Shown: positions 1-64,000 of the stretch, piece after piece
Layout of the letters: the number at the start of each line of letters is the position of its first letter
Position numbering within the stretch: the stretch's first letter is position 1
NCBI GenBank assembly: GCA_016200265.1
Contig: JACQFE010000006.1
Location: forward strand, 4,112 to 68,111
Source of the DNA: Planctomycetota bacterium
GTDB taxonomy: Bacteria > Planctomycetota > Phycisphaerae > UBA1845
Reading direction: 5' to 3'
DNA: 64,000 bases
The notes under the pieces: generated by a model
The model's database searches: none
Told to the model about the DNA's origin: nothing
What the model saw: only the letters and a program-made list of their open reading frames with translations
Made by a program: the position numbers and the translations under genes

Positions 1-381
1 CCCCTCAAGTCTTGCGTCCATGGCCGAGAATCCTATCCGCACACTACGAACAAATAATGGAAACCCGACAACCGCAGCCGCCAATGCCGCGCCAAGCCAG
101 GTGAATGCAACATCGAGATCAATACACTCCTTGAGCAGTCGTCCCGCAAATCCGCGGCGGCCAAAAAAAATGAGGAGCAAATACCCCACCACCACCGGTG
201 GCACAACCAGCGGCAGCATCACGATCGTTTCCACGAGAATTCGCCCTCGAAATCGCTTTCGAGCAAGGATCCACCCCAGGGCGACTGCGGGCACGAAAGT
301 CATCGCCAGAGCAGCGGCCGAAACTTTCAGGCTTAGCCAGAGTGCTTGCAACTCTGCTGCATCAAACGGCGACCAGTTCAT
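1..381 (-). CDS. modB: Molybdate ABC transporter permease (partial, runs off window start)
   Basis: Manual translation from ATG 381: MNWSPFDAAELQALWLSLKVSAAALAMTFVPAVALGWILARKRFRGRILVETIVMLPLVVPPVVVGYLLL, with the ModB LPLVxPPVVxG motif. ATGA overlap with the modA stop. Confidence 0.9.
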   Translation of the reverse strand, partial: MNWSPFDAAELQALWLSLKVSAAALAMTFVPAVALGWILARKRFRGRILVETIVMLPLVVPPVVVGYLLLIFFGRRGFAGRLLKECIDLDVAFTWLGAALAAAVVGFPLFVRSVRIGFSAMDARLEG

Positions 382-1211
382 GGGTTGTGCTCATCGAGGA
401 TGATGAATCCGGCACTCTTAAATGCGGCTCGCGATTGGGGCCCATTAAGAAACGCAAAAAACCTCCGAGCGGTTTCATTACTCGCGGACCGTTTCAACAA
501 TGCCATCGGGTACACAATCGGATCGTGCAAGCCGTCCTCGAAAATGTGAACTTGCGCGACGAGCTTCGATGCCTTCGCATCAGTGGCATAGACCAGACCG
601 ACATCGACTTCCCCGCGTTCCACATACGCAAGGACGGTGCGAACGTCGCTGCCGCGAACGACCCGCCCGGATTCGATCATTTGAGAATAAATTCCCAGTT
701 TCCTTAGGGTCTGTTCTGCGAATTTTCCTGCGGGGACATTCTCGCCGGCCAATCCGACCTTCCCAACCGCCGCATTCAATAGATCATGAGGCTCGTGAAT
801 GCTCTTAGGCCCTGTGGTCGCATTGTCGCCGGTTGGAACCACCATCGCCAGCCGATTTCCGAATCTTTGCTTCACTTCCGCAACCGCACCGGCATCGCTG
901 AGCTTGCGCGCCCACTCCGCATCCGCGGCGATGAAAATGTCCGCCGGAGCCCCTTCAAGAATCTGAATGCCAAGCTGATTCGACGGGCCAAACGACAGAT
1001 CAACTCTGATTGATTCACTTTTTTCGAATTCCGTAGCGATCTGTCCAAGCACATCTTTCAAGCTTGCGGCCGCAAATACGACGACGCTCTTTTGATCCTT
1101 TGCTGTGCCGCCGGTTGCTTGTGCCTTATCGTCCGCTTGCGGTCTGCAACCGGCGGACAATAATGCAACTAATGTCGTTGCAAGGACGAAATGCTCTGCG
1201 ATGCTCAACAT
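378..1211 (-). CDS. modA: Molybdate ABC transporter substrate-binding lipoprotein
   Basis: VFAAASL, GAPADIFIAAD, VPAGKFA, GEVDVGLVYATD and PIVYP motifs; lipobox LSAGC. Start moved from 1253 to ATG 1211. Confidence 0.92.
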   Translation of the reverse strand: MLSIAEHFVLATTLVALLSAGCRPQADDKAQATGGTAKDQKSVVVFAAASLKDVLGQIATEFEKSESIRVDLSFGPSNQLGIQILEGAPADIFIAADAEWARKLSDAGAVAEVKQRFGNRLAMVVPTGDNATTGPKSIHEPHDLLNAAVGKVGLAGENVPAGKFAEQTLRKLGIYSQMIESGRVVRGSDVRTVLAYVERGEVDVGLVYATDAKASKLVAQVHIFEDGLHDPIVYPMALLKRSASNETARRFFAFLNGPQSRAAFKSAGFIILDEHNP

Positions 1212-1266
1212 GATAATCTGACACTCAATATGATCATTTGAAACATTATGCAAAGGGATTCAATCG

Positions 1267-3282
1267 ATGGGCTTCCAACGAAAAATCATTTTCCTCCTGG
1301 CGACGGCGTTACTCTCCGGTTGCAGCAGTCCGGCCCGGCGATTTCAACAACACATTAACTACCTCGCGAGCGATCGGCTCGAAGGACGCGGTCTCGGCTC
1401 GCACGGCCTCGATCTCGCGGCGGACTACATCGCCAGAGAATTTCGTACCGCCGGGCTTGAACCGGGAGGTGATGATGGAACTTATTTTCAGAAGTTCCCC
1501 ATCACATACCATCGCGAACTCAGCAGCGAAAGCCGACTCGCCATCGCCGGTGATTCGAAACCGCGCCGAGAAGGCCTCGATTTCATGCCGTTTGATTTCT
1601 CCTCCAGCGGCAAATTCTCCGGCAACATCGTCTTTTGCGGCTTCGGCATTGTCGCCAACGAAAAGGACCATGATGACTTCAAAGGCGTCGAGCTTCAAGG
1701 CAAAGTCGCGTTGATCTTTGACGGGGAGCCGAAATCATGGTCGGAAGCGAACGGCGGCGTGCCCACGCGATTCTCGTCGCTTCGCGACAAGATCTACAAC
1801 GCCAAGGACCACGATGCGGCGGCCATTCTGGTCGTCAATCTCGCACCTGAGCCGAGCGAAAGGGACCAACTCGCTAGTTTCAGTCCGGAGACCGCGGACG
1901 ATTACGGGACCCCGGCCATGCAGATCACTCGCGAATTGGCAACGGAAATTCTCTCGCGCGGCGGCGCGGGTGATATTGCGGAGGTCGAGAAGACCATTGT
2001 TGCCGGCACGTCAAAATCCGCCGCTCTCACAAACGTTACCGCGACCGGCGAGACCGTGTTCAAGAAGAAAACCACGACCGCTCGCAATGTGATCGGCGTC
2101 AGGCCGGGTCGAGGCTCGCACGCTGACGAGTGGATCGTCATCGGCGCACACTACGATCATCTCGGTATTCGTAAGCCGATGATGCGGAAATTTGTAAACG
2201 GAAGATTGGTCAAAGAGGACTTGCCTTCGCAAATTCATAACGGCGCGGATGACAATGCGTCGGGCGTGGCCGGAGTCATCGAGATTGCTCGAATGTTCAA
2301 GAATGCACCGGTCGAGCGAGGAATCATGTTCATTGCCTTTACCGGCGAAGAGGCCGGTTTGCTCGGTAGCAAGCATTTCGTCGAGCATCCTACAATCCCG
2401 CTCGACCAGACCGTCGCCATGCTCAACATGGACATGATCGGACGGCTTACTAGGGCGACTCCGCGTGCGGAATCGGCCTCAACTCACGAATCCCCATCTG
2501 CACCAAAAGAAAATCCGCACGCCGAAGCCAATCCACATGCCGAAAATAATCCACATGCTGCTGGTGGCGCCGCTTCCGTGCCAAATAATCCAAGTGAGGC
2601 AAATCCTCATGCAACGCCTTCCCAGACTCCTGCGCCTGAAGTGTTTGGCCTTTCCAACGGCGACGGCCGTGTCCAGGTGTTCGGCACCGATTGCGGCACG
2701 AATTTCCATGACCTCGTGATGCGCGACGCCCGGACGCTGGGGCTAACCATCGCCGTCGGCGTTGACGAAGGCGGCCGAAGCGATCATGCATCATTCCTTC
2801 GCAAGCAGATTCCATCGATGCACTTTTTCAGCGGCAATCATCCAGATTATCACCAGCCGTCGGATGATTCGTGGAAGATCAATGCGGAAGGCGGAGAGCG
2901 AATTGCAGAGCTCGTCTTTCACGTCGCCGAAGACTTGGACGTGCAGCCCGATCGGCCCAAATTCGTCGTTGTCAAGCGTGATCGGCAAACCCCCGCCGGA
3001 GGCGTCACCTCATTTCGCGTGGTCATGGGTTTGACGCCCAATTATGCCGCCGATGGACAGGAAGGCATGGGAGTAGACGGAGTCAGCCCGCAGGGCCCCG
3101 CGGACTTGGCGGGCATGAAAGCCGGCGACCGCATCATCAGCATTGGCGGCAAAAAGGTCGCGAACGTCTATGACTACATGGCCGCCACGCGGCGGAACAA
3201 CCCGGGTGACGTAGTCGAAGTCTCAATCCTCCGCGAAGGGAAACCACTTGCGCTCAGAGTGACCCTGTCCGGAACACGGTAA
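1267..3282 (+). CDS. M28-family aminopeptidase lipoprotein with PA and C-terminal PDZ domains
   Basis: Lipobox LLSGC; IGAHYDHLG, NGADDNASG, FTGEEAGLLGS, LNMDMIGR, SDHASF and DYHQPSD metal-binding motifs; PDZ-like GPADLAGMKAGDRII. Confidence 0.9.
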   Translation: MGFQRKIIFLLATALLSGCSSPARRFQQHINYLASDRLEGRGLGSHGLDLAADYIAREFRTAGLEPGGDDGTYFQKFPITYHRELSSESRLAIAGDSKPRREGLDFMPFDFSSSGKFSGNIVFCGFGIVANEKDHDDFKGVELQGKVALIFDGEPKSWSEANGGVPTRFSSLRDKIYNAKDHDAAAILVVNLAPEPSERDQLASFSPETADDYGTPAMQITRELATEILSRGGAGDIAEVEKTIVAGTSKSAALTNVTATGETVFKKKTTTARNVIGVRPGRGSHADEWIVIGAHYDHLGIRKPMMRKFVNGRLVKEDLPSQIHNGADDNASGVAGVIEIARMFKNAPVERGIMFIAFTGEEAGLLGSKHFVEHPTIPLDQTVAMLNMDMIGRLTRATPRAESASTHESPSAPKENPHAEANPHAENNPHAAGGAASVPNNPSEANPHATPSQTPAPEVFGLSNGDGRVQVFGTDCGTNFHDLVMRDARTLGLTIAVGVDEGGRSDHASFLRKQIPSMHFFSGNHPDYHQPSDDSWKINAEGGERIAELVFHVAEDLDVQPDRPKFVVVKRDRQTPAGGVTSFRVVMGLTPNYAADGQEGMGVDGVSPQGPADLAGMKAGDRIISIGGKKVANVYDYMAATRRNNPGDVVEVSILREGKPLALRVTLSGTR

Positions 3283-3316
3283 TCGTAGATCATTCACGAT
3301 TTGCCTCGCGCCAGGA

Positions 3317-3469
3317 CTATCCTTGCCCTGCGATCTGAAATGATAACTGCTCAAGCTGAACCAAGAGATCGACTGATGCCACAGCTACGTCAGCGCCGAC
3401 GTGAAGCGTCACCGGGGCGAAGTTGAGGATGCCGCGGATGCCGGCGGCGACCATGGCTTCGGCCGCGAG
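3317..3469 (-). pseudogene. rex: 3' remnant of redox-sensing transcriptional repressor Rex
   Basis: AAEAMVAAGIRGILNFAPVTLHVGADVAVASVDLLVQLEQLSFQI matches the Rex C-terminus (GILNFAP...VDL...L). The upstream wHTH and GxGxxG regions are absent. Confidence 0.75.
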
Positions 3470-3752
3470 GATTACGTATCGACGGATGCACCCTTGCCGC
3501 CGACTTACCGGACCCCACGCGCCTTGCGGCGGAATCATCTTACCGGACACAAACCGCCAAATCTGCAAGTTCGCTTCTGCGGCCCAATTGCGACGCGCGT
3601 GGTTGCCAGTCATTGAGAGAATCATCTGCGATCGCTATGATCTATTGTTCCGACGGATGGGGATCGGACCTTCTCATTCCTGCGCCAACTTGGAAAAGGA
3701 AGAAGCACTCAGTACGCGTCAGCGAGTGAAAGCGACCTTGGGAGAACGGACG

Positions 3753-5462
3753 ATGCGGCACACGACAAGGTGGTTGTCGAAAGTTTGTCTGTGCATCATC
3801 TCCAGCGCGATTGAGTTCGGCTGCGGCACGAGTATTCCCACACCAACAATCAGCGATACGCAATTGGGCGACCCAAATACGAGTCCTGTCGATCGGCCTC
3901 ACGTGGTTTTGCACGAACAGACCGTCAACGAAGGGGACACCGTAGTCCTCCAGACTGATGAAATTCCTTCAAGTACCGGTTCATCAAAGGTCAATGGTTG
4001 GACGCAAATTTACGGACCGACCGTCGAGATCACCAATCAGCTCTCTCGAAATTTGAGCTTTGTTGCGCCCCAGGTGACCGCCGCTTCTCTGCTGGTCTTT
4101 CGGTTCTCCAGCATCTCCGGAGATCGTTACGACGTAAATTTGTACGTCATCCACGTCATGAATGCCGTTGCACCTTCGGATTCGTCGCTATGTGGAGGAG
4201 TCGTTTGTGAAACAGGAACGCAATGCAATAAAGCGACTGGGGCCTGCCAGGCGACATTCGGGGTCTGCGAAAATGTGATCTGCTCGCAGGGTGAGACTTG
4301 CGATGACTTGACGGGCAACTGCGTTGCGGCATCGCCATGCAGCGGAGTGACGTGCTCTTCGAATCAACATTGCAATCCAGCCACGGGGTCATGCGAATCA
4401 ACATGCGTCGGTGTAACCTGTCCGGCAGGAACGCAGTTGAATGCCGATCATTGCACCTGTGAGGCCATTTCGCTCTGCAAGTCAGTGACCTGCCCCGCGG
4501 GTCAGAACTGCGATCCGGCCACAGGTAGTTGCGTAACAGTTGACCCTTGCCAAAATGTTTCGTGTTCCGGTGGTTCCATTTGCGACGCTCAGACAGGCCA
4601 GTGCGTTTCCACGGGTGGGTGCGCAGACCCGCCGACAGGGGCTGTGTTCACCGTCACCGACAGTTCGGTAGGAACGAATCAATACGACATCAATCCGAAC
4701 TTCTGGATCGAATTCAGCATGGATTTGGATCCGCAGACGTTTTCCCCGGACATCCTTTCGGTGCAACAGGCCGGTCCGGACAACGCCTGGAGTACCGCCG
4801 ACGATGTGGTTGTAAGCACGACAGCACAGCTTAACTGCTGCCGGCGGATCGCAGTTTCCCTTGCACCGCAGGATGGCGCTCTGGCTGCCGGGCGCCGGTA
4901 TCGCGTCCAGATATCACCCGGATGCCTGAAGGCGACGGCCAGCAACGGCGTCACGCACGGACTCGATGGCGAATTCAGCGGCATGTTTCCGACTGGGAAC
5001 GGCGCATTCGGAGGCGTGTTCGTGCAGGAGTTCATCGGGGTGGCTCCTGGGCCCTATTCCGGCGATCTTGTCTGCAATGAAGAAACCCGCGATATTCTGG
5101 GTCGAGTGACTCAGGAAACCAAACACTATAATGACACCATCACGGTCGATCCGGCCGGAATGCTCGTACTCGCCGGGCAGCCGGTGCAGGTGGGCAGTAC
5201 CATGAATCCTCCATTTACGGGCATTCAACTCGAGATGACTGTCACAAGTGTGACACCACAGCGTACCGGGATCCATGTCACGTATGATGTGTCCGGCTTG
5301 AAGGACAATTACCAATTTACCGGCCCGCAAGAAGAGACTTACATCTTTGTCGGCGATGGGACGATCTTGCATGCCGGCACGTCTTCATTCAATGTAAACG
5401 CAGGCAGTGGCGCTGTCGTTGCCACGGTCCACCGTACGTGCAGCGGAACGCTCAAGCAATGA
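3753..5462 (+). CDS. Secreted or lipid-anchored protein with Ig/PKD-like domain, Cys-rich CxxVxC repeats and a Big_5-like domain
   Basis: ATG 3753 follows GGAGA; signal-like N-terminus ending FGCG; about six CxxVxC..G..C...TG.C repeats; IEFSMDLDP...LAAGRRYRVQI is Ig-like. Stop overlaps the next ATG (ATGA). Confidence 0.7.
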   Translation: MRHTTRWLSKVCLCIISSAIEFGCGTSIPTPTISDTQLGDPNTSPVDRPHVVLHEQTVNEGDTVVLQTDEIPSSTGSSKVNGWTQIYGPTVEITNQLSRNLSFVAPQVTAASLLVFRFSSISGDRYDVNLYVIHVMNAVAPSDSSLCGGVVCETGTQCNKATGACQATFGVCENVICSQGETCDDLTGNCVAASPCSGVTCSSNQHCNPATGSCESTCVGVTCPAGTQLNADHCTCEAISLCKSVTCPAGQNCDPATGSCVTVDPCQNVSCSGGSICDAQTGQCVSTGGCADPPTGAVFTVTDSSVGTNQYDINPNFWIEFSMDLDPQTFSPDILSVQQAGPDNAWSTADDVVVSTTAQLNCCRRIAVSLAPQDGALAAGRRYRVQISPGCLKATASNGVTHGLDGEFSGMFPTGNGAFGGVFVQEFIGVAPGPYSGDLVCNEETRDILGRVTQETKHYNDTITVDPAGMLVLAGQPVQVGSTMNPPFTGIQLEMTVTSVTPQRTGIHVTYDVSGLKDNYQFTGPQEETYIFVGDGTILHAGTSSFNVNAGSGAVVATVHRTCSGTLKQ

Positions 5463-6487
5463 ATCACGGGCTCATTGAGGCCGAGATTCGCGCCATTGCG
5501 GCGGCGCTCCCCAAGGGCGTTGTCACCAATGATGATCTTGATCGCGAACATCCGGAATGGAATCTTGAGCTGATCGCGCGTCGACTCGGCGTCGTGCGCC
5601 GGCACATCGCCCGCTCCGATGAAACTGCGTTGGATCTTGGTGATCAGGCATGTCGATCGCTCTTTGAATCCCATCCCAATCTTCGTCAGGACGTCGACAC
5701 GCTGATTTTTTGCACCCAGAGCGCCGACTACATTCTTCCTCCGAACGCCACGGTGCTTCATGGTCGCTTGGAGTTGCCCCAACGCGTCGCGGCATTCGAT
5801 ATCAATCTGGCGTGTTCCGGGTTTGTGTACGCCCTGCACATTGCCCGATCGATGATTCGATGCGGGGCGGCGCAACACATACTCTTGGTCGCCGGAGACA
5901 CGTATTCGAAGTACATCAACAAGTCCGATCGGTCGGCGCGCGTGCTGTTCGGAGACGGCGCGGCGGCGACGTGGATCGCGCCGTCGGCGAACGGACTGCG
6001 GATCGGGGCCGCAATGTGTGAAACCTCCGGACGCGACTTCGAGACATTCATCATACCCGCCGGCGGTTGTCGGCGTGCACGATCCAATGAGACATTGATT
6101 GAGCATACGGACGAATCTGGAAACGTCCGCTGTTCGGAGAACATCCACATGGCCGGGCGCGGACTGCTTGACTTCATGTCCTCGACGATTCCGCGACACG
6201 TGGAGGAGTTCCTGCGCCGCAATGAATTACGAAAGGACGATATTGACTTGTACGTGTTCCATCAGGCCAGCGGCGTTGTGCTCGAATCATTGCAATGCGC
6301 GCTGGGGCTGGAACCAGATCGCGTATACAGAAACTTGCGCGATATCGGCAACACAGTGTCCGCCTCAATTCCCATCGCCCTGCGCGATGCACAGTCGGAC
6401 CATCGGATGTCCAGAGGAGGTCGCGTGCTGCTTTGCGGTTTTGGCGTCGGACTTTCCTGGGGTAGCGTTCTACTTGACGTGCTCTGA
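5459..6487 (+). CDS. fabH: Ketoacyl-ACP synthase III (FabH-like), cluster-associated
   Basis: DINLACSGF (catalytic Cys), FHQAS (His), IGNTVSASIP (Asn), LFGDGAAA and GFGVGLSW. Confidence 0.9.
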   Translation: MNHGLIEAEIRAIAAALPKGVVTNDDLDREHPEWNLELIARRLGVVRRHIARSDETALDLGDQACRSLFESHPNLRQDVDTLIFCTQSADYILPPNATVLHGRLELPQRVAAFDINLACSGFVYALHIARSMIRCGAAQHILLVAGDTYSKYINKSDRSARVLFGDGAAATWIAPSANGLRIGAAMCETSGRDFETFIIPAGGCRRARSNETLIEHTDESGNVRCSENIHMAGRGLLDFMSSTIPRHVEEFLRRNELRKDDIDLYVFHQASGVVLESLQCALGLEPDRVYRNLRDIGNTVSASIPIALRDAQSDHRMSRGGRVLLCGFGVGLSWGSVLLDVL

Positions 6488-6538
6488 ATGCCCAGATCGG
6501 ATCGGGCATCAACTTGCGTGTTCGAAAACCTGGTGTGA

Positions 6539-7606
6539 ATGATCGAGATTCGCACGTACGACGGCGACGGCGAAGACGTTGCGGAGCTGACCGCCCGGGC
6601 GTGGCGGGCCGCTTACGGCGGCGTGAGCTGGTGCCCGTACTGGAGCGCGGAGTCCATTCGCTGGCAACTCCTGTCGGCGTGTCCGGATGATCGCGATTTC
6701 CTGGTGGCTGCATACAACGGGTGCCGGCTGGTCGGTTGCTTCTTTGCGAAACGGACGGCTTTTCAAATCAGCAGCCGGCAAGTCCTCGGCACGATCGGGA
6801 GTTGGTTTACAGTCGATCCCGAGGCGGGCTCGCCGCGTCTGGGGATGGCCATTGTCGAGGAGCTTCGCAGACGGCATGTTGAGTACGGGGTTGCGTTTCT
6901 TCTGGGCTATGTCAACGGTGGCCCGAACACGCCCGCCAATAAGTTCTGGAAATGCTTTGCAAAGCTCTACCCTGACCAGATCCGCTTTGTTCGAAAAATC
7001 GGATACTGGATCCGAATCCTGAACCCCTCGTCGCTTCGACGAAAATGCGTTCACTGGTTCGAGCGGTTCATCGTGGGCGTGCATGGAATTCTCCCGTTGC
7101 TGGGAGCGCCGCCAAGGAGGGCGCCTGAAGTTCGGGATTATGTCCACGGCGACTCGGATCGTTGTGGGCGTTTGGTTGGAGAATTAAGTAAGAACGCTGA
7201 CCTGGCGATGACGTGGTCGAGCGATCGGATCGCCACGCAACTGGATTGGAACGGCTTTCCTCGTACGCTAGTTCTGGATCACAACGGCGAGACTTTTGGA
7301 ATCGTTAATTATCATCCCTTCGGGCTGTTGGGGAAAGAAGTAGTGAGCACCGGACTCATTGACCTTCTCGGATGCGGGAGCGGCTCCGCCCATGATCAAC
7401 GCCGGTTGTTACGCAGCGCTATTGCACAGATGGATGCGAACGGCTTGGACATCGCGATGGCCTTGCGAACGAGCATGTTTCCGCCTCGCGTGATGCTGCC
7501 TTGCGGCTTCTGGCCCATGCCGCAGTCCGAGCATCTTGTCTATGCGTTTCCGCAACCGGGTCTGGACCTTCCGCCGGCGGATCGGCCCTTGATTCTCTTC
7601 CGGTAA
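6539..7606 (+). CDS. Putative tandem-GNAT-fold N-acyltransferase
   Basis: Two GNAT-like halves (IRTYDG...RLVGCFFA...WFTVDPE...LGMAIVEEL; VRDYVHGD...RRLLRSAI...GF). Fold assigned by pattern only. Confidence 0.55.
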   Translation: MIEIRTYDGDGEDVAELTARAWRAAYGGVSWCPYWSAESIRWQLLSACPDDRDFLVAAYNGCRLVGCFFAKRTAFQISSRQVLGTIGSWFTVDPEAGSPRLGMAIVEELRRRHVEYGVAFLLGYVNGGPNTPANKFWKCFAKLYPDQIRFVRKIGYWIRILNPSSLRRKCVHWFERFIVGVHGILPLLGAPPRRAPEVRDYVHGDSDRCGRLVGELSKNADLAMTWSSDRIATQLDWNGFPRTLVLDHNGETFGIVNYHPFGLLGKEVVSTGLIDLLGCGSGSAHDQRRLLRSAIAQMDANGLDIAMALRTSMFPPRVMLPCGFWPMPQSEHLVYAFPQPGLDLPPADRPLILFR

Positions 7607-7615
7607 AGAGCCAGT

Positions 7616-10570
7616 TCACTCCACTGAAGGTCCAGTTGCAATTGTCTCCGCCGATGCTCTGGGATCGCCGTGATGTGCAAATTCTCCGAGGTCCCATTCG
7701 TCGCCTTCGAGTACGACGTCAAATCCGTGTTTTCGGCCGAAGCCCTCGAGTTTTGCGATGGTCTCAAGTTGAAGAGGTCCGTACAAACCAGGTAGATCGT
7801 AGGCGCGCTCGAACGAGAGCAAGATCGTTTCAGCCACACAGGCCGGAACGTGCCGATCGTGCCCCCCGCGAAGTGCACGCACGTCGGCCTCACCGGCGAC
7901 CTCCACGGTTCCGCCGTCGATGAGCATTACGTCGGGCCGCGTCTTTCGAATGTCGCGGCAGACGTTGAACGGCCTGGACACATCGCAGACGACGGCCCCC
8001 CGCTTGAGATGACGCTCGAAGATCAGCACATCGACGGAATTGGTTGCGCTGATCACGATATCGGCCTGGGGCAGCTTTGCGTCGAAATCGGTCGTCAAGG
8101 AAAGCCGGTCGTCCGAAACCAGCAAGTTCTTCAAAACGTCGCGGCGACCACCGGCCTTTTCCGCAAGCCCAGCCAGATGCGCCGCAAGCGTTTGATCACC
8201 AGACGTTCGGCCTTGGTGCCGGGCAGCCAGCGCATGTTCGGCCGCCTCACACGCGATATCCAATAACTTCGACACGCTTCGCTCGGGCAACAACGGGTTG
8301 CCGACGAGAATCATTCGGCTCACGCTTTCCGCCATCAGCAGCGCGGCGGCGCGGCTGATGATCCCGCCGGCGCCGACGATGGCGACGGTGGCGTCTTCCA
8401 GCTTCACGCCTCGCTGACGGCATCCGAGTTCGACAGCCCGCTTGGCCATGACCACAGTGTAGGAATTCCCGTTCGTGAGTCTGGGGAGGTTCGGGCCGGT
8501 AAGGGACATGCCGCCCTGGGTAACAATTGAAGTAAACCCACCGAGTCCGACGATTTCCGCGCCGCGTGCCTTGGCGATCTCCACGGCGCGCAGCACTTCG
8601 GCCAAGGCCGTTTCAGCGGGAAGATGCATAAGCTCCTCAGCGGTGTGTGGAATCAGGATCAGTTCGCCGACGGCACCGCCTCCGGCGGGAGATCGAACCG
8701 AGATGGCGCCGACGGGAAACGGATCGACGAAATGGCTGATGCGACGGTGCAGCTCGTCGAGTTGCTTTTCGTTGAAGTCCGAGAACGACGGGTCGAAATC
8801 GGCATAGTCGCGGCTGGATAGCAGGTGAACGAGGAACGCGAAGCGGGTTCCTGAAGTGTCAACATGGCCTCGATGATACTCGCGATGCGAGGCTCTTAGA
8901 GAATCCGATTTCGCCACTGTGGCATGACATGGCACATCCTCACTTTGTCCGAGCACCATGTATCCGAACAGGGCACCGGCGTCCCCCTTTTGGAGCAATT
9001 CAAGCGTCCGATCGAGTGCGTGGATAAGCGCCGACCATTCCTCGCGTCCGGCAATCAGGGGCGGTTCGATTCGCAACACGGGTGCGCCGGCAAAAGCGGG
9101 AGCGACTCGCACACGCTCGACGTTGAGCAGGTAGCCGACGACGATTTGCAGGAGCAGTTGCTGCTCGGCCAGATGGACCAGCAGATCGGAGCCCAGGCCG
9201 TCCTCGTCGAATGCGAATTCCAAACCGAGCATGTATCCGCGTCCGCGGATTTCCGAGATGAGCCTAGGATAACGGGATTTCAAGTCTTCGAGTTGACGTT
9301 TAAGTGCTTCGCCGTTTTCCGCTATGTGCCGCACGAGCGCGCGGTCTTGCGCCTCCAACATATTCAGCACAGCGACTCCGGCGCAACAAGCGAGGGTGTT
9401 CCCGGCGAATGTGGAGGAATGCCAAAGCTCAAAATAGATGTTGTAGACCGCACTGGTGTACACACAAGCACCGATGGGCATCAGCCCGCCGCCCAATGCC
9501 TTGGCAAGAACGAGAATGTCCGGATTCACGCCGGCGTGCTCGCACGCGAACATTGTCCCGGTGCGACCGAGTCCGGTCTGCACTTCGTCTGCGATCAGCA
9601 AGACGCCGACATCGCTGCACAGTCGCTTTGCACCGTTCAAGTATCCGCTCGGGGCTTCGACGATTCCGCCCTCGCCCTGAATCGGCTCTACAAGAAATGC
9701 CGCGTAGTAGCCTGGGCGGCCCGCGAGGGCGGCTCGGAGGGCTTCGAGGTCGCCGTAAGGCACACGATCGAATCCCGGCACGGGTGCACCGAAATTCCGT
9801 TGAAACATCTCTCGTCCCGTGGCCGACATGGATCCGAGGGTTAGCCCGTGGAACGCATTTTCTGTGGATAGAACTCCGTTTCGCTTGGTGGCCGATCGGG
9901 CCAGCTTCAGCGCCACCTCGACGGCTTCAGTTCCACTATTGGCAAACGTGACATGCCGCATGTCTCCCGGCGCAATACGAACCAGCCGCTCGGCAAGTTC
10001 GCCGGCCGCGTCCATCAGTCCGGGATTCACAAAACTGGGAGTGAGCCGGTCTCTTGCTTCCAAAAGTGCGTCCCAGATTTCCGGAGGGTTGAATCCGAAA
10101 GGGAGGGCGCCGTATTGGGCGATGAGGTCCACATACCGATTGCCTATTTCATCATACAGATAGCAGCGCTCGCCGCGCACGAAGCGTTTGTCCAATCCAA
10201 GCTGTGAAAAAAGGAAGTACTTGTACGGCCCCACATACTGTCCGTAAGGATGAGCGTGCCGTGGAAGATCGTCGATGGAAGGTGGCGCAAGTCTCTCATT
10301 ACCCGTTAGTGAAATTTTTCGCTCGACGGGACGTGCACGCGCCGTCGGAGCGGCCATGACGGCGTGATCGCTCTGTTCGCTCGACCGCGAACTTTCCCGA
10401 GGGGTGTCTTCCTGGAGCAACTTCAGCAGGTAGTCTTTGTGCCGGCGCAGCTCGTCGCGCAGGCCGTCATCCAGGACTCCCTTGGGAGCGCTGAAGCGGA
10501 GGCGATCGCCATCGGCCCAAATCTCCACGCCTCGCCGTTTCAAGTCCGTGAGGAATGCGGCAGTCGTCAA
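7616..10570 (-). CDS. TubC_N docking domain + class III aminotransferase + acyl-ACP-reductase-like domain fusion (TamH-like)
   Basis: N-terminal LKRRGVEIWADGDRLRFSAPKGVL. Transaminase motifs NSGTEAVE, FHGLT, EPIQGEGG, DEVQTG and LAKALGGG (PLP Lys). Reductase motifs FAFLVH, VGLGGFTSIV, TNGNSYT, VAIVGAGG, CDVSRP and PACVAET. Confidence 0.85.
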   Translation of the reverse strand: MTTAAFLTDLKRRGVEIWADGDRLRFSAPKGVLDDGLRDELRRHKDYLLKLLQEDTPRESSRSSEQSDHAVMAAPTARARPVERKISLTGNERLAPPSIDDLPRHAHPYGQYVGPYKYFLFSQLGLDKRFVRGERCYLYDEIGNRYVDLIAQYGALPFGFNPPEIWDALLEARDRLTPSFVNPGLMDAAGELAERLVRIAPGDMRHVTFANSGTEAVEVALKLARSATKRNGVLSTENAFHGLTLGSMSATGREMFQRNFGAPVPGFDRVPYGDLEALRAALAGRPGYYAAFLVEPIQGEGGIVEAPSGYLNGAKRLCSDVGVLLIADEVQTGLGRTGTMFACEHAGVNPDILVLAKALGGGLMPIGACVYTSAVYNIYFELWHSSTFAGNTLACCAGVAVLNMLEAQDRALVRHIAENGEALKRQLEDLKSRYPRLISEIRGRGYMLGLEFAFDEDGLGSDLLVHLAEQQLLLQIVVGYLLNVERVRVAPAFAGAPVLRIEPPLIAGREEWSALIHALDRTLELLQKGDAGALFGYMVLGQSEDVPCHATVAKSDSLRASHREYHRGHVDTSGTRFAFLVHLLSSRDYADFDPSFSDFNEKQLDELHRRISHFVDPFPVGAISVRSPAGGGAVGELILIPHTAEELMHLPAETALAEVLRAVEIAKARGAEIVGLGGFTSIVTQGGMSLTGPNLPRLTNGNSYTVVMAKRAVELGCRQRGVKLEDATVAIVGAGGIISRAAALLMAESVSRMILVGNPLLPERSVSKLLDIACEAAEHALAARHQGRTSGDQTLAAHLAGLAEKAGGRRDVLKNLLVSDDRLSLTTDFDAKLPQADIVISATNSVDVLIFERHLKRGAVVCDVSRPFNVCRDIRKTRPDVMLIDGGTVEVAGEADVRALRGGHDRHVPACVAETILLSFERAYDLPGLYGPLQLETIAKLEGFGRKHGFDVVLEGDEWDLGEFAHHGDPRASAETIATGPSVE

Positions 10571-13500
10571 ATTTCACCCTCCTCCCGATCTTCCAATCGC
10601 GATGTTGCAGAGTCGATTTCGTCGGAGACATCCGTTTCCGCGATGGGTTCCGGCAGCGGACCCCCGACAAGAGAATGCACCTGACGATGTCCGTTGTCGA
10701 GATGAAAATGAGGCTGAATGCGATCGAAGTCCAGCCACCCGATCTGGCACAGACCAATCCCTTCTCTCGGCGCCTCCGTTTCAAGAAGCTGGGTCATCAG
10801 GCCGGACTCGATGATGGAAAATCGCAGTGCGTGCTCGCCGTACAGCGGTTCGATCGCCCGAAGTTGTGTGATGAAGAAGATCGAAAACGCGGCTTGTTCA
10901 AACATGCCGCGATTGACGAATGGCTCGTGAACGTCGGGATCAATGTCCGTGCCGGGCGACAAAGCAAGCAGAGCATGTTCTGCAGGATGATAGTAGTAGA
11001 CGCCACCATCCATGCGCTCCACGCGGCCGGGTTTCACATGGACATACGACTGAACCGGATAAAGCCCGCCTGCGGAACCATATTCATATTTGGGAGCGCC
11101 ATGCAACGAAAAGCGACGGAGGTTGCCGAGGAGACGACCCACTGATTCGAATTTCAACGGCGTCGCCGCAAACCGCCGATGGCTGCGACGACTAAATCTC
11201 ATTTTCGAATCCGGGCAGTCGAGAGCCGCACGTTCGAAGCGGATGCGCGGCGTGTCGGTCCCGAAATGCCGAAGCCCCGGCGCTGCGGCCTTAAATCGCT
11301 CGCGCTCTCGCGGATCAAGGATCAGTCTTGAAGACGACGACTGGGGCACTTGCGAGCTGAGCCCCGCAAGTGCGGTTGAAGATGACGGTTCTGCGCGCTG
11401 ATTCGCGCCGCGCTGGCGTGCTGCGGCCAGCGCATTCACCGTTGGAGTTCGGAAGAACTCGGCGAGTGATGGCTGGAAGCCGAATTCAGCCTCAATCCTA
11501 TTCGCAATTCTCACCATATCCACCGAATCGGCTCCGAGGTGAAGGAGGTTCGCATCGGCCGCGACGCTGGACAGCCCAAGTTCCTTCGCAATCAGCTCCG
11601 ACATTCGGAGGACAATCGGGTCCGGCGCGACCGCCGCGGATGTCGTGGCCGATGTGACGATTGAAGCGGGGTCGGGCAATAGGTCTCGGTTGAGCTTGCC
11701 ATTCGATGTCAGGGGAATCTTGGCAATGGGGACAATTTGAGTCGGTGTCATGTGGCATGGAAGACGCGATTGGACGTGCTCACGAAGACTCTGCAGGACG
11801 GTCGCCTCGGCGGCTTTTCCCGCGCATCCATTCTCGCGAAGCACGACATAGCCCACCAAGTGTCGATTCGCACGGTCTTTGCCCACAGCGGCGGCGACGG
11901 CGTGCTGGACCGCCGGATGGCTTGCCATCGCAGACTCAATTTCGCCCAATTCGATTCGGTGCCCGCGAATCTTGACCTGATGATCGAGGCGTCCAAGAAA
12001 CTCGATATTACCATCAGGAAGAAAGCGACCCCGGTCTCCGGTTCGGTAAAGTCGCTCACCGCTGACGGGATGCCGGAAAAAGCTTTCTGCGGTCTTCCGA
12101 TCGTCCCGCCAGTAACCACGAGCAAGCCCGACGCCGCCGATGTAAAGATCGCCCGGCACCCAGGTCGGGCAATCGTCCAAATCCGCATTCAACACACGCC
12201 AGCTTTGATTGCGCAATGCTTTGCCATAGGGAATGCTGGTCCATTCGGGATCGACGGATTCGATCGGGTAGTGGATTGACCAGATGGAGGCTTCCGTGGC
12301 GCCGCCAAGGCCGATGATTCGCGCATGGGGTGCCATCCGGCGAATCCGATCCGGAAGACTCACGGGAATCCAATCACCGCTGAGCAGCACGAGTCGGAGA
12401 CTCTCCAATATCGTTCCACGCCCGGCCAAGTGTTCCACGAGCATTTCCATCAGTGCGGGAACTGTGTTCCAAACCGTGATTCGTTCTTGTTGAATCAGCT
12501 CGGTCCAGCGTCGTGGATCTCGCACCGCGCCGGCCTCGGGCATGACGACTGTGCCACCTGCGGCGAGGAGCCCGAACATGTCGTACACCGACAGATCAAA
12601 ATGCAATGCGGAGAGTGCCAGAATCTTGTCATCGGGGCCGATCCCGAAACGATCATTCAGGTCAAGAATCGTGTTGACCGCGCCGCGATGATCGGTCATC
12701 ACCCCTTTGGGAGTTCCCGTCGAGCCGGAGGTGAAGATCACATACGCGAGGCGTTCGGGATCCACGGGCTTTTCTTCGCGAGCAATGTCTTCCGACATCG
12801 CGTTTTCCAGAGTGACGCAATGAACGCCTTCCGGCCAGGTCAGACTGGCGGACAGCAATGGGGTCGTCACGGCAATCTGAATCTCTCCGATTTCAAGGGC
12901 CTGTTGAAAACGACTTTCGGGCCAGGTCGGGTCAATCGGCAAGTAGGTGGCTCCGACTTCCAGGATTCCAAGCGCGGCGATGACCTGGCCGGCTTCTTTT
13001 TCCATCACCACAGCCACAGGTCGATCCGACGCGGCGCCCATCGTGCGCAGTCTTTGGGCAAGTCGCAAGGCTTGTCGACGGAGCGCTTCGTAGTCCAGTG
13101 TTTGTCCATCCGCGATGACCGCCGGACGATCAGAATAGATGGAGGCGCTGCGGAAAAACAGGGTGTGCAAACCATCGGCGGTCAACGGTGCGGCGGTGTC
13201 ATTGGCCGCATCTCGGACTTGATGTTGGACCGTCGGGAGCTCGATCGCCCCTTTTTGCTCCCATGCCGCCGGGTCATAGGCCAGCCGGTGCAGAAGTTGG
13301 CCATAGGTTTCGAACATGTCCTGCAAGAGCCCGGCCGGGAACAAATCCTCCACGGCGTCCCAGGTCAGCACGAGTGAGTCTCCCTGCTCCATGACCTGGT
13401 GATCCAGCCAGACCTGCGGAGTCTGCGAGATTCCGTACACGAACTCGCCCACAGAGAGGATGCGGGCGGCTGGCACCGACGCGCCGAAGATGCTCGTGAA

Positions 13501-14682
13501 CACGATGGGGCTGAAGGAAGAATCCTGCCGCTTCTCCTGTCGCATCAAGTCGCGCAGCACTCGGATGCCACTGTATTGGCAGTGATCGAGGTCGTCCCAG
13601 AATTGCTGCTGCTGCCGCCGGGCACATTGCAGAAAAGTCGAGTTTTCGGCGCCATCGAACGCAACCAGCATCGTGGAGGTGAAATCGCCGATAAGTTCAA
13701 GAACCTGAGGGTGGAGCGGGTTACGGTTAAAGACTGTGGCGTTGATCGTAAACCGCGGATTCTGGCTCCATCGCCGCAGGACCGTCCCAAATGCCGCCAG
13801 CAGGATGCCAGAGGGAGTCAGGTTCGAGTTGCGAGCGGCATTCTTCAGTCGGCCCCACTGTTTCTCATCCAGCGTACGGGAAAGGCGCACGAATTTCGGT
13901 TTTGGAATTTGACGCGGATCGCGAGCCAAAGGAAGACCCGGCGCCGACGGCAAAGTGGACAGCCGATCCCGCCAGTACGCTTCGGCCCGCTTGTATTCCG
14001 CACCGCTCCGTGCTGCTTCCTCCGCCAACACATAGTCTCGAAAGGAAATCTCCAGGGTCGGCAATGGAAGATCAGGATTGTCGTATAACATGAACCACTG
14101 GGCGAACAGGATGCGAATGCTCCAGGCATCCAGAATGAGCAGGCTCAGGCTGATGTGCAGCCGGACGTGGCATTCGTCAATGAAAGTCGCGCGGATGTCG
14201 AAGAGCGGATAACGATCGGGGGCCGGCACCTGGTGCGACATTTCATCACGTGTCGCGAGAAGACCCTGTTCTTGAAGATGCTCGCCAGCCGCGCGCAGGT
14301 CATTCGTTCGAATGTTGAAAAAAGGAACGGCCTTGAGAATTCGCTGCCGTCCGTCATTACCGATCACGGCGCGAAGCATGTCGTGGTAGCCGATGAGTCG
14401 GTTGAATGCTCGCTCCAGGCGCGGGAGGTCCAGATTTTCAGATTCAAACTCGAAATAGGCGTGCGCGGCAACAGTGCCCAGATCAAACAATCCCTGCTGT
14501 CCAAGCCAGTACGCGTATTGGGCGTCAGTCAATGGAAATGGATCGTGACGTCCGGATGGATCGGCAGTCCATGCGGGCGTCGGCCCGGTCTGGATTTGCT
14601 GCTTATTGCGCAGAAGATCTGCCAGCAGGAGACGCCGCTGCTCCGCGGAGAGTCTCTCGAGGTCGGCTTGACTTGTCGACAT
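10567..14682 (-). CDS. NRPS module Cy-A(Cys)-PCP-Ox (thiazole-forming)
   Basis: Cy: PFPLTDAQYAY, IGDFTS, PIVFTS, SQTPQVWLD. A: YVIFTSGSTGTPKG, code read manually as DLYNLSLIWK (Cys). PCP: LGADS. Ox: RRSHRRF, SAGGLYPVQ. No thioesterase. Confidence 0.93.
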   Translation of the reverse strand: MSTSQADLERLSAEQRRLLLADLLRNKQQIQTGPTPAWTADPSGRHDPFPLTDAQYAYWLGQQGLFDLGTVAAHAYFEFESENLDLPRLERAFNRLIGYHDMLRAVIGNDGRQRILKAVPFFNIRTNDLRAAGEHLQEQGLLATRDEMSHQVPAPDRYPLFDIRATFIDECHVRLHISLSLLILDAWSIRILFAQWFMLYDNPDLPLPTLEISFRDYVLAEEAARSGAEYKRAEAYWRDRLSTLPSAPGLPLARDPRQIPKPKFVRLSRTLDEKQWGRLKNAARNSNLTPSGILLAAFGTVLRRWSQNPRFTINATVFNRNPLHPQVLELIGDFTSTMLVAFDGAENSTFLQCARRQQQQFWDDLDHCQYSGIRVLRDLMRQEKRQDSSFSPIVFTSIFGASVPAARILSVGEFVYGISQTPQVWLDHQVMEQGDSLVLTWDAVEDLFPAGLLQDMFETYGQLLHRLAYDPAAWEQKGAIELPTVQHQVRDAANDTAAPLTADGLHTLFFRSASIYSDRPAVIADGQTLDYEALRRQALRLAQRLRTMGAASDRPVAVVMEKEAGQVIAALGILEVGATYLPIDPTWPESRFQQALEIGEIQIAVTTPLLSASLTWPEGVHCVTLENAMSEDIAREEKPVDPERLAYVIFTSGSTGTPKGVMTDHRGAVNTILDLNDRFGIGPDDKILALSALHFDLSVYDMFGLLAAGGTVVMPEAGAVRDPRRWTELIQQERITVWNTVPALMEMLVEHLAGRGTILESLRLVLLSGDWIPVSLPDRIRRMAPHARIIGLGGATEASIWSIHYPIESVDPEWTSIPYGKALRNQSWRVLNADLDDCPTWVPGDLYIGGVGLARGYWRDDRKTAESFFRHPVSGERLYRTGDRGRFLPDGNIEFLGRLDHQVKIRGHRIELGEIESAMASHPAVQHAVAAAVGKDRANRHLVGYVVLRENGCAGKAAEATVLQSLREHVQSRLPCHMTPTQIVPIAKIPLTSNGKLNRDLLPDPASIVTSATTSAAVAPDPIVLRMSELIAKELGLSSVAADANLLHLGADSVDMVRIANRIEAEFGFQPSLAEFFRTPTVNALAAARQRGANQRAEPSSSTALAGLSSQVPQSSSSRLILDPRERERFKAAAPGLRHFGTDTPRIRFERAALDCPDSKMRFSRRSHRRFAATPLKFESVGRLLGNLRRFSLHGAPKYEYGSAGGLYPVQSYVHVKPGRVERMDGGVYYYHPAEHALLALSPGTDIDPDVHEPFVNRGMFEQAAFSIFFITQLRAIEPLYGEHALRFSIIESGLMTQLLETEAPREGIGLCQIGWLDFDRIQPHFHLDNGHRQVHSLVGGPLPEPIAETDVSDEIDSATSRLEDREEGEI

Positions 14683-14793
14683 GCTTCTTGCCCTCAGCCA
14701 TGAACTCTTCGAAAACGACTAGCATCTCTCCGGTGCGAAACCGTGAATTTTTCGCAGCGAATGTACTCGTCGGCGATCCACATACGGTCACGT

Positions 14794-16242
14794 CTACGCG
14801 ACACCGGCAGACGAAGAATCAAGCACGACGAGTCCCGGCCGTGAGGCATTGCCGGGAGCCAAATCTCGGTATGCACGTTCGCGCAGAAGAGCGTTTCTCT
14901 GAAACGCCAGCACAGTCTGCACCAAGGGCGTGTAGTAAACCCCCTCCGGAGTGAGCGAAATACGATCCTCAGACCAGTCCACCAGCCCTCGCTCCCGGAG
15001 TGCATCCCAACTCGCTCTGTGCTCCTCAAGAACGTCCGCGCCGAAACGAGATTGATATCCCCGGCGATCGACCCACATGCCCTGCAAATGGCGGAACAGC
15101 TGATCCAGACGGTGGTCCACCGCGTCTCGACGGAACCCACATTCAATGGGCATCTCGTCGCGGGAGAGACGTCCGACATAATCCTTGACGCGCCGCGCGT
15201 TCACATAGGTTAGACTCGTGGAGGCATCGCTCGATTGAAAATTGGATACTCCCGCGAAGCCCCACCCGAACGTCTCATGACAGTGCCAGTCTCGCTCGCA
15301 CTCTTCGTAGACGAATTCACCAGCCTTGTCGTCACATGTCTTTTCGAAATCATACGGGGTCCGCTGACGATAGCCGTTGGCCGCAAGAAAATCCCGCGAT
15401 GCGTGGTACATCTCCCGACATACAGCTGGCGAAGGAAGCTCATCGCGCCGATGGAGGGCAAAATCCGTTGCCCCACCAACGTTGAGCTCATAATGCGTAA
15501 TGTGATCCACGCCCGTCGCCACGAGCCGTTCCAAATCGGCAAGCATGAGTGAAACGGTTTGTCTTGGCCAGCCGAAAATCAAGTCGGCATTGCAGGCCAA
15601 TCCAAACTCCTGACACCATTCGATGGCATCCAGTGTGTGCTCGACGGTTTGTTTTCGACCGCTGAAGGCATTCAGTTCGGAATTGAGTTGCTGCACGCCC
15701 ATGCTGATGCGACGAATCCCCACGTCTTTCATCGCCAGCAGTTTTTCCCGTGAAAAAAGCGGCGGAATGCCTTCCAGCGTGATGCAATCCGAATCCGTCA
15801 CATTGGGAAAGACCGTTCGTATGATCGCCACCAGCCGACCGTATTGATCCGCCTTGAGCAGGTTTGGTGTTCCACCCCCGATGTAAACGGATTGGGGCAC
15901 GCGTCCTTCGAGCAGCGGCCGGTAGATCTGTCCCTCTCGTTCCAGATAGCCCAGGTAGTCGTCGATCTGCCTCGAGCCCGCAAAATCCTCCACAGGGAAA
16001 AGGCAATAGCCGCATTTTCCCGGATTAGTGGGGATGCAATATGGAACTCCCACGTACAGGTGAAACTCACGATCCTCGTTGTGTGCAGCATGATTTGATT
16101 CGACGATGTCGCTGACCGGAGCGACCATTTTTCGCCACAGCCGCGGCGAAGGAAAACCGTGCAGAATCTTATTGACCTGCCGAAGCTGCATCTGCTCATT
16201 AAGGAGCAAACGGACGTCGTGCTGATCCGAATCCATAATCAA
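14794..16242 (-). CDS. HemN-like (class C) radical SAM enzyme
   Basis: LYVGVPYC-x7-CGYC, VYIGGGTP, RISMGVQ, DLIFGWPRQT and HITHYEL, plus a HemN_C-like tail. Start is TTG 16242 or ATG 16236. Confidence 0.85.
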   Translation of the reverse strand: MIMDSDQHDVRLLLNEQMQLRQVNKILHGFPSPRLWRKMVAPVSDIVESNHAAHNEDREFHLYVGVPYCIPTNPGKCGYCLFPVEDFAGSRQIDDYLGYLEREGQIYRPLLEGRVPQSVYIGGGTPNLLKADQYGRLVAIIRTVFPNVTDSDCITLEGIPPLFSREKLLAMKDVGIRRISMGVQQLNSELNAFSGRKQTVEHTLDAIEWCQEFGLACNADLIFGWPRQTVSLMLADLERLVATGVDHITHYELNVGGATDFALHRRDELPSPAVCREMYHASRDFLAANGYRQRTPYDFEKTCDDKAGEFVYEECERDWHCHETFGWGFAGVSNFQSSDASTSLTYVNARRVKDYVGRLSRDEMPIECGFRRDAVDHRLDQLFRHLQGMWVDRRGYQSRFGADVLEEHRASWDALRERGLVDWSEDRISLTPEGVYYTPLVQTVLAFQRNALLRERAYRDLAPGNASRPGLVVLDSSSAGVA

Positions 16243-16287
16243 GATCCCACCTCCCAGCGCAATCTCCGGTCGTTTGCCCAGGTTCCC

Positions 16288-17586
16288 TTATACACTCGCT
16301 TCTGTCTGTTCCGAGAGTGCCAAGACGTCTCGCAGCAGATATCGCGAAAGCTCGTCAATGGTCTGAAACATGAGTCCGGCGCCGGGCGGAAGCGTAAAAC
16401 CCAGCGCTTGTTGAATCCGAAATTGCAATTCGATGGCCAGCAACGAATCCAACCCGATGGAAAAAAACCCGCGTTGAAGGTCCGCATGTGCTGCGGTCTT
16501 GAGCTTGAGCAATTCAACCACATTCTGTTCAACAAAATTCGTCAAGAGCGGCAGTCGTTGCGCCGGTGGCGCGGCCTCGATTCGCCGGGAAAGAGTCGTC
16601 GGCGTGACTGAACGCGAGGCTCCCGACCTGGGACTTGGGCGCGCATCGCGTGCAGGCAGTCGAAACGCTGCTTTCGATCGGAACGAATCTCGTGTGACGG
16701 TTCGAAAATGGACGCCTTCAAGAGTCGCCACGCCATATCCGGAATCGTCCGCAACGGAAAAATCGGCGATGCGTTCGTCGGAATGATCCGACGGAACATG
16801 GGGCCGGCAATTCACAAGAACTCGCTGAGGACACTTCCCGGAAAATCGGATTCGATCGATCCGAGTTGGAATCGCGGCTCGATTACTGTCGCTTCCATTG
16901 GAAAATTCCATCGCTGCAACCTGGAGACAACCGTCCAGCAAGGCCGGATGAAAGCGATTTTCGTCGGTCGAATGCGGTGATTTATCGTCAAGGCGCAATT
17001 CGTATCCGATTGTGCCTTTCTCTCTCCAGACGGAACGTACGACGCGAAGCGACTCACCCCATCGGAACGGTCCTGAGTTCGCGCGAGCATAGAAATCTTC
17101 TTCAGATGAGTGAGTTCCGGGACGACCGCCCGCTGAATCTCGCTTCATTTGTTCGAGGAAGGAGACGCCAATCGGCGAAGATTCATGCTCAACGATTCCT
17201 TCGGCATGCTTGCGCCACTCCGACTCATTGTTGGTGGGTATCGCCGCACTCTCCACATCAAAGGCGGCTGTCTCCTGCTTCACGCGACGTACCCGAACGC
17301 GGAAAATTCTCGATTCCTCCGTGGGCAACGCAAGAAAGTCATGAAAGTTCACATCGGCGACCGCGACGCCATAGAGCCCGGTCAATTGCTGGGCGGCGTC
17401 AAGGGCGGCGTCAAGGTAGGCTGCAGCCGGGAGAACCGGCACGTCAAAAAGTCGATGGTCGGAAAGCAGCGGGGTCGAACGGGACCGCACCTCCGTTTGA
17501 AAGTGAATTTCATTGGGGCGGCGGTCCAACACAACCTGTTGCAGCAGCGCATTGGTCAAGCTGGCCGACACGGCGGTTTCACGCAT
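16288..17586 (-). CDS. Stand-alone PKS dehydratase-ACP didomain protein
   Basis: DH motifs LSDHRLFDVPVLPAAAY and HPALLDGCLQ; C-terminal ACP FFSIGLDSLLAIEL. Confidence 0.85.
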   Translation of the reverse strand: MRETAVSASLTNALLQQVVLDRRPNEIHFQTEVRSRSTPLLSDHRLFDVPVLPAAAYLDAALDAAQQLTGLYGVAVADVNFHDFLALPTEESRIFRVRVRRVKQETAAFDVESAAIPTNNESEWRKHAEGIVEHESSPIGVSFLEQMKRDSAGGRPGTHSSEEDFYARANSGPFRWGESLRVVRSVWREKGTIGYELRLDDKSPHSTDENRFHPALLDGCLQVAAMEFSNGSDSNRAAIPTRIDRIRFSGKCPQRVLVNCRPHVPSDHSDERIADFSVADDSGYGVATLEGVHFRTVTRDSFRSKAAFRLPARDARPSPRSGASRSVTPTTLSRRIEAAPPAQRLPLLTNFVEQNVVELLKLKTAAHADLQRGFFSIGLDSLLAIELQFRIQQALGFTLPPGAGLMFQTIDELSRYLLRDVLALSEQTEASV

Positions 17587-17707
17587 TCGACAATCCCAGT
17601 TTGAACGGCAATCGACCTTTCGTCACCGGCCCAAGAGGAACTAACTTATACAGCGTCAACCACTTGATCGTCAAACGATAATTGGCGGATGTGCGAATGG
17701 AACGTGC

Positions 17708-17736
17708 TTGACTTTTCCGACGAATTTCACCAAAAT
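17708..17736 (+). promoter_or_regulatory. Possible sigma70 promoter for the PKS in the divergent intergenic region
   Basis: TTGACT-N17-CAAAAT. Confidence 0.35.
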
Positions 17737-17914
17737 CTCGCCTCGCTCAGGCGACGTGGACCATATTCCCATCCTTGAGACTCAGGGGCCAAGTTCTGGA
17801 GCGCGCTGTCAATTCCCTGCGTCCGGACTTTGCGCATGGCGACCTGGGTCGCCAGCATGACGTGGGTCAGTCCACATTCGCGTTTTGTGAGTTAAACCTC
17901 GGAGGCCGTGATTC

Positions 17915-20900
17915 ATGGCGTTGCGCGAACCAATTGCAATCGTGGGAATCGGCTGTCGGTTGCCCGGCAAGGTGTCGAATCCGGAATCGTTCTGGCGTCT
18001 GCTGTACAATGGCGTCGACGCGATTTCCGAGGTTCCGCCGGACCGATGGCGTTGGCAGTCATTCTATCATTCGGAACCCGGCACACCCGGGAAGCTCTAC
18101 GTCCGTCGAGGGGGATTCATCGAAGGAGTGGACCTCTTTGATGCCCCGTTTTTCAACATCTCCCGCCGCGAGGCAAGCTGGGCCGATCCCCAACAGCGTC
18201 AACTCCTTGAGGTTTCCTATGAAGCGCTGGAAGACGCCGGCTTGTCGCTCGACGCGATCGCCGGAACGCGGGCCGCCGTGTATGTCGGCATCTCGACTTA
18301 CGACTACGGTGCGATGCACGGACGCACTCATGAACGCCTCGAACTCGACGCGTATACGAGCCTCGGCTCAGCCCTTTGCGTGACGGCGAATCGCATCTCG
18401 TATTTCTTCGATCTGCACGGCCCGAGTTTGGCCGTCGACACGGCATGTTCGTCATCGCTGGTGGCCACTCACCTGGCCTGCCAGAGCATCTGGAATCACG
18501 AAGCCTCCATCGCCCTCGTCGGCGGCGTGAACGTCCTGCTCCAACCGGATGGAACGATCGGCTTTTGCCAGGCCCGGATGCTTGCGGCGGACGGACAGTG
18601 CAAGAGTTTCGACGCGAGCGCTGATGGATACGTACGCGCCGAAGGGGCTGCGGTCGTGGTGCTCAAACCGTTGAGCCAAGCCCTGCGCGATGAAGACCGG
18701 ATCTATTCGCTGATTCGAGGCACGGCGGTCAATCAGGATGGTCGTACGACCGGAATCACCGTTCCCAGCGAAGCCGCCCAAACCGCGATGTTGCAAGATG
18801 TCTATCGCCAGGCCGACATCGTCCCGCAAGACGTTCAGTACGTCGAAGCGCATGGAACCGGCACAGCCGTCGGCGATCCGATCGAGCTTCACGCCATCGG
18901 AAAAGCGCTCGGGATCGGTCGATCCCAGGACGATCCCTGCCTGGTGGGATCGGTGAAGAGCAATCTGGGGCACCCGGAAGCGGCATCCGGAGTGGTCGGT
19001 TTGATCAAAGCGGCTCTCTGCGTCTTCCACGGTCAGATTCCTCCAAGTCTCCACTACCGAAACCCCAACCCAAACATCCCCTTTGAGGAGCTGAAGCTCC
19101 AGGTGGTCCGGGAGTTGCGGTCTTGGCCGAAAAATGGGCATGAATTTCGTGTGGCCGGTGTCAATTCGTTTGGATTCGGCGGCACGAATGCGCATGTGGT
19201 GCTGACTTCGCAACAGGTGGAATCGGCCCAACACGTAGCGCCCCGGGGTTCCAATGGACGAGCGTTACTGGTTCCATTATCCGCAAGAAGTTCTGCCGCG
19301 GTAAAGGCCGCAGCGCATTCTCAGGCCGCGTACTTCGCTGATCCTCTGCGTGCATCGGTCGAACTCAATGACATTGCCCACACCGCGGCACTCCGGCGGA
19401 CGCATCATGAATTCCGCACGACCGTCGTGGCGCATTCCGTTGCCGAATTCGTCGAAAGCGCACGCACATGGGCCGATGATTCGGCTCCCGTCGAGAGCGT
19501 TGCGCCCGATGCAGCCGGACAGCTGGCTTTTGTGTTTTCCGGCATGGGGCCTCAATGGTGGGGCATGGGCCGACAACTATTTGAAACGGAGCCGGTATTT
19601 CGCAAAACGCTGGAGCAATGCGACGCGGCCCTGCGCACTCATGTCTCGTGGTCTCTGCTGGACGAATTGGGCAAAGATGAAACCCGAAGTCGCATCAACG
19701 AGACGTACATCGCCCAGCCGGCGATCTTTGCTATTCAGATGGGCCTCTCCAGACTTTGGAATTCATGGGGCATCCGCCCGAGTGCGGTGATCGGGCACAG
19801 CCTTGGCGAGGTCGCGGCAGCCTGCTGTGCAGAAGTTCTCAATTTCGAAGACGCCGTCGCCCTCATCTATCATCGCAGTCGACTTCAACAATTGACTTCA
19901 GGTGAGGGACGAATGCTGTCCGTTGCCATGCCCTTCGCGGAGATTGAAGCGCTGGTCGCCGACTCCGACGGTCTGGTTTCGATTGCGGCTTACAACAGTC
20001 CGGAGTCGGTCACGATTTCGGGCGACGCGACGGCCCTTCAGCAGATTTCCGAGGGCCTCACGGCGCGAGAAATCTTCAATCGATTTCTCAAGGTAGACGT
20101 TCCTTACCACAGTCGCGCCATGGACCGGCTTGAATACGAACTCCAAGCATCGTTGCGAACGCTTTCTCCACGCCCCGCGGCGATCACTCTGATTTCCACC
20201 GTCACCGGCGGCAAGGTTCGCGGCGAAGAAATGAACGCAGAGTACTGGTGGCGAAGCATGCGCTATCCGGTCCGGTTCCGCGAAGCGATTGCTACCGCCG
20301 CCCGGAACGGCCATCGAATGTCCCTGGAGATTTCACCGCACCCGGTGATGTCGGCCTCTATTTCTGAATCCGCCCCCGGTACAAGAGTATTTTCATCGTT
20401 AAGGCGAAATGAACCCGAACGGGAAACCATGTTGAAGTCCGCGGGTCAACTGTACAGTTGCGGATTTTCTTTGAACTGGAAGGCCGTCAACGGGGATGCA
20501 GGCCAGTTCATTTCGATGCCGCGGTACCCCTGGCAGCATGAACGCTACTGGCACGAGTCGGAGCGCGGCGCACAAGAGCGCATGGGCATCCAGCTTTATC
20601 CGTTCTTGGGTGCGAAGTGTGATTCGACGCATTCCACTTGGGTGACGGACCTGAACCATCACTGTCTCGACTTTCTAGATGACCACCAAGTCGAACAGAA
20701 CGTCGTATTTCCTGCGGCTGCCTATCTGGAGATGGCCTTGGAGGCGGCCTGCGAATTATTCGGCCGACCACCGTATGAAATCGAAGGCCTGACCTTTGAG
20801 AAGGTGATGCTCCTTCCACGCGATGGGCGTCCGATCGTGCAACTGGCGTTCGGTGAACGGGCCAGCGAATTCGGGATCTTCAGTCGCGCACGCACCACGA

Positions 20901-23900
20901 ACGGTTCATGGGAGCGCCACGTTGTCGGCAAGCTGTATCGCAATTCGGATTCCGCGCGGCCAGGATCCCGACCCTTGGCCGCGATCCGTGAACGCTGCAC
21001 GTCGGCCATTTCATCCGCCGATTGTTACCGGCTCTTCGACGCACGTGGATTGCGATACGGAACGCAATTTCGTGGCATTCGATCCCTTTGGGCCGGCAAG
21101 GATGAGGCATTTGCGAGAATTGAACTGGATTGGATGCGAAATGATTTTGCTCATGAATTCCTCGCCTATCCTGGAATCGTCGATTCGGCCTTCCAGGTGC
21201 TCATGGGAGTTTTGCTCAATGAAACCGACTCGGGCAGGATCAGGGACGGGCTCTTCCTCCCCAGCCGCATTGCGAAAATCATCTACCACGGCCCGCCTCC
21301 GAGTCGTCTTTGGTGTCATGCACGTTTGATCAGCTTGACCGAGCAGCGACTGATCGGCGACATCGAGTTGATGGATGACCAAGGGAACGTCGCCATGGAG
21401 ATCCGCGGTTTCCATTGCCAGCACGTGGAACGCTCGGAGACGGCCCTGAGTGGAGGACTGGGACAGTTTCGCTGGGAACGCGATCCTGCGAAGAGGACTT
21501 CCAGCATCCGACGGGCGGACGATTTGCTCACACCGTCTGCAATCGTCACCAAGCTAAAGGCCGTCGGGGGGGTGGATGGCTGGCGAAGTCTTGGCTCTTC
21601 CGCCACCCAATCGATCGAGCTAGCGGAAGCGGTCCGTGCTTACGCCTTTGAGGCCTTCGCCAAAATGGGGTGGCGACCAAGCGTCGGCGAGCGATTCGCC
21701 GATGAGGAACTTGGAAAACGCCTGGGCGTCGTCGGGCAGCATGATCGGCTCTTTCGTCGAATCCTTGTCTCGCTCGCATCGGAAGGATTCCTGCGAGAGA
21801 AAGATGGCGAATGGACTGTGGTTCGAGATTTTCACGCTGCCCCTTCGCATATACTTTGGAAACGCCTGTGGGATCAATTTCCGTCAGAGACCGCGGAACT
21901 GATGCTCATTCGGCGCTGCGGCGAGAGCCTTGATCGTGTGTTGCGCGGTGAAATCGATGGACTGGATCTGATTTTCTCCGGCGGTTCCTCAACGACGGCC
22001 GAACACCTCTACCAGGACTCCCCCAGCTACTTTCAATGCAACCGCATCGTTCAGAAAGCCGTCGCTGCGATCGTGCAAGGACTGCCGGAAGGAAGAACGC
22101 TCCGCATTCTCGAAATCGGCGGTGGAACCGGCGGAATGACGGCGCATCTGCTTCCCGAACTCCCGGTCCGCCGGGCGAAGTATGTGTTTACGGATGTGGG
22201 TCGCACGTTGCTCAGCCAGGCCGAACAACGCTTTGGCCGATTCGCCAACATTGAATTCGCGACACTGGACATCGAGAAAAACCCAATCGACCAGGGTTTC
22301 GAGGCCCACTCTTTTGATCTTGTGCTTGCTTCTGACGTCTTTCACGCGACAGCGGATCTGCGCGGCACGCTGGAGAACGTCAAGCGTCTCCTTGCATCCC
22401 GAGGTCTCCTGATTGTTCTGGAAGGCAAGCTGGCGCCAACGCCGCTTTGGTGCACGCTGATCTTCGGGCTTCTCAAAGGCTGGTGGCTCTTTACGGACAC
22501 AGACCTACGCGGACTCGATCCGTGGATTTCCGCGGAGGCCTGGCAGAATCTTCTCACAACGTCGGGCTTTGATGAAGCAACAGATCTTACCCAGAAACTC
22601 GGAACCGATGAGGCCGTGCACATGGTGGTGGCGGGGCGTGGACCGGCCGTTCCCGATCGTGAGACGCCGGACGCCGCCCGGTCACCAGAGACCAACCTCG
22701 GCGCCTGGTTGGTCTTTTCGGATGAGCGGGGTGTTGCCGCTGATTTGTGCCAACGCTTGCGAGGCGCCGCGCACGAAGTTGTGTGCGTGGTTCGAACCGA
22801 TTCCGGGCGCATTTCCGAAAACGGGACGCTGCGAGCTCGCGGCGTGGCCAAGGAAGACATTCGCTCCGCGTTGGATTTGGCGACCAAATCTGGCTTGGGG
22901 TTGCGCGGGATTGTCCATCTTTGGGCGTTGGATCTGCCATCAGTGCGGGAGGCAGAATCAACGGTGCTGCACGCCGCACGGTCGGATGTGCTGGCAAGCG
23001 TCATGCACTTGATTCAATGTCTTGGAGAGACCGACCCAACGCCTCCGCCACGAATTGTACTCGTCACCAAGGGGGCGGAATCCGTTGGAACGTCGCGGGT
23101 CCAAGTCGAAGTCATGCAATCTCCGCTCTGGGGCTTGGGGCGGGTGGCGATGGTGGAGTATCCCCAGTTTCGATGTCGGCTCGTGGATCTCGAGCCTGGT
23201 GAGTGGAACGTGGCCGGCAGCGGCCAGTTGGCCGATGAGTTGTTCGCCGAAGTCCTGGACGACGGGGCCGAGGAAGAGGTCGCGTGGCGTGGTGGAGTTC
23301 GCCACGTCCATCGTTTCCAGCGGATTTCCATGGAAGAACTCCCACCGACGGAATGGCCAATTTCCAAATGCCGATCACCAATTGAGAGAAGGGTGAATTC
23401 TCCCCAATTGTCAATTGAGAATCGGAAATCGGAAATCTCCCACAGGTCTTACACGGTGGCCCGCCCGGCAGGCGGAAGCCTCGACAATCTCCGTTTGCAT
23501 TCGACCGAGCGGATCGCTCCGCAAGCGGGCCAGGTCGAAATTGAAGTGCGGGCCTGCGGATTGAACTTCAAGGACGTCATGCTGGCCATGGGACTGTTGC
23601 CGGAGGATGCGCTGGAGGGCGGATTCACTGGTCGGACGTTGGGGATGGAATGCACCGGGAAAATTGTCGCGGTGGGAGAGGGGGTTCGAGAATTCCGGGT
23701 GGGTGACGAAGTGATCGCCTGCGGTCCGGGCACCTTGCGATCGCATCTCACGCTCAACGTCATGTACGTGGCCCGAATGCCGCAAGGAATTAGTTTTGAA
23801 GATGGGGCCACGGTGCTCATCGCCTACCTGACCGCGTGGTACGGATTGGTCAAACTCGCCCGACTCCAACCCGGGGAACGTGTGCTCATTCATGCCGCGA

Positions 23901-25732
23901 CCGGAGGTGTCGGGCTGGCCGCGGTCCAACTGGCCCAACACATCGGAGCGGAGATCTTCGCAACCGCGGGAACGGAGGAAAAACGCGATTTGCTGAAAGC
24001 CTTGGGCGTTCCTCATATATTCAACTCTCGAACGCTCAGCTTCGCCGATGAGATTCTGAAACACACCGATGGAATCGGCGTCGATGTGGTTTTGAATTCG
24101 CTCTCGGGCGATGCGATTCCCAAGAGCCTCGCGATTCTTCGTCCTTACGGACGATTCGTCGAGATCGGCAAGCGGGATGTGTATGAAGACAGCAAGGTCG
24201 GCCTTCGACCCTTCCGTCACAACCTGTCGCTGTTCGTGCTGGACATGGACCGGCTCTGCGCCCAGCGGCCGGATGCGGCCGGTGAGGCCTTCAGGGAAGT
24301 AATGAAATTGCTTGCGGATAAAACCCTGCGACCTCTGCCCCATCGCGTATTTCCAGTGGACCGGATTCAGGACGCGTTTCGATACATGGCCCAGGCCCGG
24401 CACATCGGGAAAGTTGTGGTCTCTCTCAAGGATCAACCCATCTCGGTGGCGCAACCTCCGCTGACGTCGATTCGATTCCACAGCGATTGCTCGTACTTGG
24501 TGACCGGAGGATTGGGCGGATTTGGATTAGCGCTGGCGCGCTGGCTGATCGACCACGGCGCTCGACATGTAGCGCTGATGAGCCGAAGACATGACGTTTC
24601 CGATTGTCTGCAGAGCGCACTCAGCGCGATGCGCGAGGAAGGCGTGGAAGTGCGCGTGCTGCGAGGGAATGTCTCCGACGCGCGGGATGTGGGCGAGGTC
24701 CTTGCGGAAATCTCGCGATCCATGCCGCCTCTGCGCGGGATCTTTCATGCGGCGATGGTTTTGGACGACGCCCCCATCAGAGACTTGACCGTCGAACGAT
24801 TCAATATCGCGATGGCGCCGAAGGCCGATGGGGCGTGGAACCTGCATCGCCTCACTCAGGATCTGCCGCTGGATCACTTCGTGCTGTTTTCATCAATGGC
24901 CTCGCAGATCGGAAACGCGGGACAAGCCAACTATGTGGCCGCAAATTCCTTTCTTGACGCTCTCGCAGGGCATCGAAACGCGCTGAATTTGCCCGCACTC
25001 ACCGTCAATTGGGGCGCCCTCTCCGATGTCGGATACGTTGCAGAGAACCCTGGAATCGCCAAGCGATTGGAGGCCAACGGCGTCCGGCCGATGCCCGTCA
25101 GGCAAATGCTCTCAACGCTGGGTGTTCTGATGCAGCGTCGCGCAGTACAAGTCGGAGCCGGCTTGGTTGATTGGACGAAACTTGCGCACACACTGGGCCT
25201 GACAAAATCCCCAAGGTTCGCCCATTTGGTCACGCAAGGGATTGCAACTGAGATCGAAGGGAGTGGCTTCGATCGCGAGGCAATTCTGCGGGCCGACCCA
25301 TCTGAGCGACTCGAGATTCTCCAAAATTATCTGCGTGAGCAACTTGCCCGAGTCCTGGGAACGACACAAAGTCGATTGGACGTCAACCAATCCATCATGA
25401 ATCTCGGCATGGACTCGCTGATGGCCGTCGAAATGAGAAATCGGATCCGCACCGCGTTGGATGTGGACATTCCGCCGACCAAGTTCATGGAGGGAATCAG
25501 TCTGCGAGGGATGGCAGCATTCGTGCTCGATCGCTTGAGCGAGCTTCATGCGTCAAGTTTCAGGAATCGCCCGGACGGTATGAAGACTGCCGAGGCTCCC
25601 GTAAAGTTGATTCACCCTGAGAATGCCAAGGCTGCACACACCGATGCTGTACAACTTCGGGCGATCGGTGACCTCAGCGATCAGGAGGTGAACGACCAAC
25701 TGCAACGTCTCCTTGCGGAAGCCAAGAAATGA
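17915..25732 (+). CDS. Single-module highly reducing type I PKS (KS-AT-DH-cMT-ER-KR-ACP)
   Basis: KS DTACSSS/HGTGT/NLGH; AT GHSLG and VPYHS; DH DHQVEQNVVFP; MT LEIGGGTG; ER IHAATGGVG; KR TGGLGGFG, LDD, YVAAN; ACP GMDSL. No thioesterase or loading module. Confidence 0.95.
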   Translation: MALREPIAIVGIGCRLPGKVSNPESFWRLLYNGVDAISEVPPDRWRWQSFYHSEPGTPGKLYVRRGGFIEGVDLFDAPFFNISRREASWADPQQRQLLEVSYEALEDAGLSLDAIAGTRAAVYVGISTYDYGAMHGRTHERLELDAYTSLGSALCVTANRISYFFDLHGPSLAVDTACSSSLVATHLACQSIWNHEASIALVGGVNVLLQPDGTIGFCQARMLAADGQCKSFDASADGYVRAEGAAVVVLKPLSQALRDEDRIYSLIRGTAVNQDGRTTGITVPSEAAQTAMLQDVYRQADIVPQDVQYVEAHGTGTAVGDPIELHAIGKALGIGRSQDDPCLVGSVKSNLGHPEAASGVVGLIKAALCVFHGQIPPSLHYRNPNPNIPFEELKLQVVRELRSWPKNGHEFRVAGVNSFGFGGTNAHVVLTSQQVESAQHVAPRGSNGRALLVPLSARSSAAVKAAAHSQAAYFADPLRASVELNDIAHTAALRRTHHEFRTTVVAHSVAEFVESARTWADDSAPVESVAPDAAGQLAFVFSGMGPQWWGMGRQLFETEPVFRKTLEQCDAALRTHVSWSLLDELGKDETRSRINETYIAQPAIFAIQMGLSRLWNSWGIRPSAVIGHSLGEVAAACCAEVLNFEDAVALIYHRSRLQQLTSGEGRMLSVAMPFAEIEALVADSDGLVSIAAYNSPESVTISGDATALQQISEGLTAREIFNRFLKVDVPYHSRAMDRLEYELQASLRTLSPRPAAITLISTVTGGKVRGEEMNAEYWWRSMRYPVRFREAIATAARNGHRMSLEISPHPVMSASISESAPGTRVFSSLRRNEPERETMLKSAGQLYSCGFSLNWKAVNGDAGQFISMPRYPWQHERYWHESERGAQERMGIQLYPFLGAKCDSTHSTWVTDLNHHCLDFLDDHQVEQNVVFPAAAYLEMALEAACELFGRPPYEIEGLTFEKVMLLPRDGRPIVQLAFGERASEFGIFSRARTTNGSWERHVVGKLYRNSDSARPGSRPLAAIRERCTSAISSADCYRLFDARGLRYGTQFRGIRSLWAGKDEAFARIELDWMRNDFAHEFLAYPGIVDSAFQVLMGVLLNETDSGRIRDGLFLPSRIAKIIYHGPPPSRLWCHARLISLTEQRLIGDIELMDDQGNVAMEIRGFHCQHVERSETALSGGLGQFRWERDPAKRTSSIRRADDLLTPSAIVTKLKAVGGVDGWRSLGSSATQSIELAEAVRAYAFEAFAKMGWRPSVGERFADEELGKRLGVVGQHDRLFRRILVSLASEGFLREKDGEWTVVRDFHAAPSHILWKRLWDQFPSETAELMLIRRCGESLDRVLRGEIDGLDLIFSGGSSTTAEHLYQDSPSYFQCNRIVQKAVAAIVQGLPEGRTLRILEIGGGTGGMTAHLLPELPVRRAKYVFTDVGRTLLSQAEQRFGRFANIEFATLDIEKNPIDQGFEAHSFDLVLASDVFHATADLRGTLENVKRLLASRGLLIVLEGKLAPTPLWCTLIFGLLKGWWLFTDTDLRGLDPWISAEAWQNLLTTSGFDEATDLTQKLGTDEAVHMVVAGRGPAVPDRETPDAARSPETNLGAWLVFSDERGVAADLCQRLRGAAHEVVCVVRTDSGRISENGTLRARGVAKEDIRSALDLATKSGLGLRGIVHLWALDLPSVREAESTVLHAARSDVLASVMHLIQCLGETDPTPPPRIVLVTKGAESVGTSRVQVEVMQSPLWGLGRVAMVEYPQFRCRLVDLEPGEWNVAGSGQLADELFAEVLDDGAEEEVAWRGGVRHVHRFQRISMEELPPTEWPISKCRSPIERRVNSPQLSIENRKSEISHRSYTVARPAGGSLDNLRLHSTERIAPQAGQVEIEVRACGLNFKDVMLAMGLLPEDALEGGFTGRTLGMECTGKIVAVGEGVREFRVGDEVIACGPGTLRSHLTLNVMYVARMPQGISFEDGATVLIAYLTAWYGLVKLARLQPGERVLIHAATGGVGLAAVQLAQHIGAEIFATAGTEEKRDLLKALGVPHIFNSRTLSFADEILKHTDGIGVDVVLNSLSGDAIPKSLAILRPYGRFVEIGKRDVYEDSKVGLRPFRHNLSLFVLDMDRLCAQRPDAAGEAFREVMKLLADKTLRPLPHRVFPVDRIQDAFRYMAQARHIGKVVVSLKDQPISVAQPPLTSIRFHSDCSYLVTGGLGGFGLALARWLIDHGARHVALMSRRHDVSDCLQSALSAMREEGVEVRVLRGNVSDARDVGEVLAEISRSMPPLRGIFHAAMVLDDAPIRDLTVERFNIAMAPKADGAWNLHRLTQDLPLDHFVLFSSMASQIGNAGQANYVAANSFLDALAGHRNALNLPALTVNWGALSDVGYVAENPGIAKRLEANGVRPMPVRQMLSTLGVLMQRRAVQVGAGLVDWTKLAHTLGLTKSPRFAHLVTQGIATEIEGSGFDREAILRADPSERLEILQNYLREQLARVLGTTQSRLDVNQSIMNLGMDSLMAVEMRNRIRTALDVDIPPTKFMEGISLRGMAAFVLDRLSELHASSFRNRPDGMKTAEAPVKLIHPENAKAAHTDAVQLRAIGDLSDQEVNDQLQRLLAEAKK
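23358..23437. repeat. Imperfect palindromic heptamer-repeat element lying in frame inside the PKS
   Basis: Left arm AATTTCCAAATGCCGATCACCAATTG pairs imperfectly with right arm CAATTGAGAATCGGAAATCGGAAATC. A similar tract is intergenic at 35393-35424. Confidence 0.55.
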
Positions 25733-25771
25733 TGATCCGTCGCGAGAGGCTCGGTCCGGGTGTCGCCGCGG

Positions 25772-26563
25772 TTAGGTTCCTTCCTCACCGATGGCGAATC
25801 TCGTAAGCGCCAACTTGCAGCCCACGTTGTCCGTCGCAATGGCAGCGACGAAACCCGTAATTCCTTCAATTTCCCGGACGAATAGCGTCCTCGTGCATCC
25901 AGTAGTGATTGAGTCCGGCGGCGGCGCGACCAAACCACATCCCGGTTCTGCTGCGTCAATCTCCTTGGTGTCAACGGAGAGGCCCCATCCGAAGGCCTTG
26001 AGACATGCTTCTTTTCGGGTCCAAAGCGACAAGAATTTCCGGTCGCGATCACAATGTGGCGCCTTTTGAAACAACTCATATTCGCGGCGCGCGAGGAATT
26101 CACGGGCCATGCCATCGGCATCAGGAACAGGTCGTATTTGCTCGATGTCGATTCCCACCACACTGCATGCCGACGTGGCCACAAGTGCGACGTCACCCGA
26201 ATGGGAGAGGTTGAAATGCAACTCCTCAAATGGTGACGGCAATTGAGGCTTTCCAAAAGCACCGTACTCGAAGCGCAGTGCTGACGGAGAGGCGCCGATG
26301 CACTTCGCGAGCAGCATCCTTAACGCCGCCCGTGCTACGATGAACCTCCGGCGACCGTGTGGAAACATGAAGCAGGATGACCGCACCCGTTCGTCCGGTG
26401 ACAATACGCTCTCCAACTCCGCGAGCTTGGATTCAGATGCAGACAGCGAGACGCACCAGACAACAACAGGTTGACGTGGTATTGGTGCATGCAAGTCACG
26501 TGCTCTTTCCAGGCCCAGGAGCCCTGCAGGGTTCACTTCCATGCTCGCGGCTTGTGTCGTCAT
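25772..26563 (-). CDS. Sfp-type 4'-phosphopantetheinyl transferase
   Basis: FGKPQL, FNLSHSG, VGIDIE and WTRKEACLKAFG. Confidence 0.93.
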   Translation of the reverse strand: MTTQAASMEVNPAGLLGLERARDLHAPIPRQPVVVWCVSLSASESKLAELESVLSPDERVRSSCFMFPHGRRRFIVARAALRMLLAKCIGASPSALRFEYGAFGKPQLPSPFEELHFNLSHSGDVALVATSACSVVGIDIEQIRPVPDADGMAREFLARREYELFQKAPHCDRDRKFLSLWTRKEACLKAFGWGLSVDTKEIDAAEPGCGLVAPPPDSITTGCTRTLFVREIEGITGFVAAIATDNVGCKLALTRFAIGEEGT

Positions 26564-26981
26564 CGTTGCACCGATGCCGCCTGCATCGCACGATCAACGC
26601 CGAGGCGATGCTGCACCCGCGGTCCGTGCCAACTTCCTGAGGCGTCCAAATCTCTTGTCACGAAGTCCCAACTGTGAAGTATGATTGGCTTTCCCAAATC
26701 ACACAACTGCGTCAATCGGTTGGCGATGGCCACGCCGCTTACCATTTTCCCGTCCCGCTCCAACACGCCAATTTGCGATGACGCCCGGTACTGCATAGAG
26801 TTCCAAGCCATCCAAACGTCGCTTCCGAAGAGTTGATGCCTCCTCCGAGTTGGCAACGCTTTTCGGAGTGTCTGACGTTCTGTTTGGGAATCAGAATCGA
26901 TCGACTTGTCAGGCGCCCGGCAAGACGTTGACCGAAAGCTTGGGCTTGCGATCGGCGTCCGGGGGTTTCGGAGGAAACTGC

Positions 26982-28172
26982 GTGCACTTGAGTGTTGTCT
27001 ATGTGGTTCGGAACCTGACGCGCAACCGTCGCCGCACCGCACTCACCTGCGCCGCTGTGGGTCTTCCGATCATGATTTTTGTTCTGTCAACGGCCGTCAT
27101 CGACGGGATCGGTGCATTCCTGGACAACTCTGGAAAGCAGCTTCGTTTGGTGGTCATGAATCATGGGTCCGTCGTCAATCCACTGCCTTCCGGCTATCGA
27201 TCGAAAATCGAATCCCTCGACCCGACCGGCTCTCGAATCTTGTCCGTTTGCGGCATGCGCTGGATCGGCGGACAGGTGCAAAACGACCCCCGGCCGCTCT
27301 CCACGCTCGCCGTGGACGCCGATACGTTCGTCGCCACTTTTCCTGACCAACAGTTGACGCCCGAGGAAATCGAACAATGGAACCGCAGCCGGCAGTCGAT
27401 TCTGGTTGGCGCGGCCACGGCGGCGGCGTTCGGCTGGAAAACAGGCGATCGAATCACAATTCGCTCATCGATTCCGCCGTACGTGTCAATGGAGTTTCGC
27501 GTGGTTTCAACCGCCTCGCGACCCGGAAAAGACCCCGTCACGATTTTCTGCCGCCGCGACTACCTGGAAGAAGCGATGAAATCGGCCGTGTTTCCTGAAG
27601 GCTGGAATCTGACTGGCAGTGTGTCGTTTTTCTTTGTGCGTTGCACGAGCATGGCCGATCTGGATTACTTTCGGGTCGCCATTGACGAACTCTTTGCACG
27701 CTCTCTCGATCGAACAAAGACCCAGGACGAAAAGACGTTCATGAACGCGTTCATCACTCAATTTCTGGATATGCCGAACAACCTGACGCGGCTCGCGGCA
27801 GTCACCATCATCGTCGCGGTCATCGCCGCCACGAATACGATGAGCATGAATCTTCGGGATCGATTGAGCGAAATCGCGGTCCTGAAGTCCATTGGATTTT
27901 CGGCACCGATTCTCTTCGCGTTCATCCAGGCGGAAAGTCTGTTTCTGTGCCTACTGGGCGGGCTGATCGGCGCGTTAGTCCCCTTCATCGGATTCGGCTA
28001 TACTCCGCTAAAAGAAGTGAGTGTCCCACTGATCCAACATATTGAGATTTCGCTGGGAGTTTGCGTGAAAGCGCAATTCATGGCCCTCGCCGTCGGTGTG
28101 CTCGCCGCAGCCTGGCCCGCGTGGTCCGCGTCACACGCGAAAGTCGTCGCAGCGCTGAGAAAGCTGAATTAA
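26982..28172 (+). CDS. MacB/FtsX-family ABC transporter permease
   Basis: GTG start after GGAGG; RNLTRNRRRT, TMSMNLRDRLSEIAVLKSIGF and C-terminal ALRK. Confidence 0.85.
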   Translation: MHLSVVYVVRNLTRNRRRTALTCAAVGLPIMIFVLSTAVIDGIGAFLDNSGKQLRLVVMNHGSVVNPLPSGYRSKIESLDPTGSRILSVCGMRWIGGQVQNDPRPLSTLAVDADTFVATFPDQQLTPEEIEQWNRSRQSILVGAATAAAFGWKTGDRITIRSSIPPYVSMEFRVVSTASRPGKDPVTIFCRRDYLEEAMKSAVFPEGWNLTGSVSFFFVRCTSMADLDYFRVAIDELFARSLDRTKTQDEKTFMNAFITQFLDMPNNLTRLAAVTIIVAVIAATNTMSMNLRDRLSEIAVLKSIGFSAPILFAFIQAESLFLCLLGGLIGALVPFIGFGYTPLKEVSVPLIQHIEISLGVCVKAQFMALAVGVLAAAWPAWSASHAKVVAALRKLN

Positions 28173-28209
28173 CGGGACGTCCTATGCAGGATTCGCCTGA
28201 GATTCCGAT

Positions 28210-29382
28210 ATGCGACTTCCTCTTTATTACAACTGGCACTGCTTGTGGCGGCAGAAGCTGAACAACCTTCTGACCTTTGTCGTCGTTGCAACAGTCGTGT
28301 TTGTACTTTCCGTGTTGCTCTCTTTCGCCGCGGGCATCCGCGCGTCGTTGGCGGCCACCGGTCTGTCACGAAATGTTCTCGTTCTGAAGCCTGGCGCGAC
28401 GGCGGAAAGCACCAGCCTGATTCTGCTGGATGAGGCCGTCCGTCTGGTCCAATGCCCGGGCATTGCCCGCGACGCGACCGGATCGCCGATGATCAGCCTG
28501 GAACTGTGCGTTCAAACAACGATTCCGCGTCGCGCCGGGGACAAATCGTCGGCCAACGTGGCGATCCGCGGCGTTGATGAGATTGGGCTTGCGGTTCACA
28601 GCGAAGTCCATCTGATTGACGGAAGAATGTTCAAGCCCGGTGCACTGGAAATCATTACCGGGAAAGCCGCGTGCGAACGCTATGCGGACCTGAAGATCGG
28701 CAGCGAGACTCTCCTGGGGCGATCCGGAAACCGTGAATTCAGAGTGGTTGGAATCTTCGAGGCCGGCGGTGGCGCGCTGGAAAACGAACTCTGGGTTCCC
28801 CGGACCATCCTGGAGGATGTATACGGCCGACGGTTTGTGTCGAGCGCTGTGCTGCAACTCCAGCAGCCGAATCTCGCCGACGAGGCAATCCGCTACATCA
28901 AGAGTCCTGCCGTGCAACTTGAGGCCAAGCGCGAGCCGGACTACTACGCGGATTTGTCCACCCGAGTGCAGGAAATGGTTCTCCTCGCATCCATTTTAGT
29001 TGGGGTCATGGCATTTGGTGCGGTGTTTGCGGTGGCCAACACGATGTATGCCGCCGTCGACAGCCGCCAGCGCGAAATCGCCATGTTGCGGACCATCGGC
29101 TTCGAACGATCCGCGATCGTCCTTTCGTTTCTGATCGAATCATTCCTCCTTTGCGCCGTCGCTTGTGCGACGGGACTTGTCGCCAGCATGTTCGTGAACC
29201 GCCCGCGACAGGACTTTCTATCCGATGTCACATGGACGGCGCTTGCGTACCAGTCAAAGTTCACGCTCCAAACGCTCTTCAGCGCGCTCGGCCTTTCTTT
29301 GTTTGTGGGTGTGGTCGGCGGCGCGGCGCCGGCAATTCGAGCCGCAAGAACCAAAATCATCGAAGCATTGCGAAAGGCGTAG
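28210..29382 (+). CDS. MacB/FtsX-family ABC transporter permease
   Basis: NTMYAAVDSRQREIAMLRTIGF and PAIRAARTKIIEALRK. Confidence 0.88.
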   Translation: MRLPLYYNWHCLWRQKLNNLLTFVVVATVVFVLSVLLSFAAGIRASLAATGLSRNVLVLKPGATAESTSLILLDEAVRLVQCPGIARDATGSPMISLELCVQTTIPRRAGDKSSANVAIRGVDEIGLAVHSEVHLIDGRMFKPGALEIITGKAACERYADLKIGSETLLGRSGNREFRVVGIFEAGGGALENELWVPRTILEDVYGRRFVSSAVLQLQQPNLADEAIRYIKSPAVQLEAKREPDYYADLSTRVQEMVLLASILVGVMAFGAVFAVANTMYAAVDSRQREIAMLRTIGFERSAIVLSFLIESFLLCAVACATGLVASMFVNRPRQDFLSDVTWTALAYQSKFTLQTLFSALGLSLFVGVVGGAAPAIRAARTKIIEALRKA

Positions 29383-29543
29383 CTTGGATCGCTTCTCTCG
29401 CTCTCCGACCCGGCGCGATCATCGAAAGCAGCCTGCATTCAATTGAGTCCCTCGATCCCTTCCATTCGACGGGCGTTTCCATTTCAAGAGAGGGACTTAG
29501 TGCCCAACAATGGCACTACAACTCAGGCTCAGGACCACATGGC

Positions 29544-30881
29544 CTATGACTTGCGAGCGGCGGGCGGCCGCAGCACCGAAAATCCCACTTTCGCGGCGAT
29601 CAGCAGAACCAGAGCCATAACCACGAGCCCCCACGATCCGCTCGCGGGAATAATCCGGCAGGTCGGCGTGCAGGCAAGGATGGGGGGAGCAAAGTCACCC
29701 GGGCAATCAATTCCGTTGAATGCAAACACGCGCCGCCCATGATCGTCCACCAGCGCCGTCGTTCGTGGATTCACGGCGCTAAACAGGCAAATCGACTCGT
29801 TCGACTGCGCTAGCACACGTAACTGGATGCACGCCATTGTCGCCGGACCCTGAGTCCCCGTCCCTCCAAAGGGAATGCTCGTCGCATAAAAAATGGTCCC
29901 CGCGGAAGGATCAACCGACTCAAACACTTCAACCGAAAATGGCGAACCGAAATTGCAACTGGCGCCCGGCGATATGTCAACGAATCCGTATACGGCCGGA
30001 TCATATTCAATCGAAAACTGTCCCCCGGTAATGACCAGGTCACCGGCCCCAAGGTGAATCGCAAGAGTAACAATATCGCCCGGATGCGGGCGCTTGCAGT
30101 CAGAGTCCGAACTGATGCACAAACTCGGATTCCGACATCCCGTACCAGTGCAACGTCCCTCCTGGCAAACGTCATTGGAGGTGCATGATAAACCGTCGTC
30201 GCAAGGAAGGCCCTCATTCGAAAACATGAGATCGCAATGCCCGGTCGTCGGATTGCATACGCCGGCAATGCACGGTTCATTCAACCCGGCGCAGTCGTCC
30301 GTACCGATCGTGCAAGTGCATGAATCACTTACTGACGCGGTCGTGCAGGAAAACTTCGGTGCCGCCGCACCTGGACAAGTTCCGCTATTGTCGATCTGCA
30401 CTGCGCTACCTGCGTCATTGACCAAAGTCGCCTTAAACGGCGAGCCTTGATCGAACAAGCAGACTTCACTTGATCCATTGTGGATCGCACGAAACGTGAC
30501 GCATGCCAGCGCAGCCGGACCGCGAGTTCCACCCATCGAACCATACTCCACGGGATTCACACCTACGGCATAGAACACAGTTCCCTGCGCCGTGGATTCA
30601 TTACTGAACAACTCCAACGAAAATGGTGATTGGAGATCACAGTTCCGTCCGGGCGAGATGCTCACCAAAGCCAACGCCGTGTTGTCGTATTCGAGCGAGA
30701 ATTGCGCGCCGAGGATCACATCGTCCCCGCCGCTCAGGTTGACCCGAACCGTGGTCGGCGCGAAACAGCCGGTGCCGGCCTCAACACATACGCTTGATGA
30801 AGCCATGGCGAAGTGCGGCCACACAAGCGTCGAGAGTCCGATGAAATGTAGTAACAATCCCCTCCCAATTCGCACACGCAC
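29544..30881 (-). CDS. Surface protein with two cohesin-like domains, a Cys-rich linker and an IPTL-CTERM-like sorting signal
   Basis: Signal peptide; duplicated GxQFSxEYD...ISPG..C...SPFS.E.F...GT.FYA...GPA..AC domains; CDDGLSCTSNDVC repeat; C-terminal IPASGSWGL, TM helix and basic tail. Confidence 0.7.
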   Translation of the reverse strand: MRVRIGRGLLLHFIGLSTLVWPHFAMASSSVCVEAGTGCFAPTTVRVNLSGGDDVILGAQFSLEYDNTALALVSISPGRNCDLQSPFSLELFSNESTAQGTVFYAVGVNPVEYGSMGGTRGPAALACVTFRAIHNGSSEVCLFDQGSPFKATLVNDAGSAVQIDNSGTCPGAAAPKFSCTTASVSDSCTCTIGTDDCAGLNEPCIAGVCNPTTGHCDLMFSNEGLPCDDGLSCTSNDVCQEGRCTGTGCRNPSLCISSDSDCKRPHPGDIVTLAIHLGAGDLVITGGQFSIEYDPAVYGFVDISPGASCNFGSPFSVEVFESVDPSAGTIFYATSIPFGGTGTQGPATMACIQLRVLAQSNESICLFSAVNPRTTALVDDHGRRVFAFNGIDCPGDFAPPILACTPTCRIIPASGSWGLVVMALVLLIAAKVGFSVLRPPAARKS

Positions 30882-31120
30882 CCCCTTCGACGAAAACGAC
30901 TTTGCAGCAATTATACCTGATTGGGCCCCACTTATTTCACCGAAGTGCGCAATTTGGCAGAATTAACGGGTTACCGGTTCCATTTGAAAGGCTCCTTAAA
31001 TGTACTCCAATTCGATGGGAACTTGCATTTTATTTCGGACTAAATAGCAAATGACTCTCGAACTCCCCGCTCGAATCCCCGATTCCACAAAAAATGCACA
31101 ATTTCCGGCCGACGGCGGAC

Positions 31121-31148
31121 TTGACATCATTTTAGTTACTACTAAACT
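31121..31148 (+). promoter_or_regulatory. Promoter with overlapping inverted-repeat operator for the ArsR gene
   Basis: TTGACA-N16-TAAACT; inverted repeat TTTAGT-tact-ACTAAA at 31131-31146. Confidence 0.65.
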
Positions 31149-31155
31149 ATATTTG

Positions 31156-31506
31156 ATGGCTTCGACCCTTGAACTCATCGCCGGGCCCAGACGCCAGCGG
31201 CTCTTGCAATTAATGTGGGATCGCGAGCGGACGGCCGGGGATTTGGCCGCGCAATTCGATGTGACCTTCGGAGCGATTTCGCAACACCTGCGCCTGCTGA
31301 GTGACGCGAATCTTGTGGAGGTCCGTCGAGTCGGCAGAAGCCGGATCTATCGTGCAAAGAAGGAATCGTTCGGACCACTGGCCGCCGCACTTCAAGTCAT
31401 GTGGTCCGATCAACTGGCGAAATTGAAACAACTTGCAGAAAGTGAAATTGCGGCAACGACAGGGCATCATGTGGATGATCTTGATTCGGATAAGGAGAAG
31501 AAATGA
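31156..31506 (+). CDS. ArsR/SmtB-family transcriptional regulator
   Basis: PRRQRLLQL...TAGDLA...AISQHLRLLSDANLVEVRRVGRSRIY wHTH. ATG 31156 preferred over 31051. Confidence 0.88.
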   Translation: MASTLELIAGPRRQRLLQLMWDRERTAGDLAAQFDVTFGAISQHLRLLSDANLVEVRRVGRSRIYRAKKESFGPLAAALQVMWSDQLAKLKQLAESEIAATTGHHVDDLDSDKEKK

Positions 31507-32270
31507 CCCGAGCGCAACAAGATACTGACACGATCGAATTGAAAATCGAAATCGCCGCCCCGCCGGAAATTGTTTTCAAATACTTTTCCGACCCACAGCG
31601 ATATCGCGCCTGGATGGGAGACGCATCAACCATTGATCCCAAAAGAGGTGGAACACTGACCGTGGCGTTCGGCGGCGGACCGACCGCGAAGGGTGAAATT
31701 CTCGAATGGATTTCGAACGAGTACATCGTTTTCAGTTGGGGCCACGGCGGCGCCGACGCATCGCAAGTCGCAATAACGCTCGAACGCCATGAGCGCGGAA
31801 CGCTTGTCGTCCTTCGACACTCCGGCATTCGATCGGAAGCGGAACGTCAAGGCACCGCTGGCGGCTGGAGATATTATCTCTCGCAACTCTCTTCAGTAAC
31901 CTGGTCAGAGAAGCTCAAAGGTCGCCTCGACAATCTCGTTGACACTTACATGCAGGCATGGAATGAAGATGACGACGCACGACGAACGAAACTTCTTAGC
32001 GAGTGCGTGGCCGACGCCGCATGGCTTTCGGACAAGTACATCCGCGTTTGCGGCAGCGGAATGATCAACGCCCACATTTCCACCGTGCGTCCCATGATGC
32101 AAGGCGTTCGACTGGAGCGAAATGGACCGATCCAGCAATGCCACGGCTTCGCTCAATTCGGATGGAAGGCCGTCATGCCGGACGGAAAGACTTTTGCCAC
32201 GGGCATCGACTTTTGCGAATTCGACGAGGACGGACGGATTCGGAATCTCGTCGGCTTCTGGCGAGAATGA
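31503..32270 (+). CDS. SRPBCC/AHSA1 domain + SnoaL-like domain protein
   Basis: IAAPPEIVF...W...GTLVVLRHSG...GW (AHSA1); YMQAWNE...GIDFCEFDEDGRI (NTF2/SnoaL-like). ATGA overlap with the ArsR gene. Confidence 0.8.
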   Translation: MTRAQQDTDTIELKIEIAAPPEIVFKYFSDPQRYRAWMGDASTIDPKRGGTLTVAFGGGPTAKGEILEWISNEYIVFSWGHGGADASQVAITLERHERGTLVVLRHSGIRSEAERQGTAGGWRYYLSQLSSVTWSEKLKGRLDNLVDTYMQAWNEDDDARRTKLLSECVADAAWLSDKYIRVCGSGMINAHISTVRPMMQGVRLERNGPIQQCHGFAQFGWKAVMPDGKTFATGIDFCEFDEDGRIRNLVGFWRE

Positions 32271-32451
32271 GTGATGAAAAGAGCAGCTTGATAGCAACTT
32301 TGCCGTTGCGAATCTTGACAAATTGGAGTATTTGACCGAGTTTTTCGCGTTCGCCGGGTGCTTGTCGAAGTGAATTGGATCGGTATCATTTCCATTTCGC
32401 ACCCGGTTGGGCCTGGTGCGGATGGATTGGAAAAATTCGATTTTTGGAGCG

Positions 32452-33255
32452 ATGAAAATGAAACTGCGTGGAGCGTTGATTGCATTGGCGTTTGGATTTT
32501 CCGGCATATTGGCCGTATCGGCATCAGCACAAGAGAAGAAACCGGACAAGCCGGCAGATAAGCCTCCGGCAGCGAAACCGGCCGACAAGCCGGCGGATAA
32601 ACCTGCTGACAAGCCAGCCGCGGCCCCAGCCGCCGCAGCGAAACCGGCCGACAAACCCGCTGACAAGCCGGCGGATAAACCGGCTGCCGCCCCAGCGGCG
32701 AAACCTGCCGACAAGCCCGCCGACAAGGGCGCTGCGGCTCCGCAAATGAGTGCGGACGACATGAAGAAGATGGCCGAAATGTCCGGCCCCGGCAAAGAAC
32801 ACGAAGCTCTAAAGCCGCTTGAAGGCACGTTCACTTGTGCGGTGAAAATGATGATGATGCCCGGCCAGCCGCCGCAGGAGTCGACCGGCATGATCACTCG
32901 CAAATGGATCTTGGGCGGACGGTACCTGCAAGAGGAATACAAGGGTGAGTTCATGCCGAAGATGCCGTTCGAAGGCATGGGCATCACGGGCTATGACAAG
33001 CTGCAAAAGAAGTACCACGCATATTGGATCGATACGATGGGAACCGGCACGTTCACCCAAACCGGAACCGCCGACGCCAGTGGCAAGAAGTTCACCTTCA
33101 CCGGCGACAACTTCGATCCCATGGAAATGAAGATGAAGAAGACGAAGTCCGACATGGAAATCGTCGATGCCAACAAGCAAGTCATGAAGATGTACGACAC
33201 CGGCCCGGACGGCAAGGAATTCGTCAACTTCGAAATGACCTGCACGAAAAAGTAG
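32452..33255 (+). CDS. Secreted DUF1579-family protein with N-terminal (KPAD)n low-complexity tract
   Basis: Signal peptide ending SASA-Q; PGKEHEALKPLEG, WILGGRYL, FEGMGITGYD and WIDTMGTG. Confidence 0.8.
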   Translation: MKMKLRGALIALAFGFSGILAVSASAQEKKPDKPADKPPAAKPADKPADKPADKPAAAPAAAAKPADKPADKPADKPAAAPAAKPADKPADKGAAAPQMSADDMKKMAEMSGPGKEHEALKPLEGTFTCAVKMMMMPGQPPQESTGMITRKWILGGRYLQEEYKGEFMPKMPFEGMGITGYDKLQKKYHAYWIDTMGTGTFTQTGTADASGKKFTFTGDNFDPMEMKMKKTKSDMEIVDANKQVMKMYDTGPDGKEFVNFEMTCTKK

Positions 33256-33282
33256 TGGTTGCGTTTCTCGAGTGCGTATCCT

Positions 33283-33426
33283 CATCTTGAGGTCGAAGGA
33301 GACTCTCGACATTTTGAGGTCATAGGAGGCTCTCGACTTTTTGAGGTCGAAGGAGGCTCTTGATATTTTGAGGTCATAGGAGTTTCCCGTAATTCTGAGG
33401 TCGCACAAGGTTTCCGTCATTCTGAG
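33283..33426. repeat. 27-bp tandem array of five units plus a partial sixth
   Basis: TGAG(G/C) recurs at 33288, 33315, 33342, 33369, 33396 and 33423. Confidence 0.85.
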
Positions 33427-33487
33427 CCTTGCTTTAGCAGGGCGAAGAATCTCGATTTTGAGATGCCTCGCTTCACTCAGCATGACA
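33416..33487. repeat. REP-like palindrome (GTCATTCTGAG...GCGAAGAATCTC...GAGATGCCTCG...CTCAGCATGAC)
   Basis: Terminal inverted arms GTCATTCTGAG and CTCAGCATGAC; half copy at 42290-42317. Confidence 0.7.
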
Positions 33488-33617
33488 GCCGCGACTCGAT
33501 GTCGGCTTTTTTCCGAGCCGCGACCGTGAGGGCGGTCCATTCCTGGTTTTCAATGAGCGGCCCGGCGTTCCACAGGGAATCGTCGGGCCGCTTCTCATTT
33601 TGCGATCCGGCAAAGTC

Positions 33618-34691
33618 ATGAAACCGTCCGAATCAGACGAATCGCGCATCGCCGTGTTATCTCACCAAGAACTACTCGTTTGTCCCAAGTGCGATTACGA
33701 CTTGCGCGGGCTCCCGTCCACACGTTGTCCTGAATGTGGGTCGGAATTCGATCGAGCGGAGCTTCGGGATGTAGGACTCGCTCGGGAGTCTGGGTTTTTT
33801 GAGTACTGCTGGCGAAAAACACCGCTCAGATCATTCGTGGGCACATGGACACAAGCCATTCGCCCGAAGGCGTTCTGGAACTGGGTAACACCTACCTGGC
33901 CCTCAAAGCGAAATGCGATCTTGCTTTATGGCGGAATACTCATTGTTGGGACGGTAATTGGTTCATCCATTATGCAATGTTTCTTGCTCTATTGCATGAC
34001 ATATTGGTATCACGGGCGATTCACTCCGCTACTTTCATACCTTCAGCTTCTAATGCCGTATTACCTTATTACGAGCGTAGTGAAACTCATGCCTTGCTTC
34101 GTTGCTGCGGGCATTATTCTTCAACTTTCACAAAGCATTCACCGATCCGGGCTGGGGCGCACCAAGTTCCTGAGATTGGGCGTATATCCTGCGTCCTTCC
34201 TGCCGCTACTTCCTTTGGCAATTCCAGTCCGCATTTTTTCAACGCTGTTCGTTCATGCCAGTCGTCCTCATCCTGAGTGGCGCACCGTTTTTTGGTGGGT
34301 GCTTCCGAATGGAACATGGTCACAGCGCGTGTACGGGCGCATGTTTCCAGTCGATTGGTTTGAGGGACGCTTCGAGTGGTCGAATCCACTTCGAATTACA
34401 ACGCTCTTGGCGGTCGTCGCGCTGATTCTTCCGCTCATTATTCCGCGCGGCTCTGTTGGCAGATTGGTACAAACAATCGGGCTGGTTGTAATAGCGGTTC
34501 TATGGCCCGTCAGTACTCTATACGGGGGCTGGCTCTACTCGCTCTCTTTGGGCGCCACTGCCTACTTTCGAGAGGGAAGGCGCTGGACAATGGGTCTTGC
34601 CAGTGGGTGCATCGGGCTACTATGCCTGTTCGCCATCGATACGCTTTGCGGAGGCTGGACGCTTTATGAAATGATGCGCGTGCTCGGTTGA
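33618..34691 (+). CDS. Membrane protein with N-terminal zinc ribbon
   Basis: CPKCDYDLRGLPSTRCPECG followed by several hydrophobic segments. Confidence 0.75.
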   Translation: MKPSESDESRIAVLSHQELLVCPKCDYDLRGLPSTRCPECGSEFDRAELRDVGLARESGFFEYCWRKTPLRSFVGTWTQAIRPKAFWNWVTPTWPSKRNAILLYGGILIVGTVIGSSIMQCFLLYCMTYWYHGRFTPLLSYLQLLMPYYLITSVVKLMPCFVAAGIILQLSQSIHRSGLGRTKFLRLGVYPASFLPLLPLAIPVRIFSTLFVHASRPHPEWRTVFWWVLPNGTWSQRVYGRMFPVDWFEGRFEWSNPLRITTLLAVVALILPLIIPRGSVGRLVQTIGLVVIAVLWPVSTLYGGWLYSLSLGATAYFREGRRWTMGLASGCIGLLCLFAIDTLCGGWTLYEMMRVLG

Positions 34692-34762
34692 ACCGCTTCT
34701 ACCGTTTGGCCGATTGGCTAATACCAATTCCAGAAATTAATGGCGCGGTTCGGTTTCAGTGA

Positions 34763-34822
34763 GTGCCACTGGTAGCTTGCCTGCCAGTACTGGTACGGGC
34801 GGACAAGCCGCCCATGGCACCC
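34763..34822. repeat. REP-like inverted pair
   Basis: GTGCCACTGGTAGCTTGCCTGCCAGTAC faces an arm whose reverse complement is GTGCCATGGGCGGCTTGTCCGCCCGTAC. Confidence 0.65.
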
Positions 34823-34838
34823 CGGAGGTAGCGCCAAT

Positions 34839-34878
34839 AATTATTGGGATTCGTATAAAATTATTGGGATTCGTATAA
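34839..34878. repeat. Exact 20-bp tandem duplication
   Basis: AATTATTGGGATTCGTATAA twice, overlapping the palindrome CCAATAATTATTGG. Confidence 0.85.
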
Positions 34879-35180
34879 CTTGTGCCGTTTGCAAACTGGG
34901 GACTCAATACCTCCTGCATGTCGTCTGATCTACCTACTCACCATCTCCCCCCGCTCGACATTCGCCAAAAACTCATGAATCACCTCTGACGTTCTTCCTT
35001 CATGCGAACTATGATCTCCGTTTCACCAATCTCCGCCCCATCTGCAAAACCTGCGAACCAAGTTACATCGACGCCCGCTACACGATCGTCGATCATCGTT
35101 TCCGCATTCCTCATTCACAATTCCGCATTCATTTCCGCCATTCGCTCTTGTCTTTTTCAGTCTTCTCACTTCAAACTTCC

Positions 35181-35258
35181 GTCTTTGTCGAAGTGCCACA
35201 CTATGACATTAGTGAAAAAAGTACTTGCCAAACGAACCCATCTGACAGTGTCACTGAA
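35181..35258 (+). repeat. Conserved ~80-bp intergenic element, copy 1
   Basis: TGCCACACTATGACATTAGTGAAAAAAGTACTTGCCAAACGAACCCATCTGACAGTGTCACTGAA aligns without gaps to the reverse complement of 42582-42646. Confidence 0.8.
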
Positions 35259-35357
35259 TACGCGTGCACACAGGCGCTCGATGAATATCGCCGCTCCAGC
35301 GAGCGCCACGGAAGTTATAGATACCGGAGTACGGCACACAATGCACCAATCTAATTC

Positions 35358-35373
35358 CGTTTCACGTGAAACA
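35358..35373. promoter_or_regulatory. parS centromere-like site
   Basis: CGTTTCACGTGAAACA, 15/16 match to the parS consensus TGTTTCACGTGAAACA. Confidence 0.8.
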
Positions 35374-35480
35374 AGGTTTGCATGGCCAGTCCCAATCGGC
35401 AATTGGAAATCGGCAATTTGCAATTCATGCTGCCGGCGGCCCAGGTTGCGCCATTTGCAACCTGGGGACGCGATTCCCTT

Positions 35481-38303
35481 TCACGAAGGACGAAGGCGGT
35501 CACCAAGAAACCGCCCCGTATGGCTCGCACGACAACCGGCAATCGTCTCCGGCGTTCCTTCCGCCACGATGCTCCCGCCGGCGTCGCCGCCTTCCAGGCC
35601 GAGGTCGATCACCCAGTCCGCACACTTGATCACATCGAGATTGTGTTCGATGCAAATCACCGTGTGGCCGCGATCGACGAGGCGATTGAGGAGCGTCAGC
35701 AGGTTTCGTACGTCGGCGAAGTGCAGGCCCGTCGTCGGTTCGTCGAGAATGTACACGATGTGCGTTTCGGCGGATTTGTGGAGTTCCGCGGCGAGCTTGA
35801 CGCGCTGGGCCTCTCCGCCCGAAAGCGTGCTCGACGCCTGCCCAAGCCGCAGATATCCGAGGCCGACATCCTTGAGCGCTTGCAGACGATTCTTGATCCA
35901 CGCGAAATTTTCGAAGAACGCGACGGACTCATCGACGGAAAGATCGAGCACGTCGGCGATGGTTTTCCCGCGATATCGAATTTCGAGCGTCTCGCGGTTG
36001 TATCGCGTGCCGCCGCAAACTTCGCACGGAACGAACACGTCGGGCAGAAAGTGCATGCGAATTCGCTTGACGCCCTGCCCTTCGCACGCTTCGCACCGGC
36101 CGCCCTTGACGTTGAAGCTGAACCGATTCGGGCCATATCCGCGGATTTTCGCTTCGCGCGTTTTCGCGTACAGCTCGCGAACGGCGTTGAATACGCCGAC
36201 AAAGGTCGCGGGGTTGCTTCGTGGCGTTCGGCCAATTGGCGATTGATCAACTTCGACGACGCGGTCAATATTCTTCGCGCCGGTCAATTTTTCGAATGCA
36301 CCGGGCTTGGGTCCGCCGAGATTGAGGTTCCGCCGCAACGCTCGCAGCAAAACCTGATTCACGAGTGTGCTCTTGCCGCTGCCGGACACGCCGGTCACGG
36401 CGATGAGACAGCCGAGCGGAAATCGCACGGTGATGTTCTTGAGATTGTTGGCAGATGCTCCATGGACTTCGATCGCGTTCGACCAGTTCGGCTGGCGGCG
36501 CTGGTCCGGACTGGCAAGGCCGCTCTCGCCGCGAAGAAATCGAGCGGTGATCGAATTCGGAGACGCGATGAACAATTCGTATGGTCCGCTCGCGACGAGG
36601 TTCCCTCCTGCTTCACCCGCACCCGGGCCGATGTCGATCAAATAATCCGCGTCGCGCATGATCTCTTCATCGTGCTCGACGACGATGACCGTGTTGTCCA
36701 TGCTCGCGAGGCGCTTCAGAATGCTCGAAAGCTTCTTCGTGTCGCGCGGATGCAGGCCGATCGTGGGCTCGTCGAGGACGTAACAAATGCCGGAAAGTTG
36801 GCCGCCGATTTGCGTGGCAAGCCGAATCCGCTGGAACTCGCCGCCCGAGAGCGTCACGCTGCCGCGATCCAGGCCGAGATATTCGACACCGACTTCGCAC
36901 AAAAATTCAAGCCGGTTTCGCAGCTCTTTGAGCAAAGGTTCGGCGATGGTCCCCCGCTCTCCAATGAATCGCAAACCCGCGACGAATTCTTTCGCGCTCG
37001 CGATCGTCATCCGTGCAGCTTCGCCAATGCTCCGGCCTTCGATCTTGACACACAGGGCGCTTCGATTCAACCGCGCTCCATTGCAAACAGGGCATGGGTT
37101 TTCGGTAAGAAAGGCGTACAGTCTTTCCTTGGCCGATTCCGATTCGGTCGTTCGCCATCGACGCAGAAGATTCGGCATCACGCCTTCAAACCCGCCGCCG
37201 AATTTTTTAGCATCTTCGTCAGATGTGCCGTGAAGGAGAATTTGGCGCTGCGCCTCGTGCAGGTTGCGAAATGGTGCGTCGGGAAGAAAACCAAATCGCG
37301 TGCAATAATCATCAATCATTCGGGCATATTCGGCGTCAAGTTTTCGGCCTTGACGACGCCACGCGGCGATTGCTCCCTCCTTCAGCGAGGCATTCGGATT
37401 CGGCACAACGAGGTCCAGGTCAAATTCCAACTTCGTGCCCAGGCCATGACACTCCGGGCATGCGCCTTGAATGGAGTTGAAGCTGAACAATTGCGGGCTG
37501 ATCTCGTCGAGTCTGACTTCTGGATGGACAGGACACGCCAGCACTGTGTTGTAGGTCGCGTCGGACCATTGGCCCTCTTCACCCGCGCTCGATGTCATCA
37601 CGCGGCCACTGGCGAGACGCGCGGCAAGCTCGACGCTATCGGCCACCCTTTGGCGGACATCGGATTTCATGATGAGCCGATCGACGACTACCTCAATCGT
37701 GTGTTTCGCATTTGCGGCGAGCGTTGGCACGTCTTCAAGCGTCACCACTTCGCCATCAATTCTAGCCCGAACATAACCATCTTTGATCAGTCGTTCGATC
37801 GCATCCTTGTGCTGGCCTCGTTGTGCGGCGATCAGCGGAGCGAGAATCAACATGCGCTGACCGTCGGGCCGGGACATTTCCGCATCGACAATTTGGGCGA
37901 TGCTCTGCCGCTCAATCAGCCGATCGCACAACCAGCAATGCGGCTCGCCGGCGCGGGCAAAAAGCACGCGCAGGTAGTCGTGGAGTTCCGTGGTCGTTGC
38001 GACGGTGGAGCGCGGACCGGCGGACGCTCCCCGCTGCTCGATCGCAATCGTGGGGCTCAGCCCCTCGATGCGATCCACATCGGGCCGCTGCATTCGTTCG
38101 AGAAATTGCCGTGCGTAGGCCGAAAGCGATTCGACATATTTCCGTTGCCCTTCGGCGTAGATCGTGTCGAATGCGAGCGAGCTTTTCCCCGATCCGGACA
38201 GACCGGTGATGACCGTCATGGCCCCGCGCGGAATCTCGAAATTGATGTTCTTAAGATTGTGCTGTCGAGCGCCGAAGACGCGGATGAACGAGCGATACGA
38301 CAT
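35481..38303 (-). CDS. uvrA: Excinuclease ABC subunit A
   Basis: GARQHNLKN, GLSGSGKSS, LSGGEFQRIRLA, GVSGSGKST, LSGGEAQRVKLA and Zn fingers. ATG 38303 gives ~940 aa. Confidence 0.97.
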   Translation of the reverse strand: MSYRSFIRVFGARQHNLKNINFEIPRGAMTVITGLSGSGKSSLAFDTIYAEGQRKYVESLSAYARQFLERMQRPDVDRIEGLSPTIAIEQRGASAGPRSTVATTTELHDYLRVLFARAGEPHCWLCDRLIERQSIAQIVDAEMSRPDGQRMLILAPLIAAQRGQHKDAIERLIKDGYVRARIDGEVVTLEDVPTLAANAKHTIEVVVDRLIMKSDVRQRVADSVELAARLASGRVMTSSAGEEGQWSDATYNTVLACPVHPEVRLDEISPQLFSFNSIQGACPECHGLGTKLEFDLDLVVPNPNASLKEGAIAAWRRQGRKLDAEYARMIDDYCTRFGFLPDAPFRNLHEAQRQILLHGTSDEDAKKFGGGFEGVMPNLLRRWRTTESESAKERLYAFLTENPCPVCNGARLNRSALCVKIEGRSIGEAARMTIASAKEFVAGLRFIGERGTIAEPLLKELRNRLEFLCEVGVEYLGLDRGSVTLSGGEFQRIRLATQIGGQLSGICYVLDEPTIGLHPRDTKKLSSILKRLASMDNTVIVVEHDEEIMRDADYLIDIGPGAGEAGGNLVASGPYELFIASPNSITARFLRGESGLASPDQRRQPNWSNAIEVHGASANNLKNITVRFPLGCLIAVTGVSGSGKSTLVNQVLLRALRRNLNLGGPKPGAFEKLTGAKNIDRVVEVDQSPIGRTPRSNPATFVGVFNAVRELYAKTREAKIRGYGPNRFSFNVKGGRCEACEGQGVKRIRMHFLPDVFVPCEVCGGTRYNRETLEIRYRGKTIADVLDLSVDESVAFFENFAWIKNRLQALKDVGLGYLRLGQASSTLSGGEAQRVKLAAELHKSAETHIVYILDEPTTGLHFADVRNLLTLLNRLVDRGHTVICIEHNLDVIKCADWVIDLGLEGGDAGGSIVAEGTPETIAGCRASHTGRFLGDRLRPS

Positions 38304-38359
38304 GGTAATTTGATACCCGCGATCGATTCGGGCGGCCAGCCGGTGGCAAAACCACGCTG

Positions 38360-38387
38360 TTGAATGTAAATTCTGACGTGCTACAAT
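38360..38387 (+). promoter_or_regulatory. Putative promoter for rpmB-accD
   Basis: TTGAAT-N16-TACAAT with an extended -10 TG. Confidence 0.5.
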
Positions 38388-38454
38388 GCTTGGCTCGATA
38401 GGGTTGTGGACGAGGTCGGGCCGGAAAGGCCCAATTTCAGGGTTAGGGTGCATC

Positions 38455-38730
38455 ATGGCAAGAGTTTGTCATTTTACTGGGAAGAAGACACGTTCGGGAA
38501 ATACCGTCGCCCGTCGCGGCAAGGCGAAGTATTTGGGCGGCGTCGGTCGCAAGACGACAGGGATCACCAAGCGAAAATTCAAGCCGAACGTGCAGCGGGT
38601 TCGCGCTGTCGTCGACGGCAAAGTCTGTCGCATCAAAATTTCGACGAAGGCCATCAAGATGGGTTTCCTCGTGAAGCCGCAGGCGCGGAATTATGCCGCT
38701 GCGGATGCGTCCGCCGCCCAAGTGAATTAG
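38455..38730 (+). CDS. rpmB: 50S ribosomal protein L28
   Basis: MARVCHFTGKK...GN...TKRKFKPNVQ. Confidence 0.95.
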   Translation: MARVCHFTGKKTRSGNTVARRGKAKYLGGVGRKTTGITKRKFKPNVQRVRAVVDGKVCRIKISTKAIKMGFLVKPQARNYAAADASAAQVN

Positions 38731-38779
38731 GAATTCGCCGCCTCGTCCCACTTTCTCTTCAGGGCTTTGATTTCCAATC

Positions 38780-39610
38780 ATGGATGAGCCACGCAAAGCT
38801 ACACGCCCGGAAGACCGTCCGGGAGTTCCGCCGGGACTCTGGACTCGCTGCGACAAGTGCGAGCACATGGTCTACGAAAAGGAAGTTGTCGAGAAACTCC
38901 ACGTCTGCCCGGAATGCGGGCATCACCGTCGCGTCGATGCGAGAACGAGGATCGAGCAGATTTGCGATCCGGGCACATTTGAAGAATTCGACAAAGACCT
39001 CCGCTCCACCGATCCGCTGAATTTCACCGATCGAATTCCCTATATCGAGCGGCTTCAACGCGAGCAGGAAAAAACCGGCGAGACGGAGGCCGTCATCACC
39101 GGTAGAGGTTTCATTCGCGGACGCGCGACGATCCTCGGCGTGATGAATCCGAATTTCATCATGGCCAGCATGGGCGCGGTGGTCGGCGAGAAGATTACGC
39201 GGGCGATTGAACGCGCCATCGAGGAAAATTTGCCGCTGGTCATCGTGACCGCGTCGGGCGGAGCACGAATGCAGGAAGGAATGGTCTCGCTGGTGCAGAT
39301 GGCCAAGACTTCGGCGGCCTTGGCGCGGCTGGATGACGCCGGCGGACTGTACGTTGTGGTGGCCACCGATCCGACGACGGCTGGCGTTGCGGCGAGTTTC
39401 GCGAGCCTGGGCGACGTGATTTTGGCGGAACCGAAGGCGATGATTGGATTCGCGGGTCCGCGCGTGATCGCAAACACAATCAATGCCGAACTTCCCGAGG
39501 GTTTTCAAACAGCCGAATTCATGCTCGAACACGGCTTCATTGACCGCATAGTGCCCCGCGCCGATCTTCGCCGCGAGATCGCACGTATCATCGACTATTG
39601 CGGGAAATAG
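38780..39610 (+). CDS. accD: Acetyl-CoA carboxylase carboxyltransferase beta subunit
   Basis: GLWTRCDKC...CPECG Zn ribbon, SMGAVVGEK, SGGARMQEG and IGFAGPRVI. Confidence 0.96.
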   Translation: MDEPRKATRPEDRPGVPPGLWTRCDKCEHMVYEKEVVEKLHVCPECGHHRRVDARTRIEQICDPGTFEEFDKDLRSTDPLNFTDRIPYIERLQREQEKTGETEAVITGRGFIRGRATILGVMNPNFIMASMGAVVGEKITRAIERAIEENLPLVIVTASGGARMQEGMVSLVQMAKTSAALARLDDAGGLYVVVATDPTTAGVAASFASLGDVILAEPKAMIGFAGPRVIANTINAELPEGFQTAEFMLEHGFIDRIVPRADLRREIARIIDYCGK

Positions 39611-39614
39611 GAAA

Positions 39615-40058
39615 ATGAATCTCACCGGTATTACACCGATTTTGAATGTTTCAGATGTGCCTGCGAGCCTCGCGTGGTTCGAGAAGCTTGGCTGGAAACG
39701 GTGCTGGACGTACAACAATTCGGGACCGATCGACGGGGCGGCGGATCGAAACGATGTCGGACCCGCAGGGTTCACGGTCGTCGCCAGCGGCGAATGCGAG
39801 ATTTTTCTTTGTCAAAATGGTCAAGGCTCGCGCGGCGCTCCCATGCCCCGAAACATCGGCGACAATGATGACACCGGCGGTGTCTGGATGAGCTGGTGGG
39901 TCTGCACGCCCGCCGAAGTTGATGCAGCGCATGCGCTGGCGCTCAAGCACGGAATGACAGTGGTTTGGCCTCCGACGGATGAACCCTGGGGTAGCCGCGA
40001 ATGCCGGATTTGCCATCCTGACGGACATACGTTTCGCGTATCCGCTCCCCTGCCCTGA
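39615..40058 (+). CDS. VOC/glyoxalase-bleomycin resistance family protein
   Basis: TPILNVSDV...WFEKLGW and PTDEPWGSRE...PDGH. Confidence 0.85.
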   Translation: MNLTGITPILNVSDVPASLAWFEKLGWKRCWTYNNSGPIDGAADRNDVGPAGFTVVASGECEIFLCQNGQGSRGAPMPRNIGDNDDTGGVWMSWWVCTPAEVDAAHALALKHGMTVVWPPTDEPWGSRECRICHPDGHTFRVSAPLP

Positions 40059-40599
40059 GCTGCTGTCGCTGAAAAATTCGCTTTTTTACCCACAGGCGCA
40101 TCGTGGGGTGAATGGTCGACCGACTCCAAGAAGGAGTTGGCGCCACTCGATCAGTGCGGCGGCGCGGATTTCCACCGGAGACGCAAGTGCGTTGCAGCGA
40201 CTGATTCATACCAACGCCAATGGGCGACAAAGAGTTTTCCGAAACGCTCAGGGCGAACGACCTTTGCCCCTGCAGATCAGGCAAGTGCTTTCAAGAAATG
40301 CCGCCAATCCACCGGTCGCTCCGGCGGCGTGAATCTCCGCTACAAATGAATCCTTATTTATCCACTTGAGATTGCAAGGAATATCGAATTCGGCACATCT
40401 GAAGGAAATGGAACGGGTTCCTCGCGCTCAATCGAATCGGGGGAATAATGATTATGGCGGCGCGTGATACGGATGCCTATCGATGCGCGGTCAATTGATC
40501 GCGGCCTCGGGCGAAAGGGTAACACGGCTATCGGCTCAGGGGACAGGCTGATAGACAAACCGTTGGATCATTGTCCACCTGGATAAAGGAGCAATTTGT

Positions 40600-41130
40600 A
40601 TGGAAAAAAATAGAGAGACTGTCGAAAACGCAATTGTAGTTGATCGGAGTGGAATTGCCGGAGGCATGGGCTGGAAATCGATGCGTCGGTTCATTGCTCT
40701 TGGATCGCTCATCGTCATCGGGCTTTCAATTCCCGGCCAGTCGAAGCTGGGGTTCGCCGCTCAGGGAGAGCCTAATGGCGCCGCCACTCAGATGCCCGCT
40801 TTCTACGATGGCAAGTTGTTCACCGTCAACATGAAAGAGATGCCCAACTCCGACCCCCTAATCGGTCAAAACGAGAGCATCAACACGATCTACGCCTCGA
40901 ACGACCTGGACGATGAACAGGATTTCATTCCCGTGCTCGATGCCATCCAGGGCGACGGATTTAATCCCCTATGGCATCAAGTCCTCATCGTCTTCAATGC
41001 GGGGTTTACGCCTCATCAGTTCCTTTCTGATACGGACGTCGAAGACGCGGCCGCTGGAGCCAATCCTGAAATCACCCTGGTCGTGACCGATGAGGTTTAT
41101 CGTTGTTCGGTTGTAGGCACGAAAAAATAG
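40600..41130 (+). CDS. Hypothetical secreted protein
   Basis: AAGGAG RBS, a hydrophobic signal-like segment and a downstream terminator. Start could be 40681. Confidence 0.65.
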   Translation: MEKNRETVENAIVVDRSGIAGGMGWKSMRRFIALGSLIVIGLSIPGQSKLGFAAQGEPNGAATQMPAFYDGKLFTVNMKEMPNSDPLIGQNESINTIYASNDLDDEQDFIPVLDAIQGDGFNPLWHQVLIVFNAGFTPHQFLSDTDVEDAAAGANPEITLVVTDEVYRCSVVGTKK

Positions 41131-41196
41131 ACCATGGAACCATGAACCGCCCCGGGGCAAACGGGGAACCATATTCCAGGCCATACTCTCCAAACT

Positions 41197-41224
41197 GAAC
41201 GCCGCACGTGCGGCGTTCTTTTTT
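41197..41224 (+). terminator. Rho-independent terminator
   Basis: Perfect palindrome GAACGCCGCACGTGCGGCGTTC followed by T6. Confidence 0.8.
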
Positions 41225-41354
41225 GCCTTGCTTTTACAACAAAGTCGTAGGTAGGATGCCAAACCTTTCCGCCGACCGCGATGAGTGTATGATTGAGCCT
41301 TCGGCCCGCGAGTGTGCGTCTCGCTACGGCGTTCAGCGAATTGGAGGAGTGACC

Positions 41355-42116
41355 ATGCGAACAAGAACGAAGATTGTAGGAATTGCAGGTTTTTGTGGAC
41401 TTTTCGTCGCGATGGCGATGTGCGCGGAAGAGCCGAGTACGGCGACGAAGGACAAGCCCGATCCCAAGGCGATCGTGCAGAAGTCGGCCGAGGCGATCAG
41501 CAAACTCAAAGTCGTGTCCTACGACCTTGAGTACAAAGTGTCCGGATTTTTCGAGATGTGGGCTCCGAACTTGTCCGGGCCGGTGGTGATGGGTAAAGAA
41601 TCGCCGGATCACGCGAAACGGTTCTCCTGCAAGCTGAAGTTTCAAAAGGCCGGATCGAGTGATGCAACCGAAGTGACCGCGGGTGCAGACGGTACGACGT
41701 ACTACTTCATCGATGACAAGACCAAGACAGTGCATGCGGACATCGATTCGCAGGTGCTTGGCAAGAACGGCGACACGATCAGTATGACGTTGATACGCGA
41801 ATTTGGGATGGCCAAGCCGTTCGAGGATGCGCTCAAGAGTGGCGAAATGAAATACGTTCGCGAGCAAACGGTGGACGGTCACGATTGCCACGTCATCTCT
41901 TTCAAGTCGGCCGTCACCATGCCGGAGATGGACTGGTATATTTCGAAGACTGATTACCTGCCGCGCGGCACGCGCTTTGCGATGAAAAACCAGGGCAGCG
42001 ACGGCGCCGGTGAGGCCATCATCCACAACCTCAAGGTCGATCCCAAGCTCGACAAAGATCCGTTCGCGCTGGTCGTGCCGGAGGGATACAAGCGGACCGA
42101 CGAATTCGCGAAGTAA
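41355..42116 (+). CDS. Secreted LolA-like (DUF2092-type) protein
   Basis: GGAGGAG RBS, signal peptide, VDGHDCHVI, WYISKTDYLPR and C-terminal F.L.VPEG. Confidence 0.65.
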   Translation: MRTRTKIVGIAGFCGLFVAMAMCAEEPSTATKDKPDPKAIVQKSAEAISKLKVVSYDLEYKVSGFFEMWAPNLSGPVVMGKESPDHAKRFSCKLKFQKAGSSDATEVTAGADGTTYYFIDDKTKTVHADIDSQVLGKNGDTISMTLIREFGMAKPFEDALKSGEMKYVREQTVDGHDCHVISFKSAVTMPEMDWYISKTDYLPRGTRFAMKNQGSDGAGEAIIHNLKVDPKLDKDPFALVVPEGYKRTDEFAK

Positions 42117-42118
42117 CT

Positions 42119-42317
42119 CCGAGCCGTCTCGTTCACGGGACGGGTTTTTCCCGAGCCGCGCCCGCCATCCGAACCCCAAGCGCAAGCGCGGGGCTCTTTT
42201 TCCCGAGCCGCGCCCGTAAGGAAGCGGGAAAAGCGTAACCGCAGATGACGCAGATTTGCGCCGATTTTATTGGCATTGTGCATGATGTCGTCATTCTGAG
42301 CGTTAGCGAAGAATCTC
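42119..42317. repeat. Cluster of REP-like elements
   Basis: CCGAGCCG-led units at 42119, 42151 and 42202 (GAGCCGCGCCCGTAAGGAAGCGG), related to 33515-33535 and 46454-46476; GTCATTCTGAG...GAAGAATCTC at 42290. Confidence 0.7.
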
Positions 42318-42391
42318 CTTTCCGAGCCAAGACCACGTGGTAGCGAAAAAAAGCCGATCCGGGGATGGCACAGATTTGGTGCCGCAAAACT

Positions 42392-42407
42392 CGTTTCACG
42401 TGAAACA
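42392..42407. promoter_or_regulatory. parS centromere-like site
   Basis: CGTTTCACGTGAAACA. Confidence 0.8.
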
Positions 42408-42580
42408 ATATTTCGATAGGCAACAGTCAACAGTACCGCAGGGTACGTTGATAACTTGCGCGGCGCTTGATGAATTGGCGATTTTCGTCGAGCGCTGTGA
42501 TTTTCCATCTCGTTCAATCCGTCCCCCACCTTCGCTTTGCGAAGATGGGCCGCCCGACGTCGCGCGCGATTGTACGGGCA

Positions 42581-42658
42581 TTTCAGTGACACTTTGAGAT
42601 GGGTTCGTTTGGAAAGTATTTTTTTCACGAGTGTCATTGTGTGGCATTTCAAGAAGAC
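42581..42658 (-). repeat. Conserved ~80-bp intergenic element, copy 2 (inverted)
   Basis: Minus strand reads TGCCACACAATGACACTCGTGAAAAAAATACTTTCCAAACGAACCCATCTCAAAGTGTCACTGAA. Confidence 0.8.
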
Positions 42659-43166
42659 TGAAGAGCAAAGAGAGAAGATCGAAAAAACACGGAAAATGCA
42701 GCCCAGCGGCGAGGGATCGTGCGAGGGGTAACGGCGGATTTCGTAGATGGGCACGGGTCGCGCGATGGGAAAAGCGGAAATCGGGCGAGCGACGGGGCCA
42801 GGAAGCGGCGAAGGGATTAATTCGATGGCAAGAGCATGTCGTCACGAAGTAATAACTTCGCGGGTGGTTGTCGAAAAAATGAAATCGGGCGAGCGCGGCA
42901 CGACAGGACGAAACGTCAAAACGTCGACACGTCAAGAAATCAAAAGCAGCAACGACTCTTCCCCAAGCGGGTCGGGGAAGTCTTTTCAAGACGTGCTGCC
43001 GATCGAATGGCCGGTTTCGGCGGCGTAAATCGTAAGAATTATTCCAGAGAATCGTCTCAGTGGAACGCCGCGAAAACGGCGTTCTTTTGTTTCCGGGAAA
43101 GCTCTCCAAGATTTGGGAATTTTGTGTTATAATGCCTGAGGTTCCATTGAGGGGGAGGGTGGTTGT

Positions 43167-46100
43167 ATGATTCGGGCTCATCGGTTTTTCCTCATTGTTG
43201 CACTTCTATCGGTTTCCATCGCAAGAGCGCAAAATGAGGCACCCCCGTTGAATGTAAATCCCGGGGCTCTTGAGAAGCCGGCCAGAGACCCGTGGCTTCC
43301 GCGAACGGCCCCATCACCGACGGCGGGCTCGCCGCACTGCGGACCATGGGAGCGCGGGCCGTTTCGAAGCATCCAGGTGAATGTGGATTCTCAAGGCTGC
43401 GATATCGTTGGTGATGCGGCCAACGAGCCGTCGATCGCAATCGATCCGACGAATCCTGATCGGATCGTAATCGGATGGCGCCAATTCGACTCGATTGCAT
43501 CCGATTTTCGACAGCATGGATATGCATACAGTCATGATGGCGGAGAGACGTGGACATTTCCGGGATCGCTGGCGCCGGGCCAGTTTGGAAGCGACCCCGT
43601 GCTTGCCTCGGACCCAAGCGGGAACTTCTTCTACTTCGGGCTTGACGAAAACTTACAAGGTCAACTATTCAAGTCTCAAGACGCCGGAATTACATGGAGC
43701 GAACCGACAAGGATATACGCTTGTGACAAACCGTGGATGACGATCGACCAAGGAAGCGCTGCGGGCAAGGGCAATATCTACGCTTCATGGCGTGCGGACA
43801 TACACTGTGTCGGAGAAGCCGGCTTGTTTGCCCGATCATTCGATGCGGGTGCGACGTTCAAGTATTGGGGCCAGATCGCTCTCTACCTTGGCACAATGGC
43901 CGTTGGGTCGGACGGCACCGTCTACAATTCTTCTGCTGACGGGAGCATCACCAAGATAACCAACGCTGTCAATCCAGCGGCGACATCACCTTCGGTTACA
44001 GTTCTAGGCACTGCGTTTTCCAAGTCGTGTTCCATTGGCGGAATCAATGGGGATGGACTGACTTGTCAATCCTGGGTTGCATTGGACCCTGTCGATGGAC
44101 CCAACAAAGACACCGTATATGCGCTCATCTCTCCATTCGACGGCGTTTATTTCGCAAAGCGAACGCCGGGGAGCAGCGCTTGGTCCGGCATGCGGACTAT
44201 TAATACTGAAAAGCCCAACACAGCCTATTGGTTTGGGACCATGTCCGTGGCGCCGAACGGACGCATCGACGTAATCTGGAATGAATCGAGCCAAAGCACG
44301 ACGGTGATGTATTCGTACTCGGCGGATCGCGGAGACCATTGGACAACACCGATTCCGGTGACGCCTCAATTCTACAAATTCGCGGGCATCCCCAATGGGC
44401 AAAACAAGATCGGTGATTATTACCACATGGTGTCGCGCAATGAGGCCGCGTACCTGGCCTACGCTGCTACTTTTAATGGAGGTGAAGACATCTATTTGCT
44501 GAAGATCCCTCCGGACTGCAACGCGAATGGAGTTCTCGACGCTGACGAAACGAGTCTCGGATTGGCCCCGGACTGCGACGGCAATTTGGTTCCGGATGAA
44601 TGCGATCCGGATTGTGACGGCAATGGGATTCCTGACACCTGCGATTTGAACGAATTCCGCCTGCGGGATTGCAACCACAATCTCATCCCGGACCAATGCG
44701 AGAGTTGCCCCTCGATTGATCGCGTGGACTGCAACGGGAATTGCAGGCTGGATTCCCTTGATCTTTCGGGGGCCGGAGGGGTTCAAAAGTTTGTAGGTGG
44801 ATTCCTGGTGCCCGAAGACATCGTGGCAAGCGTGCCTCCGTATCCGCCCGGGTATTATATGGCTGATCGCGACGCCGAGGCCGTGATTCGAATCAAGCCG
44901 GATGGGAGCACGGAGGTGTTTGCCCAAGGTTTCTTTCCCACTGGTGTCTTATTCGTACCCGACGGATTCAATGGCAAAGGGCCGCAACTCCTTGCGATTT
45001 CTCAGTCAGGCGCTTGTATTTCGCAAATCAGCCCGACGGGTGAAGTGACGCCCATTCCAAGCATCGGTGGATGCCTGGGCGGAGTCTATGTGGGTTCGGA
45101 AATCGGCGGCCCCTACGCCGGACGAGTGATTGTCACAACCTACTATGACAACGGCTTGTACGCGGTGAATTCAAGCGGCGGATACGAGCTGATCGCACGT
45201 GCGCCAAGTGAGGGTTTCTTTTTTGGAACTATCGTGCCTTCGGGCTTCGGAAATTATGCGAACCATCTGTTCGTCGGCGAAGCAAATTGGGACCGTATTT
45301 GGGACTTGAATTTGCATTGGGGGGATTTTCGCGCAGTTCTCGACATGCGGTTCGCGGGCGTACGGCAGATTGCATTTACGCCCTCGGGATGGGGAGCGTG
45401 TCTGGATCCGGAACTCCAGGATTCACCCGCTATGCTGGTGTCCGTCGACGCCGGATCGATTCAGGCCGTCACGCCCAGTGGACGCATTGTCGCATCGCTT
45501 TCCAAGGGACCATCGGGAGCGGCAATCAACCCGCGCGGGTTATTGATCCAAGGACATTCGTTGTTTTTTTCAGATCTGCTTGGCAAAAGCGTTCTGCAGG
45601 CGACATCGGACGATTTTGGACTGACCAATTGCAATGGGAATTCCAAGCCAGATGTTTGCGAAGTCATAGCCGGAAGCGCATCTGATTGCAATGGCAACAT
45701 GATTCTTGATGGCTGCGAACTAACCCTCAACGACTGCAATCACAACGGCATCCACGACGCCTGCGAAATCCGAAGTGGATCAGGCACGGACTGCGACGAT
45801 TCCCATGTACTCGACTCGTGCGAACTTCCGGGGCACGATTGTAATCAGAATCAGATTTATGATGCATGCGAAACGGGCGAGACGTTGGAAGACTGCAATC
45901 ACGACACAATACCTGACCAATGTCAAATCGATTTCAGTTGCCCTCCCATCGATCCTGATTGTCCATGTGACGCGGATTGCGATGGGGTGACGAACTGGGA
46001 GGACATATGCCCTTGCACGCCGCGTGGACTGCCGGTCCTCAGTGACGGGCGAGCCACAGGCGATTTTCTCGGCGACTGCGTTGTGGATCTCTTGGATTTC

Positions 46101-46256
46101 AACGCATTTGTAGGGCGCTATTTACATCGCGGTGGGCCAGGGGTCAAATTGAGCGCATCGCAGAGTTTTGATTTCGATAGAGACGGAGATGTCGATTTGC
46201 ACGACTATCAGAGCTTCCTTCTCGCGTTTGAGGCCTTTGAACAACAAGGGCCGTGA
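43167..46256 (+). CDS. Large secreted protein: BNR/sialidase-like propeller, DCNxNG repeats, second propeller and C-terminal dockerin-like domain
   Basis: Signal peptide; Asp-boxes SHDGGETW, SQDAGITW and SADRGDHW; many DCNxNxxxDxC repeats; GDFLGDCVVDLLDF...DFDRDGDVDLHDY. Extended -10 TGtTATAAT at 43125. Confidence 0.8.
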   Translation: MIRAHRFFLIVALLSVSIARAQNEAPPLNVNPGALEKPARDPWLPRTAPSPTAGSPHCGPWERGPFRSIQVNVDSQGCDIVGDAANEPSIAIDPTNPDRIVIGWRQFDSIASDFRQHGYAYSHDGGETWTFPGSLAPGQFGSDPVLASDPSGNFFYFGLDENLQGQLFKSQDAGITWSEPTRIYACDKPWMTIDQGSAAGKGNIYASWRADIHCVGEAGLFARSFDAGATFKYWGQIALYLGTMAVGSDGTVYNSSADGSITKITNAVNPAATSPSVTVLGTAFSKSCSIGGINGDGLTCQSWVALDPVDGPNKDTVYALISPFDGVYFAKRTPGSSAWSGMRTINTEKPNTAYWFGTMSVAPNGRIDVIWNESSQSTTVMYSYSADRGDHWTTPIPVTPQFYKFAGIPNGQNKIGDYYHMVSRNEAAYLAYAATFNGGEDIYLLKIPPDCNANGVLDADETSLGLAPDCDGNLVPDECDPDCDGNGIPDTCDLNEFRLRDCNHNLIPDQCESCPSIDRVDCNGNCRLDSLDLSGAGGVQKFVGGFLVPEDIVASVPPYPPGYYMADRDAEAVIRIKPDGSTEVFAQGFFPTGVLFVPDGFNGKGPQLLAISQSGACISQISPTGEVTPIPSIGGCLGGVYVGSEIGGPYAGRVIVTTYYDNGLYAVNSSGGYELIARAPSEGFFFGTIVPSGFGNYANHLFVGEANWDRIWDLNLHWGDFRAVLDMRFAGVRQIAFTPSGWGACLDPELQDSPAMLVSVDAGSIQAVTPSGRIVASLSKGPSGAAINPRGLLIQGHSLFFSDLLGKSVLQATSDDFGLTNCNGNSKPDVCEVIAGSASDCNGNMILDGCELTLNDCNHNGIHDACEIRSGSGTDCDDSHVLDSCELPGHDCNQNQIYDACETGETLEDCNHDTIPDQCQIDFSCPPIDPDCPCDADCDGVTNWEDICPCTPRGLPVLSDGRATGDFLGDCVVDLLDFNAFVGRYLHRGGPGVKLSASQSFDFDRDGDVDLHDYQSFLLAFEAFEQQGP

Positions 46257-46332
46257 TTCCGTAACTTGGTGATAATCGCGTTGCGGAAGCGACGTCGTCT
46301 TGCTGTTGTACAGGTCAGTGAGTTTGCGACTG

Positions 46333-46378
46333 AAAAAAGAAACGCCTTCGGAGAGTCAGCGACTCGCCAAAGGCGTTT
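46333..46378 (-). terminator. Terminator of the 16S transcription unit
   Basis: Hairpin AAACGCCTT...AAGGCGTTT followed by a U-tract on the minus strand. Confidence 0.7.
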
Positions 46379-46524
46379 GGTATTGAAGAAAACAGAGTTG
46401 TCGTCGGGCCGGTTGGTTTTATCGCCGACCGGCGCGTCCGCGAATCTCTCAAACCGCTTCCTTACGGTCGCGGCTCTCAAGTCACGGACTTTGGTTTGTG
46501 CTGACTTCCAGAAGACAAGTCCTC

Positions 46525-48071
<1,547 letters not shown>

Positions 48072-48339
48072 TAAGTTCGTTCCTAACTTCCCGAGCTGGA
48101 AAAATCACCGGATTTTCATCCGGCGATATGTCCGCATCGAGTTGTTCAGATTCGACCAAAAGGCTCTCATTCACATGCGTCGATGAGAATGAAAGCTGTC
48201 GATTTCTCATGAAACCGACTACACCGAAAACCAAGCAAAAGCTGAAAAACAGCTAATTCATGGTCTTTTTTACGCGATCCTCCGCCCATTGACGCGGCGG
48301 CGAATCGAGTCACATTCTCTCGACGACAACTCTGTTCAC

Positions 48340-48409
48340 TTTTCAAAGAGCATGGCCGCCAAATTCAACGGCAGACGGGCAATCTTATCAGGCGTTTGCC
48401 GGCTGTCAA
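48340..48409 (-). promoter_or_regulatory. rRNA promoter and boxA antiterminator
   Basis: TTGACA(48409)-N16-TAAGAT with TG extension; boxA-like TGCTCTTTGAAAA at 48352-48340. Confidence 0.75.
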
Positions 48410-48649
48410 CCACTTGTTTTGTGCCTGAAAACGACCATTGCAAGGGTTGCCCGAGGGCGCTTTGTCGGGTTCTTTTCAGCCCGTCGTCCGACGACATCTC
48501 CAGCCAGTAGCAAGCGAATGCTACGATTCACGTAAATCGCCGGTTATTATGGTGGAATGAGCCTACGCATTGCCTCGGTCGATTCCGCTGATGACACCAC
48601 CCGACTCAACTCCAACTTCTTCCAAGAAAATAAGGGCCAAACTCCGCAA

Positions 48650-50188
48650 ATGAACCTGCGAACATATCGTTGGGGACTTATTTCGATTGTGACGTTGGCT
48701 CTTTTCGTTCGCCTTTATCATGTTGGGGGTGAGGATTTCTGGCAGGATGAAATCCACTCCATGTACAACTCGGCCGGAGCCCGCGGTCCCGTCGAACGGC
48801 TTCCTTATGGCGTCATTCTCCGAGACATTCCGCGATATTCCGATCTGACTCCGCGGAGCACGATCGCAAACGTGTGGCGCACGATGGATGATGACAGCCA
48901 CCCACCGCTGTATTTCATTTTGTTACTTTTGTGGCGGCGTTTGGTGGGTGACGGTGAGGCCATTTTGCGATGCATGCCCGTCGTCTTTTCGGTGCTGTCA
49001 ACTATTCCAGCCGCCCTCGCGATGCGGGAATTGGCTTCTCGCCGCGCCGCGCTCACCACGGCACTGGGTCTCGCACTTTCATTCTGTCACATCAGCACGG
49101 CGCAAGAGAATCGACCTTACAGTTTGAGCGGGCTTCTCATCAGCATAAGCATCTATCTTCTCGCGCGGATGGAGGCGAGATGGTCGGGCCTCAGCTTGAA
49201 ATCGCGATTGATTCACGGATTCTTGTACGGGGCCACGTTGTATGTGGCGATGATGAATCATTACTTCGCCGGTCTGGTGTTTTTCGGCCAATTCATTTAC
49301 GCAATTCTTCGTTTCCGCGGATCGCTTCTGAATACATGGTGTGTGACGGCATGTTCGGCGGCGCTGTGTTTTGGAATTACGTGGGGGCCGCATGTCTTGC
49401 GGCAATGGAATTTCATTGTCGGTCAAGATTGGTTGAACATGCCGGACTCGGATTACGTTTGGCGAACGCTGCTGCGCATTACGAATCTACCGGTGCGGTT
49501 TTTGTTCATCACGCAACAATACACGATCAATCCGTGGAATTCATTGATCGGCCTGGCGCTTCTCGTGGGTCTGTGTGCCTTCTTGTGGCAACGACGAACG
49601 CGCGCCGCGATGATTTTTGCATGCTGGTATTTTGCCCCGTTATTGATCCTCGGTGCGATCGATCTGATCTTTCGGCGTCAACATTTGACGCATTTGCGAT
49701 ATCCTTCCGTCGGAATCCCAGGTATCGTCGGACTGGTCGCACTCGCAATTGATCAGCTTGCGAAAAATCTCCGCAAGATTACGCTGGTTTCGCTCTTGGC
49801 GGCCAGTCTGCCCACTCTTTATTTTCTGCCTGCTCAGTCAAACCCGCACTCACGAGAAGCAGTTGCACTGATTGCAAATGATTTCCGGTCCCATGATTTA
49901 TTGATTTATGATGCGATCGGTTGGCCTCCGTCTTTTTCAATGCGTTTGTATGAGATGATTTCATATTATTTGCCTTTTCAGCCACCCTCTTTAATGCTTC
50001 GAGAGCAGCCGGACGACGCGCTTCACCAGGCCATCGCGGGCTTTGATCAAATCTACGTTGTGTCGCCGAGAGTCGAAGGCGTCCCGAACCCAGATCCACT
50101 GGGCCATCCGCTAGGCGAAAAATCCGACAATTACGTGCGTCAGGTTGGTTGGGTCTATCGATTTGCGAGAGGAGCGCCGCAGCCATAG
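48650..50188 (+). CDS. GT-C (family 39/83, PMT/ArnT-like) membrane glycosyltransferase
   Basis: FWQDE after TM1, HPPLYF, QENRPY and many TM segments. Confidence 0.85.
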   Translation: MNLRTYRWGLISIVTLALFVRLYHVGGEDFWQDEIHSMYNSAGARGPVERLPYGVILRDIPRYSDLTPRSTIANVWRTMDDDSHPPLYFILLLLWRRLVGDGEAILRCMPVVFSVLSTIPAALAMRELASRRAALTTALGLALSFCHISTAQENRPYSLSGLLISISIYLLARMEARWSGLSLKSRLIHGFLYGATLYVAMMNHYFAGLVFFGQFIYAILRFRGSLLNTWCVTACSAALCFGITWGPHVLRQWNFIVGQDWLNMPDSDYVWRTLLRITNLPVRFLFITQQYTINPWNSLIGLALLVGLCAFLWQRRTRAAMIFACWYFAPLLILGAIDLIFRRQHLTHLRYPSVGIPGIVGLVALAIDQLAKNLRKITLVSLLAASLPTLYFLPAQSNPHSREAVALIANDFRSHDLLIYDAIGWPPSFSMRLYEMISYYLPFQPPSLMLREQPDDALHQAIAGFDQIYVVSPRVEGVPNPDPLGHPLGEKSDNYVRQVGWVYRFARGAPQP

Positions 50189-50241
50189 TCATCTTGTGAA
50201 TCGTGAAAGCGGCTGAATCCGCGCAGGTTTGAATTTGCTGA

Positions 50242-51267
50242 TTAGCGAAATCGATCAATGGCGAAAGCGCTGATCGAGGCGATCTGCGTGAAACAGGCCA
50301 GCGAGAAGCGTGCCGTCGCAGCGGCACTTTGGTCGTCCGCGATCGCCATCAGTCCCCACAATGCGGTCACCACGGCAAACATCTGAAGCAGTGCGCCGGC
50401 CAATCGCAAAACGGAAAAATCGTGCTGCTTTTGCGATCGTTGTTGACGGTCAAGCACATCATGAATTCGCCGCAGAAGCTCCACGGATTCAGCGCGTTCG
50501 CTATTTGCGGCGTCATTTATTTCCGGTTCCGCAATTGGCATCGATAACTGAGACGGACCAAGTGTATGCGCGGAACTCGTACCCGCTGCTAGCAATCCCG
50601 GAGTTGACTTCGATGCTGAACGAGGAGCGACCACGGGCTGAGTCGCGGAAGTTGCCGCGACGGATAGACGAACGCTTGATTCGCTGACCGGTGGTTGGGG
50701 ATTCACCAATGCCGACTCCAGGCGATCCGCAGCTTCAGCCAAGGAGTGTACCCACAGAGTGACACTCCCGCCAGTGGCTTGCTCCCTGCCATTTTTTTGA
50801 ATCAGAATGGTGCGGCACCCGGCCCGGGCGCCGGCCTCCACGTCGCGTTCCGCGTCCCCTATCATCCATGACCGGGATAGGTCGATGTTGAGTTCTTCGG
50901 CAGCTTGTAGCAGCATTCCCGGTTCAGGTTTTCTTAATGGACTATCCATCCGAAAGGCGTCTATTGTTGCCGCTTCCCCATTGAGGAACGGACAGTAATA
51001 GACGCCATCCAGTTCTGCGGCTCTTTGCCTTAGCAGCTGCACCATCCGGGCATGAACGCGTGCAAGCGTCGCCTCATCAAACAACCCGCGGGCGACACCC
51101 GATTGGTTGGAAACAACAACGGCCAAATACCCCCGACTTCGAATTTTGGCGATGGCCTCGGCCGCTCCGGGCAATAGACGGACTTTCGCGGGATCGTCCA
51201 AGTACCCCACGTCGTCGATGATCGTGCCGTCTCGATCGAGGAATACAGCAGGACGCATCATTGTCAT
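50242..51267 (-). CDS. gmhB: GmhB-like HAD-IIIA heptose bisphosphate phosphatase with C-terminal membrane extension
   Basis: FLDRDGTI, VSNQSGVARG, RKPEPGML and MIGDAERD, plus ~150 extra residues with two hydrophobic helices. Confidence 0.8.
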   Translation of the reverse strand: MTMMRPAVFLDRDGTIIDDVGYLDDPAKVRLLPGAAEAIAKIRSRGYLAVVVSNQSGVARGLFDEATLARVHARMVQLLRQRAAELDGVYYCPFLNGEAATIDAFRMDSPLRKPEPGMLLQAAEELNIDLSRSWMIGDAERDVEAGARAGCRTILIQKNGREQATGGSVTLWVHSLAEAADRLESALVNPQPPVSESSVRLSVAATSATQPVVAPRSASKSTPGLLAAGTSSAHTLGPSQLSMPIAEPEINDAANSERAESVELLRRIHDVLDRQQRSQKQHDFSVLRLAGALLQMFAVVTALWGLMAIADDQSAAATARFSLACFTQIASISAFAIDRFR

Positions 51268-52238
51268 GGCTGATCGCCGAGTTGCTCGATAATTGCCTGA
51301 CGCAGTAGCGGAAGCATGATTTCGTGGTGACCAATGATATCGAATCCGCGTCCTGCAGTGACGGGCCGTTGAACCACGTTTTGGTGCGGTCGGTAATGCC
51401 GCAGCATGTCAAAATTCGCGGTGGTCATAGTGTCAAGATTCGCACCGAGGTTTCGTGCGACGGAAACGGCCTTTAGGAACACTTCGGGAAGAACGACAGC
51501 CGATCCGATGTTGAGCCACACACCCCCCACCGATGAGCCCTTTGCCGCGCCAAGGTCGCTGACCACGTCGCAAATCAGGCGGAAATCATGCATCGAAGCG
51601 GCCCCGATCGCCGCTCCATCCGCACCAGCGGAAACATGGACAGTGTCGGTGCCGATGGCAACGTGAACGCAGGCAGGGATGCCGGATTGAGCAGCCGCCG
51701 CAAAGATGCTGCGTCCGAGATTGGGAGCTTTGCGCTCGATGAGTGTCGCTCCTATGGCAGCGCCAAGACCGATGGAATCCTTCGCGGCGCGGCGCGAGGC
51801 GGCGTCGAAGAATTCCAGCGTTTCAGCGACCATTCCGAAGGAGCCGTCGCGAATGGTGTCCGCAACTTCTTCGCTCGTGGCGCCAAGCATGGCGAGTTCG
51901 ACATCGTGGATCGCGCATGCTCCGTTGCAGGCTATGGCCTTGACGATTCCGCGTTGAATGAGATCAATCAAAATCGGACTGCAACCGACTTTGATAACGT
52001 GAGCGCCAAATGCAACGGCGACGGGACGATCCGCATTCCTAGCCGCGACGATCGCATCCACCACGGCGCGAAATGAGCGAGCACCGAGGTAATCGGGAAA
52101 CGAACGCAGTAGTTCATTTGTGGTCGCGCCGGGCTTTGGCAAACCGGCCAGCGACGCCACGGTCGCCTTGTGTTCGCGGCGCGTTGCGCTGTATGTCTTA
52201 AGTCGCGATGGATCGACGGGCTTGTACTTGCGAGTCAA
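51264..52238 (-). CDS. Deoxyhypusine-synthase-like fold hypothetical protein
   Basis: GAHVIKVG, NGACAIHDVE, HVAIGTD, NIGSAVVLPEVFLKA and GHHEIM. Coupled to both neighbours by 4-nt overlaps. Confidence 0.65.
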   Translation of the reverse strand: MTRKYKPVDPSRLKTYSATRREHKATVASLAGLPKPGATTNELLRSFPDYLGARSFRAVVDAIVAARNADRPVAVAFGAHVIKVGCSPILIDLIQRGIVKAIACNGACAIHDVELAMLGATSEEVADTIRDGSFGMVAETLEFFDAASRRAAKDSIGLGAAIGATLIERKAPNLGRSIFAAAAQSGIPACVHVAIGTDTVHVSAGADGAAIGAASMHDFRLICDVVSDLGAAKGSSVGGVWLNIGSAVVLPEVFLKAVSVARNLGANLDTMTTANFDMLRHYRPHQNVVQRPVTAGRGFDIIGHHEIMLPLLRQAIIEQLGDQP

Positions 52239-53377
52239 TTCTTCAAGCTCCGGGCGAGGACCGATTTCAAGGATTCGTCGAATATGGTACTTCCGTCCCC
52301 GAGGAAGTCGATTGCCACTTGCACGACCATGATGGCAGCCGGGTCGTATCCGGAAAGGGCGGCCAACTTCACGGCGTCCTTTTCGGTGGTCAGAATCACG
52401 TCGAACGGCGGGTCCTTGCCCGGAACCACGATCTCATGAATGTCACCAATCTTGTAGTGATGGTGGTCACGCCACCAATGAGTCGCGACGACATTCACGC
52501 CGAGACTTTCCACGGTACGAACAAATGCCCGAGGGCGACCAATGGCCGCAAATACGACCGCTCGCTTGCCGCGAAGACTACCATCCGGCGCGCCCTCGAC
52601 GATGCGTCCGTCCATGCGATGGACTTCAACGATCTTGTGGCGGCTGCGGATTCTTGCTGTGCGCGGGGCAAAGACGCCAAGCCTCGATTCAATTGCTTCC
52701 AGAGTGGATATGGAGACCTGGTCGCAGCGACTGATCACGATCAGATGGGCGCGGGCAAGCGCGGTAAGCGGTTCACGAAGCAAGCCTCGCGGCAGCACAT
52801 GTTCATGTCCGAACGGGCAGGTCGCGTCTATCACGACGATGTCAAGGTCGCGTGCCAGGCGACGATGCTGGAACCCGTCATCGAGGACAATCACATCTGC
52901 ACGGTCGCGCCGGCATGCGTGAGCGGCACCGCGAATTCGATCGAAATCACTCACATAGATGACGCCCGGGCAATGTTTTCGGATCAGAATTTCTTCATCA
53001 TTCGCACCGCCCGGTTTCGATCCGTATCCGCGAGCGATGACCGCGGGCCGGCGATCAAGGCGCTTCAAGCGATCAACAAGTTCGATCACGAGCGGAGTTT
53101 TGCCGGTGCCGCCTACGGTGATGTTTCCAATACTGATGACAGTTGTTGGAATTTTCGCAGTTGCATGCAGTTGATCGAAATGGCGATTGCGACGAGCGAC
53201 GACGGAGCGATAGCCCGCCTCCACGCCGCCAAGAACTACTCGAATTGGAATCGACCACGGTCCGGCGCTGCCGGAAACGATTCGTTCCCACATTGGCTCA
53301 GGTACCGGAATTTCGCGGTGATGTTCAGCAATTTCGTTGATGCCATGTTCTCCGTGTAAGGACAACTTGTGCCGCAC
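52235..53377 (-). CDS. lpxK: Tetraacyldisaccharide 4'-kinase
   Basis: ISIGNITVGGTGKTP, ARGYG, LDDGFQH, LPRGLLRE and TTEKDAVK. Start uncertain. Confidence 0.93.
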   Translation of the reverse strand: MRHKLSLHGEHGINEIAEHHREIPVPEPMWERIVSGSAGPWSIPIRVVLGGVEAGYRSVVARRNRHFDQLHATAKIPTTVISIGNITVGGTGKTPLVIELVDRLKRLDRRPAVIARGYGSKPGGANDEEILIRKHCPGVIYVSDFDRIRGAAHACRRDRADVIVLDDGFQHRRLARDLDIVVIDATCPFGHEHVLPRGLLREPLTALARAHLIVISRCDQVSISTLEAIESRLGVFAPRTARIRSRHKIVEVHRMDGRIVEGAPDGSLRGKRAVVFAAIGRPRAFVRTVESLGVNVVATHWWRDHHHYKIGDIHEIVVPGKDPPFDVILTTEKDAVKLAALSGYDPAAIMVVQVAIDFLGDGSTIFDESLKSVLARSLKN

Positions 53378-53398
53378 CGGGAAACAATGGCTCTGAGC

Positions 53399-54616
53399 CT
53401 ACGGATAGACGACGGCCGTGCAAGTGACGCATGTTTGGCGGGCTGGTTCGACGGCCTGGTGGTAATGAAGCAATTGGCCTTTGGACGGGGCCATTACCTT
53501 TGCCAATGTGAACATGCACCCCGCGCTACAGACGCGAGTGGGATTGCCACCATCGGCCATCTGCACGGCAAAGCCGTCAGCGTCGCCGTTGGCCAAGTGA
53601 CCAAGCGCATGCTGATCGCGATCGCGCACTTCTTGCAGGAATTCGGGCCCTAATTCTCTTTCATCGCCGAATGAAGCACCGACATGACTCAGGTCCGCGC
53701 CGGCGATCACCAGCGTGTCCGTCTTGTCTTCATCGATACAGCGACGTAGCGCGTCCGCGAACTTCGAGAGACTTGTGCGACCAGCCGGGCCCGGCGAATC
53801 ACTTGCCTGACAAGACGGATCGGGGCAAAGAAACGGAACGATTGAAAAGCTCTCCGGGCCGAAAAGATGCTGCAACCAGGCGACCTGAAGCTCAATGGAA
53901 TGCTCGCGGGCGTGGTCAAGCTCGAATCGCCGTAAATCGCCGCATTCGTCCTCGATTCGCTTCAAAAACTCCGTATCACACCGAGTCTTTCCCAAGGGCG
54001 ATTGAAAATCGATTCCAGTCGCGACGACGAATTCGCCGCCCCGGCCGAAATGATTCGTCCCCAGGACGATGACTCGCTTAGGCGACGTTCGGCTTCGCAA
54101 TGTGCGGTATGCGGCGCCATAGCAGGGTGCACCGCGGGCATAGTCGAGATGCGGAGCGATCACGCCGCGAATTTTGGAAGGCTCGACCGCCGGCTGCGAT
54201 TGCGACGTCGGCTCATTGAGCATTGCGTCAAAGAGTCGCGCGAGTTGTTCACGATCGTACGGAAAATGCACCGCGGGACGCGCGGGCTTTGCCCGGTATT
54301 CCTCGGTTCTTTTCGCATGAAGGGTCTCGAATGGCGCGCCTTCGAGGAAACATGATTGCTCAAGATTGACTACCATGGACTCGATCGTCTCGATGTTTAC
54401 AGGTTGCCCGAAAGTCGCGAAGAATTTGCCGCGAATGTCTTCAATCGTGTGTACGCCGTCCATGAGGGACAAAAGTTTGAGCGCCGGCCCGGAAACGGTA
54501 AGCACCATGCCGGTCATTCCGTCACGGTCGCGGACGCCGACCACATCTTTTGCATCAGGGAGTGCAAACGCTTCTACGGGACGAAGCCTTGGTTTGTACG
54601 CTGGATCGAGTGTCAT
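53399..54616 (-). CDS. amrB: AmmeMemoRadiSam system protein B (MEMO1 family) with N-terminal extension
   Basis: IAPHLDY, LGTNHF, HAREHSIELQ and ADLSHVG. Confidence 0.85.
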   Translation of the reverse strand: MTLDPAYKPRLRPVEAFALPDAKDVVGVRDRDGMTGMVLTVSGPALKLLSLMDGVHTIEDIRGKFFATFGQPVNIETIESMVVNLEQSCFLEGAPFETLHAKRTEEYRAKPARPAVHFPYDREQLARLFDAMLNEPTSQSQPAVEPSKIRGVIAPHLDYARGAPCYGAAYRTLRSRTSPKRVIVLGTNHFGRGGEFVVATGIDFQSPLGKTRCDTEFLKRIEDECGDLRRFELDHAREHSIELQVAWLQHLFGPESFSIVPFLCPDPSCQASDSPGPAGRTSLSKFADALRRCIDEDKTDTLVIAGADLSHVGASFGDERELGPEFLQEVRDRDQHALGHLANGDADGFAVQMADGGNPTRVCSAGCMFTLAKVMAPSKGQLLHYHQAVEPARQTCVTCTAVVYP

Positions 54617-54915
54617 ATTATTGTTTTCTTGCCCTGCCTCGATGCCTCTCACTCAGGAAAGAAGAGGGTAGGATGAGGGTCGAATGCACCCGAACATGAT
54701 CCGTTAGTCTGAACCACAAAAACCTTCAAATGAGTTTTCGGGCGACCCCCGATTCATTTCATTCAACAGCACCGCCGAATTTCGCAGTGATCGCCATTAT
54801 CGTGGACAGTCGGCATAGAACAAAGCGGTCTTGAATCTTTTCGCAACCTCTCGGATTGGCGCTTCGGGGGGATAAAGGCTCCCGCAAGCGGAAAAACGCG
54901 TCCGAACAGCGCATG

Positions 54916-54945
54916 AAAAAGGGGGCCGCGTGAGCGACCCCCTTT
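54916..54945 (-). terminator. Terminator downstream of the RRM gene
   Basis: Minus strand GGGGGTCGC-TCAC-GCGGCCCCC-TTTTT. Confidence 0.75.
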
Positions 54946-54994
54946 GGAAAAGCATTTCAAGCTATTCCGCTCGTTGAACTGCGGGACGGGCTAT

Positions 54995-55324
54995 TTAGTA
55001 GCGTCGTCCGCCGCCGCCACCCGAACCGTTGCGGTAACCTCCACCGCCACCGCCGCCACCACCAAAGCTGCGTTCCTCACGCGGCTTGGCCTCGTTCACC
55101 GTCATTGCTCGTCCGTCGCGATCCTGGCCATTGAGGGCCGAAATCGCGGCATCCGCTTCCGCGGGCGAGCTCATCTCGACAAAGCCAAAGCCCTTGCTTT
55201 GACCCGTGCTACGATCGGTGATGATCGTGGCCGATTCAATCGTGCCGTGCGGCGTGAACATTTGTTCAAGGTCCGCATTGGTGACCGAATACGAGAGGTT
55301 TCCAACATACAATTTTTTCCCCAT
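54995..55324 (-). CDS. RRM RNA-binding protein with Gly-rich tail
   Basis: RNP2 LYVGNL and RNP1 KGFGFVEM. Confidence 0.95.
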   Translation of the reverse strand: MGKKLYVGNLSYSVTNADLEQMFTPHGTIESATIITDRSTGQSKGFGFVEMSSPAEADAAISALNGQDRDGRAMTVNEAKPREERSFGGGGGGGGGYRNGSGGGGGRRY

Positions 55325-55726
55325 GAGATTTTCTCCTCTTCAAGGGGTGATTGACCCAAAGTTTCTTTCAGGGTCCTGAGAAAGAGGCCGGACACCCGAC
55401 CCAAAGGAAGGAAAATCGAAGGGCCAGGGCGAGAGGTTCATTTCGAAACCGCAAAGCAAAGAGCCGGTCGTCAGATCCAACCAAGTACGCATTCTACTAC
55501 GACGGCGCCGGGACGCAAGTTCTGGAATAAAGATTCCTGATTCTCTACGTCGCTCCGGTTGCTAACGTGTTGCGAACTCTAGCGTTGCAGTCGTGTTGCT
55601 CTTGAATGTTACCAGTATCGAACTGCGGGCTCGCCTGCCGGACGATTGGTGCATTCTAGGCGAGAAAAAGGCTAAACTCCCGAATCTATCACGCCACCCC
55701 GTTCGATTCGGGGCTCGCTCCGCGTG

Positions 55727-55947
55727 TCAAGCGACTTTCACGTTGCTGGGAATCATGAGTTCAACGTAAATGTCGTTGTCGCCGCAAATTTCGATCGCAA
55801 CGTCGCAAATGTTGGCGGCGATCTCGTCCACGGTGTTGCCCTGCGTTTGGACGCTATCATCCCCCAATGCATGTGCGGCCATGCGTTGCGTTCTCGCAGA
55901 TCACGCATCAACAAGGCGACTCGTTTTTGTTTATCCGGCACTTTCAT
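55727..55947 (-). pseudogene. Frameshifted HicB-like antitoxin
   Basis: MKVPDKQKRVALLMRDLRERNAW then a frameshift into AHALGDDSVQTQGNTVDEIAANICDVAIEI...VKVA*. The 221-nt span is one base short of 74 codons. Confidence 0.5.
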
Positions 55948-56128
55948 GGCAACGGAAAAGCGCGGAAGTCGAGCTCAGCAACTAACGGATATCGGAATCA
56001 TAATTGAGGTGCACGTACCCCACGCGCAAGCGTACCTGTGGCGGAAAATTCCACAAATTTTTGACCCTCTTGTTTCCAAAGAAACACGATGGTCAATAAT
56101 AAGTTCTGGTCGACGGTCCAGTTGCAAC

Positions 56129-57520
56129 TCAAAGAGAGCGCAGAAAATTCAAGATGTCCTGCTTCTGCTCTTCTGAAAGGGTGTTGAACGCGCCGATCAC
56201 TTTGTCCGCTTCGGACCCGCCTTGCTCACTGGTATGCGCTTGAATCGCCTCGAGGAGATCGCTGGTTCGGCCATCGTGCAGAAAGAAAATGCGCTGGCCC
56301 AGACCCCACAACGGCGGTGTCCGGAAGTCGTCCGCTCCGGCATTACCTTCGGGGATGCCGTCCGCCAACCCCGGTCCCATCCTGTGCAAAGCCAGGTCGG
56401 AGTACAGACCGACGGTTCGGAAATTAAGGGAACGGCTCCGTGATTCGCCAGTCTGAAGCGACGGCGTGTGGCAGAGCGCGCAACCGATCCGATTGAAAAG
56501 GGTGCGCCCGCTGGTGATCGACGGTGTGTCCTGAATGGGATCCGGAGGCGCCGAGAAACGTACAAAACCCGCGATCTTGGCGAAGTCCGGGAGGCCTTCG
56601 ATGAAGTTCGATGCGCTGGAATCAAATGTGTCTTCGGGAAGCGCATTGAATTGGCACGAAGGCGCCGGGTCGTCTTCGCGGGGAATCAGCGCATTCGTGA
56701 CACCCACTTCATTTTGATATCCTCCCGCGGCGAGAAGCTCCAGTCGGGCGCCCTGGCCTTTCCACAAAAATCGCCCCGAGCCGTTGATGCCGCCGGGACG
56801 CCCCGCGATGCCCAACGCCCTCTTCAAGGTGCTGTTGCTTGCCAGGTTAGCCACAATTGTGTCGGTGCTGATGGACTCAATGAGACCATCGCCGTAGAGT
56901 GGTAGCGGAACGTGAAAGGCCAGTTGCGGCGCAAGCGAGTCAAAATCCGGCTGAGCCAGATCGCAACCGGGCGCATCCGATCGCCCCGAGATTGTGAAGA
57001 GATGAAGGTCTGTGCCGCGAGCTTGTCCACCCATGCTCCGCAAAAATGCGCGTCGGATGGGTCCGTCGAGTGTGATGAAGAACGGCACAGTGTTGGTCGC
57101 ACCATTCTTCGTCGCGACAGAGATCATCGGATTGACGGGAGGACTTGATCCGCCAGGCGCCGGGAAATTGTGGCATCCACCACAACTGTCCATGTTAAAT
57201 CTCGGACCCAGGCCATGCCCCGTATCCGGCACTGTGCCCGTGACTGAATCAATTTCCTGAATGGCATCCTGGCCGGCAAGAAAGAGCTTTAGTTCCCTCT
57301 CGCTGAGCCCCGGTAAAGGCCCTCCGGCTCCCGACAATCCGCCGCGAGGACCGGGGTCCGACGCCACAAAGAGTCCGCGCGAAGCGCTGACGAAAACCGC
57401 CAGAAAGGCCGGGCTGATAAGAAGGGTGAATACAACGCGAGAGTGCCATGAGCTGTGGTAGTGAATTGAAAAATGAATCGACTTCCAAACCCGAAAACAC
57501 GCCCTTTGAATGGATATCAT
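56129..57520 (-). CDS. Di-heme oxidoreductase (DHOR-like) family protein
   Basis: GLGPRFNMDSCGGCH, GCALCH, YSDLALH and FRTPPLWG..FLHDGR..L.EAI..H. Start uncertain. Confidence 0.85.
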   Translation of the reverse strand: MISIQRACFRVWKSIHFSIHYHSSWHSRVVFTLLISPAFLAVFVSASRGLFVASDPGPRGGLSGAGGPLPGLSERELKLFLAGQDAIQEIDSVTGTVPDTGHGLGPRFNMDSCGGCHNFPAPGGSSPPVNPMISVATKNGATNTVPFFITLDGPIRRAFLRSMGGQARGTDLHLFTISGRSDAPGCDLAQPDFDSLAPQLAFHVPLPLYGDGLIESISTDTIVANLASNSTLKRALGIAGRPGGINGSGRFLWKGQGARLELLAAGGYQNEVGVTNALIPREDDPAPSCQFNALPEDTFDSSASNFIEGLPDFAKIAGFVRFSAPPDPIQDTPSITSGRTLFNRIGCALCHTPSLQTGESRSRSLNFRTVGLYSDLALHRMGPGLADGIPEGNAGADDFRTPPLWGLGQRIFFLHDGRTSDLLEAIQAHTSEQGGSEADKVIGAFNTLSEEQKQDILNFLRSL

Positions 57521-57848
57521 ATTGCCCCCAGCCTCCAACTGGATTTTTCTCAGGCTTGTCGCGACATTTTCGAGCAGCGCCATCAGACTGCACTTCATCG
57601 TGCCGCTTGCAAAGCACTCGAAACAGCGCAAGGCTCGTGGCAAAGAACCTCGGCCACAGGCTGTTTGGGCCATCTACTGATTGGCTGAATCTTGGATCCG
57701 CGCTCCCCCGTCCCAATGGGATCAATCAAATCCATGGTCACCAAGCAAAGTTCAAAGGCTTGTATCTGGCCGTCCAACCCGTTGGCAGGACCAGTCCACT
57801 CAAGTTTTAACATTACGAAAACGCCACTTCCTCATCGATTGGCTGGCG

Positions 57849-58970
57849 TCATCGATCTGAATCCTTTCCATTGCAACCGAAGTCGAGACTCCTACTACCA
57901 ATGTTCGGTGCGACGAAGCCATTGCAATCTGTGTGAGGATCGGCCTCTAAAGGGGAAAGCGACCGATGGACAGTGCGGATATGTCGAACCATGTCGGCGA
58001 TCAACGCGGTGGAGACGGTTTGGGCTGCGTCGGTGAGGGCCGAATCCGGGTCGGGATGGGCCTCGATTAGCAGGCCATGAGCGCCGACGGCGACAGCGGC
58101 GAGTGCCAAGGGTTCAACCAAGTCCCGTTGTCCGGCAGCGTGGCTGGGATCGACGATGATGGGCAAGTGGCTCCTTCGCTGAACAACCGGAACAGCCGCA
58201 ATGTCGAGCGTGTTGCGGGTGCTGTTTTCGAATGTGCGAATTCCGCGTTCGCAGAGCACTACGGATTCGTTCCCGGTGGCCAGGATGTACTCGGCGGACA
58301 TGAGCATTTCGTCAACGGTAGACATCATGCCGCGTTTGAGCAAAACCGGGCGGCCGGATTCGCCCACCGCCCGGAGCAGCGCGAAGTTTTGCATGTTTCT
58401 GGCGCCCACCTGGAGCATATCCGCGTACTCAGCAACGGCGGGCAGGTCGTCGACGCTGAGAACCTCAGTGACGAAGGGTAGGCCGGTGGCTTGGCGGGCT
58501 TCGGCGAGGAGTTCAAGGCCTTTCACGCCGAGACCTTGGAATTGATACGGACTGGTACGCGGCTTGAAGGCCCCGCCGCGGAGCATGTCTGCGCCAGCGT
58601 CGCGTACGGCGTGGGCGGCGGCCAGCAGGGATCCGCGATCCTCGACGGCGCAGGGACCGGCGATCACAACCATGGACTGCGAGCCGATGGAAACGCGGCG
58701 TGTCCGGTGATCTCCGCCGACCACCACGACACTGTTGCTCGATCGGAACTGTCGGGAGGTCAATTTGATCCCCGAACCTAATGGTCGCACCTCTTCGACA
58801 CCCGACATCCCTTTGAGTCGCGCGGTCAGCGGCTCGTCCTCGATGGTCAAGGCGATGACGCGGCGACCTTGGGCTCGGGACAGATATGGTCGCAGGTTCA
58901 GAGTCTCGGCGAGGGTGAGAATCTCGCCGGTCTGCCGGAGTGTGGCTTGAGGATGCATCAAGATCAGCAT
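57849..58970 (-). CDS. aroF: DAHP synthase type I-beta with N-terminal regulatory domain
   Basis: IAGPCAVE, RGGAFKPRTSPY, QVGARNMQN, LCERGIR and VDPSHA. Confidence 0.93.
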   Translation of the reverse strand: MLILMHPQATLRQTGEILTLAETLNLRPYLSRAQGRRVIALTIEDEPLTARLKGMSGVEEVRPLGSGIKLTSRQFRSSNSVVVVGGDHRTRRVSIGSQSMVVIAGPCAVEDRGSLLAAAHAVRDAGADMLRGGAFKPRTSPYQFQGLGVKGLELLAEARQATGLPFVTEVLSVDDLPAVAEYADMLQVGARNMQNFALLRAVGESGRPVLLKRGMMSTVDEMLMSAEYILATGNESVVLCERGIRTFENSTRNTLDIAAVPVVQRRSHLPIIVDPSHAAGQRDLVEPLALAAVAVGAHGLLIEAHPDPDSALTDAAQTVSTALIADMVRHIRTVHRSLSPLEADPHTDCNGFVAPNIGSRSLDFGCNGKDSDR

Positions 58971-58971
58971 G

Positions 58972-59829
58972 TCAGACTCCTTCTCCTTGCAAAAGTGCGT
59001 TTCGCACGTTCGTGAGGAAGCGTCCAAGGCGAGCAACAGCAGAGGCGCGCGGACCTGCCTGCAGGGCTTCGAGGAGTGCGCTTCCGATGATTACGCCGTC
59101 CGACTGGGCGGCGATGAGCGTCGCAGATGAAACACTGTTGATCCCGAACCCAGCGAGGACGGGGCGGCGAGTCGCCGCGCGAGCGCGGTGGAGGAACTTC
59201 ACAGTTTCGAAGGGTGCTCGGTTTCGTGTGCCCGTGACTCCGGTCATGCTGACTGCGTAAAGGAAACCGCAAGTCTGTCCGCCGATCCTTCGGAGGCGGT
59301 CGGCGGGCGTGGTTGGGGCCGCCAACAAAATGACCTCGAACCCGGCGATTCGCAGTTGCTCAGAGATTTCCGAGGGTCGGAAAATCTGCTGCCTGGCGCA
59401 GGCTGCTCGTTGCCGACGTTGCGGGGTCCAGGGCAAGTCGGGGACGATGAACCCTCGAACACCGACGGCGCGGGCGTCTACGGTCAGCCTCAGGCACCCA
59501 AAGGCGAGAAGCGGGTTGAGGTAGCTCATGATCACGACCGGAATGGGTACGTGCGCCAGGTGGATCAGGTCGAGTGCACGGCGGATGGTCATACCTGCAT
59601 CGAGGCATCGCTGTGAGGCGTGCTGGACCACAGGTCCGTCGGCCAGAGGATCGGAGAACGGTATTCCGACCTCGACAACGTCGCAGCCCGATTCCGCGGT
59701 TTGCCGAAGGGCGTCGACAAAGCACGCGGCGCTCGGAAATCCAGCGGTCAGAAATGGAACCAGCGCCTTTCCCCCCGACTCCAATCGCAACCGGATGGCC
59801 TGTTCGACCGTTTGTGATGACGCCGACAT
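58972..59829 (-). CDS. trpA: Tryptophan synthase alpha chain
   Basis: EVGIPFSDPLADGPVVQ, MSYLNP, VSMTGVTG, GFGI and DGVIIGSA. TGATG overlap with trpB. Confidence 0.93.
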   Translation of the reverse strand: MSASSQTVEQAIRLRLESGGKALVPFLTAGFPSAACFVDALRQTAESGCDVVEVGIPFSDPLADGPVVQHASQRCLDAGMTIRRALDLIHLAHVPIPVVIMSYLNPLLAFGCLRLTVDARAVGVRGFIVPDLPWTPQRRQRAACARQQIFRPSEISEQLRIAGFEVILLAAPTTPADRLRRIGGQTCGFLYAVSMTGVTGTRNRAPFETVKFLHRARAATRRPVLAGFGINSVSSATLIAAQSDGVIIGSALLEALQAGPRASAVARLGRFLTNVRNALLQGEGV

Positions 59830-61028
59830 CAGTGATTCCTTTTCTTCGCGGGTTTTGTGGTCAGGCTTGCCACGGTGGTTACGTCCTTGTCCCCTCGACC
59901 GGAGAGATTGATGAGCAGGATGGTCCCGCGCGGCCTCGTCCGGGCCTCGCGCCGGGCGAAAGCGAGGGCGTGAGCGCATTCCAGAGCAGGGAGGATGCCT
60001 TCACATCGAGTGCATTCGTAGAATGCGTCGATGGCTTCGTTATCGCGAACAGACGTTACTTGTAGTCGTCCCTGTTCGTGGAGTTCTGAGAGTTCAGGAC
60101 CGACTCCGGGGTAATCCAATCCCGCGGAGACGGAGTGCGTCGCGGCGACCTGACCGCAATCATCTTGCAGGAGGTAGGAATAGGCCCCGTGGAGCACTCC
60201 CGGCCTACCTGCGGTTAAGCTGGCGGCGTGGCTGCCGAGTCGCCGTGATCGTCCGCCGGCCTCAACGGCGATGAGGTCGACGGCTCGCTCTCGGATGAAT
60301 GGGTGCATGATTCCGATGGCGTTGGATCCGCCGCCGACGCAGGCGATGACCGCATGGGGCAGACGACCGACGAGCCTCCGGACTTGTCGCAGCGCCTCGC
60401 GTCCTATTCGAGAGGCGAAAGTCCGCACCAAAAGTGGATAGGGATGCGGGCCGACGACTGAGCCGATCAAATAGTGCGTCGTACGGACGTTTGTAACCCA
60501 ATCGCGGATGGCTTCGTTCGTGGCATCTTTTAGCGTCTTTGATCCGGATTCAACGGGAATGACCTCCGCTCCGAGCGTTCTCATGCGGACAACGTTCGGT
60601 GCTTGTCGCTGGATGTCGAGGGCTCCCATATAGACGGTGCAGGAGAGATCGAGCAGGGCACAGACCGAAGCCGTCGCCACGCCGTGCTGTCCTGCCCCGG
60701 TTTCGCAGACAATCCGGTGTTTCTTCGCCGATTGGGCGAGGAGTCCCTGCCCCAACGCATTGAGCACTTTGTGGGCGCCGGTGTGGTTGAGGTCTTCTCG
60801 CTTCAGCAGAATGCGGCAGCGTCCGCCCCAGGAGTCGGCAAGGCGACGCGCGTCAAGGATCGGCGTGGGGCGGCCGGCCCAAGTAGAAAGTAAGGCCACA
60901 TACTCACGACGGAACGCCGTCGTGGCCAGCACTCGTCGACGAAGGATGTCCAATTCCTCGAGCGCCGGGATTACCGTTTCGGGGACGAATTGTCCGCCGA
61001 AGCGCCCAAAGAAATCATCGCGTCCCAT
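59829..61028 (-). CDS. trpB: Tryptophan synthase beta chain
   Basis: LKREDLNHTGAHK, ETGAGQHG, GGGSNAIG, SAGLDYPGVGP and NLSGRGDKD. Confidence 0.97.
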   Translation of the reverse strand: MGRDDFFGRFGGQFVPETVIPALEELDILRRRVLATTAFRREYVALLSTWAGRPTPILDARRLADSWGGRCRILLKREDLNHTGAHKVLNALGQGLLAQSAKKHRIVCETGAGQHGVATASVCALLDLSCTVYMGALDIQRQAPNVVRMRTLGAEVIPVESGSKTLKDATNEAIRDWVTNVRTTHYLIGSVVGPHPYPLLVRTFASRIGREALRQVRRLVGRLPHAVIACVGGGSNAIGIMHPFIRERAVDLIAVEAGGRSRRLGSHAASLTAGRPGVLHGAYSYLLQDDCGQVAATHSVSAGLDYPGVGPELSELHEQGRLQVTSVRDNEAIDAFYECTRCEGILPALECAHALAFARREARTRPRGTILLINLSGRGDKDVTTVASLTTKPAKKRNH

Positions 61029-61648
61029 TGACGCACCTCCTTGATAAAATCAGTGAGTTTCCGCCTACACTTCGTGCCCGGTTCGGACTCGACGCCGGAA
61101 GCGACGTCGATTCCCCACGGTCGAAAGAGCTCCAGTTCTGATCGCACATTTTCTGGGGTCAGGCCTCCGGCGAGGATCATCCGCTGATGGGGAACGTCTC
61201 CGGCGGAATCGACACTCGCCGCCACGCCTGTCGGCGGAACGCGGCAACGTGAACGTGTCCGGTCCAGAAGCACCCATTTGGACCACGTTTTGAGGAAGCA
61301 ACGCCAGGCCTCGCGTTGATCGGGATCGTATAAAATGGGAATCGCAGGTAGTACCTCCGCCTCCGCGGCCTGGAGCACAAGGGCCGTATTCGGATCATAG
61401 GTCTGAATGAGATCACAACCGACGAATCGAGCGGACTCCAGGATGCAATCGGCCGGTTCATCGAACCAGACACCGATCGTAACCACTTGGCTAGGCAATG
61501 CGCGGATGATCGTTCTTGCTCGATTCGGTACGCAATAACGTCGGCTTTTTGGGTGAAGGACGAAGCCGAGCGCATCGACACCGAGTTCGACGGCGAACCC
61601 TGCATCATCCGCGCTAGTGAGACCACAAACTTTGACCCACGTTGTCAT
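60971..61648 (-). CDS. trpF: Phosphoribosylanthranilate isomerase
   Basis: VKVCGLT, ILAGGLTPENV and IDVASGVE. Confidence 0.9.
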   Translation of the reverse strand: MTTWVKVCGLTSADDAGFAVELGVDALGFVLHPKSRRYCVPNRARTIIRALPSQVVTIGVWFDEPADCILESARFVGCDLIQTYDPNTALVLQAAEAEVLPAIPILYDPDQREAWRCFLKTWSKWVLLDRTRSRCRVPPTGVAASVDSAGDVPHQRMILAGGLTPENVRSELELFRPWGIDVASGVESEPGTKCRRKLTDFIKEVRQWDAMISLGASADNSSPKR

Positions 61649-61655
61649 GTGTTGC

Positions 61656-62483
61656 TCAAACTCCCGATCGCCCGACGCGGGCTTGGGTGCCTGGCGGTCC
61701 GACCTCGGACAACAGGGAACGAATCGTCGCCGCCGAATCGTGCGAACGCATGAGTATTTCGCCGACTAAAACGGCGTTCGCTCCGGCCTGCGCCGCCTGA
61801 CGCACATCCCGTGATGAGTGGATGCCGCTTTCCAATACTCGAACCCGATTGGGAGAAAGTCGCCGCAACAAGCGAAGACCGGCGTTTAGGTCGACTTCCA
61901 ACGTGTGAAGGTTGCGACTGTTGATCCCGATGACCGTGGCCCCGGATTCGCACGCCACAGCCGCATCCGCGTCGTCGTGCGCTTCGACCAACGCTTCCAA
62001 ACCGGAATCCGCGGCAAAACTCAATAGTTCACGTAACCGGGGCAGACTCAGGCGGGCGGCGATCAGCAGGACGGCGTCGGCACCGATTGCGGCGGAAACC
62101 TCTATGTCGTATTCATCGACGATGAAGTCCTTGCGCAGCAGAAGTCCCGAAGTCGCGTGACGAGCGACGACAAGGTCGTCGAGAGAGCCTCCAAACCACC
62201 GAGACTCGGTGAGCACGGAGACAGCGGTAGCGCCGGCATCGAAATAGAGCTGGGCTTGCTTAGGGACGTTCACGATTCCGCGGAGCGTACCCTGCGACGG
62301 GGAAGCGCGTTTGATTTCGGCGATCAACGCGAAGGGGCGCGCCTCGCGCAAAGAGGTAGCGAATCCGTGATTGGGTCGTCGAGGAGCCGGCGCGTCGAGC
62401 AGTCTTCGCAACAGGTCCTCCCGCCGCCATTGCTTCACACGGCGTTCGGCCTCGGCAAAGGCTCGGTCTAGAAATCCGTTCAC
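61656..62483 (-). CDS. trpC: Indole-3-glycerol phosphate synthase
   Basis: IAEIKRASPSQG, SVLTE, LRKDFI, IGINSRNL and ESGI. Confidence 0.95.
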   Translation of the reverse strand: MNGFLDRAFAEAERRVKQWRREDLLRRLLDAPAPRRPNHGFATSLREARPFALIAEIKRASPSQGTLRGIVNVPKQAQLYFDAGATAVSVLTESRWFGGSLDDLVVARHATSGLLLRKDFIVDEYDIEVSAAIGADAVLLIAARLSLPRLRELLSFAADSGLEALVEAHDDADAAVACESGATVIGINSRNLHTLEVDLNAGLRLLRRLSPNRVRVLESGIHSSRDVRQAAQAGANAVLVGEILMRSHDSAATIRSLLSEVGPPGTQARVGRSGV

Positions 62484-64000
62484 GGATTTTTCTCCGGTGG
62501 TCGGGCATTCGTCTTCAGGGCGCGAAGCAAATCACCCGCCATGCCGCAGTCGATGGCCGCAGCGCATTGCCTGCAACCCTCGTATAGGGATTCAGCCCGA
62601 CCCGACGTGAGTAGGGCCAGGCCCGCATTCATGACCACCGCGTCACGCGGTGCGCCGCGCTCACCGGCGAGAATTCTGAGAGCGAGTTGAGCGTTGAATC
62701 CGACGTCGCCGCCGCGAAGATCTTCGACGGAACAGGGCTCAAGACCGGCGTGATGCGCATCGAAGTCGTGGCGACGGATCGTTCCGTTCGCTACTTCAAA
62801 TGCGACGTTTCCATGCTGCGGAATCAACTCGTCGATGCCACCCGGTCCGACCACGATGAAAGTCCGGCGCGTGCCCAGCCTCAACACTGCCTCGGCCAGT
62901 GTTCTCGCGATCGATTCGTGGAACGTTCCAATCACCTGGAACGCCGGTAGCGCCGGGCTGCAAAGCGGGCCCAAGAGGTTGAAGAGAGTGGGGCTTGACG
63001 TGCGGCGACGGGCCTCCCGTATTCGTGGCGCCGCCGGCCGAAATCGCGGAGCGAACAAGAACGCGAATCGGTGCCGATGCAGCGAGTCGAGGAGTGCGGG
63101 TCCGCCGAGATCGAGGGGAAGCCCGAACGCTTCCAGAAGGTCGGCGCTACCTACTCCTCCCGACGACGATCGGTTGCCGTGTTTGACGATCGGTTGACCG
63201 GCGGCAGCGGCGACCAGCGCTGCGATAGTAGAGATGTTGAAAGTTTTCGCGCAGTCGCCGCCGGTCCCGCAGTTATCCAGCGCGTCGGAAGTAATTTGCA
63301 AAGGAGTCATCGCCTCACGCAGCACGCGGGCGCTTCCGACAATTTCATCCACGCTTGGCCCCCGTGCGGCGGCAAGCTCCAGATAAGCGATCAGTTCTTC
63401 CAGACCGAGCTTTTCGGACAGGATCATTTGCATCATGGCGGCGGCGTCGCCTTCAGAAAGCGCCGCTCCTCGGCGTATACGACCCAACACATCACCGACG
63501 AACACGCGCGCATCGTGCCTCTTGCTGCTTACAGCCATTGCAGGTTCGATCGCGTTTGCCCCCAGTCGGTCCCGTTGCACGAAGTTTCGCAGAATTTTCT
63601 TTCCATCCGGGGTGAGGATGCTCTCGGGATGGAACTGCACGCCGTGAACCTCGAACTCCCTGTGGGAAAGTGCCATGATGACGCCGTCGCTGGTGAACGC
63701 GGTGATCGACAATTCCTCGGGCAGACCTGCCTCCTCTACGATCAGCGAGTGATAGCGTCCGCCTTGGAACGGACTGCGGACGCCGCGAAAGAGCGGGCCC
63801 GAATCGTGATAAATCCGGGATGCCTCGCCGTGGCGTGGGGTTGTTGCGCGATTGATCCTGGCGCCGAACGCGATTGCGATGGCCTGATGTCCCAGGCAAA
63901 CGCCGAGAATGGGAGTCGTCGGTGCGAGTTCGCGGATCAGGTCGCAGCAGATGCCCGCGTCGCGCGGATGTCCCGGTCCCGGTGAGATGACGATGTGGGA
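62480..64000 (-). CDS. trpD: Fused anthranilate synthase component II / anthranilate phosphoribosyltransferase (TrpG-TrpD), 5' partial
   Basis: The frame is open to the window end: SHIVISPGPG, GVCLGHQ and GVQFHPES (GATase), then DNCGTGGD, FNIST, KHGNRS and FNLLGPL (TrpD). Confidence 0.92.
   Translation of the reverse strand, partial: SHIVISPGPGHPRDAGICCDLIRELAPTTPILGVCLGHQAIAIAFGARINRATTPRHGEASRIYHDSGPLFRGVRSPFQGGRYHSLIVEEAGLPEELSITAFTSDGVIMALSHREFEVHGVQFHPESILTPDGKKILRNFVQRDRLGANAIEPAMAVSSKRHDARVFVGDVLGRIRRGAALSEGDAAAMMQMILSEKLGLEELIAYLELAAARGPSVDEIVGSARVLREAMTPLQITSDALDNCGTGGDCAKTFNISTIAALVAAAAGQPIVKHGNRSSSGGVGSADLLEAFGLPLDLGGPALLDSLHRHRFAFLFAPRFRPAAPRIREARRRTSSPTLFNLLGPLCSPALPAFQVIGTFHESIARTLAEAVLRLGTRRTFIVVGPGGIDELIPQHGNVAFEVANGTIRRHDFDAHHAGLEPCSVEDLRGGDVGFNAQLALRILAGERGAPRDAVVMNAGLALLTSGRAESLYEGCRQCAAAIDCGMAGDLLRALKTNARPPEKNP

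Follow-up and report, generated by a model that had tools for sequence, protein, structure and literature searches.

The window, the whole 64,000-nucleotide stretch of DNA that was analyzed, comes from an uncultured planctomycete and carries a hybrid PKS–NRPS locus whose conserved unit of ten genes spans 5438-29382 (Table 1). The earlier note had begun this locus at 3753. That range stands from 5438 onward but not for its first gene, encoding a Cys-rich protein: no homologue of this gene adjoins the cluster in genome G047, and the conserved unit is therefore taken to start at FabH. G047, a distant relative that shares the window's taxonomic order but belongs to another family, holds the complete ten-gene set, collinear with the window, at 43-73% identity (FabH 73%, FtsX permease 2 69%, PPTase 45% and DH-ACP 44%, each syntenic), and none of the window's flanking genes was found at its locus. 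The syntenic set was recovered from one of the 60 relatives searched, namely G047, and from three metagenome loci; two of these (L101 and L102) have the architecture of the window, and the third (L117) matches it up to its contig end. Rearranged variants of the cluster also exist, and cluster families I–III are distinguished. The ten-gene set is rare yet conserved, and the co-occurrence of its genes, which had been set as a test, is borne out in these four loci. All components listed in the earlier note are present and look catalytically intact, with Pfam and NCBIfam matches for those other than the GNAT-like protein. The claim that the locus lacks a thioesterase also holds: a Pfam search reported no Thioesterase domain in the cluster proteins, and the intergenic gaps are too small for one. 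In searches confined to the literature, no characterized cluster with the same gene set was found.

Table 1. Genes of the conserved unit and the preceding gene, with positions in the window.
Feature	Position	Strand	Evidence and remarks
Cys-rich secreted-looking protein	3423/3753-5462		Outside conserved unit
FabH (KAS III), cluster-dedicated paralogue	5438-6487	+	ACP_syn_III, ACP_syn_III_C (Pfam)
NMT-like double-GNAT acyltransferase (predicted amide synthase)	6539-7606	+	Homologue, ESM Atlas, fold search
TamH-type fusion: TubC_N docking, class III PLP aminotransferase, AAR-like thioester reductase	7616-10570	-	984 aa
NRPS module Cy-A(Cys)-PCP-Ox	10567-14682	-	1371 aa; Condensation, AMP-binding, PP-binding, Nitroreductase (Pfam)
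Class C (HemN-like) radical SAM enzyme, Cx7CxxC	14794-16242	-	Radical_SAM 3.7e-14 (Pfam)
Stand-alone DH-ACP didomain	16288-17586	-	PKS_DH_N, PS-DH, PP-binding (Pfam)
Single-module highly reducing PKS KS-AT-DH-cMT-ER-KR-ACP	17915-25732	+	2605 aa; Pfam domains; C-terminal helical docking tail
Sfp/HetI-type PPTase	25772-26563	-	ACPS, AASDHPPT_N (Pfam)
FtsX permease 1	26850/27057-28172	+	FtsX 5.5e-10 (Pfam)
FtsX permease 2, MacB-like periplasmic domain	28210-29382	+	FtsX 1.3e-14, MacB_PCD 3.9e-11 (Pfam)

We consider it somewhat probable that this unit is a single biosynthetic gene cluster for a lipid amide, in which a main line is joined by a side branch; every chemical step of the pathway is a prediction, and the domains, motifs, Cys code, synteny, docking-type matches and GNAT fold are what was observed. 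The main line would begin with the PKS, which contains the motifs DTACSS, HGTGT, SNLGH, GHSLGE, DSAFQ, LEIGGGTGG and HAATGGVG, the DH His, and the LDD and Y of its KR. This module, possibly iterative, would yield a saturated alpha-methyl-branched acyl-ACP, with both iteration and chain length being matters of prediction. The Cy domain of the NRPS best matches that of EpoB (7.5e-106), followed by those of HMWP2, BmdB and PchE, and retains FPLTD, NATVFNR and QTPQVWLDHQ. The A-domain code DLYNLSLIWK, obtained by visual comparison with the core motifs in GrsA numbering, is a Cys code; six related loci show identical contexts for its motifs, and the Cys-code context is kept in the window, G047, L101, L102, L104, L105, L107 and L108. 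Activation of Cys, likewise set as a test, is thus predicted from a code whose context is conserved. The Cy domain would condense the PKS chain with PCP-bound cysteine and then cyclize it, and Ox would aromatize the ring to give a 2-alkylthiazole-4-carbonyl-S-PCP. Cy, A(Cys), PCP and an FMN oxidase are shared with EpoB (epothilone), BmdB (bacillamide) and MtaC/BlmIII, and, as for EpoA/EpoB, a PKS precedes the module. In the window NRPS, Ox is C-terminal, after the PCP, reportedly the same placement as in MtaC/BlmIII. The window differs from these systems in its predicted release by reduction and transamination and in its Cy domain, where SLLILDAWS replaces DxxxxDxxS; the first Asp of this motif is missing in all four family-I members (Ser or Asn instead), a point against the favored reading.

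Release of the chain would fall to the fusion protein, whose gene and the NRPS stop overlap by 4 nt. Its TubC_N domain (7.7e-16; residues 5-54), of the beta-hairpin docking type, is followed by Aminotran_3 (1.5e-89; residues 131-518). Over its C-terminal 404 aa, the fusion resembles the PigE N-domain (3.7e-19) and a cyanobacterial acyl-ACP reductase (2.6e-16); it also matches NCBIfam AcACP_reductase (7e-23), and the Cys in PACVAET aligns with those of ACFAE (AAR) and GCMAET (PigE). Judged by sequence, the reductase is of the AAR/TamH type and not an SDR-type R domain. The reductase would free the thioester as an aldehyde, and the aminotransferase would convert this to a (2-alkylthiazol-4-yl)methylamine, a step standing in for a thioesterase. 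In TamH, a transaminase at the N terminus is joined to an AAR-like reductase at the C terminus, and the enzyme turns acyl-ACP into an amine (PMC9594044); PigE likewise reduces a thioester (PMC8341465). A class III transaminase fused to a Cys-dependent AAR-like reductase is common to TamA/TamH (tambjamine YP1), PigE (prodigiosin) and the window protein, and the conversion of a carrier-bound acyl thioester to an aldehyde and a primary amine by TamH and PigE is predicted here too. The domain order is that of TamH and the opposite of that in PigE. Unlike TamH, the window fusion has an extra N-terminal TubC_N and ends an NRPS line with a predicted thiazole-4-carbonyl-PCP rather than a fatty acyl-ACP, and the characterization of AAR-type reductases on fatty acyl-ACPs, not heteroaryl-carbonyl-PCPs, speaks against the favored reading. 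The route from acyl chain through thiazolyl-PCP and aldehyde to amine, proposed in the earlier note, gains support, as it fits the matching docking termini and the TamH precedent (PMC9594044).

The side branch begins with FabH, which scores 261.7 bits against NCBIfam beta-ketoacyl-ACP synthase 3 (cut-off 249), has its Cys (ACSG), His (FHQAS) and Asn (GNTVSAS), and is 30% identical to a second FabH elsewhere in the genome. The DH-ACP carries HRLFDVPVLP with its His, DGCLQ and the GLDSL serine. Genes for FabH, GNAT, (DH-)ACP and the radical SAM enzyme are grouped together in families I–III and are a portable four-gene cassette, which also occurs in L106 (with a diverged DH-ACP at the same position) and L120, where PKS, Cy-NRPS and aminotransferase-reductase were not found in the DNA examined. 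Of the 70 loci with enough upstream DNA, 49 show a carrier-protein match within the 450 bp that precede the radical SAM gene. The earlier note had assigned no place in its route to FabH, DH-ACP and the radical SAM enzyme. The cassette probably makes the N-acyl group and couples it to the amine: FabH, DH-ACP and the Cx7CxxC enzyme would provide a second acyl-ACP, to which SAM would contribute one carbon. Two points tell against this: the cluster encodes no ketoreductase for the FabH/DH-ACP branch, so that an enoyl-ACP substrate would need a KR in trans, and the ACP of variant families II and III lacks a DH. These enzymes could instead make a small, possibly cyclopropyl, starter that primes the PKS, with the line continuing through the NRPS to the reductase-aminotransferase and the GNAT capping the amine with an acyl-CoA from primary metabolism. 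Consistent with such a linear pathway, the PKS begins at its KS without a loading domain, the cluster has no FAAL, the DH-ACP and PKS genes adjoin and are divergently transcribed, and NMT, the closest fold to the GNAT, takes acyl-CoA and not acyl-ACP as donor. Yet the cassette is seen without a PKS in L120 (10 kb each side) and L106 and so works in the DNA examined without one to prime, docking elements are absent from the DH-ACP and the PKS N terminus, and the GNAT gene always lies within the cassette, adjoining FabH and ACP; we regard the linear pathway as possible but unlikely.

In the favored two-branch reading, the GNAT-like protein would move the side-branch acyl group, itself predicted, onto the primary amine. 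The protein has no Pfam or NCBIfam match; its L022 homologue matches Acetyltransf_9 (1.8e-8), and GNAT clusters in the ESM Atlas score 0.97. According to its AF2 model (pLDDT 87.4, pTM 0.86), it folds like an N-myristoyltransferase, the best PDB folds being NMTs over the full length (E 8.5e-21, TM 0.77). With 587 representatives at E<=0.001, this is a small family; its C terminus is conserved, Arg being the last residue in 95 of 123 full-length representatives. In NMT, the C-terminal carboxylate has a catalytic role. Eukaryotic NMT has the same two-lobed GNAT fold in about 350-400 residues and N-acylates a primary H2N-CH2- group, but sequence identity is 12-16% and the window protein belongs to a bacterial secondary-metabolite cluster. 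It is improbable that the GNAT forms no amide and is instead a CurA-type chain initiator, loading or decarboxylating on the ACP, or an acetyltransferase for self-resistance. GNAT domains do initiate some PKS lines, as in CurA, and the gene here adjoins FabH and ACP; but the full-length model match points to an amine N-acyltransferase fold, the L024 homologue lies beside a PKS and aminotransferase-reductase pair without FabH or a radical SAM gene, and the cassette and the amine would both be left without a consumer. Amide formation has precedents in the GNATs Jaw2 and GdvG, which couple ACP-bound polyketides with amines (bioRxiv 10.64898/2026.04.15.718676).

The radical SAM enzyme has the STM4012 family and ChuW/HutW as its top NCBIfam matches, both under cut-off. 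Its Cys 69/77/80 do not vary among 27 homologues, and HemN and NocN have CxxxCxxC at the place aligned with its Cx7CxxC. For Jaw5-type cyclopropanases, an invariant Cx7CxxC is reported at C68/C76/C79 (PMC13389473). By analogy, the enzyme is predicted to be a C1-transferase or cyclopropanase on an ACP-bound acyl group; the shared motif and context make a cyclopropane on the enoyl-ACP, as proposed for Jaw5, most likely. The jawsamycin/fuelimycin system comprises Jaw4 (iPKS KS-AT-DH-ACP), Jaw5 (radical SAM cyclopropanase), Jaw6 (KR) and Jaw2 (GNAT). It is likened to the window by motif and context, both having a HemN-like enzyme with Cx7CxxC beside DH and ACP and, as predicted for the window, a GNAT coupling an ACP-bound acyl chain to a pathway-made amine. 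Conversely, the window has FabH rather than KS-AT as condensing enzyme, no stand-alone KR and an NMT-like GNAT. In a quick tree, the cassette enzymes form one clade (17 rows, SH-aLRT 99) separate from the clade adjoining KS-AT-DH-ACP genes, which also weighs against the favored reading. Slightly less probable than a non-amide GNAT is a TbtI-like enzyme that methylates thiazole C5 and leaves the acyl-ACP alone. Class C enzymes such as TbtI do methylate thiazole C5 (PMC10114718), and in each of the three cluster families the NRPS predicted to form the thiazole has this gene immediately upstream. Against it, 15 loci offer 5 kb or more of DNA on each side of a member of this radical SAM family, of which only six contain a Cy domain (at least 40% identity) whereas all 15 contain KS or FabH; L106 and L120, in the cassette clade, have no Cy-NRPS in the DNA examined; and Cx7CxxC is the motif reported for Jaw5-type enzymes, whereas NocN, a relative of thiopeptide enzymes, has CxxxCxxC.

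Likeness of termini supports an assembly line in which the PKS comes first, then the NRPS and last the aminotransferase-reductase. Loci L015 and L024 encode a PKS whose C-terminal end reads LSDEEVDRLL or LTDEEVDRHL, and immediately after it comes an aminotransferase-reductase with LSAQDKRALLAQLL or LTTAQKRALLAEHL at its N-terminal end; in the window, the PKS has DLSDQEVNDQLQRLL at its C-terminal end, and the NRPS starts with LERLSAEQRRLLLADLL in an N-terminal helical docking region. The PKS tail DLSDQEVNDQLQRLLAEAKK is conserved in L101, L102, L117 and G047. At the other end of the NRPS, the tail REEGEI has counterparts in REEGEV, WEEGVV and EIEEGLI, all preceding TubC_N-bearing fusions (window, L101, L102, L108 and L025). 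The PKS C-terminal helix would dock onto the NRPS N-terminal helix, and the acidic NRPS tail would recruit TubC_N. Very improbable are two separate products, with the PKS chain freed as a fatty amine, as the direct coupling in L015 and L024 would suggest, and the NRPS product released otherwise, since the L015/L024 fusion has helical N-terminal docking whereas in the window the fusion bears TubC_N, and it is the NRPS that has the helical region; this NRPS has no other release domain, and its gene overlaps that of the fusion.

Within the favored single cluster, the PPTase (HetI model 7.7e-43, under the NCBIfam cut-off) would prime the three carrier domains. A PPTase is also present in L102. The reading frame of FtsX permease 1 is open from a TTG at 26850, and G047 homology begins at residue 70, a possible start codon, with 70% identity over residues 70-438. 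The two permeases would export or place the lipid, although no ABC ATPase gene adjoins the pair, a point against the favored reading. Curacin A, as a product analogy only, is a lipid with a Cys-derived five-membered S,N-heterocycle and, possibly like the product here, a methylcyclopropyl group, and both systems are PKS–NRPS hybrids without a classical hydrolytic end. Curacin A is reportedly released by sulfotransfer and decarboxylation, and its ring is a thiazoline rather than the thiazole predicted here. Its cyclopropane comes from an HCS/halogenase cassette, in contrast to the radical SAM enzyme proposed for the window. The release of the chain as an amine and not an acid looks like an unusual route, and this orphan planctomycete cluster looks built for a sulfur-containing lipid amide.

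The boundaries of the cluster are 5438 and 29382, and it comprises ten genes. ORF listing combined with Pfam and NCBIfam searches recovers each gene and thereby confirms the gene list of the earlier note: every domain and protein named there was found, and no thioesterase domain is reported by Pfam or NCBIfam in any cluster protein. The left edge, placed in that note at 3753, has to be moved, since the conserved unit begins at 5438; the gene at 3423/3753-5462 (+) has no counterpart beside the cluster in G047, the genome of a distant relative with a syntenic cluster, and is ruled out as a member. Its product (569-679 aa) looks secreted: the N-terminal stretch following the Met at 3753 is hydrophobic. 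It also has a long Cys-rich repeat run (..V(T/I)C..G..C...TG.C..) and only weak PKD and M36-tail matches. An ORF of 160 aa at 26560-27042 (-) was rejected as a gene, as it has no family match and no G047 counterpart and lies inside the divergent PPTase/FtsX intergenic region.

Genes of the cluster, with positions in the window
Product	Position	Strand	Length	Remark
FabH	5438-6487	+		Pfam/NCBIfam
GNAT-like protein	6539-7606	+	355 aa	no family match for the protein itself
TubC_N-aminotransferase-reductase fusion	7616-10570	-	984 aa	
NRPS	10567-14682	-	1371 aa	
HemN-like radical SAM enzyme	14794-16242	-		
DH-ACP	16288-17586	-		
PKS	17915-25732	+	2605 aa	KS-AT-DH-cMT-ER-KR-ACP
PPTase	25772-26563	-		Sfp/HetI-type
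FtsX permease 1	26850/27057-28172	+		
FtsX permease 2	28210-29382	+		

The flanking genes are unrelated to the cluster. Upstream lie an M28 peptidase and the Cys-rich secreted-looking protein; downstream are a cohesin-domain protein, an ArsR regulator, an SRPBCC protein, a DUF1579 protein and UvrA. The cohesin-domain gene, directly after the cluster at 29544-30881 (-), encodes 445 aa with two cohesin-domain stretches and is not conserved in G047. All eight UvrA homologues that bear an organism name among the 120 listed belong to Planctomycetes, Phycisphaerae or Phycisphaerales (60-67% identity), and the planctomycete assignment of the window holds. The source genome assembly is 4.56 Mb in 80 contigs.

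The fusion is rare among relatives. At E<=1e-100, two of 61 genomes have a match: the window's own and one of 60 relatives (G047). Phylum-wide, matches at E<=1e-120 occur in four of 401 genomes, again counting the window's own; the three other phylum matches share 38-42% identity and are without the docking part. In G047 a contig break divides the cluster, with one part at a contig end and the rest at the beginning of a second contig. The full set of ten, running from FabH to the second FtsX, is present with its order unchanged (43-73% identity), and the 67.8 kb of G047 examined holds no counterpart of any of the four proteins that flank the cluster in the window. A metagenome scan seeded with the radical SAM gene returned 80 loci, among which L101 and L102 have the window's architecture (family I) and L117 shows it as far as its contig extends. 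In family II (L104, L105, L107 and L108) the order is collinear: PKS, FabH, GNAT, ACP, radical SAM, NRPS and fusion. Family III consists of L123 and L022. Thus, the genes co-occur across divergent lineages; the earlier note had named a lack of co-occurrence in other genomes as grounds against its reading. The NRPS of families II and III is Cy-MT-CP-Cy-A-PCP-Ox, with two complete Cy domains, one Cys A domain and a methyltransferase, which suggests that such variants (e.g., L108:11355-18503) serve the same product family in a methylated bis-heterocycle form. A contig search seeded with the fusion also gave 80 loci, of which only L015, L022, L024 and L025 were informative; the search patterns lay within the aminotransferase domain, and most loci therefore carried generic aminotransferases or docking-less fusions.

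On balance, we lean towards a reading in which the PKS, NRPS and fusion would make a (2-alkylthiazol-4-yl)methylamine, while a cassette of FabH, GNAT, (DH-)ACP and radical SAM genes would supply a C1-modified, probably cyclopropanated, acyl-ACP. The GNAT, which resembles N-myristoyltransferase (NMT), would join the cassette acyl group to the amine, and the FtsX proteins would export the product. Several points count against this reading: the Cy signature is atypical; the cassette lacks a KR, as no stand-alone KR gene lies in 5438-29382; no ABC ATPase gene stands beside the FtsX/MacB-type permease pair in the window (26850-29382) or in G047 (L099:15264-17661); and an acyl-ACP reductase (AAR)-type domain would have to act on a heteroaryl thioester, where the characterized AAR-type reductases act on fatty acyl-ACPs.

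The PKS has intact KS and AT motifs (DTACSS, HGTGT, SNLGH and GHSLGE), with VPYH at the usual specificity position of the AT. Its DH keeps the His and DSAFQ, and the remaining domains show LEIGGGTGG (cMT), HAATGGVG (ER) and LDD plus the Ser/Tyr/Asn set (KR). The Cy domain of the NRPS is nearest to the Cy domain of EpoB (7.5e-106), followed by those of HMWP2, BmdB and PchE, and keeps the motifs FPLTD..AY, NATVFNR and QTPQVWLDHQ. At the position of the DxxxxDxxS signature it reads SLLILDAWS; the four members of family I all carry Ser or Asn instead of the first Asp, and families II and III have the canonical signature. The pocket code of the A domain, read from FDLSVYD, VWNTVPA, LLSGDW, GLGGATEASIWS and GKLNR, is DLYNLSLIWK, the Cys code in the GrsA pocket numbering; this match is consistent with the Cys-activating A domain predicted in the earlier note. 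The PCP retains its serine, and the NRPS ends in an FMN oxidase (Ox) domain (Pfam Nitroreductase, 2.1e-15, residues 1164-1335).

The order of the assembly line can be proposed from protein termini. In L015 and L024, the PKS is directly followed by the aminotransferase-reductase gene; the C-terminal ends of these PKSs read ...GLSDEEVDRLLKLML... and ...ELTDEEVDRHLSIL..., and the fusions start with ...LELSAQDKRALLAQLL... and ...ELTTAQKRALLAEHL.... The PKS of the window ends in ...DLSDQEVNDQLQRLLAEAKK, a tail conserved in G047, L101, L102 and L117, as is the N-terminus of the NRPS (...DLERLSAEQRRLLLADLL...). Because these termini resemble those of the PKS/fusion pairs of L015 and L024, the PKS probably passes its chain to the NRPS. 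The NRPS in turn has a C-terminal tail (REEGEI) with like tails in L101 (REEGEV), L102 (REEGEI), L108 (WEEGVV) and L025 (EIEEGLI), and each of these NRPSs precedes a fusion that starts with TubC_N. The NRPS and fusion genes of the window also overlap by 4 nt. By the likeness of the tails, the NRPS would pass the chain to the fusion. In the PKS/fusion pairs at L015:4566-12613 and L024:2043-12515, the fusions have a helical N-terminal docking region in place of TubC_N, a layout that implies amine release directly from the PKS; the L024 fusion appears as two overlapping ORFs, possibly through a frameshift.

The fusion consists of a TubC_N docking domain (residues 5-54), a class III aminotransferase (residues 131-518; Aminotran_3, 1.5e-89) whose top PDB match is PigE (4ppm, 1.3e-99), and a reductase domain. 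All 11 homologues compared conserve the Schiff-base lysine, K357 of LAKALGGG. Over its last ~400 residues the fusion resembles the PigE N-terminal domain (3.7e-19) and cyanobacterial AAR (2.6e-16); this part includes the nucleotide-binding glycine motif VGAGGII and PACVAET, whose Cys aligns with those of GCMAET in PigE and of ACFAE in AAR, the catalytic residue of AAR. TamH has the same domain order as the fusion, and it was shown to convert acyl-ACP, not acyl-CoA, to an amine (PMC9594044); PigE is likewise reported as a thioester reducer (PMC8341465). The fusion has the sequence features of the TamH/PigE type and, by analogy, is predicted to convert a carrier-bound thioester to an amine. Some homologues are proteins of ~1550-1600 aa (P0044, P0045, P0057, P0058, P0091, P0116 and P0121, one of them named from Acidobacteriota) whose single chain carries AMP-binding, carrier, aminotransferase and AAR-like reductase domains, the equivalent of a TamA fused to a TamH.

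The radical SAM enzyme has three cysteines (C69, C77 and C80) that are invariant in 27 sequences and spaced Cx7CxxC; HemN and NocN have CxxxCxxC at the aligned place. TIGR04107 (ChuW/HutW) finds three HemN-like genes in the window's genome, all sub-threshold. A literature search for Cx7CxxC in HemN-like enzymes yields only a paper on the jawsamycin and fuelimycin cyclopropanases, which reports the motif as invariant (Jaw5 C68, C76 and C79) and the PKS as KS-AT-DH-ACP with a stand-alone KR (PMC13389473, 2026). The window's enzyme thus shares Cx7CxxC and the HemN-like class C with Jaw5-type cyclopropanases, a likeness drawn from the published motif. The partners differ, being an iterative KS-AT-DH-ACP PKS and KR in the Jaw5 system and FabH and DH-ACP in the window. 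In many metagenome loci, L145, L158, L131 and L160 among them, KS-AT-DH-ACP is directly followed by a homologous Cx7CxxC radical SAM gene together with an adenylation domain, which is a jawsamycin-like iterative PKS layout outside Streptomyces.

A quick tree of the radical SAM enzymes (72 rows) places all rows with FabH/GNAT context in one 17-row clade (SH-aLRT 99), separate from the rows adjoining PKS-ACP genes; L101 and L102 are the rows with which the window's enzyme clusters. L141, L142, L146 and seven further loci form a separate clade with no carrier protein upstream, in which a FabF-like KS (~27% identity to the PKS KS) lies directly downstream of the radical SAM gene. In the window, FabH has its Cys-His-Asn triad, and the DH-ACP keeps its His and DxxxQ motif; a second FabH copy exists in the genome. 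All four genes also stand together in L120 (8846-12749) and L106 (600-5318), with no PKS, Cy-NRPS or fusion found within 10 kb on each side in L120 or in the L106 DNA examined. The cassette adjoins an OYE ene-reductase in L120; in L106 it has a diverged DH-ACP, and its neighbors are an adenylating enzyme, an ACP, a second radical SAM enzyme, an EPSP-synthase-like protein and a carbamoyltransferase. The cassette is therefore a portable unit, with predicted parts of its own for building an acyl group and for transferring it. The main rival to an acyl group supplied by the cassette is a pathway in which the PKS is primed by the cassette and the GNAT draws on ordinary acyl-CoA, an arrangement that we consider rather unlikely but worth keeping in view.

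The GNAT-like protein itself has no Pfam match; its L022 homologue matches Acetyltransf_9. In the ESM Atlas the protein falls among GNAT clusters (0.97). In Foldseek, an AF2 model built from nine homologues (pLDDT 87.4, pTM 0.86) gives a full-length NMT match (E 8.5e-21, TM 0.77, 370 columns), to structures from P. vivax, human, Candida and Leishmania, and would have two tandem GNAT lobes. Its family is a small one, with 587 representatives (E<=0.001) among 1.84 billion. The C-terminal carboxylate of NMT is catalytic, and a C-terminal Arg is found in 95 of the 123 listed GNAT-family representatives of 330-400 aa. A homologue lies near the PKS and aminotransferase-reductase pair of L024. In the predicted complex of the GNAT with the cassette ACP, one control scored as high as the pair. 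Jaw2 and GdvG are GNATs that couple ACP-bound polyketides to amines, as described in a preprint (bioRxiv 10.64898/2026.04.15.718676). A non-amide role for the GNAT appears improbable.

An alternative for the radical SAM enzyme is methylation of thiazole C5, which we find quite improbable. TbtI-type thiazole C-methyltransferases act on thiazoles of a RiPP precursor, in a RiPP gene context, whereas the context of this family is an ACP with a KS or FabH, and no RiPP genes were found around the enzyme. Among the 80 loci, 70 have enough upstream DNA, and in 49 of these the radical SAM gene is preceded by a carrier protein no more than 450 bp away. Fifteen loci extend by 5 kb or more in both directions; every one carries a KS or FabH, and seven have FabH, seven the GNAT, six a Cy of at least 40% identity and five the aminotransferase. 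That the cluster makes two separate products is barely plausible.

Each enzyme is of a known kind (TamH/PigE, EpoB-type thiazole module, class C radical SAM, GNAT/NMT and HR-PKS). Literature searches found no characterized cluster with the same gene content and a known product, nor did they turn up an account of a thiazole-forming NRPS equipped with a docking-domain TamH-type release module, of a Cx7CxxC radical SAM enzyme partnered by FabH/DH-ACP or of an NMT-fold amide synthase in such a cluster. Few planctomycete metabolites, to our knowledge, have been linked to genes; the literature returned on them consists of reviews and surveys. We tentatively suggest that FabH, (DH-)ACP, the Cx7CxxC class C radical SAM enzyme and the NMT-like GNAT may be a previously undescribed portable "acyl-cap" cassette, making a cyclopropanated or otherwise C1-modified acyl-ACP and ligating the acyl group to pathway-specific amines. 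In the planctomycete of the window, which is of Phycisphaerae type, it might cap a (2-alkylthiazol-4-yl)methylamine freed from the NRPS by a docking-domain TamH-type reductase-transaminase. Cyclopropyl-acyl thiazole lipid amides would then be a new product class, and the chain-release module would be new to NRPS lines.

The cluster would unite three features so far studied only separately: TamH-like amine release hard-wired to an NRPS via a docking domain, a Jaw5-like radical SAM enzyme with FabH and DH-ACP instead of an iterative PKS, and a bacterial enzyme of predicted NMT fold as the likely amide synthase. If confirmed, these would offer NRPS and PKS engineering an "amine-release" module that can be transplanted, along with a compact cassette to install unusual acyl caps, and would give a first product to a cluster family of several uncultured lineages.

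Follow-up and report, generated by a model that had tools for sequence, protein, structure and literature searches.

An assembly line can finish with a primary amine, made by turning the thioester into an aldehyde and the aldehyde into the amine. In the myxochelin system, this is the work of an SDR-type terminal R domain (MxcG) and a separate aminotransferase (MxcL). The coelimycin-type combination of TR and TA, mentioned in PMC9594044, is similar; in both, the SDR reductase acts in cis and without a covalent Cys intermediate, and the transaminase is free-standing. Other enzymes combine the two steps in one chain. TamH of the tambjamine YP1 pathway in Pseudoalteromonas tunicata, as described in PMC9594044, joins a class-III transaminase through a linker of ~50 aa to a C-terminal, AAR-like Cys/NAD(P)H reductase; it reduces and transaminates acyl groups bound to the ACP of TamA, an A-ACP didomain protein carrying a C12 fatty acyl group in a bipyrrole pathway, and does not accept acyl-CoA. 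PigE, from the MAP branch of the prodigiosin pathway in Serratia, likewise has both activities in one chain, thioester reduction and then transamination of the resulting aldehyde (PMC8341465). The cyanobacterial acyl-ACP reductases (AAR; 6jzq/6jzu/6jzy) stand alone and hand their aldehyde to a deformylating oxygenase. The same superfamily includes TAD, the AAR-like, putative terminal amidation domain of the carmabin and vatiamide NRPSs with solved structures (PDB 9e4s-9e56); in the account given in bioRxiv 10.1101/2024.10.28.620694, it closes the NRPS chain in cis, its N-subdomain resembles a macrodomain, and it holds an invariant Cys beside NAD, placed for a PCP-bound intermediate.

Two further systems bear on the locus. 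[quoted passage not shown] According to the review PMC9113145, the fold of these domains is alpha-beta-beta-alpha-alpha, they also precede halogenases, TE and MT, and Kosol et al. 2019 found them before "thioester reductases" and SLiMs after "oxidases". In the bacillamide system (BmdB/BmdC), a Cy-A-PCP module is combined with a nitroreductase-type thiazoline oxidation; the oxidase is described as a separate protein and release as a condensation with tryptamine (PMC8795117).

The locus described here lies in a window of 64,000 nucleotides (the whole stretch of DNA analysed), and its central gene encodes a protein of 984 aa with the domain order of TamH, a transaminase and then an AAR-like reductase in a single chain (residues 131-518 and 570-955). 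Unlike TamH, in whose description, the basis of this comparison, no docking domain appears, it has a 56-aa beta-HD domain, a thiazole-forming NRPS as its partner and a PKS/NRPS setting; families of the bipyrrole pathway were absent from the Pfam scans of the window. PigE is its best relative of solved structure for both halves (4ppm) and provides its best NCBIfam model, but in PigE the reductase comes first and the substrate is the beta-keto thioester of a pyrrole precursor, and a search of our N-terminal domain against solved sequences gave no match in PigE. In contrast to the SDR systems, both steps would fall to a single protein that acts in trans, is recruited by docking and has another reductase fold; in contrast to the known SLiM/beta-HD pairs, the docking domain precedes a fusion of aminotransferase and AAR-type reductase; and unlike in BmdB/BmdC, the Ox domain is fused into the NRPS and followed by a docking tail.

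Results

The gene (7616-10570, minus strand) was identified as tri-domain, with a beta-HD domain, a class-III aminotransferase and an AAR-type thioester reductase, from its open reading frame and translation, Pfam and NCBIfam matches with E-values far under chance level and an AF2 model with a mean pLDDT of 85.5 and a pTM of 0.80. All the elements that a preliminary description had placed in this gene and in the NRPS upstream were present at those positions in the ORFs, translations and Pfam matches. Its one error concerned the 4-base overlap of the two genes, given there as ATGA: the bases are TTGA, formed by a TTG start codon (10570-10568, minus strand) and the NRPS stop codon TGA (10569-10567). 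We take TTG as the start because the first Met of the frame comes only at residue 72, past the docking domain, and because the homologues that we fetched begin, with M-T-x-A-A-F-L, at the equivalent position. An AGGAGG is found at 10583-10578, 7 nt 5' of the TTG.

Residues 1-56 (10403-10570, minus strand) form the docking domain, which the preliminary description had recognised as TubC_N over ~52 aa and the HMM scan confirmed: PF18563 matches residues 5-54 (E 7.7e-16), scores 58.4 bits where 26 would suffice, and covers 50 of the 52 profile positions (3-52). The nearest relatives in the PDB are AerJ (8aqq, E 2.6e-12), EpoB (5t7z, 9.5e-7) and TubC (2jug, 2e-6). In the AF2 model, a helix (3-12), two strands (16-20 and 23-27) and two further helices (35-43 and 45-55) follow each other in the order alpha-beta-beta-alpha-alpha, as a block with pLDDT 85-95, before a low-confidence linker; in a set of 10 sequences, L10, G14 and L24 never vary, and W18 and R25 hardly do. 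When the 4.56-Mb assembly was searched in six frames, this gene was the sole TubC_N match, at 63.2 bits, and none of the 14 control genomes had a match. The linker from the docking domain to the aminotransferase (residues 57-105; 10256-10402, minus strand) is partly disordered as judged from pLDDT, which is <50 for residues 57-86, and shows no conserved residues in the consensus.

The aminotransferase, called an intact PLP transaminase in the preliminary description, proved to be so in the HMM scan. Its class-III core (residues 131-518; 9017-10180, minus strand) matches Aminotran_3 at 301 bits (E 1.5e-89; cut-off 30.5), and the top Foldseek match is the transaminase of PigE (4ppm, E 1.2e-35, TMt 0.83, 39% identity), followed by YgjG, the ornithine and acetylornithine aminotransferases (OAT, ArgD) and CrmG. 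The domain contains Lys357 (codon at 9500-9502) within LAKALGGG and Asp328 within DEVQTG, which we take to be the Schiff-base lysine and the Asp binding the pyridine nitrogen; the K340 of TamH, as reported in PMC9594044, supports the assignment of Lys357 as the PLP residue. In the homologue alignment, K357 and D328, and with them C911, G733 and G736 of the reductase, are invariant in 50 of the 50 rows.

The C-terminal domain (residues 570-955; 7706-8863, minus strand) has the fold, the catalytic Cys in the cleft and the Gly-rich nucleotide motif of the AAR-type thioester reductases. [quoted passage not shown] Modelled alone, the domain reaches a pLDDT of 90.2, and its best Foldseek match is AAR 6jzy (E 1e-22, TMt 0.81, 22% identity).

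Assignment to a described family failed in each of three cases. The acyl-ACP reductase equivalog TIGR04058 gives 81.3 bits, under its cut-off of 449.7, and rules out an AAR orthologue; the domain is a homologue instead. The PigE equivalog NF053554 reaches 484.8 bits where 850 are required, in three separate stretches because the order of the domains is permuted, and the neighbours are those of a PKS/NRPS cluster. A TAD would be a cis NRPS domain of ~400 aa, whereas here the domain sits in a separate protein behind a transaminase and the fold match is weaker.

The NRPS directly upstream (1371 aa; 10567-14682, minus strand) consists of Cy (13264-14538), A (11695-13158), PCP (11422-11598) and nitroreductase-type Ox (10678-11193) domains, all assigned by Pfam, a linker of ~30 aa and a tail. 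Its closest relative in the PDB is the Cy-A-PCP of bacillamide BmdB, a cysteine/thiazoline module (E 1e-216, 726 bits, residues 46-1086). As previously noted, its translation ends in SRLEDREEGEI and its gene overlaps the next; the REEGEI codons (10570-10587, minus strand), a presumed short linear docking motif, contain within the same bases the AGGAGG before the TTG. Among the 16,896 open frames of at least 100 aa in the assembly, the NRPS is the only one to end in [EQD][EDG]GE[ILVM]. The tail, as (R/W/F/Y)(E/Q)(E/L)GE(I/V/L) after a variable linker, closes all 16 of the aligned relatives, which were rows selected for possessing it; it is present in 17 of the 26 relatives fetched and absent in 9. 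The strict motif is terminal in 30 of the 120 relatives listed and near variants in many more, and many of these Ox-terminated NRPSs finish in a REEGEI-type tail.

Among 60 related genomes, one (G047) contains an orthologue of the 984-aa protein, 62% identical over the full length, and there too the upstream gene ends in an acidic tail (REEGEV*), this time with an ATGA overlap. Four of the five residues shared by the two tails are encoded by different codons, which points to selection on the tail as a peptide and not merely as a ribosome-binding site. For the docked loci, DNA context was that of the source and G047; two samples of 401 genomes each, one from its own phylum and one from that of genome G461, and one metagenome scan gave no further docked copy. 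The preliminary description had suggested an architecture search, and this found the docked aminotransferase-reductase to be common: among the 120 best homologues, 57 begin with a beta-HD domain, 7 with a fused A-ACP and 1 with a fused ACP, and 55 have no N-terminal extension. When matched by identical contig size (1029685, 48961, 16713, 9068 and 10608), five beta-HD-TA-TR proteins pair with a Cy-A-PCP-Ox NRPS with a tail, and one pair matched in the same way (P0016/P0216, 18619) is a counter-example, its NRPS having no tail. Because docked and undocked homologues are intermixed in a quick, midpoint-rooted FastTree tree, either the docking domain would be readily gained and lost or some of the gene calls would be truncated.

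The surroundings are those of a biosynthetic cluster. In the same operon as the tri-domain gene is a HemN-like (class C) radical SAM protein (14794-16242, minus strand; Radical_SAM in Pfam), for which two NCBIfam models stay under their cut-offs, that of the STM4012 family at 159.5 bits and that of ChuW/HutW at 137 bits, and the first gene of this minus-strand operon encodes a DH-ACP didomain protein (16288-17586; PS-DH, PKS_DH_N and PP-binding). Divergently transcribed from it is a PKS with the Pfam domains KS-AT-DH-cMT-ER-KR-ACP (17915-25732, plus strand), from which the Cy domain presumably receives its acyl chain; its C-terminal tail is helical, as is the N-terminus of the NRPS. Then comes a HetI-type phosphopantetheinyl transferase (25772-26563, minus strand; ACPS in Pfam), with 146.5 bits for 4PPT_HetI under a cut-off of 370. 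On the other side, convergent with the 984-aa gene, a GNAT-like acyltransferase of 355 aa (6539-7606, plus strand) has a 43%-identical counterpart in G047, at the equivalent place and likewise convergent; it was assigned from this synteny and from a protein atlas, where it falls among GNAT clusters at a score of 0.97, and Pfam matches to GNAT are weak and seen solely on the G047 copy. A gene for a FabH-like acyltransferase adjoins the cluster and is absent beside the G047 copy. A scan of 34 ORFs across the window found no TE or SDR-type reductase domain.

Discussion

At the level of sequence, the identities of the domains, the catalytic residues and the fold are well defined, and the tail is both conserved and unique in its genome. 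The most likely function, to which we give a probability of about 0.65, is the trans-acting, reductive-amination release of a 2-alkylthiazole-4-carbonyl group from the PCP as an amine: the enzyme probably yields a primary amine, since it directly follows a thiazole-making NRPS with a matching docking tail. How the two proteins bind, which substrate is used, in what sequence the steps run, what product results and what the GNAT-like protein does are inferred as follows. The PKS would assemble a reduced and probably methyl-branched acyl chain, which Cy-A-PCP-Ox would join to cysteine, cyclise and oxidise, giving a 2-alkylthiazole-4-carbonyl thioester on the PCP. Beyond its flexible linker, REEGEI would add a strand to the beta-hairpin of the docking domain and bring the PCP to the reductase; there, the acyl group would be transferred to Cys911, as in acyl-ACP reductase, and reduced with NAD(P)H to the aldehyde, which the fused aminotransferase, through Lys357, would convert to the primary amine, (2-alkylthiazol-4-yl)methanamine. 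The conserved GNAT-like neighbour, a candidate N-acylase, may finally acylate the amine.

Against a thiazolyl substrate, the functionally known homologues (TamH, PigE and AAR) use aliphatic chains, and the two ACPs of the PKS and the DH-ACP protein are alternative possible substrates. We consider it improbable, however, that the enzyme acts like TamH on an aliphatic acyl-ACP to give a fatty amine, with docking serving to place this amine by the thiazolyl-PCP or to aid assembly, and with the amine perhaps being attached to the NRPS product afterwards. Every characterised relative does use aliphatic acyl thioesters, and the adjoining GNAT-like and FabH-like acyltransferases could couple such an amine to an acyl group, but the FabH-like gene has no counterpart next to the G047 copy, and it is the NRPS that bears the docking tail, the C-termini of the ACP proteins being helical or non-acidic. 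Furthermore, the Cy domain depends on the PKS chain for its acyl group, and apart from the aminotransferase-reductase, the 34 ORFs scanned offer no activity to release the PCP thioester.

We give little credence to the idea that tail and docking domain do not work as a pair, the tail codons (GAGGAGGG) being conserved mainly as the ribosome-binding site of the coupled downstream gene and the enzyme recognising the carrier protein alone, as TamH does. The position of the AGGAGG, the 55 of 120 best homologues that begin without an extension, and TamH itself, which by the account in PMC9594044 functions without a docking domain, are all compatible with it. In one system, that of FR-901375 biosynthesis, the beta-HD domain is reported as critical and the SLiM as dispensable in vivo (PMC13324335); by this analogy, the tail may matter less than the docking domain. 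Translation could indeed be one of the reasons why the tail codons are conserved, as the AGGAGG lies within them. Against this reading stand the different codons behind four of the five residues common with G047, the conservation also of the Gly and the terminal hydrophobic residue, and the like tails of many Ox-terminated NRPSs; a folded, conserved domain of 56 residues would, moreover, be hard to explain without a partner. We regard the tail and the TubC_N domain as a putative cognate docking pair, whose binding is predicted.

A TAD-like reaction, in which the C-terminal domain takes the acyl group onto its Cys and releases an amide without thioester reduction, the aminotransferase handling nitrogen in some other way, seems very unlikely. 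In the Foldseek search with the reductase domain, TAD structures come second as a group (carmabin 9e56, E 1.6e-18, TMt 0.68), and their invariant Cys beside NAD is thought to take the PCP-bound intermediate (bioRxiv 10.1101/2024.10.28.620694); yet the domain is nearer to AAR (22%, TMt 0.81) than to TAD (14-15%, TMt 0.62-0.68), the chemistry of TAD is itself unproven in that preprint, and the fused omega-transaminase of the PigE/YgjG/CrmG type suits an aldehyde intermediate. That one catalytic half is dead or the gene silent, with release by hydrolysis or by a distant enzyme, is highly improbable: no clear use of NAD(P)H was seen with purified PigE in vitro (PMC8341465) and the cluster is patchy (1 of 60 relatives), but the catalytic residues are all intact and invariant, the frame is open, the G047 orthologue is conserved over its full length, and no other release domain was found among the ORFs of the window.

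Release as an amine by a single, trans-acting protein, as first proposed, retains its anatomy, its NRPS with an acidic tail and a window in which the scan of 34 ORFs found no TE or SDR domain, and it is strengthened by the conservation of the tail in relatives and by the uniqueness of the pair in its genome; what it loses is some of the implied novelty, given the precedents of TamH, the beta-HD/SLiM review and TAD and the commonness of the architecture. A beta-HD domain before an aminotransferase-AAR fusion was not listed in the docking literature consulted here, nor did our search find a publication on the three parts together, and the "thioester reductases" of Kosol et al. 2019 may or may not include this type. 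The parts, TamH, PigE and SLiM/beta-HD docking, are already known; as far as our search goes, it is their combination that is new to study.

An aminotransferase–reductase with a docking domain

The gene at 7616-10570 (-) encodes a protein of 984 residues that combines a TubC_N family member, a class-III aminotransferase (TA) and a thioester reductase (TR) of the AAR-type fold; it is not one of the putative terminal amidation domains (TADs) of carmabin-type NRPSs. A preliminary description had read these parts from the sequence, and profile and structure searches now agree with it: Pfam assigns residues 5-54 to TubC_N (E 7.7e-16, 58.4 bits with a threshold of 26) and residues 131-518 to a PLP transaminase, Aminotran_3, with an intact Lys357 (301 bits), while the proposed AAR-like domain with a cysteine in PACVAET is upheld by a fold match to AAR and by Cys911, which pairs with the known active-site cysteine in the alignments to both PigE and AAR. 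Against solved docking domains, the N-terminal 62 residues are closest to AerJ (E 2.6e-12), followed by EpoB (9.5e-7) and TubC (2e-6), with weaker matches to Bamb_5915 and Kj12B. A full-length AlphaFold2 model built on a 50-sequence alignment (mean pLDDT 85.5, pTM 0.80) folds the first 55 residues into a helix, two strands and two helices, the order given for beta-hairpin docking domains (beta-HDs) in a review (PMC9113145); residues 57-86 are modelled with very low confidence. The genome, 94% complete, contains one TubC_N domain.

Structurally, the aminotransferase comes closest to the transaminase half of PigE (4ppm, E 1.2e-35, TMt 0.83, 39% identity), ahead of putrescine, ornithine and acetylornithine aminotransferases and then CrmG, and both Lys357 and Asp328 are invariant in the 50 aligned homologues. 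The reductase domain, modelled alone with a pLDDT of 90.2, finds AAR as its top match (6jzy, E 1e-22, TMt 0.81); for residues 556-984, the second-best group is formed by the carmabin NRPS TAD (PDB 9e4s-9e56, E about 1e-18, TMt 0.62-0.68), and everything below these two is more than 10 orders of magnitude weaker. Every aligned homologue retains Cys911 and the GAGGIIS glycines (733-739). The PigE model, with a cut-off of 850 bits, gives the protein 484.8 bits, broken into three pieces by the permuted domain order, and the model for AAR proper gives it 81.3 bits against 449.7; judged by these curated models, it is related to both and orthologous to neither.

The putative partner NRPS, its tail and the start of the enzyme gene

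Immediately upstream lies the NRPS (10567-14682 (-), 1371 residues), in which Pfam finds, in order, a Condensation-type (Cy), an AMP-binding, a PP-binding and a Nitroreductase-type (Ox) domain. Over residues 46-1086 its best solved relative is BmdB, the cysteine-activating and thiazoline-forming module of bacillamide synthesis (E 1e-216), with FmoA3 and PchE next. The adenylation landmarks FDLSVYD, WNTVPAL, LLSGDW, GGATEASIWS and NGK, read by eye, yield D-L-Y-N-L-S-L-I-W-K, which we take to be a cysteine code; together with the likeness to BmdB, this leads us to expect a thiazole-4-carbonyl thioester on the PCP as the end state of the NRPS. Within the Cy domain (13264-14538 (-)), residues 180-188, presumably the DxxxxD motif, contain SLLILD, with a serine at the position of the first aspartate; the nearest relatives have Asn or Ser at this position and more distant ones Asp, and the second aspartate, D185, is invariant (16/16).

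Behind the oxidase domain, some 30 poorly conserved residues precede a terminal REEGEI, and the translation closes with SRLEDREEGEI exactly as first described. The same description had the two genes overlapping by ATGA; the bases are in fact TTGA, the single error in that observation, with the NRPS stop TGA at 10569-10567 and the enzyme's start TTG at 10570-10568. We consider TTG the true start since the first in-frame ATG, at codon 72, lies behind the conserved N-terminal domain and since the homologues fetched begin M-T-x-A-A-F-L at the same position; a start at codon 72 was rejected, as it would delete the docking domain. An AGGAGG stands 7 nt before the TTG and is formed by the Glu-Glu-Gly codons of the tail (GAG GAG GGT) so that the stretch 10570-10587 (-) appears to double as docking motif and ribosome-binding site.

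In G047, the only one of 60 related genomes with an orthologue of the enzyme gene, the upstream gene ends in REEGEV and overlaps the orthologue's start by ATGA. Its tail reads GAA GAG GGC GAG, and four of the five residues common to both loci are kept with other codons, which, at these two loci (n=2), points to selection on the peptide and not solely on the ribosome-binding site. Within the genome itself, 16,896 frames are open over 100 codons or more; one of them, the partner NRPS, has a terminus of the form [EQD][EDG]GE[ILVM], and a looser acidic-tail rule returns seven. A search with the Ox-plus-tail region found the strict pattern in 30 of the best 120 relatives listed (REEGEI 8, REEGEV 6, WEEGEL 4, FQEGEL 3 and others); many more of these have near variants such as WEEGVL and WMEGEI, and another group has a different, helical tail. 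The counts indicate that such tails are common behind oxidase domains, and SLiM-type tails after oxidase domains are mentioned where the review recounts Kosol et al. 2019 (PMC9113145), the source of a survey of 1400 pairs. When 16 relatives selected for having the tail were aligned, the linker was unalignable and the last residues were fixed.

Outside this genome and G047, the linkage of a docked enzyme to a SLiM-ended NRPS rests on contigs of identical length: five pairs of docked TA-TR and Cy-A-PCP-Ox proteins matched in this way carry such tails, and one more pair comes without. Comparing tail type (REEGE[IV] or [FY]QEGEL) with docking-domain residues by eye in six pairs revealed no clear charge compensation. 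A single complex prediction, run without controls, for docking-domain residues 1-62 and NRPS residues 1336-1371 scored 0.24 against a mark of 0.32 and is counted on neither side of the question of binding. On the contrary side, a SLiM was reported to be dispensable in vivo in one system (PMC13324335).

The surrounding gene cluster

By the window's open reading frames and their Pfam matches, the enzyme and NRPS genes are the last two of four closely spaced minus-strand genes that form an operon; ahead of them are genes for a DH-ACP protein (16288-17586 (-)) and for a radical SAM protein of HemN-like type (class C; 14794-16242 (-)). The best NCBIfam matches of the latter, to the STM4012 family and to the ChuW/HutW methyltransferase, fall short of their cut-offs; HemN-like enzymes of this class carry out thiazole methylation or the cyclopropanation of polyketide chains. 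Divergent from the operon, a single large PKS (17915-25732 (+)) has the order KS-AT-DH-cMT-ER-KR-ACP, and beyond it are genes for a phosphopantetheinyl transferase of the HetI type and for two permeases of the FtsX type. The PKS ends in a helical-looking segment (...SDQEVNDQLQRLLAEAKK), dissimilar to the C-terminus of the DH-ACP protein, and a stretch that also looks helical (..LERLSAEQRRLLLADLLRNK) opens the NRPS; the two may be a further docking pair, different in class, that links PKS to NRPS. A promoter and terminator scan of 7300-18100 gave counts at the level of shuffled sequence (3 against 3.7 and 15 against 11.0).

On the other side, a gene for a GNAT-like protein (6539-7606 (+), 355 residues, protein atlas score 0.97) runs convergently towards the TA-TR gene, an arrangement also present in G047 (43% identity); the protein has no Pfam matches of its own, and the family is suggested by weak GNAT matches on its G047 homologue. 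It is suggestive, and no more, as a candidate N-acylase of an amine product. Two genes from the enzyme, a FabH-like KAS III gene (5438-6487 (+), NF006829, 261.7 bits against a cut-off of 249) is a doubtful member of the cluster because no counterpart adjoins the orthologue in G047. The 679-residue protein at 3423-5462 (+), with Cys-rich repeats (..C..V.C..G..C....G.C.) and weak matches to PKD-like and M36-peptidase-tail models, is probably secreted and outside the cluster. The genes at 57849-63712 (-) are unremarkable ones for aromatic amino acids, encoding DAHP synthase, a probable tryptophan synthase beta of the PALP family, PRA isomerase, IGP synthase and a fusion of GATase with anthranilate phosphoribosyltransferase.

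Distribution of the architecture

Among the best 120 homologues of the protein, TubC_N, confirmed by an HMM built here, is present in 57, the window's own included; 55 lack any N-terminal extension, seven have a fused adenylation-ACP pair and one a fused ACP. The 56 further docked proteins come mostly from soil metagenomes and are annotated just as "aminotransferase"; the named homologues, whose annotation goes no further than class-III aminotransferase, belong to Planctomycetota, Streptomyces, Hydrogenedentes, Xanthobacteraceae, Rokubacteria and other groups. The fused proteins (P0044, P0045, P0059, P0060, P0071, P0098, P0122 and P0075) comprise seven of about 1600 residues, with AMP-binding and PP-binding domains ahead of the TA-TR core, and one with the carrier domain only; the long form resembles a pair of the TamA-TamH type joined into a single chain. 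The variants indicate that, within the family, one catalytic core has repeatedly acquired a device for substrate delivery, which fits a docking domain that brings a carrier protein. In a quick tree of the core, docked and undocked proteins interleave; as metagenomic gene calls may be truncated, no number of gains is read from it.

Beyond G047, surveys for docked loci with their DNA context added none. In 401 genomes of the same phylum, nine had a TA-TR-like match, and the window's own was the only docked one. A single-protein scan of genome contigs gave one locus (L001), a match to the docking domain only, at the start of a frame that stays open for over 3,000 codons; across 401 genomes of the phylum to which that locus belongs, there were 15 matches at E <= 1e-100, and both full-length TA-TR loci fetched were without the docking domain. 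A metagenome scan with an alignment and patterns made from transaminase motifs found 80 loci, in none of which an HMM detected the docking domain.

Proposed mechanism and implications

We propose that the hairpin domain would be bound by the NRPS tail, and the PCP would then bring its thiazolyl thioester, from which the acyl group would be transferred to Cys911, reduced by NAD(P)H to an aldehyde and converted by the PLP domain to an amine. The last three steps follow the chemistry demonstrated or suggested for AAR, PigE and TamH (PMC8341465; PMC9594044); for PigE and GluTR-GSAM, a channel that passes the aldehyde between the two active sites has been proposed (PMC8341465). The enzyme would resemble TamH in function, with the addition of a docking handle; TamH requires a carrier-protein partner and does not use acyl-CoA (PMC9594044). 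The main rival explanation is a TamH-like action on a fatty acyl-ACP: the known relatives take aliphatic substrates, and the cluster encodes two further ACPs. The use of the tail codons as a ribosome-binding site and the mixing of docked and undocked proteins in the quick tree also weigh against the proposal. A role in release is supported by the 34 open reading frames scanned across the whole window, in which no thioesterase or SDR-type reductase domain was found, and, as a second point of suggestive weight, by the candidate N-acyltransferase adjoining a putative amine-forming enzyme in two genomes.

A literature search of limited coverage found no description of a TA-TR with a docking domain or of reductive amination of a thiazolyl-PCP; the review places beta-HDs before "thioester reductases" (PMC9113145), a group that may overlap with the docked TA-TR. 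Every part of the system has a precedent, and no principle is overturned. With a probability of roughly 0.45, somewhat short of even, we read the docked TA-TR as a widespread and so far unrecognized third ending of NRPS and PKS lines, beside thioesterases and SDR reductases: a portable, trans-acting enzyme that would turn any SLiM-tagged carrier thioester into a primary amine, in a family that would have solved delivery three times (A-ACP, ACP and beta-HD). On this reading the cluster would make a 2-alkyl-4-(aminomethyl)thiazole, which the GNAT-like protein may N-acylate, and, at the same probability, the transaminase/AAR-like fusion would serve as a working model for how TADs incorporate nitrogen, so far unexplained.

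The practical value would lie in genome mining and thioester-to-amine biocatalysis. If release by the docked enzyme is true, TubC_N, Aminotran_3 and an AAR-like domain following a SLiM-ended module would signify reductive amination release, and the docking domain with its six-residue tag would offer a handle for directing thioester-to-amine biocatalysis to the carrier protein of choice; such a cascade was sought for fatty amines in the TamA/TamH work (PMC9594044). The natural fusion of a transaminase with an AAR-like domain may also bear on how TAD domains put nitrogen on NRPS products. On the proposed model, a single recruited protein would free assembly-line thioesters as primary amines, widening the known release chemistries, and amine-ended products would be predicted for many uncharacterized clusters.

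What the first reader, a model, noticed from the sequence alone, without database searches (positions are those of the whole stretch)
35181..42658. Twice-repeated module: pyrimidine-rich leader, conserved ~80-bp element, then parS
Seen: two inverted copies (35181-35258 on +, 42581-42658 on -) of an element with core CCAAACGAACCCATCT. Each is preceded by a C/T-rich tract and followed ~100 or ~175 bp downstream by a parS site, and the sequence between element and parS is not conserved. Within the element, TGACA(C/T)T and AGTGTCA are complementary, and the C/T difference keeps a G-U pair. Inference: an unrecognised parS-associated cis-element (site for a second partition or nucleoid protein) or a structured RNA. 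This is notable because planctomycetes lack FtsZ and their chromosome segregation is poorly understood.
Basis: partly seen in the sequence, partly recalled or inferred. Interest (0 to 1): 0.7.

Follow-up and report, generated by a model that had tools for sequence, protein, structure and literature searches.

The report
Dispersed mosaic repeat carrying parS sites
The two inverted elements are copies of a 48-member intergenic repeat, and the real oddity is that this uncultured planctomycete carries its chromosome-partition site parS about fifty times, scattered over the genome, instead of once or twice next to parB.

Summary
The inverted pair is real: 74 nt, 86% complementary. It is 2 of 48 copies of a ~57-66-nt core in this genome, all intergenic. 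Each core follows a pyrimidine-rich tract of degenerate heptamer repeats. One of several alternative modules comes after it. In both window copies the next module is a conserved hairpin segment, then parS, so the spacer is not unconserved. The proposed stem fails: its middle pair is broken in 30 of 48 copies and shows no covariation. Rfam has no match. Nine of 48 cores have parS 130-205 nt downstream against about 0.04 expected. That link belongs to this genome. Three other Phycisphaerae genomes hold 16-35 cores and 3-7 parS, and none lie within 1 kb of each other. The stronger result concerns parS. This genome has 52 near-perfect sites at 32 intergenic loci on 28 contigs. The 330 other Planctomycetota genomes have 0-13, mostly 0-2 beside parB. 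The sites stay perfect while their flanks diverge. Verdict: an undescribed mosaic repeat, not a parS-specific element or an RNA, plus an unprecedented parS amplification.

The parts
35095..35191 (+). Pyrimidine-rich tract of degenerate heptamer repeats upstream of core A
   Evidence: TRF finds period 7 (TTCCGCA) at 35100-35130. Over the 48 copies, lag-7 self-identity is 0.45 against 0.25 in random genome 70-mers. C+T is 0.76 here.
35192..35248 (+). Core A. It has an AGTGCCA-N5-TGACAYT imperfect palindrome, an A-run, and a CCAAACGAACCCAT-type block.
   Evidence: One of 48 genome copies.
35249..35318 (+). Hairpin module A: GTCACTGAAT lead, GCGCTCGA...CGAGCGCC palindrome, AAGTTAT
   Evidence: It aligns with 12 other copies that follow a core, and with the same module beside parS pairs that have no core.
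35358..35373 (.). parS A (one mismatch, at the outermost base)
35392..35427 (+). Second heptamer tract (CAATCGG type) after parS A
   Evidence: Read. Repeated elsewhere in the genome.
35440..35466 (.). CCCAGGTTGC...GCAACCTGGG hairpin module just beyond the uvrA stop codon
   Evidence: Similar modules follow other cores.
35481..38456 (-). uvrA, convergent with composite A
   Evidence: Pfam UvrA_inter and UvrA_DNA-bind.
42392..42407 (.). parS B
42451..42496 (-). Hairpin module B
42504..42580 (-). Insert of about 75 nt in copy B, between core and hairpin module. It holds a further repeat module (CCCATCTTCGC...GCGAAGGTGGG hairpin at 42525-42549).
   Evidence: The same hairpin follows the core at G000:C69:49954.
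42592..42648 (-). Core B
42649..42695 (-). Pyrimidine-rich heptamer tract upstream of core B
43167..46256 (+). BNR/Asp-box protein gene, divergent from composite B. It belongs to a 10-gene family, 7 of which have a parS cassette on their 5' side.
   Evidence: Its own extended -10 (TGTTATAAT) and Shine-Dalgarno sequence are read.

Best explanation
The two arms are members of a lineage-restricted, non-coding, dispersed intergenic repeat.

SHOWN. The core of about 57-66 nt always follows a pyrimidine-rich tract of degenerate heptamer repeats. One of several interchangeable modules follows it. The intergenic regions of this genome are mosaics of such modules, in the manner of BIME or BOX elements. 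In the window, both copies are the same composite: heptamers, core, hairpin module, parS, heptamers. The core is not a parS accessory site and not a structured sense RNA. It sits near parS here only because, in this one genome, parS with its immediate flanks has itself become a module. That module has multiplied from the native cluster upstream of parB to about 32 intergenic loci.

INFERRED. Modules are copied and reshuffled by recombination or template switching at the short tandem heptamer arrays that bound them. They are also copied by duplication of whole gene-plus-flank units, as in the BNR family. The parS 16-mers are kept perfect by selection for ParB binding. ParB therefore most likely loads at many dispersed sites.

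The core itself most likely persists as a selfish or neutral repeat. Its one recurrent structural feature is a hairpin plus U-run on the antisense strand, which could terminate or stabilise transcripts.
For: - Iterated nhmmer finds 48 copies, and a sequence-only covariance model (CM) finds the same 48.
- All 48 are intergenic, with no fixed orientation to neighbouring genes. The downstream gene is opposite in 25 and same-strand in 21. The upstream gene is same-strand in 29 and opposite in 17.
- Heptamer periodicity and pyrimidine bias are family-wide. Lag-7 identity is 0.45. C+T is at least 0.65 in 34 of 48.
- Alternative downstream modules are visible. Both window intergenic regions are tiled by other repeat families.
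- The composite with the hairpin module occurs 13 times, 9 of them with parS.
- The same hairpin module and heptamers flank parS pairs that have no core.
- The core is multi-copy in three other Phycisphaerae genomes (35, 25 and 16 copies) without parS amplification (3, 7 and 3 sites) and without adjacency.
- Neighbours of 20 of the 35 G031 cores are not orthologous to neighbours of G000 cores.
- None of 80 metagenomic uvrA loci (at most 67% identical) has a parS. None of the closest 10 has a core.
- There are 52 parS sites with at most 1 mismatch, against 0-2 in 29 of 30 relatives and 0-13 in 300 phylum genomes.
- The mismatch spectrum is 36/16/3, then background (19 against 17 in the control at 3 mismatches).
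- parS columns are 97-100% identical, against 73-76% in the spacer and 61-71% in the flanks.
- The BNR paralog loci are only 68-89% identical over 0.4-1.9 kb, yet their parS sites stay near-perfect (at most one mismatch, at an outermost base).
- An intact ParB (N-terminal, HTH and C-terminal domains) with 4 perfect parS upstream, and SMC, are present.
Against: - No mobilising enzyme, terminal inverted repeat or target-site duplication was found, so how copies spread is inferred.
- The core's strong sequence conservation across four species-level genomes is more than a purely neutral repeat needs. It could reflect a protein-binding function that I could not identify.
- Nine cores at a fixed distance and orientation from parS is a real enrichment.
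- The genome is a draft of 80 contigs, so positions relative to oriC are unknown.
- No RNA or ChIP data could be consulted.
- Gene calls behind the context counts come from my own crude caller. It missed at least one real-looking gene, at window 33600-34691.
Confidence: 0.7

Rival explanations
1. One reading: the core is a cis-acting site for a second partition or nucleoid protein that works together with parS.
For: Nine of 48 cores have parS 130-205 nt downstream in the same orientation, against about 0.04 expected. The core has two conserved blocks whose spacing is kept within 1 nt between genomes although the linker differs. That pattern fits a bipartite protein site.
Against: 39 of 48 cores have no parS within 400 nt, and 23 of 32 parS loci have no core. 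The native parS cluster at parB has none. In G031, G008 and G032 there are 76 cores and 13 parS, with none within 1 kb of each other. Distance to parS varies through inserted modules, such as the 75-nt insert in copy B.
Confidence: 0.08
2. The core encodes a structured small RNA on the sense strand, closed by the TGACAYT/AGTGTCA stem.
For: The stem forms in the two window copies and in about 18 copies that carry GTGTCAC.
Against: The middle pair is broken in 30 of 48 copies. Covariation is no higher than in shuffles (42 of 500 reach it). The RNAalifold consensus is -0.97 kcal/mol with 0 compensatory pairs. Sense z-scores in 8 copies run from -1.65 to +0.88. Rfam gives no match at gathering or at E<=1. 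The scan finds no promoter-like site on the core's sense strand in either window copy. One-base indels between copies rule out a peptide.
Confidence: 0.04
3. The core's main role lies on the antisense strand. A hairpin (CAGAUG-GGUU-CGUUUG, extendable by ACUUUC/GAAAGU) followed by a U-run acts as an intrinsic terminator or an RNA-stabilising end.
For: The scan calls a terminator-like site on the antisense strand of copy A. Antisense z-scores in 8 copies average about -1.7, and 4 of 8 are at or below -2.0. The inner five pairs are kept in 92-100% of 48 copies and in 93-100% of 14 G031 copies, with G-U to A-U changes only. The A-run, which reads as a U-run on the antisense strand, is kept in G031 although its sequence differs.
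Against: The stem has only 2-3 G-C pairs and 3 G-U pairs. No compensatory double changes occur. A gene whose 3' end faces the antisense terminator is present in only 25 of 46 cases, which is no enrichment. A terminator does not need this degree of sequence conservation. The same bases also score as a weak promoter in copy B.
Confidence: 0.12
4. The core is a REP-like element copied by a RAYT-type Y1 (HUH) transposase that recognises the AGTGCCA-N5-TGACAYT imperfect palindrome.
For: The genome's only strong Y1_Tnp gene (150 aa, HUH motif, E 1e-26) has a core 350 nt upstream. By my estimate the chance of that is about 1%. The imperfect palindrome with a fixed C-A mismatch is present in 44 of 48 copies. 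G031 has three head-to-head doublets, resembling REPINs.
Against: The core lies on one side of the gene only. None of 8 Y1 loci in G008, G017 and G031 has a core within about 1.5 kb. G017 holds the 76%-identical ortholog and no cores. G032 has 16 cores and no homolog was found. The best-conserved part of the core is not the palindrome.
Confidence: 0.1

Closest known systems
   Same: They are short non-coding modules found only between genes, in tens of copies. Modules are joined in variable combinations and orientations, and some are hairpin-forming.
   Different: Sequence similarity could not be tested. The core is not mainly a palindrome. Modules are bounded by degenerate heptamer arrays. 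One module is the chromosomal centromere parS. No cognate RAYT link was found.
STRR heptamer repeats of heterocystous cyanobacteria, and the intergenic TAACTGA heptamer repeats of Beggiatoaceae (PMC4679880, seen only as title and abstract in the search listing)
   Same: They are tandem heptanucleotide arrays confined to intergenic DNA.
   Different: The arrays here are degenerate and of several unit types (TTCnnnC, ATTCCGC, TTGCCTn, ATCTGCG). They are strand-biased relative to an adjacent 57-nt core.
Canonical chromosomal ParABS centromeres. The review PMC7333895 (passages read) gives 1 site in Xanthomonas campestris and up to 20-23 near the origin in Streptomyces coelicolor and Listeria innocua.
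   Same: The 16-bp palindrome is the same. An intact ParB and SMC are encoded. The native cluster lies directly upstream of parB, as in at least 15 relatives.
   Different: There are 52 sites at 32 loci on 28 contigs, which cannot fit in less than 47.7% of the assembly. The sites are embedded in a stereotyped repeat cassette, often as pairs 31-32 bp apart.
Noc and its NBS sites in Bacillus subtilis (from my own knowledge; not tested here)
   Same: It is a ParB-family system with dozens of palindromic sites spread over the chromosome.
   Different: The sites here are perfect parS, not a diverged variant. No Noc-like paralog was identified. The three extra ParB-like genes look like mobile-element genes.

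Membership tests
REP/REPIN-RAYT system | Short imperfect palindrome present in many intergenic copies | tested here: met
   AGTGCCA-N5-TGACAYT, with 83.6% of cells paired and a fixed C-A mismatch in 44 of 48. All 48 copies are intergenic.
REP/REPIN-RAYT system | Cognate Y1 (RAYT) gene flanked by the repeats, co-occurring with them across genomes | tested here: not met
   One core lies 350 nt upstream of the G000 Y1 gene, on one side only. None of 8 Y1 loci in G008, G017 and G031 has one. G017 has the ortholog and no cores.
MITE | Terminal inverted repeats bounding each copy | tested here: not met
   Within 34000-44000 the only long inverted repeats are the two cores and the two parS regions. 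No local inverted repeats frame either composite. Copies end at different modules.
MITE | Target-site duplications, and an autonomous parent element with a transposase | not tested
   No empty-site comparison was possible. The closest uvrA relatives are at most 67% identical.
Rfam RNA families | Match to a curated covariance model | tested here: not met
   The whole window at gathering score gives only 16S rRNA. Seven core loci at E<=1 give only an unrelated tRNA.
Structured non-coding RNA (general) | Conserved base pairs with compensatory changes, and folding energy beyond shuffles | tested here: not met
   (sense strand). The antisense strand is inconclusive.
Chromosomal parS/ParB centromere | 16-bp palindrome TGTTNCACGTGAAACA, and a ParB with an HTH domain | tested here: met
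   36 perfect and 16 one-mismatch sites. ParB_N, HTH_ParB and ParB_C are found in one 346-aa protein.
Chromosomal parS/ParB centromere | Few sites, clustered near parB and oriC | tested here: not met
   32 loci on 28 contigs, with a minimal contiguous span of 2.17 of 4.56 Mb. Relatives have 0-2 sites next to parB.
Chromosomal parS/ParB centromere | ParB actually binds and spreads from the sites | not testable with these tools
   This needs ChIP-seq or in-vitro binding. The inference of binding rests on sequence constraint.
Intrinsic terminator (antisense strand of core) | G+C-rich hairpin followed by a U-run, at the 3' ends of genes | tested here: inconclusive
   A hairpin plus U-run is present. 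The stem has only 2-3 G-C pairs, and a gene 3' end faces it in 25 of 46 cases.

The most novel reading that the evidence does not exclude
In this Phycisphaerae lineage the chromosomal centromere has escaped its origin-proximal home. parS, packaged in a repeat cassette, has multiplied to about 32 loci spread over at least half of the chromosome. Selection keeps it perfect. ParB (and through it SMC loading or local silencing, for example of the BNR-family genes, 7 of 10 of which carry the cassette upstream) would then act genome-wide rather than as a single centromere. This would be a natural counter-example to the rule that extra parS sites are tolerated only near the origin.
Probability: 0.4. 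Interest if true: 0.85.

Novelty: new variant of a known kind. Interest (0 to 1): 0.6.

Why it matters

What is not ordinary is that one module of this mosaic is the partition site parS. The review read gives the known range as 1 to about 23 sites, clustered near the origin. It also asks why parS sites cluster. It reports that a second parS site is tolerated only in part of the Pseudomonas aeruginosa and Caulobacter crescentus chromosomes; the passage shown was cut before it said which part. That tolerance is confined to the origin region is my recollection.

A genome with 52 constrained sites at 32 dispersed loci offers a natural experiment, if it is confirmed by a closed assembly and ParB binding data. 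It bears on what happens to ParB clamps, SMC loading and arm alignment when loading sites are everywhere. The group concerned divides without FtsZ.

It also shows one way that transcription-factor-like sites can spread through a genome by riding on repeats.

Tried and rejected
- Promoter reading of the core. No sigma-70-like site lies on the sense strand of either window copy. A weak antisense match (TTGAGA-17-TATTTT) appears in copy B only, and by eye it is not kept in G031. A sigma-54 motif was considered by eye and the -12 element is absent.
- Peptide reading. An ATG lies in the core, but one-base indels between copies break the frame.
- Replication polarity. Core orientation agrees with the local GC-skew sign in 17 of 36 cases, and cassette orientation in 10 of 20.
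- RAYT link: see the rival explanations. The GCCCTCCGGGC hairpin beside the Y1 gene has only 3 copies in the genome.
- Orthologous-position test against G031. Only weak partial hits of 22-43% identity were found. Twenty of the 35 G031 cores were examined.
- uvrA-locus comparison in metagenomes. The best relatives are only 64-67% identical, so no empty-site test was possible. None of the 80 loci has a parS, and none of the closest 10 has a core.
- Assembly redundancy as the source of the many parS loci. Rejected: the longest similarities between loci are 1.9 kb at 75% and 1.5 kb at 88%, all within the BNR paralog family.
- RNA data. No RNA holder was listed for window 33500-39500, so nothing could be laid.
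- Earlier notes of this scan, searched by sequence and by words, showed nothing on this element or on parS.
- Literature. Searches found no paper on parS amplification, or on these repeats, in Planctomycetota.


Full report
**Observation.**
- The pair is real. The arms are 35185-35258 (+) and 42582-42655 (-), 74 nt and 86% complementary. The 16-mer core occurs exactly twice in the window, against 0.02 expected.
- One-mismatch parS sites lie at 35358-35373 and 42392-42407.
- Between the arms lie uvrA (-), accD, a glyoxalase-fold gene and a DUF2092-like gene. A BNR-repeat gene starts at 43167.
- Each element points towards the 3' end of a convergent gene.
- Rfam at gathering score finds only the 16S rRNA gene in the window.

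**The element is a 48-copy family.**
- BLAST against the window's own assembly (G000: 4.56 Mb, 80 contigs, 94% complete) gave 40 scored matches.
- Iterated nhmmer converged on 48 copies. A sequence-only covariance model (CM) built from their alignment recovers the same 48.
- My own codon-usage gene caller found 3133 genes covering 80.5% of the assembly. By its calls, all 48 copies are intergenic.
- The copies have no fixed orientation to their neighbours. The downstream gene is opposite in 25 and same-strand in 21. The upstream gene is same-strand in 29 and opposite in 17.
- Convergent spacers hold 15 of the 44 copies that have called genes on both sides, although they make up 16% of all spacers.
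- Orientation does not follow GC skew: 17 of 36 agree.

**Anatomy.**
- In register, the conserved core runs from AGTGCCA-N5-TGACAYT, through an A-run and a short T-rich stretch, to a CCAAACGAACCCAT(C/T)TGAAAG block.
- Upstream, the 70 nt average 69% C+T, and 34 of 48 copies reach at least 65%. Lag-7 and lag-14 self-identity are 0.45 and 0.39, against 0.25 for random genomic 70-mers.
- Downstream, copies fall into classes that carry different modules.
- Thirteen copies, including both window copies, continue into a hairpin module: a GCGCTCGA...TCGAGCGCC palindrome followed by AAGTTAT. Nine of the 13 then reach a parS.
- Copy B has an extra insert of about 75 nt between core and module, and the insert is itself another repeat module. 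This explains the different distances to parS.
- Both intergenic regions are tiled by further repeat families.

**RNA test.**
- Its middle pair is broken in 30 of 48 copies.
- Overall pairing is 79.8%, against a shuffled mean of 79.4%.
- RNAalifold gives -0.97 kcal/mol with no compensatory pair.
- The 3' arm of the stem belongs to the hairpin module rather than to the core. It changes with the downstream class, and a similar lead sequence precedes that module at loci that have no core.
- Sense-strand z-scores in 8 copies run from -1.65 to +0.88.
- Antisense z-scores average about -1.7. There is a recurrent weak hairpin followed by a U-run, but no compensatory change.
- No Rfam match appears at E<=1 on seven loci.

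**Association with parS.**
- Nine of 48 cores have a parS 130-205 nt downstream of the core motif. One of these sites has two mismatches.
- My estimate of the chance expectation is 48 x 76 x 55 / 4.56 Mb, or about 0.04. The enrichment is therefore real.
- However, 39 cores have no parS within 400 nt. Also, 23 of the 32 intergenic parS loci have no core.

**Other genomes.**
- An exact 21-mer scan of one genome per species found the core in two other metagenome-assembled genomes, labelled Planctomycetota and Phycisphaerales.
- The model counts 35, 25 and 16 copies in G031, G008 and G032, and none in G017.
- At E<=1e-4, only G008 among 30 relatives has copies.
- The same three genomes have 3, 7 and 3 parS sites. 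By the coordinates, none lies within 1 kb of a core.
- Neighbours of 20 of the 35 G031 cores are not orthologs of G000 core neighbours.
- None of 80 metagenomic uvrA loci (at most 67% identical) carries a parS. None of the closest ten carries a core.
- The core is thus a clade-restricted dispersed repeat whose positions turn over.

**parS itself is amplified.**
- G000 has 55 sites with at most 2 mismatches (36, 16 and 3 for 0, 1 and 2 mismatches). They lie on 28 contigs.
- They group into 33 loci. One of these is a two-mismatch site inside a gene and is probably chance.
- The 30 relatives have 0-2 sites, except G008 with 7.
- In at least 15 relatives a site lies within 2 kb of parB on the same contig.
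- In 300 further Planctomycetota genomes the maximum is 13, in one genome; the next highest is 6.
- G000 keeps the ancestral arrangement too: an intact ParB with four perfect parS 65-280 bp upstream. SMC is also present.
- The other loci share a stereotyped, oriented cassette. It runs: hairpin module, about 45-55 nt, CCAAA, parS, a spacer of 15-16 nt with a TTTCGCGAAA-like centre, a second parS, then ATCTGCG heptamers. Sixteen pairs are spaced 31-33 bp apart.
- The contigs that bear parS total 2.62 Mb. Even if they were contiguous, the zone would span at least 2.17 Mb, which is 47.7% of the assembly.

**Constraint on parS.**
- Beyond two mismatches the count falls to background: 19 against 17 at three mismatches, and 137 against 127 at four, compared with the reversed pattern.
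- parS columns are 97-100% identical. The spacer is 73-76% identical and the flanks 61-71%.
- The longest similarities between parS loci are diverged paralogs (68-89% identical over 0.4-1.9 kb), not assembly duplicates.
- From this I infer selection for binding, most simply by the encoded ParB.

**Part of the spread was by duplication of gene units.**
- A family of ten secreted BNR/Asp-box proteins has a parS cassette on the 5' side of seven members. One of the seven is the window's gene at 43167, which is 39% identical to another family member over 515 residues. Three members have a core just past their 3' end.
- G008 has a smaller cassette family of its own, with paired sites and the same GAGTTTGGCCGGG flank.

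**Mobilisation.**
- No terminal inverted repeats frame the copies.
- The only strong Y1 (IS200/RAYT-like) gene in G000 has a core 350 nt upstream.
- However, none of 8 Y1 loci in G008, G017 and G031 has one. G017 has the 76%-identical ortholog and no cores.
- I therefore infer, without proof, that modules are copied by recombination or template switching at the heptamer arrays that bound them, and by segmental duplication.

**Context from the scan and from papers.**
- Earlier notes on this genome describe short tandem repeats inflating its RNase P RNA and compare them with cyanobacterial STRRs. My periodicity measurement agrees with that habit.
- The ParABS review PMC7333895 (passages read) gives 1 to 20-23 origin-proximal parS sites as the known range.
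- Four literature searches found nothing on dispersed parS or on these repeats in Planctomycetota.
- No RNA run was listed.

**Limits.**
- The genome is a draft, so positions relative to oriC are unknown.
- The gene caller is crude.
- Model E-values are rough.
- Counts from the genome search depend on a loose first filter.
- There are no binding or expression data.

Noticed in passing
G000 genome-wide; in the window 35358-35373 and 42392-42407: There are 52 parS sites with at most 1 mismatch at 32 intergenic loci on 28 contigs. Sixteen are pairs 31-33 bp apart. Thirty relatives have 0-7 and 300 phylum genomes have 0-13. The sites stay perfect while their flanks diverge.
   Followed up: yes
window 43167-46256, and G000 C52, C53, C68, C67, C27, C45, C7, C10, C31: In a ten-member family of secreted BNR/Asp-box proteins, seven members have a parS cassette upstream of the promoter. 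Three have a core just past the 3' end. This could mean ParB-dependent regulation or co-duplication.
   Followed up: partly
G000:C9:50367-52037, C30:47958-49712, C41:166235-167914: Three ParB_N plus weak HTH_ParB paralogs of 572-584 aa are stronger matches than any secondary ParB-like hit in 30 relatives. They sit beside ParA-like, restriction-like and very large genes, so they probably belong to integrated mobile elements.
   Followed up: partly
window 34718-34860, 33412-33493, 42197-42228, 42240-42275: Other intergenic repeat families occur here, each with roughly 15 to more than 25 genome copies by short-word BLAST. One is a module of about 140 nt at 34718-34860. A perfect tandem 20-mer lies at 34839-34878.
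   Followed up: no
G000:C10:23220-23672 (L081:1421-1873): A single strong IS200/RAYT-like Y1 transposase gene (150 aa, HUH motif). A core lies 350 nt upstream, and two CGCCCTCCGGGCGAA hairpins lie downstream.
   Followed up: yes
window 33600-34691 (+): This 363-aa ORF has an N-terminal CxxC...CxxC zinc-ribbon motif and hydrophobic stretches. There is no significant Pfam match, and my gene caller missed it. It is probably a real membrane protein gene, which would make the left intergenic region 34692-35480.
   Followed up: no
G286 (same phylum, another family): This genome has 13 parS sites with at most 1 mismatch, the second-highest count among 331 genomes. It may be an independent smaller amplification.
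   Followed up: no
G008 loci L192-L198: G008 has its own repeated parS cassette, with paired TGTTCCACGTG(A/G)AACA sites. Some share the GAGTTTGGCCGGG flank with G000, and others have a CGTTTGTAACAA flank.
   Followed up: partly
G032 loci L202-L204: The three perfect parS sites of this genome appear to lie inside sequence that looks coding, not in repeat cassettes.
   Followed up: no
G032 contig starts (for example C228:4-40 and C365:4-40) and G031 C97, C201, C278: Many contigs of the fragmented relatives begin or end inside the core. The repeat or its adjacent tandem arrays therefore break short-read assemblies, and copy numbers there are lower bounds.
   Followed up: no
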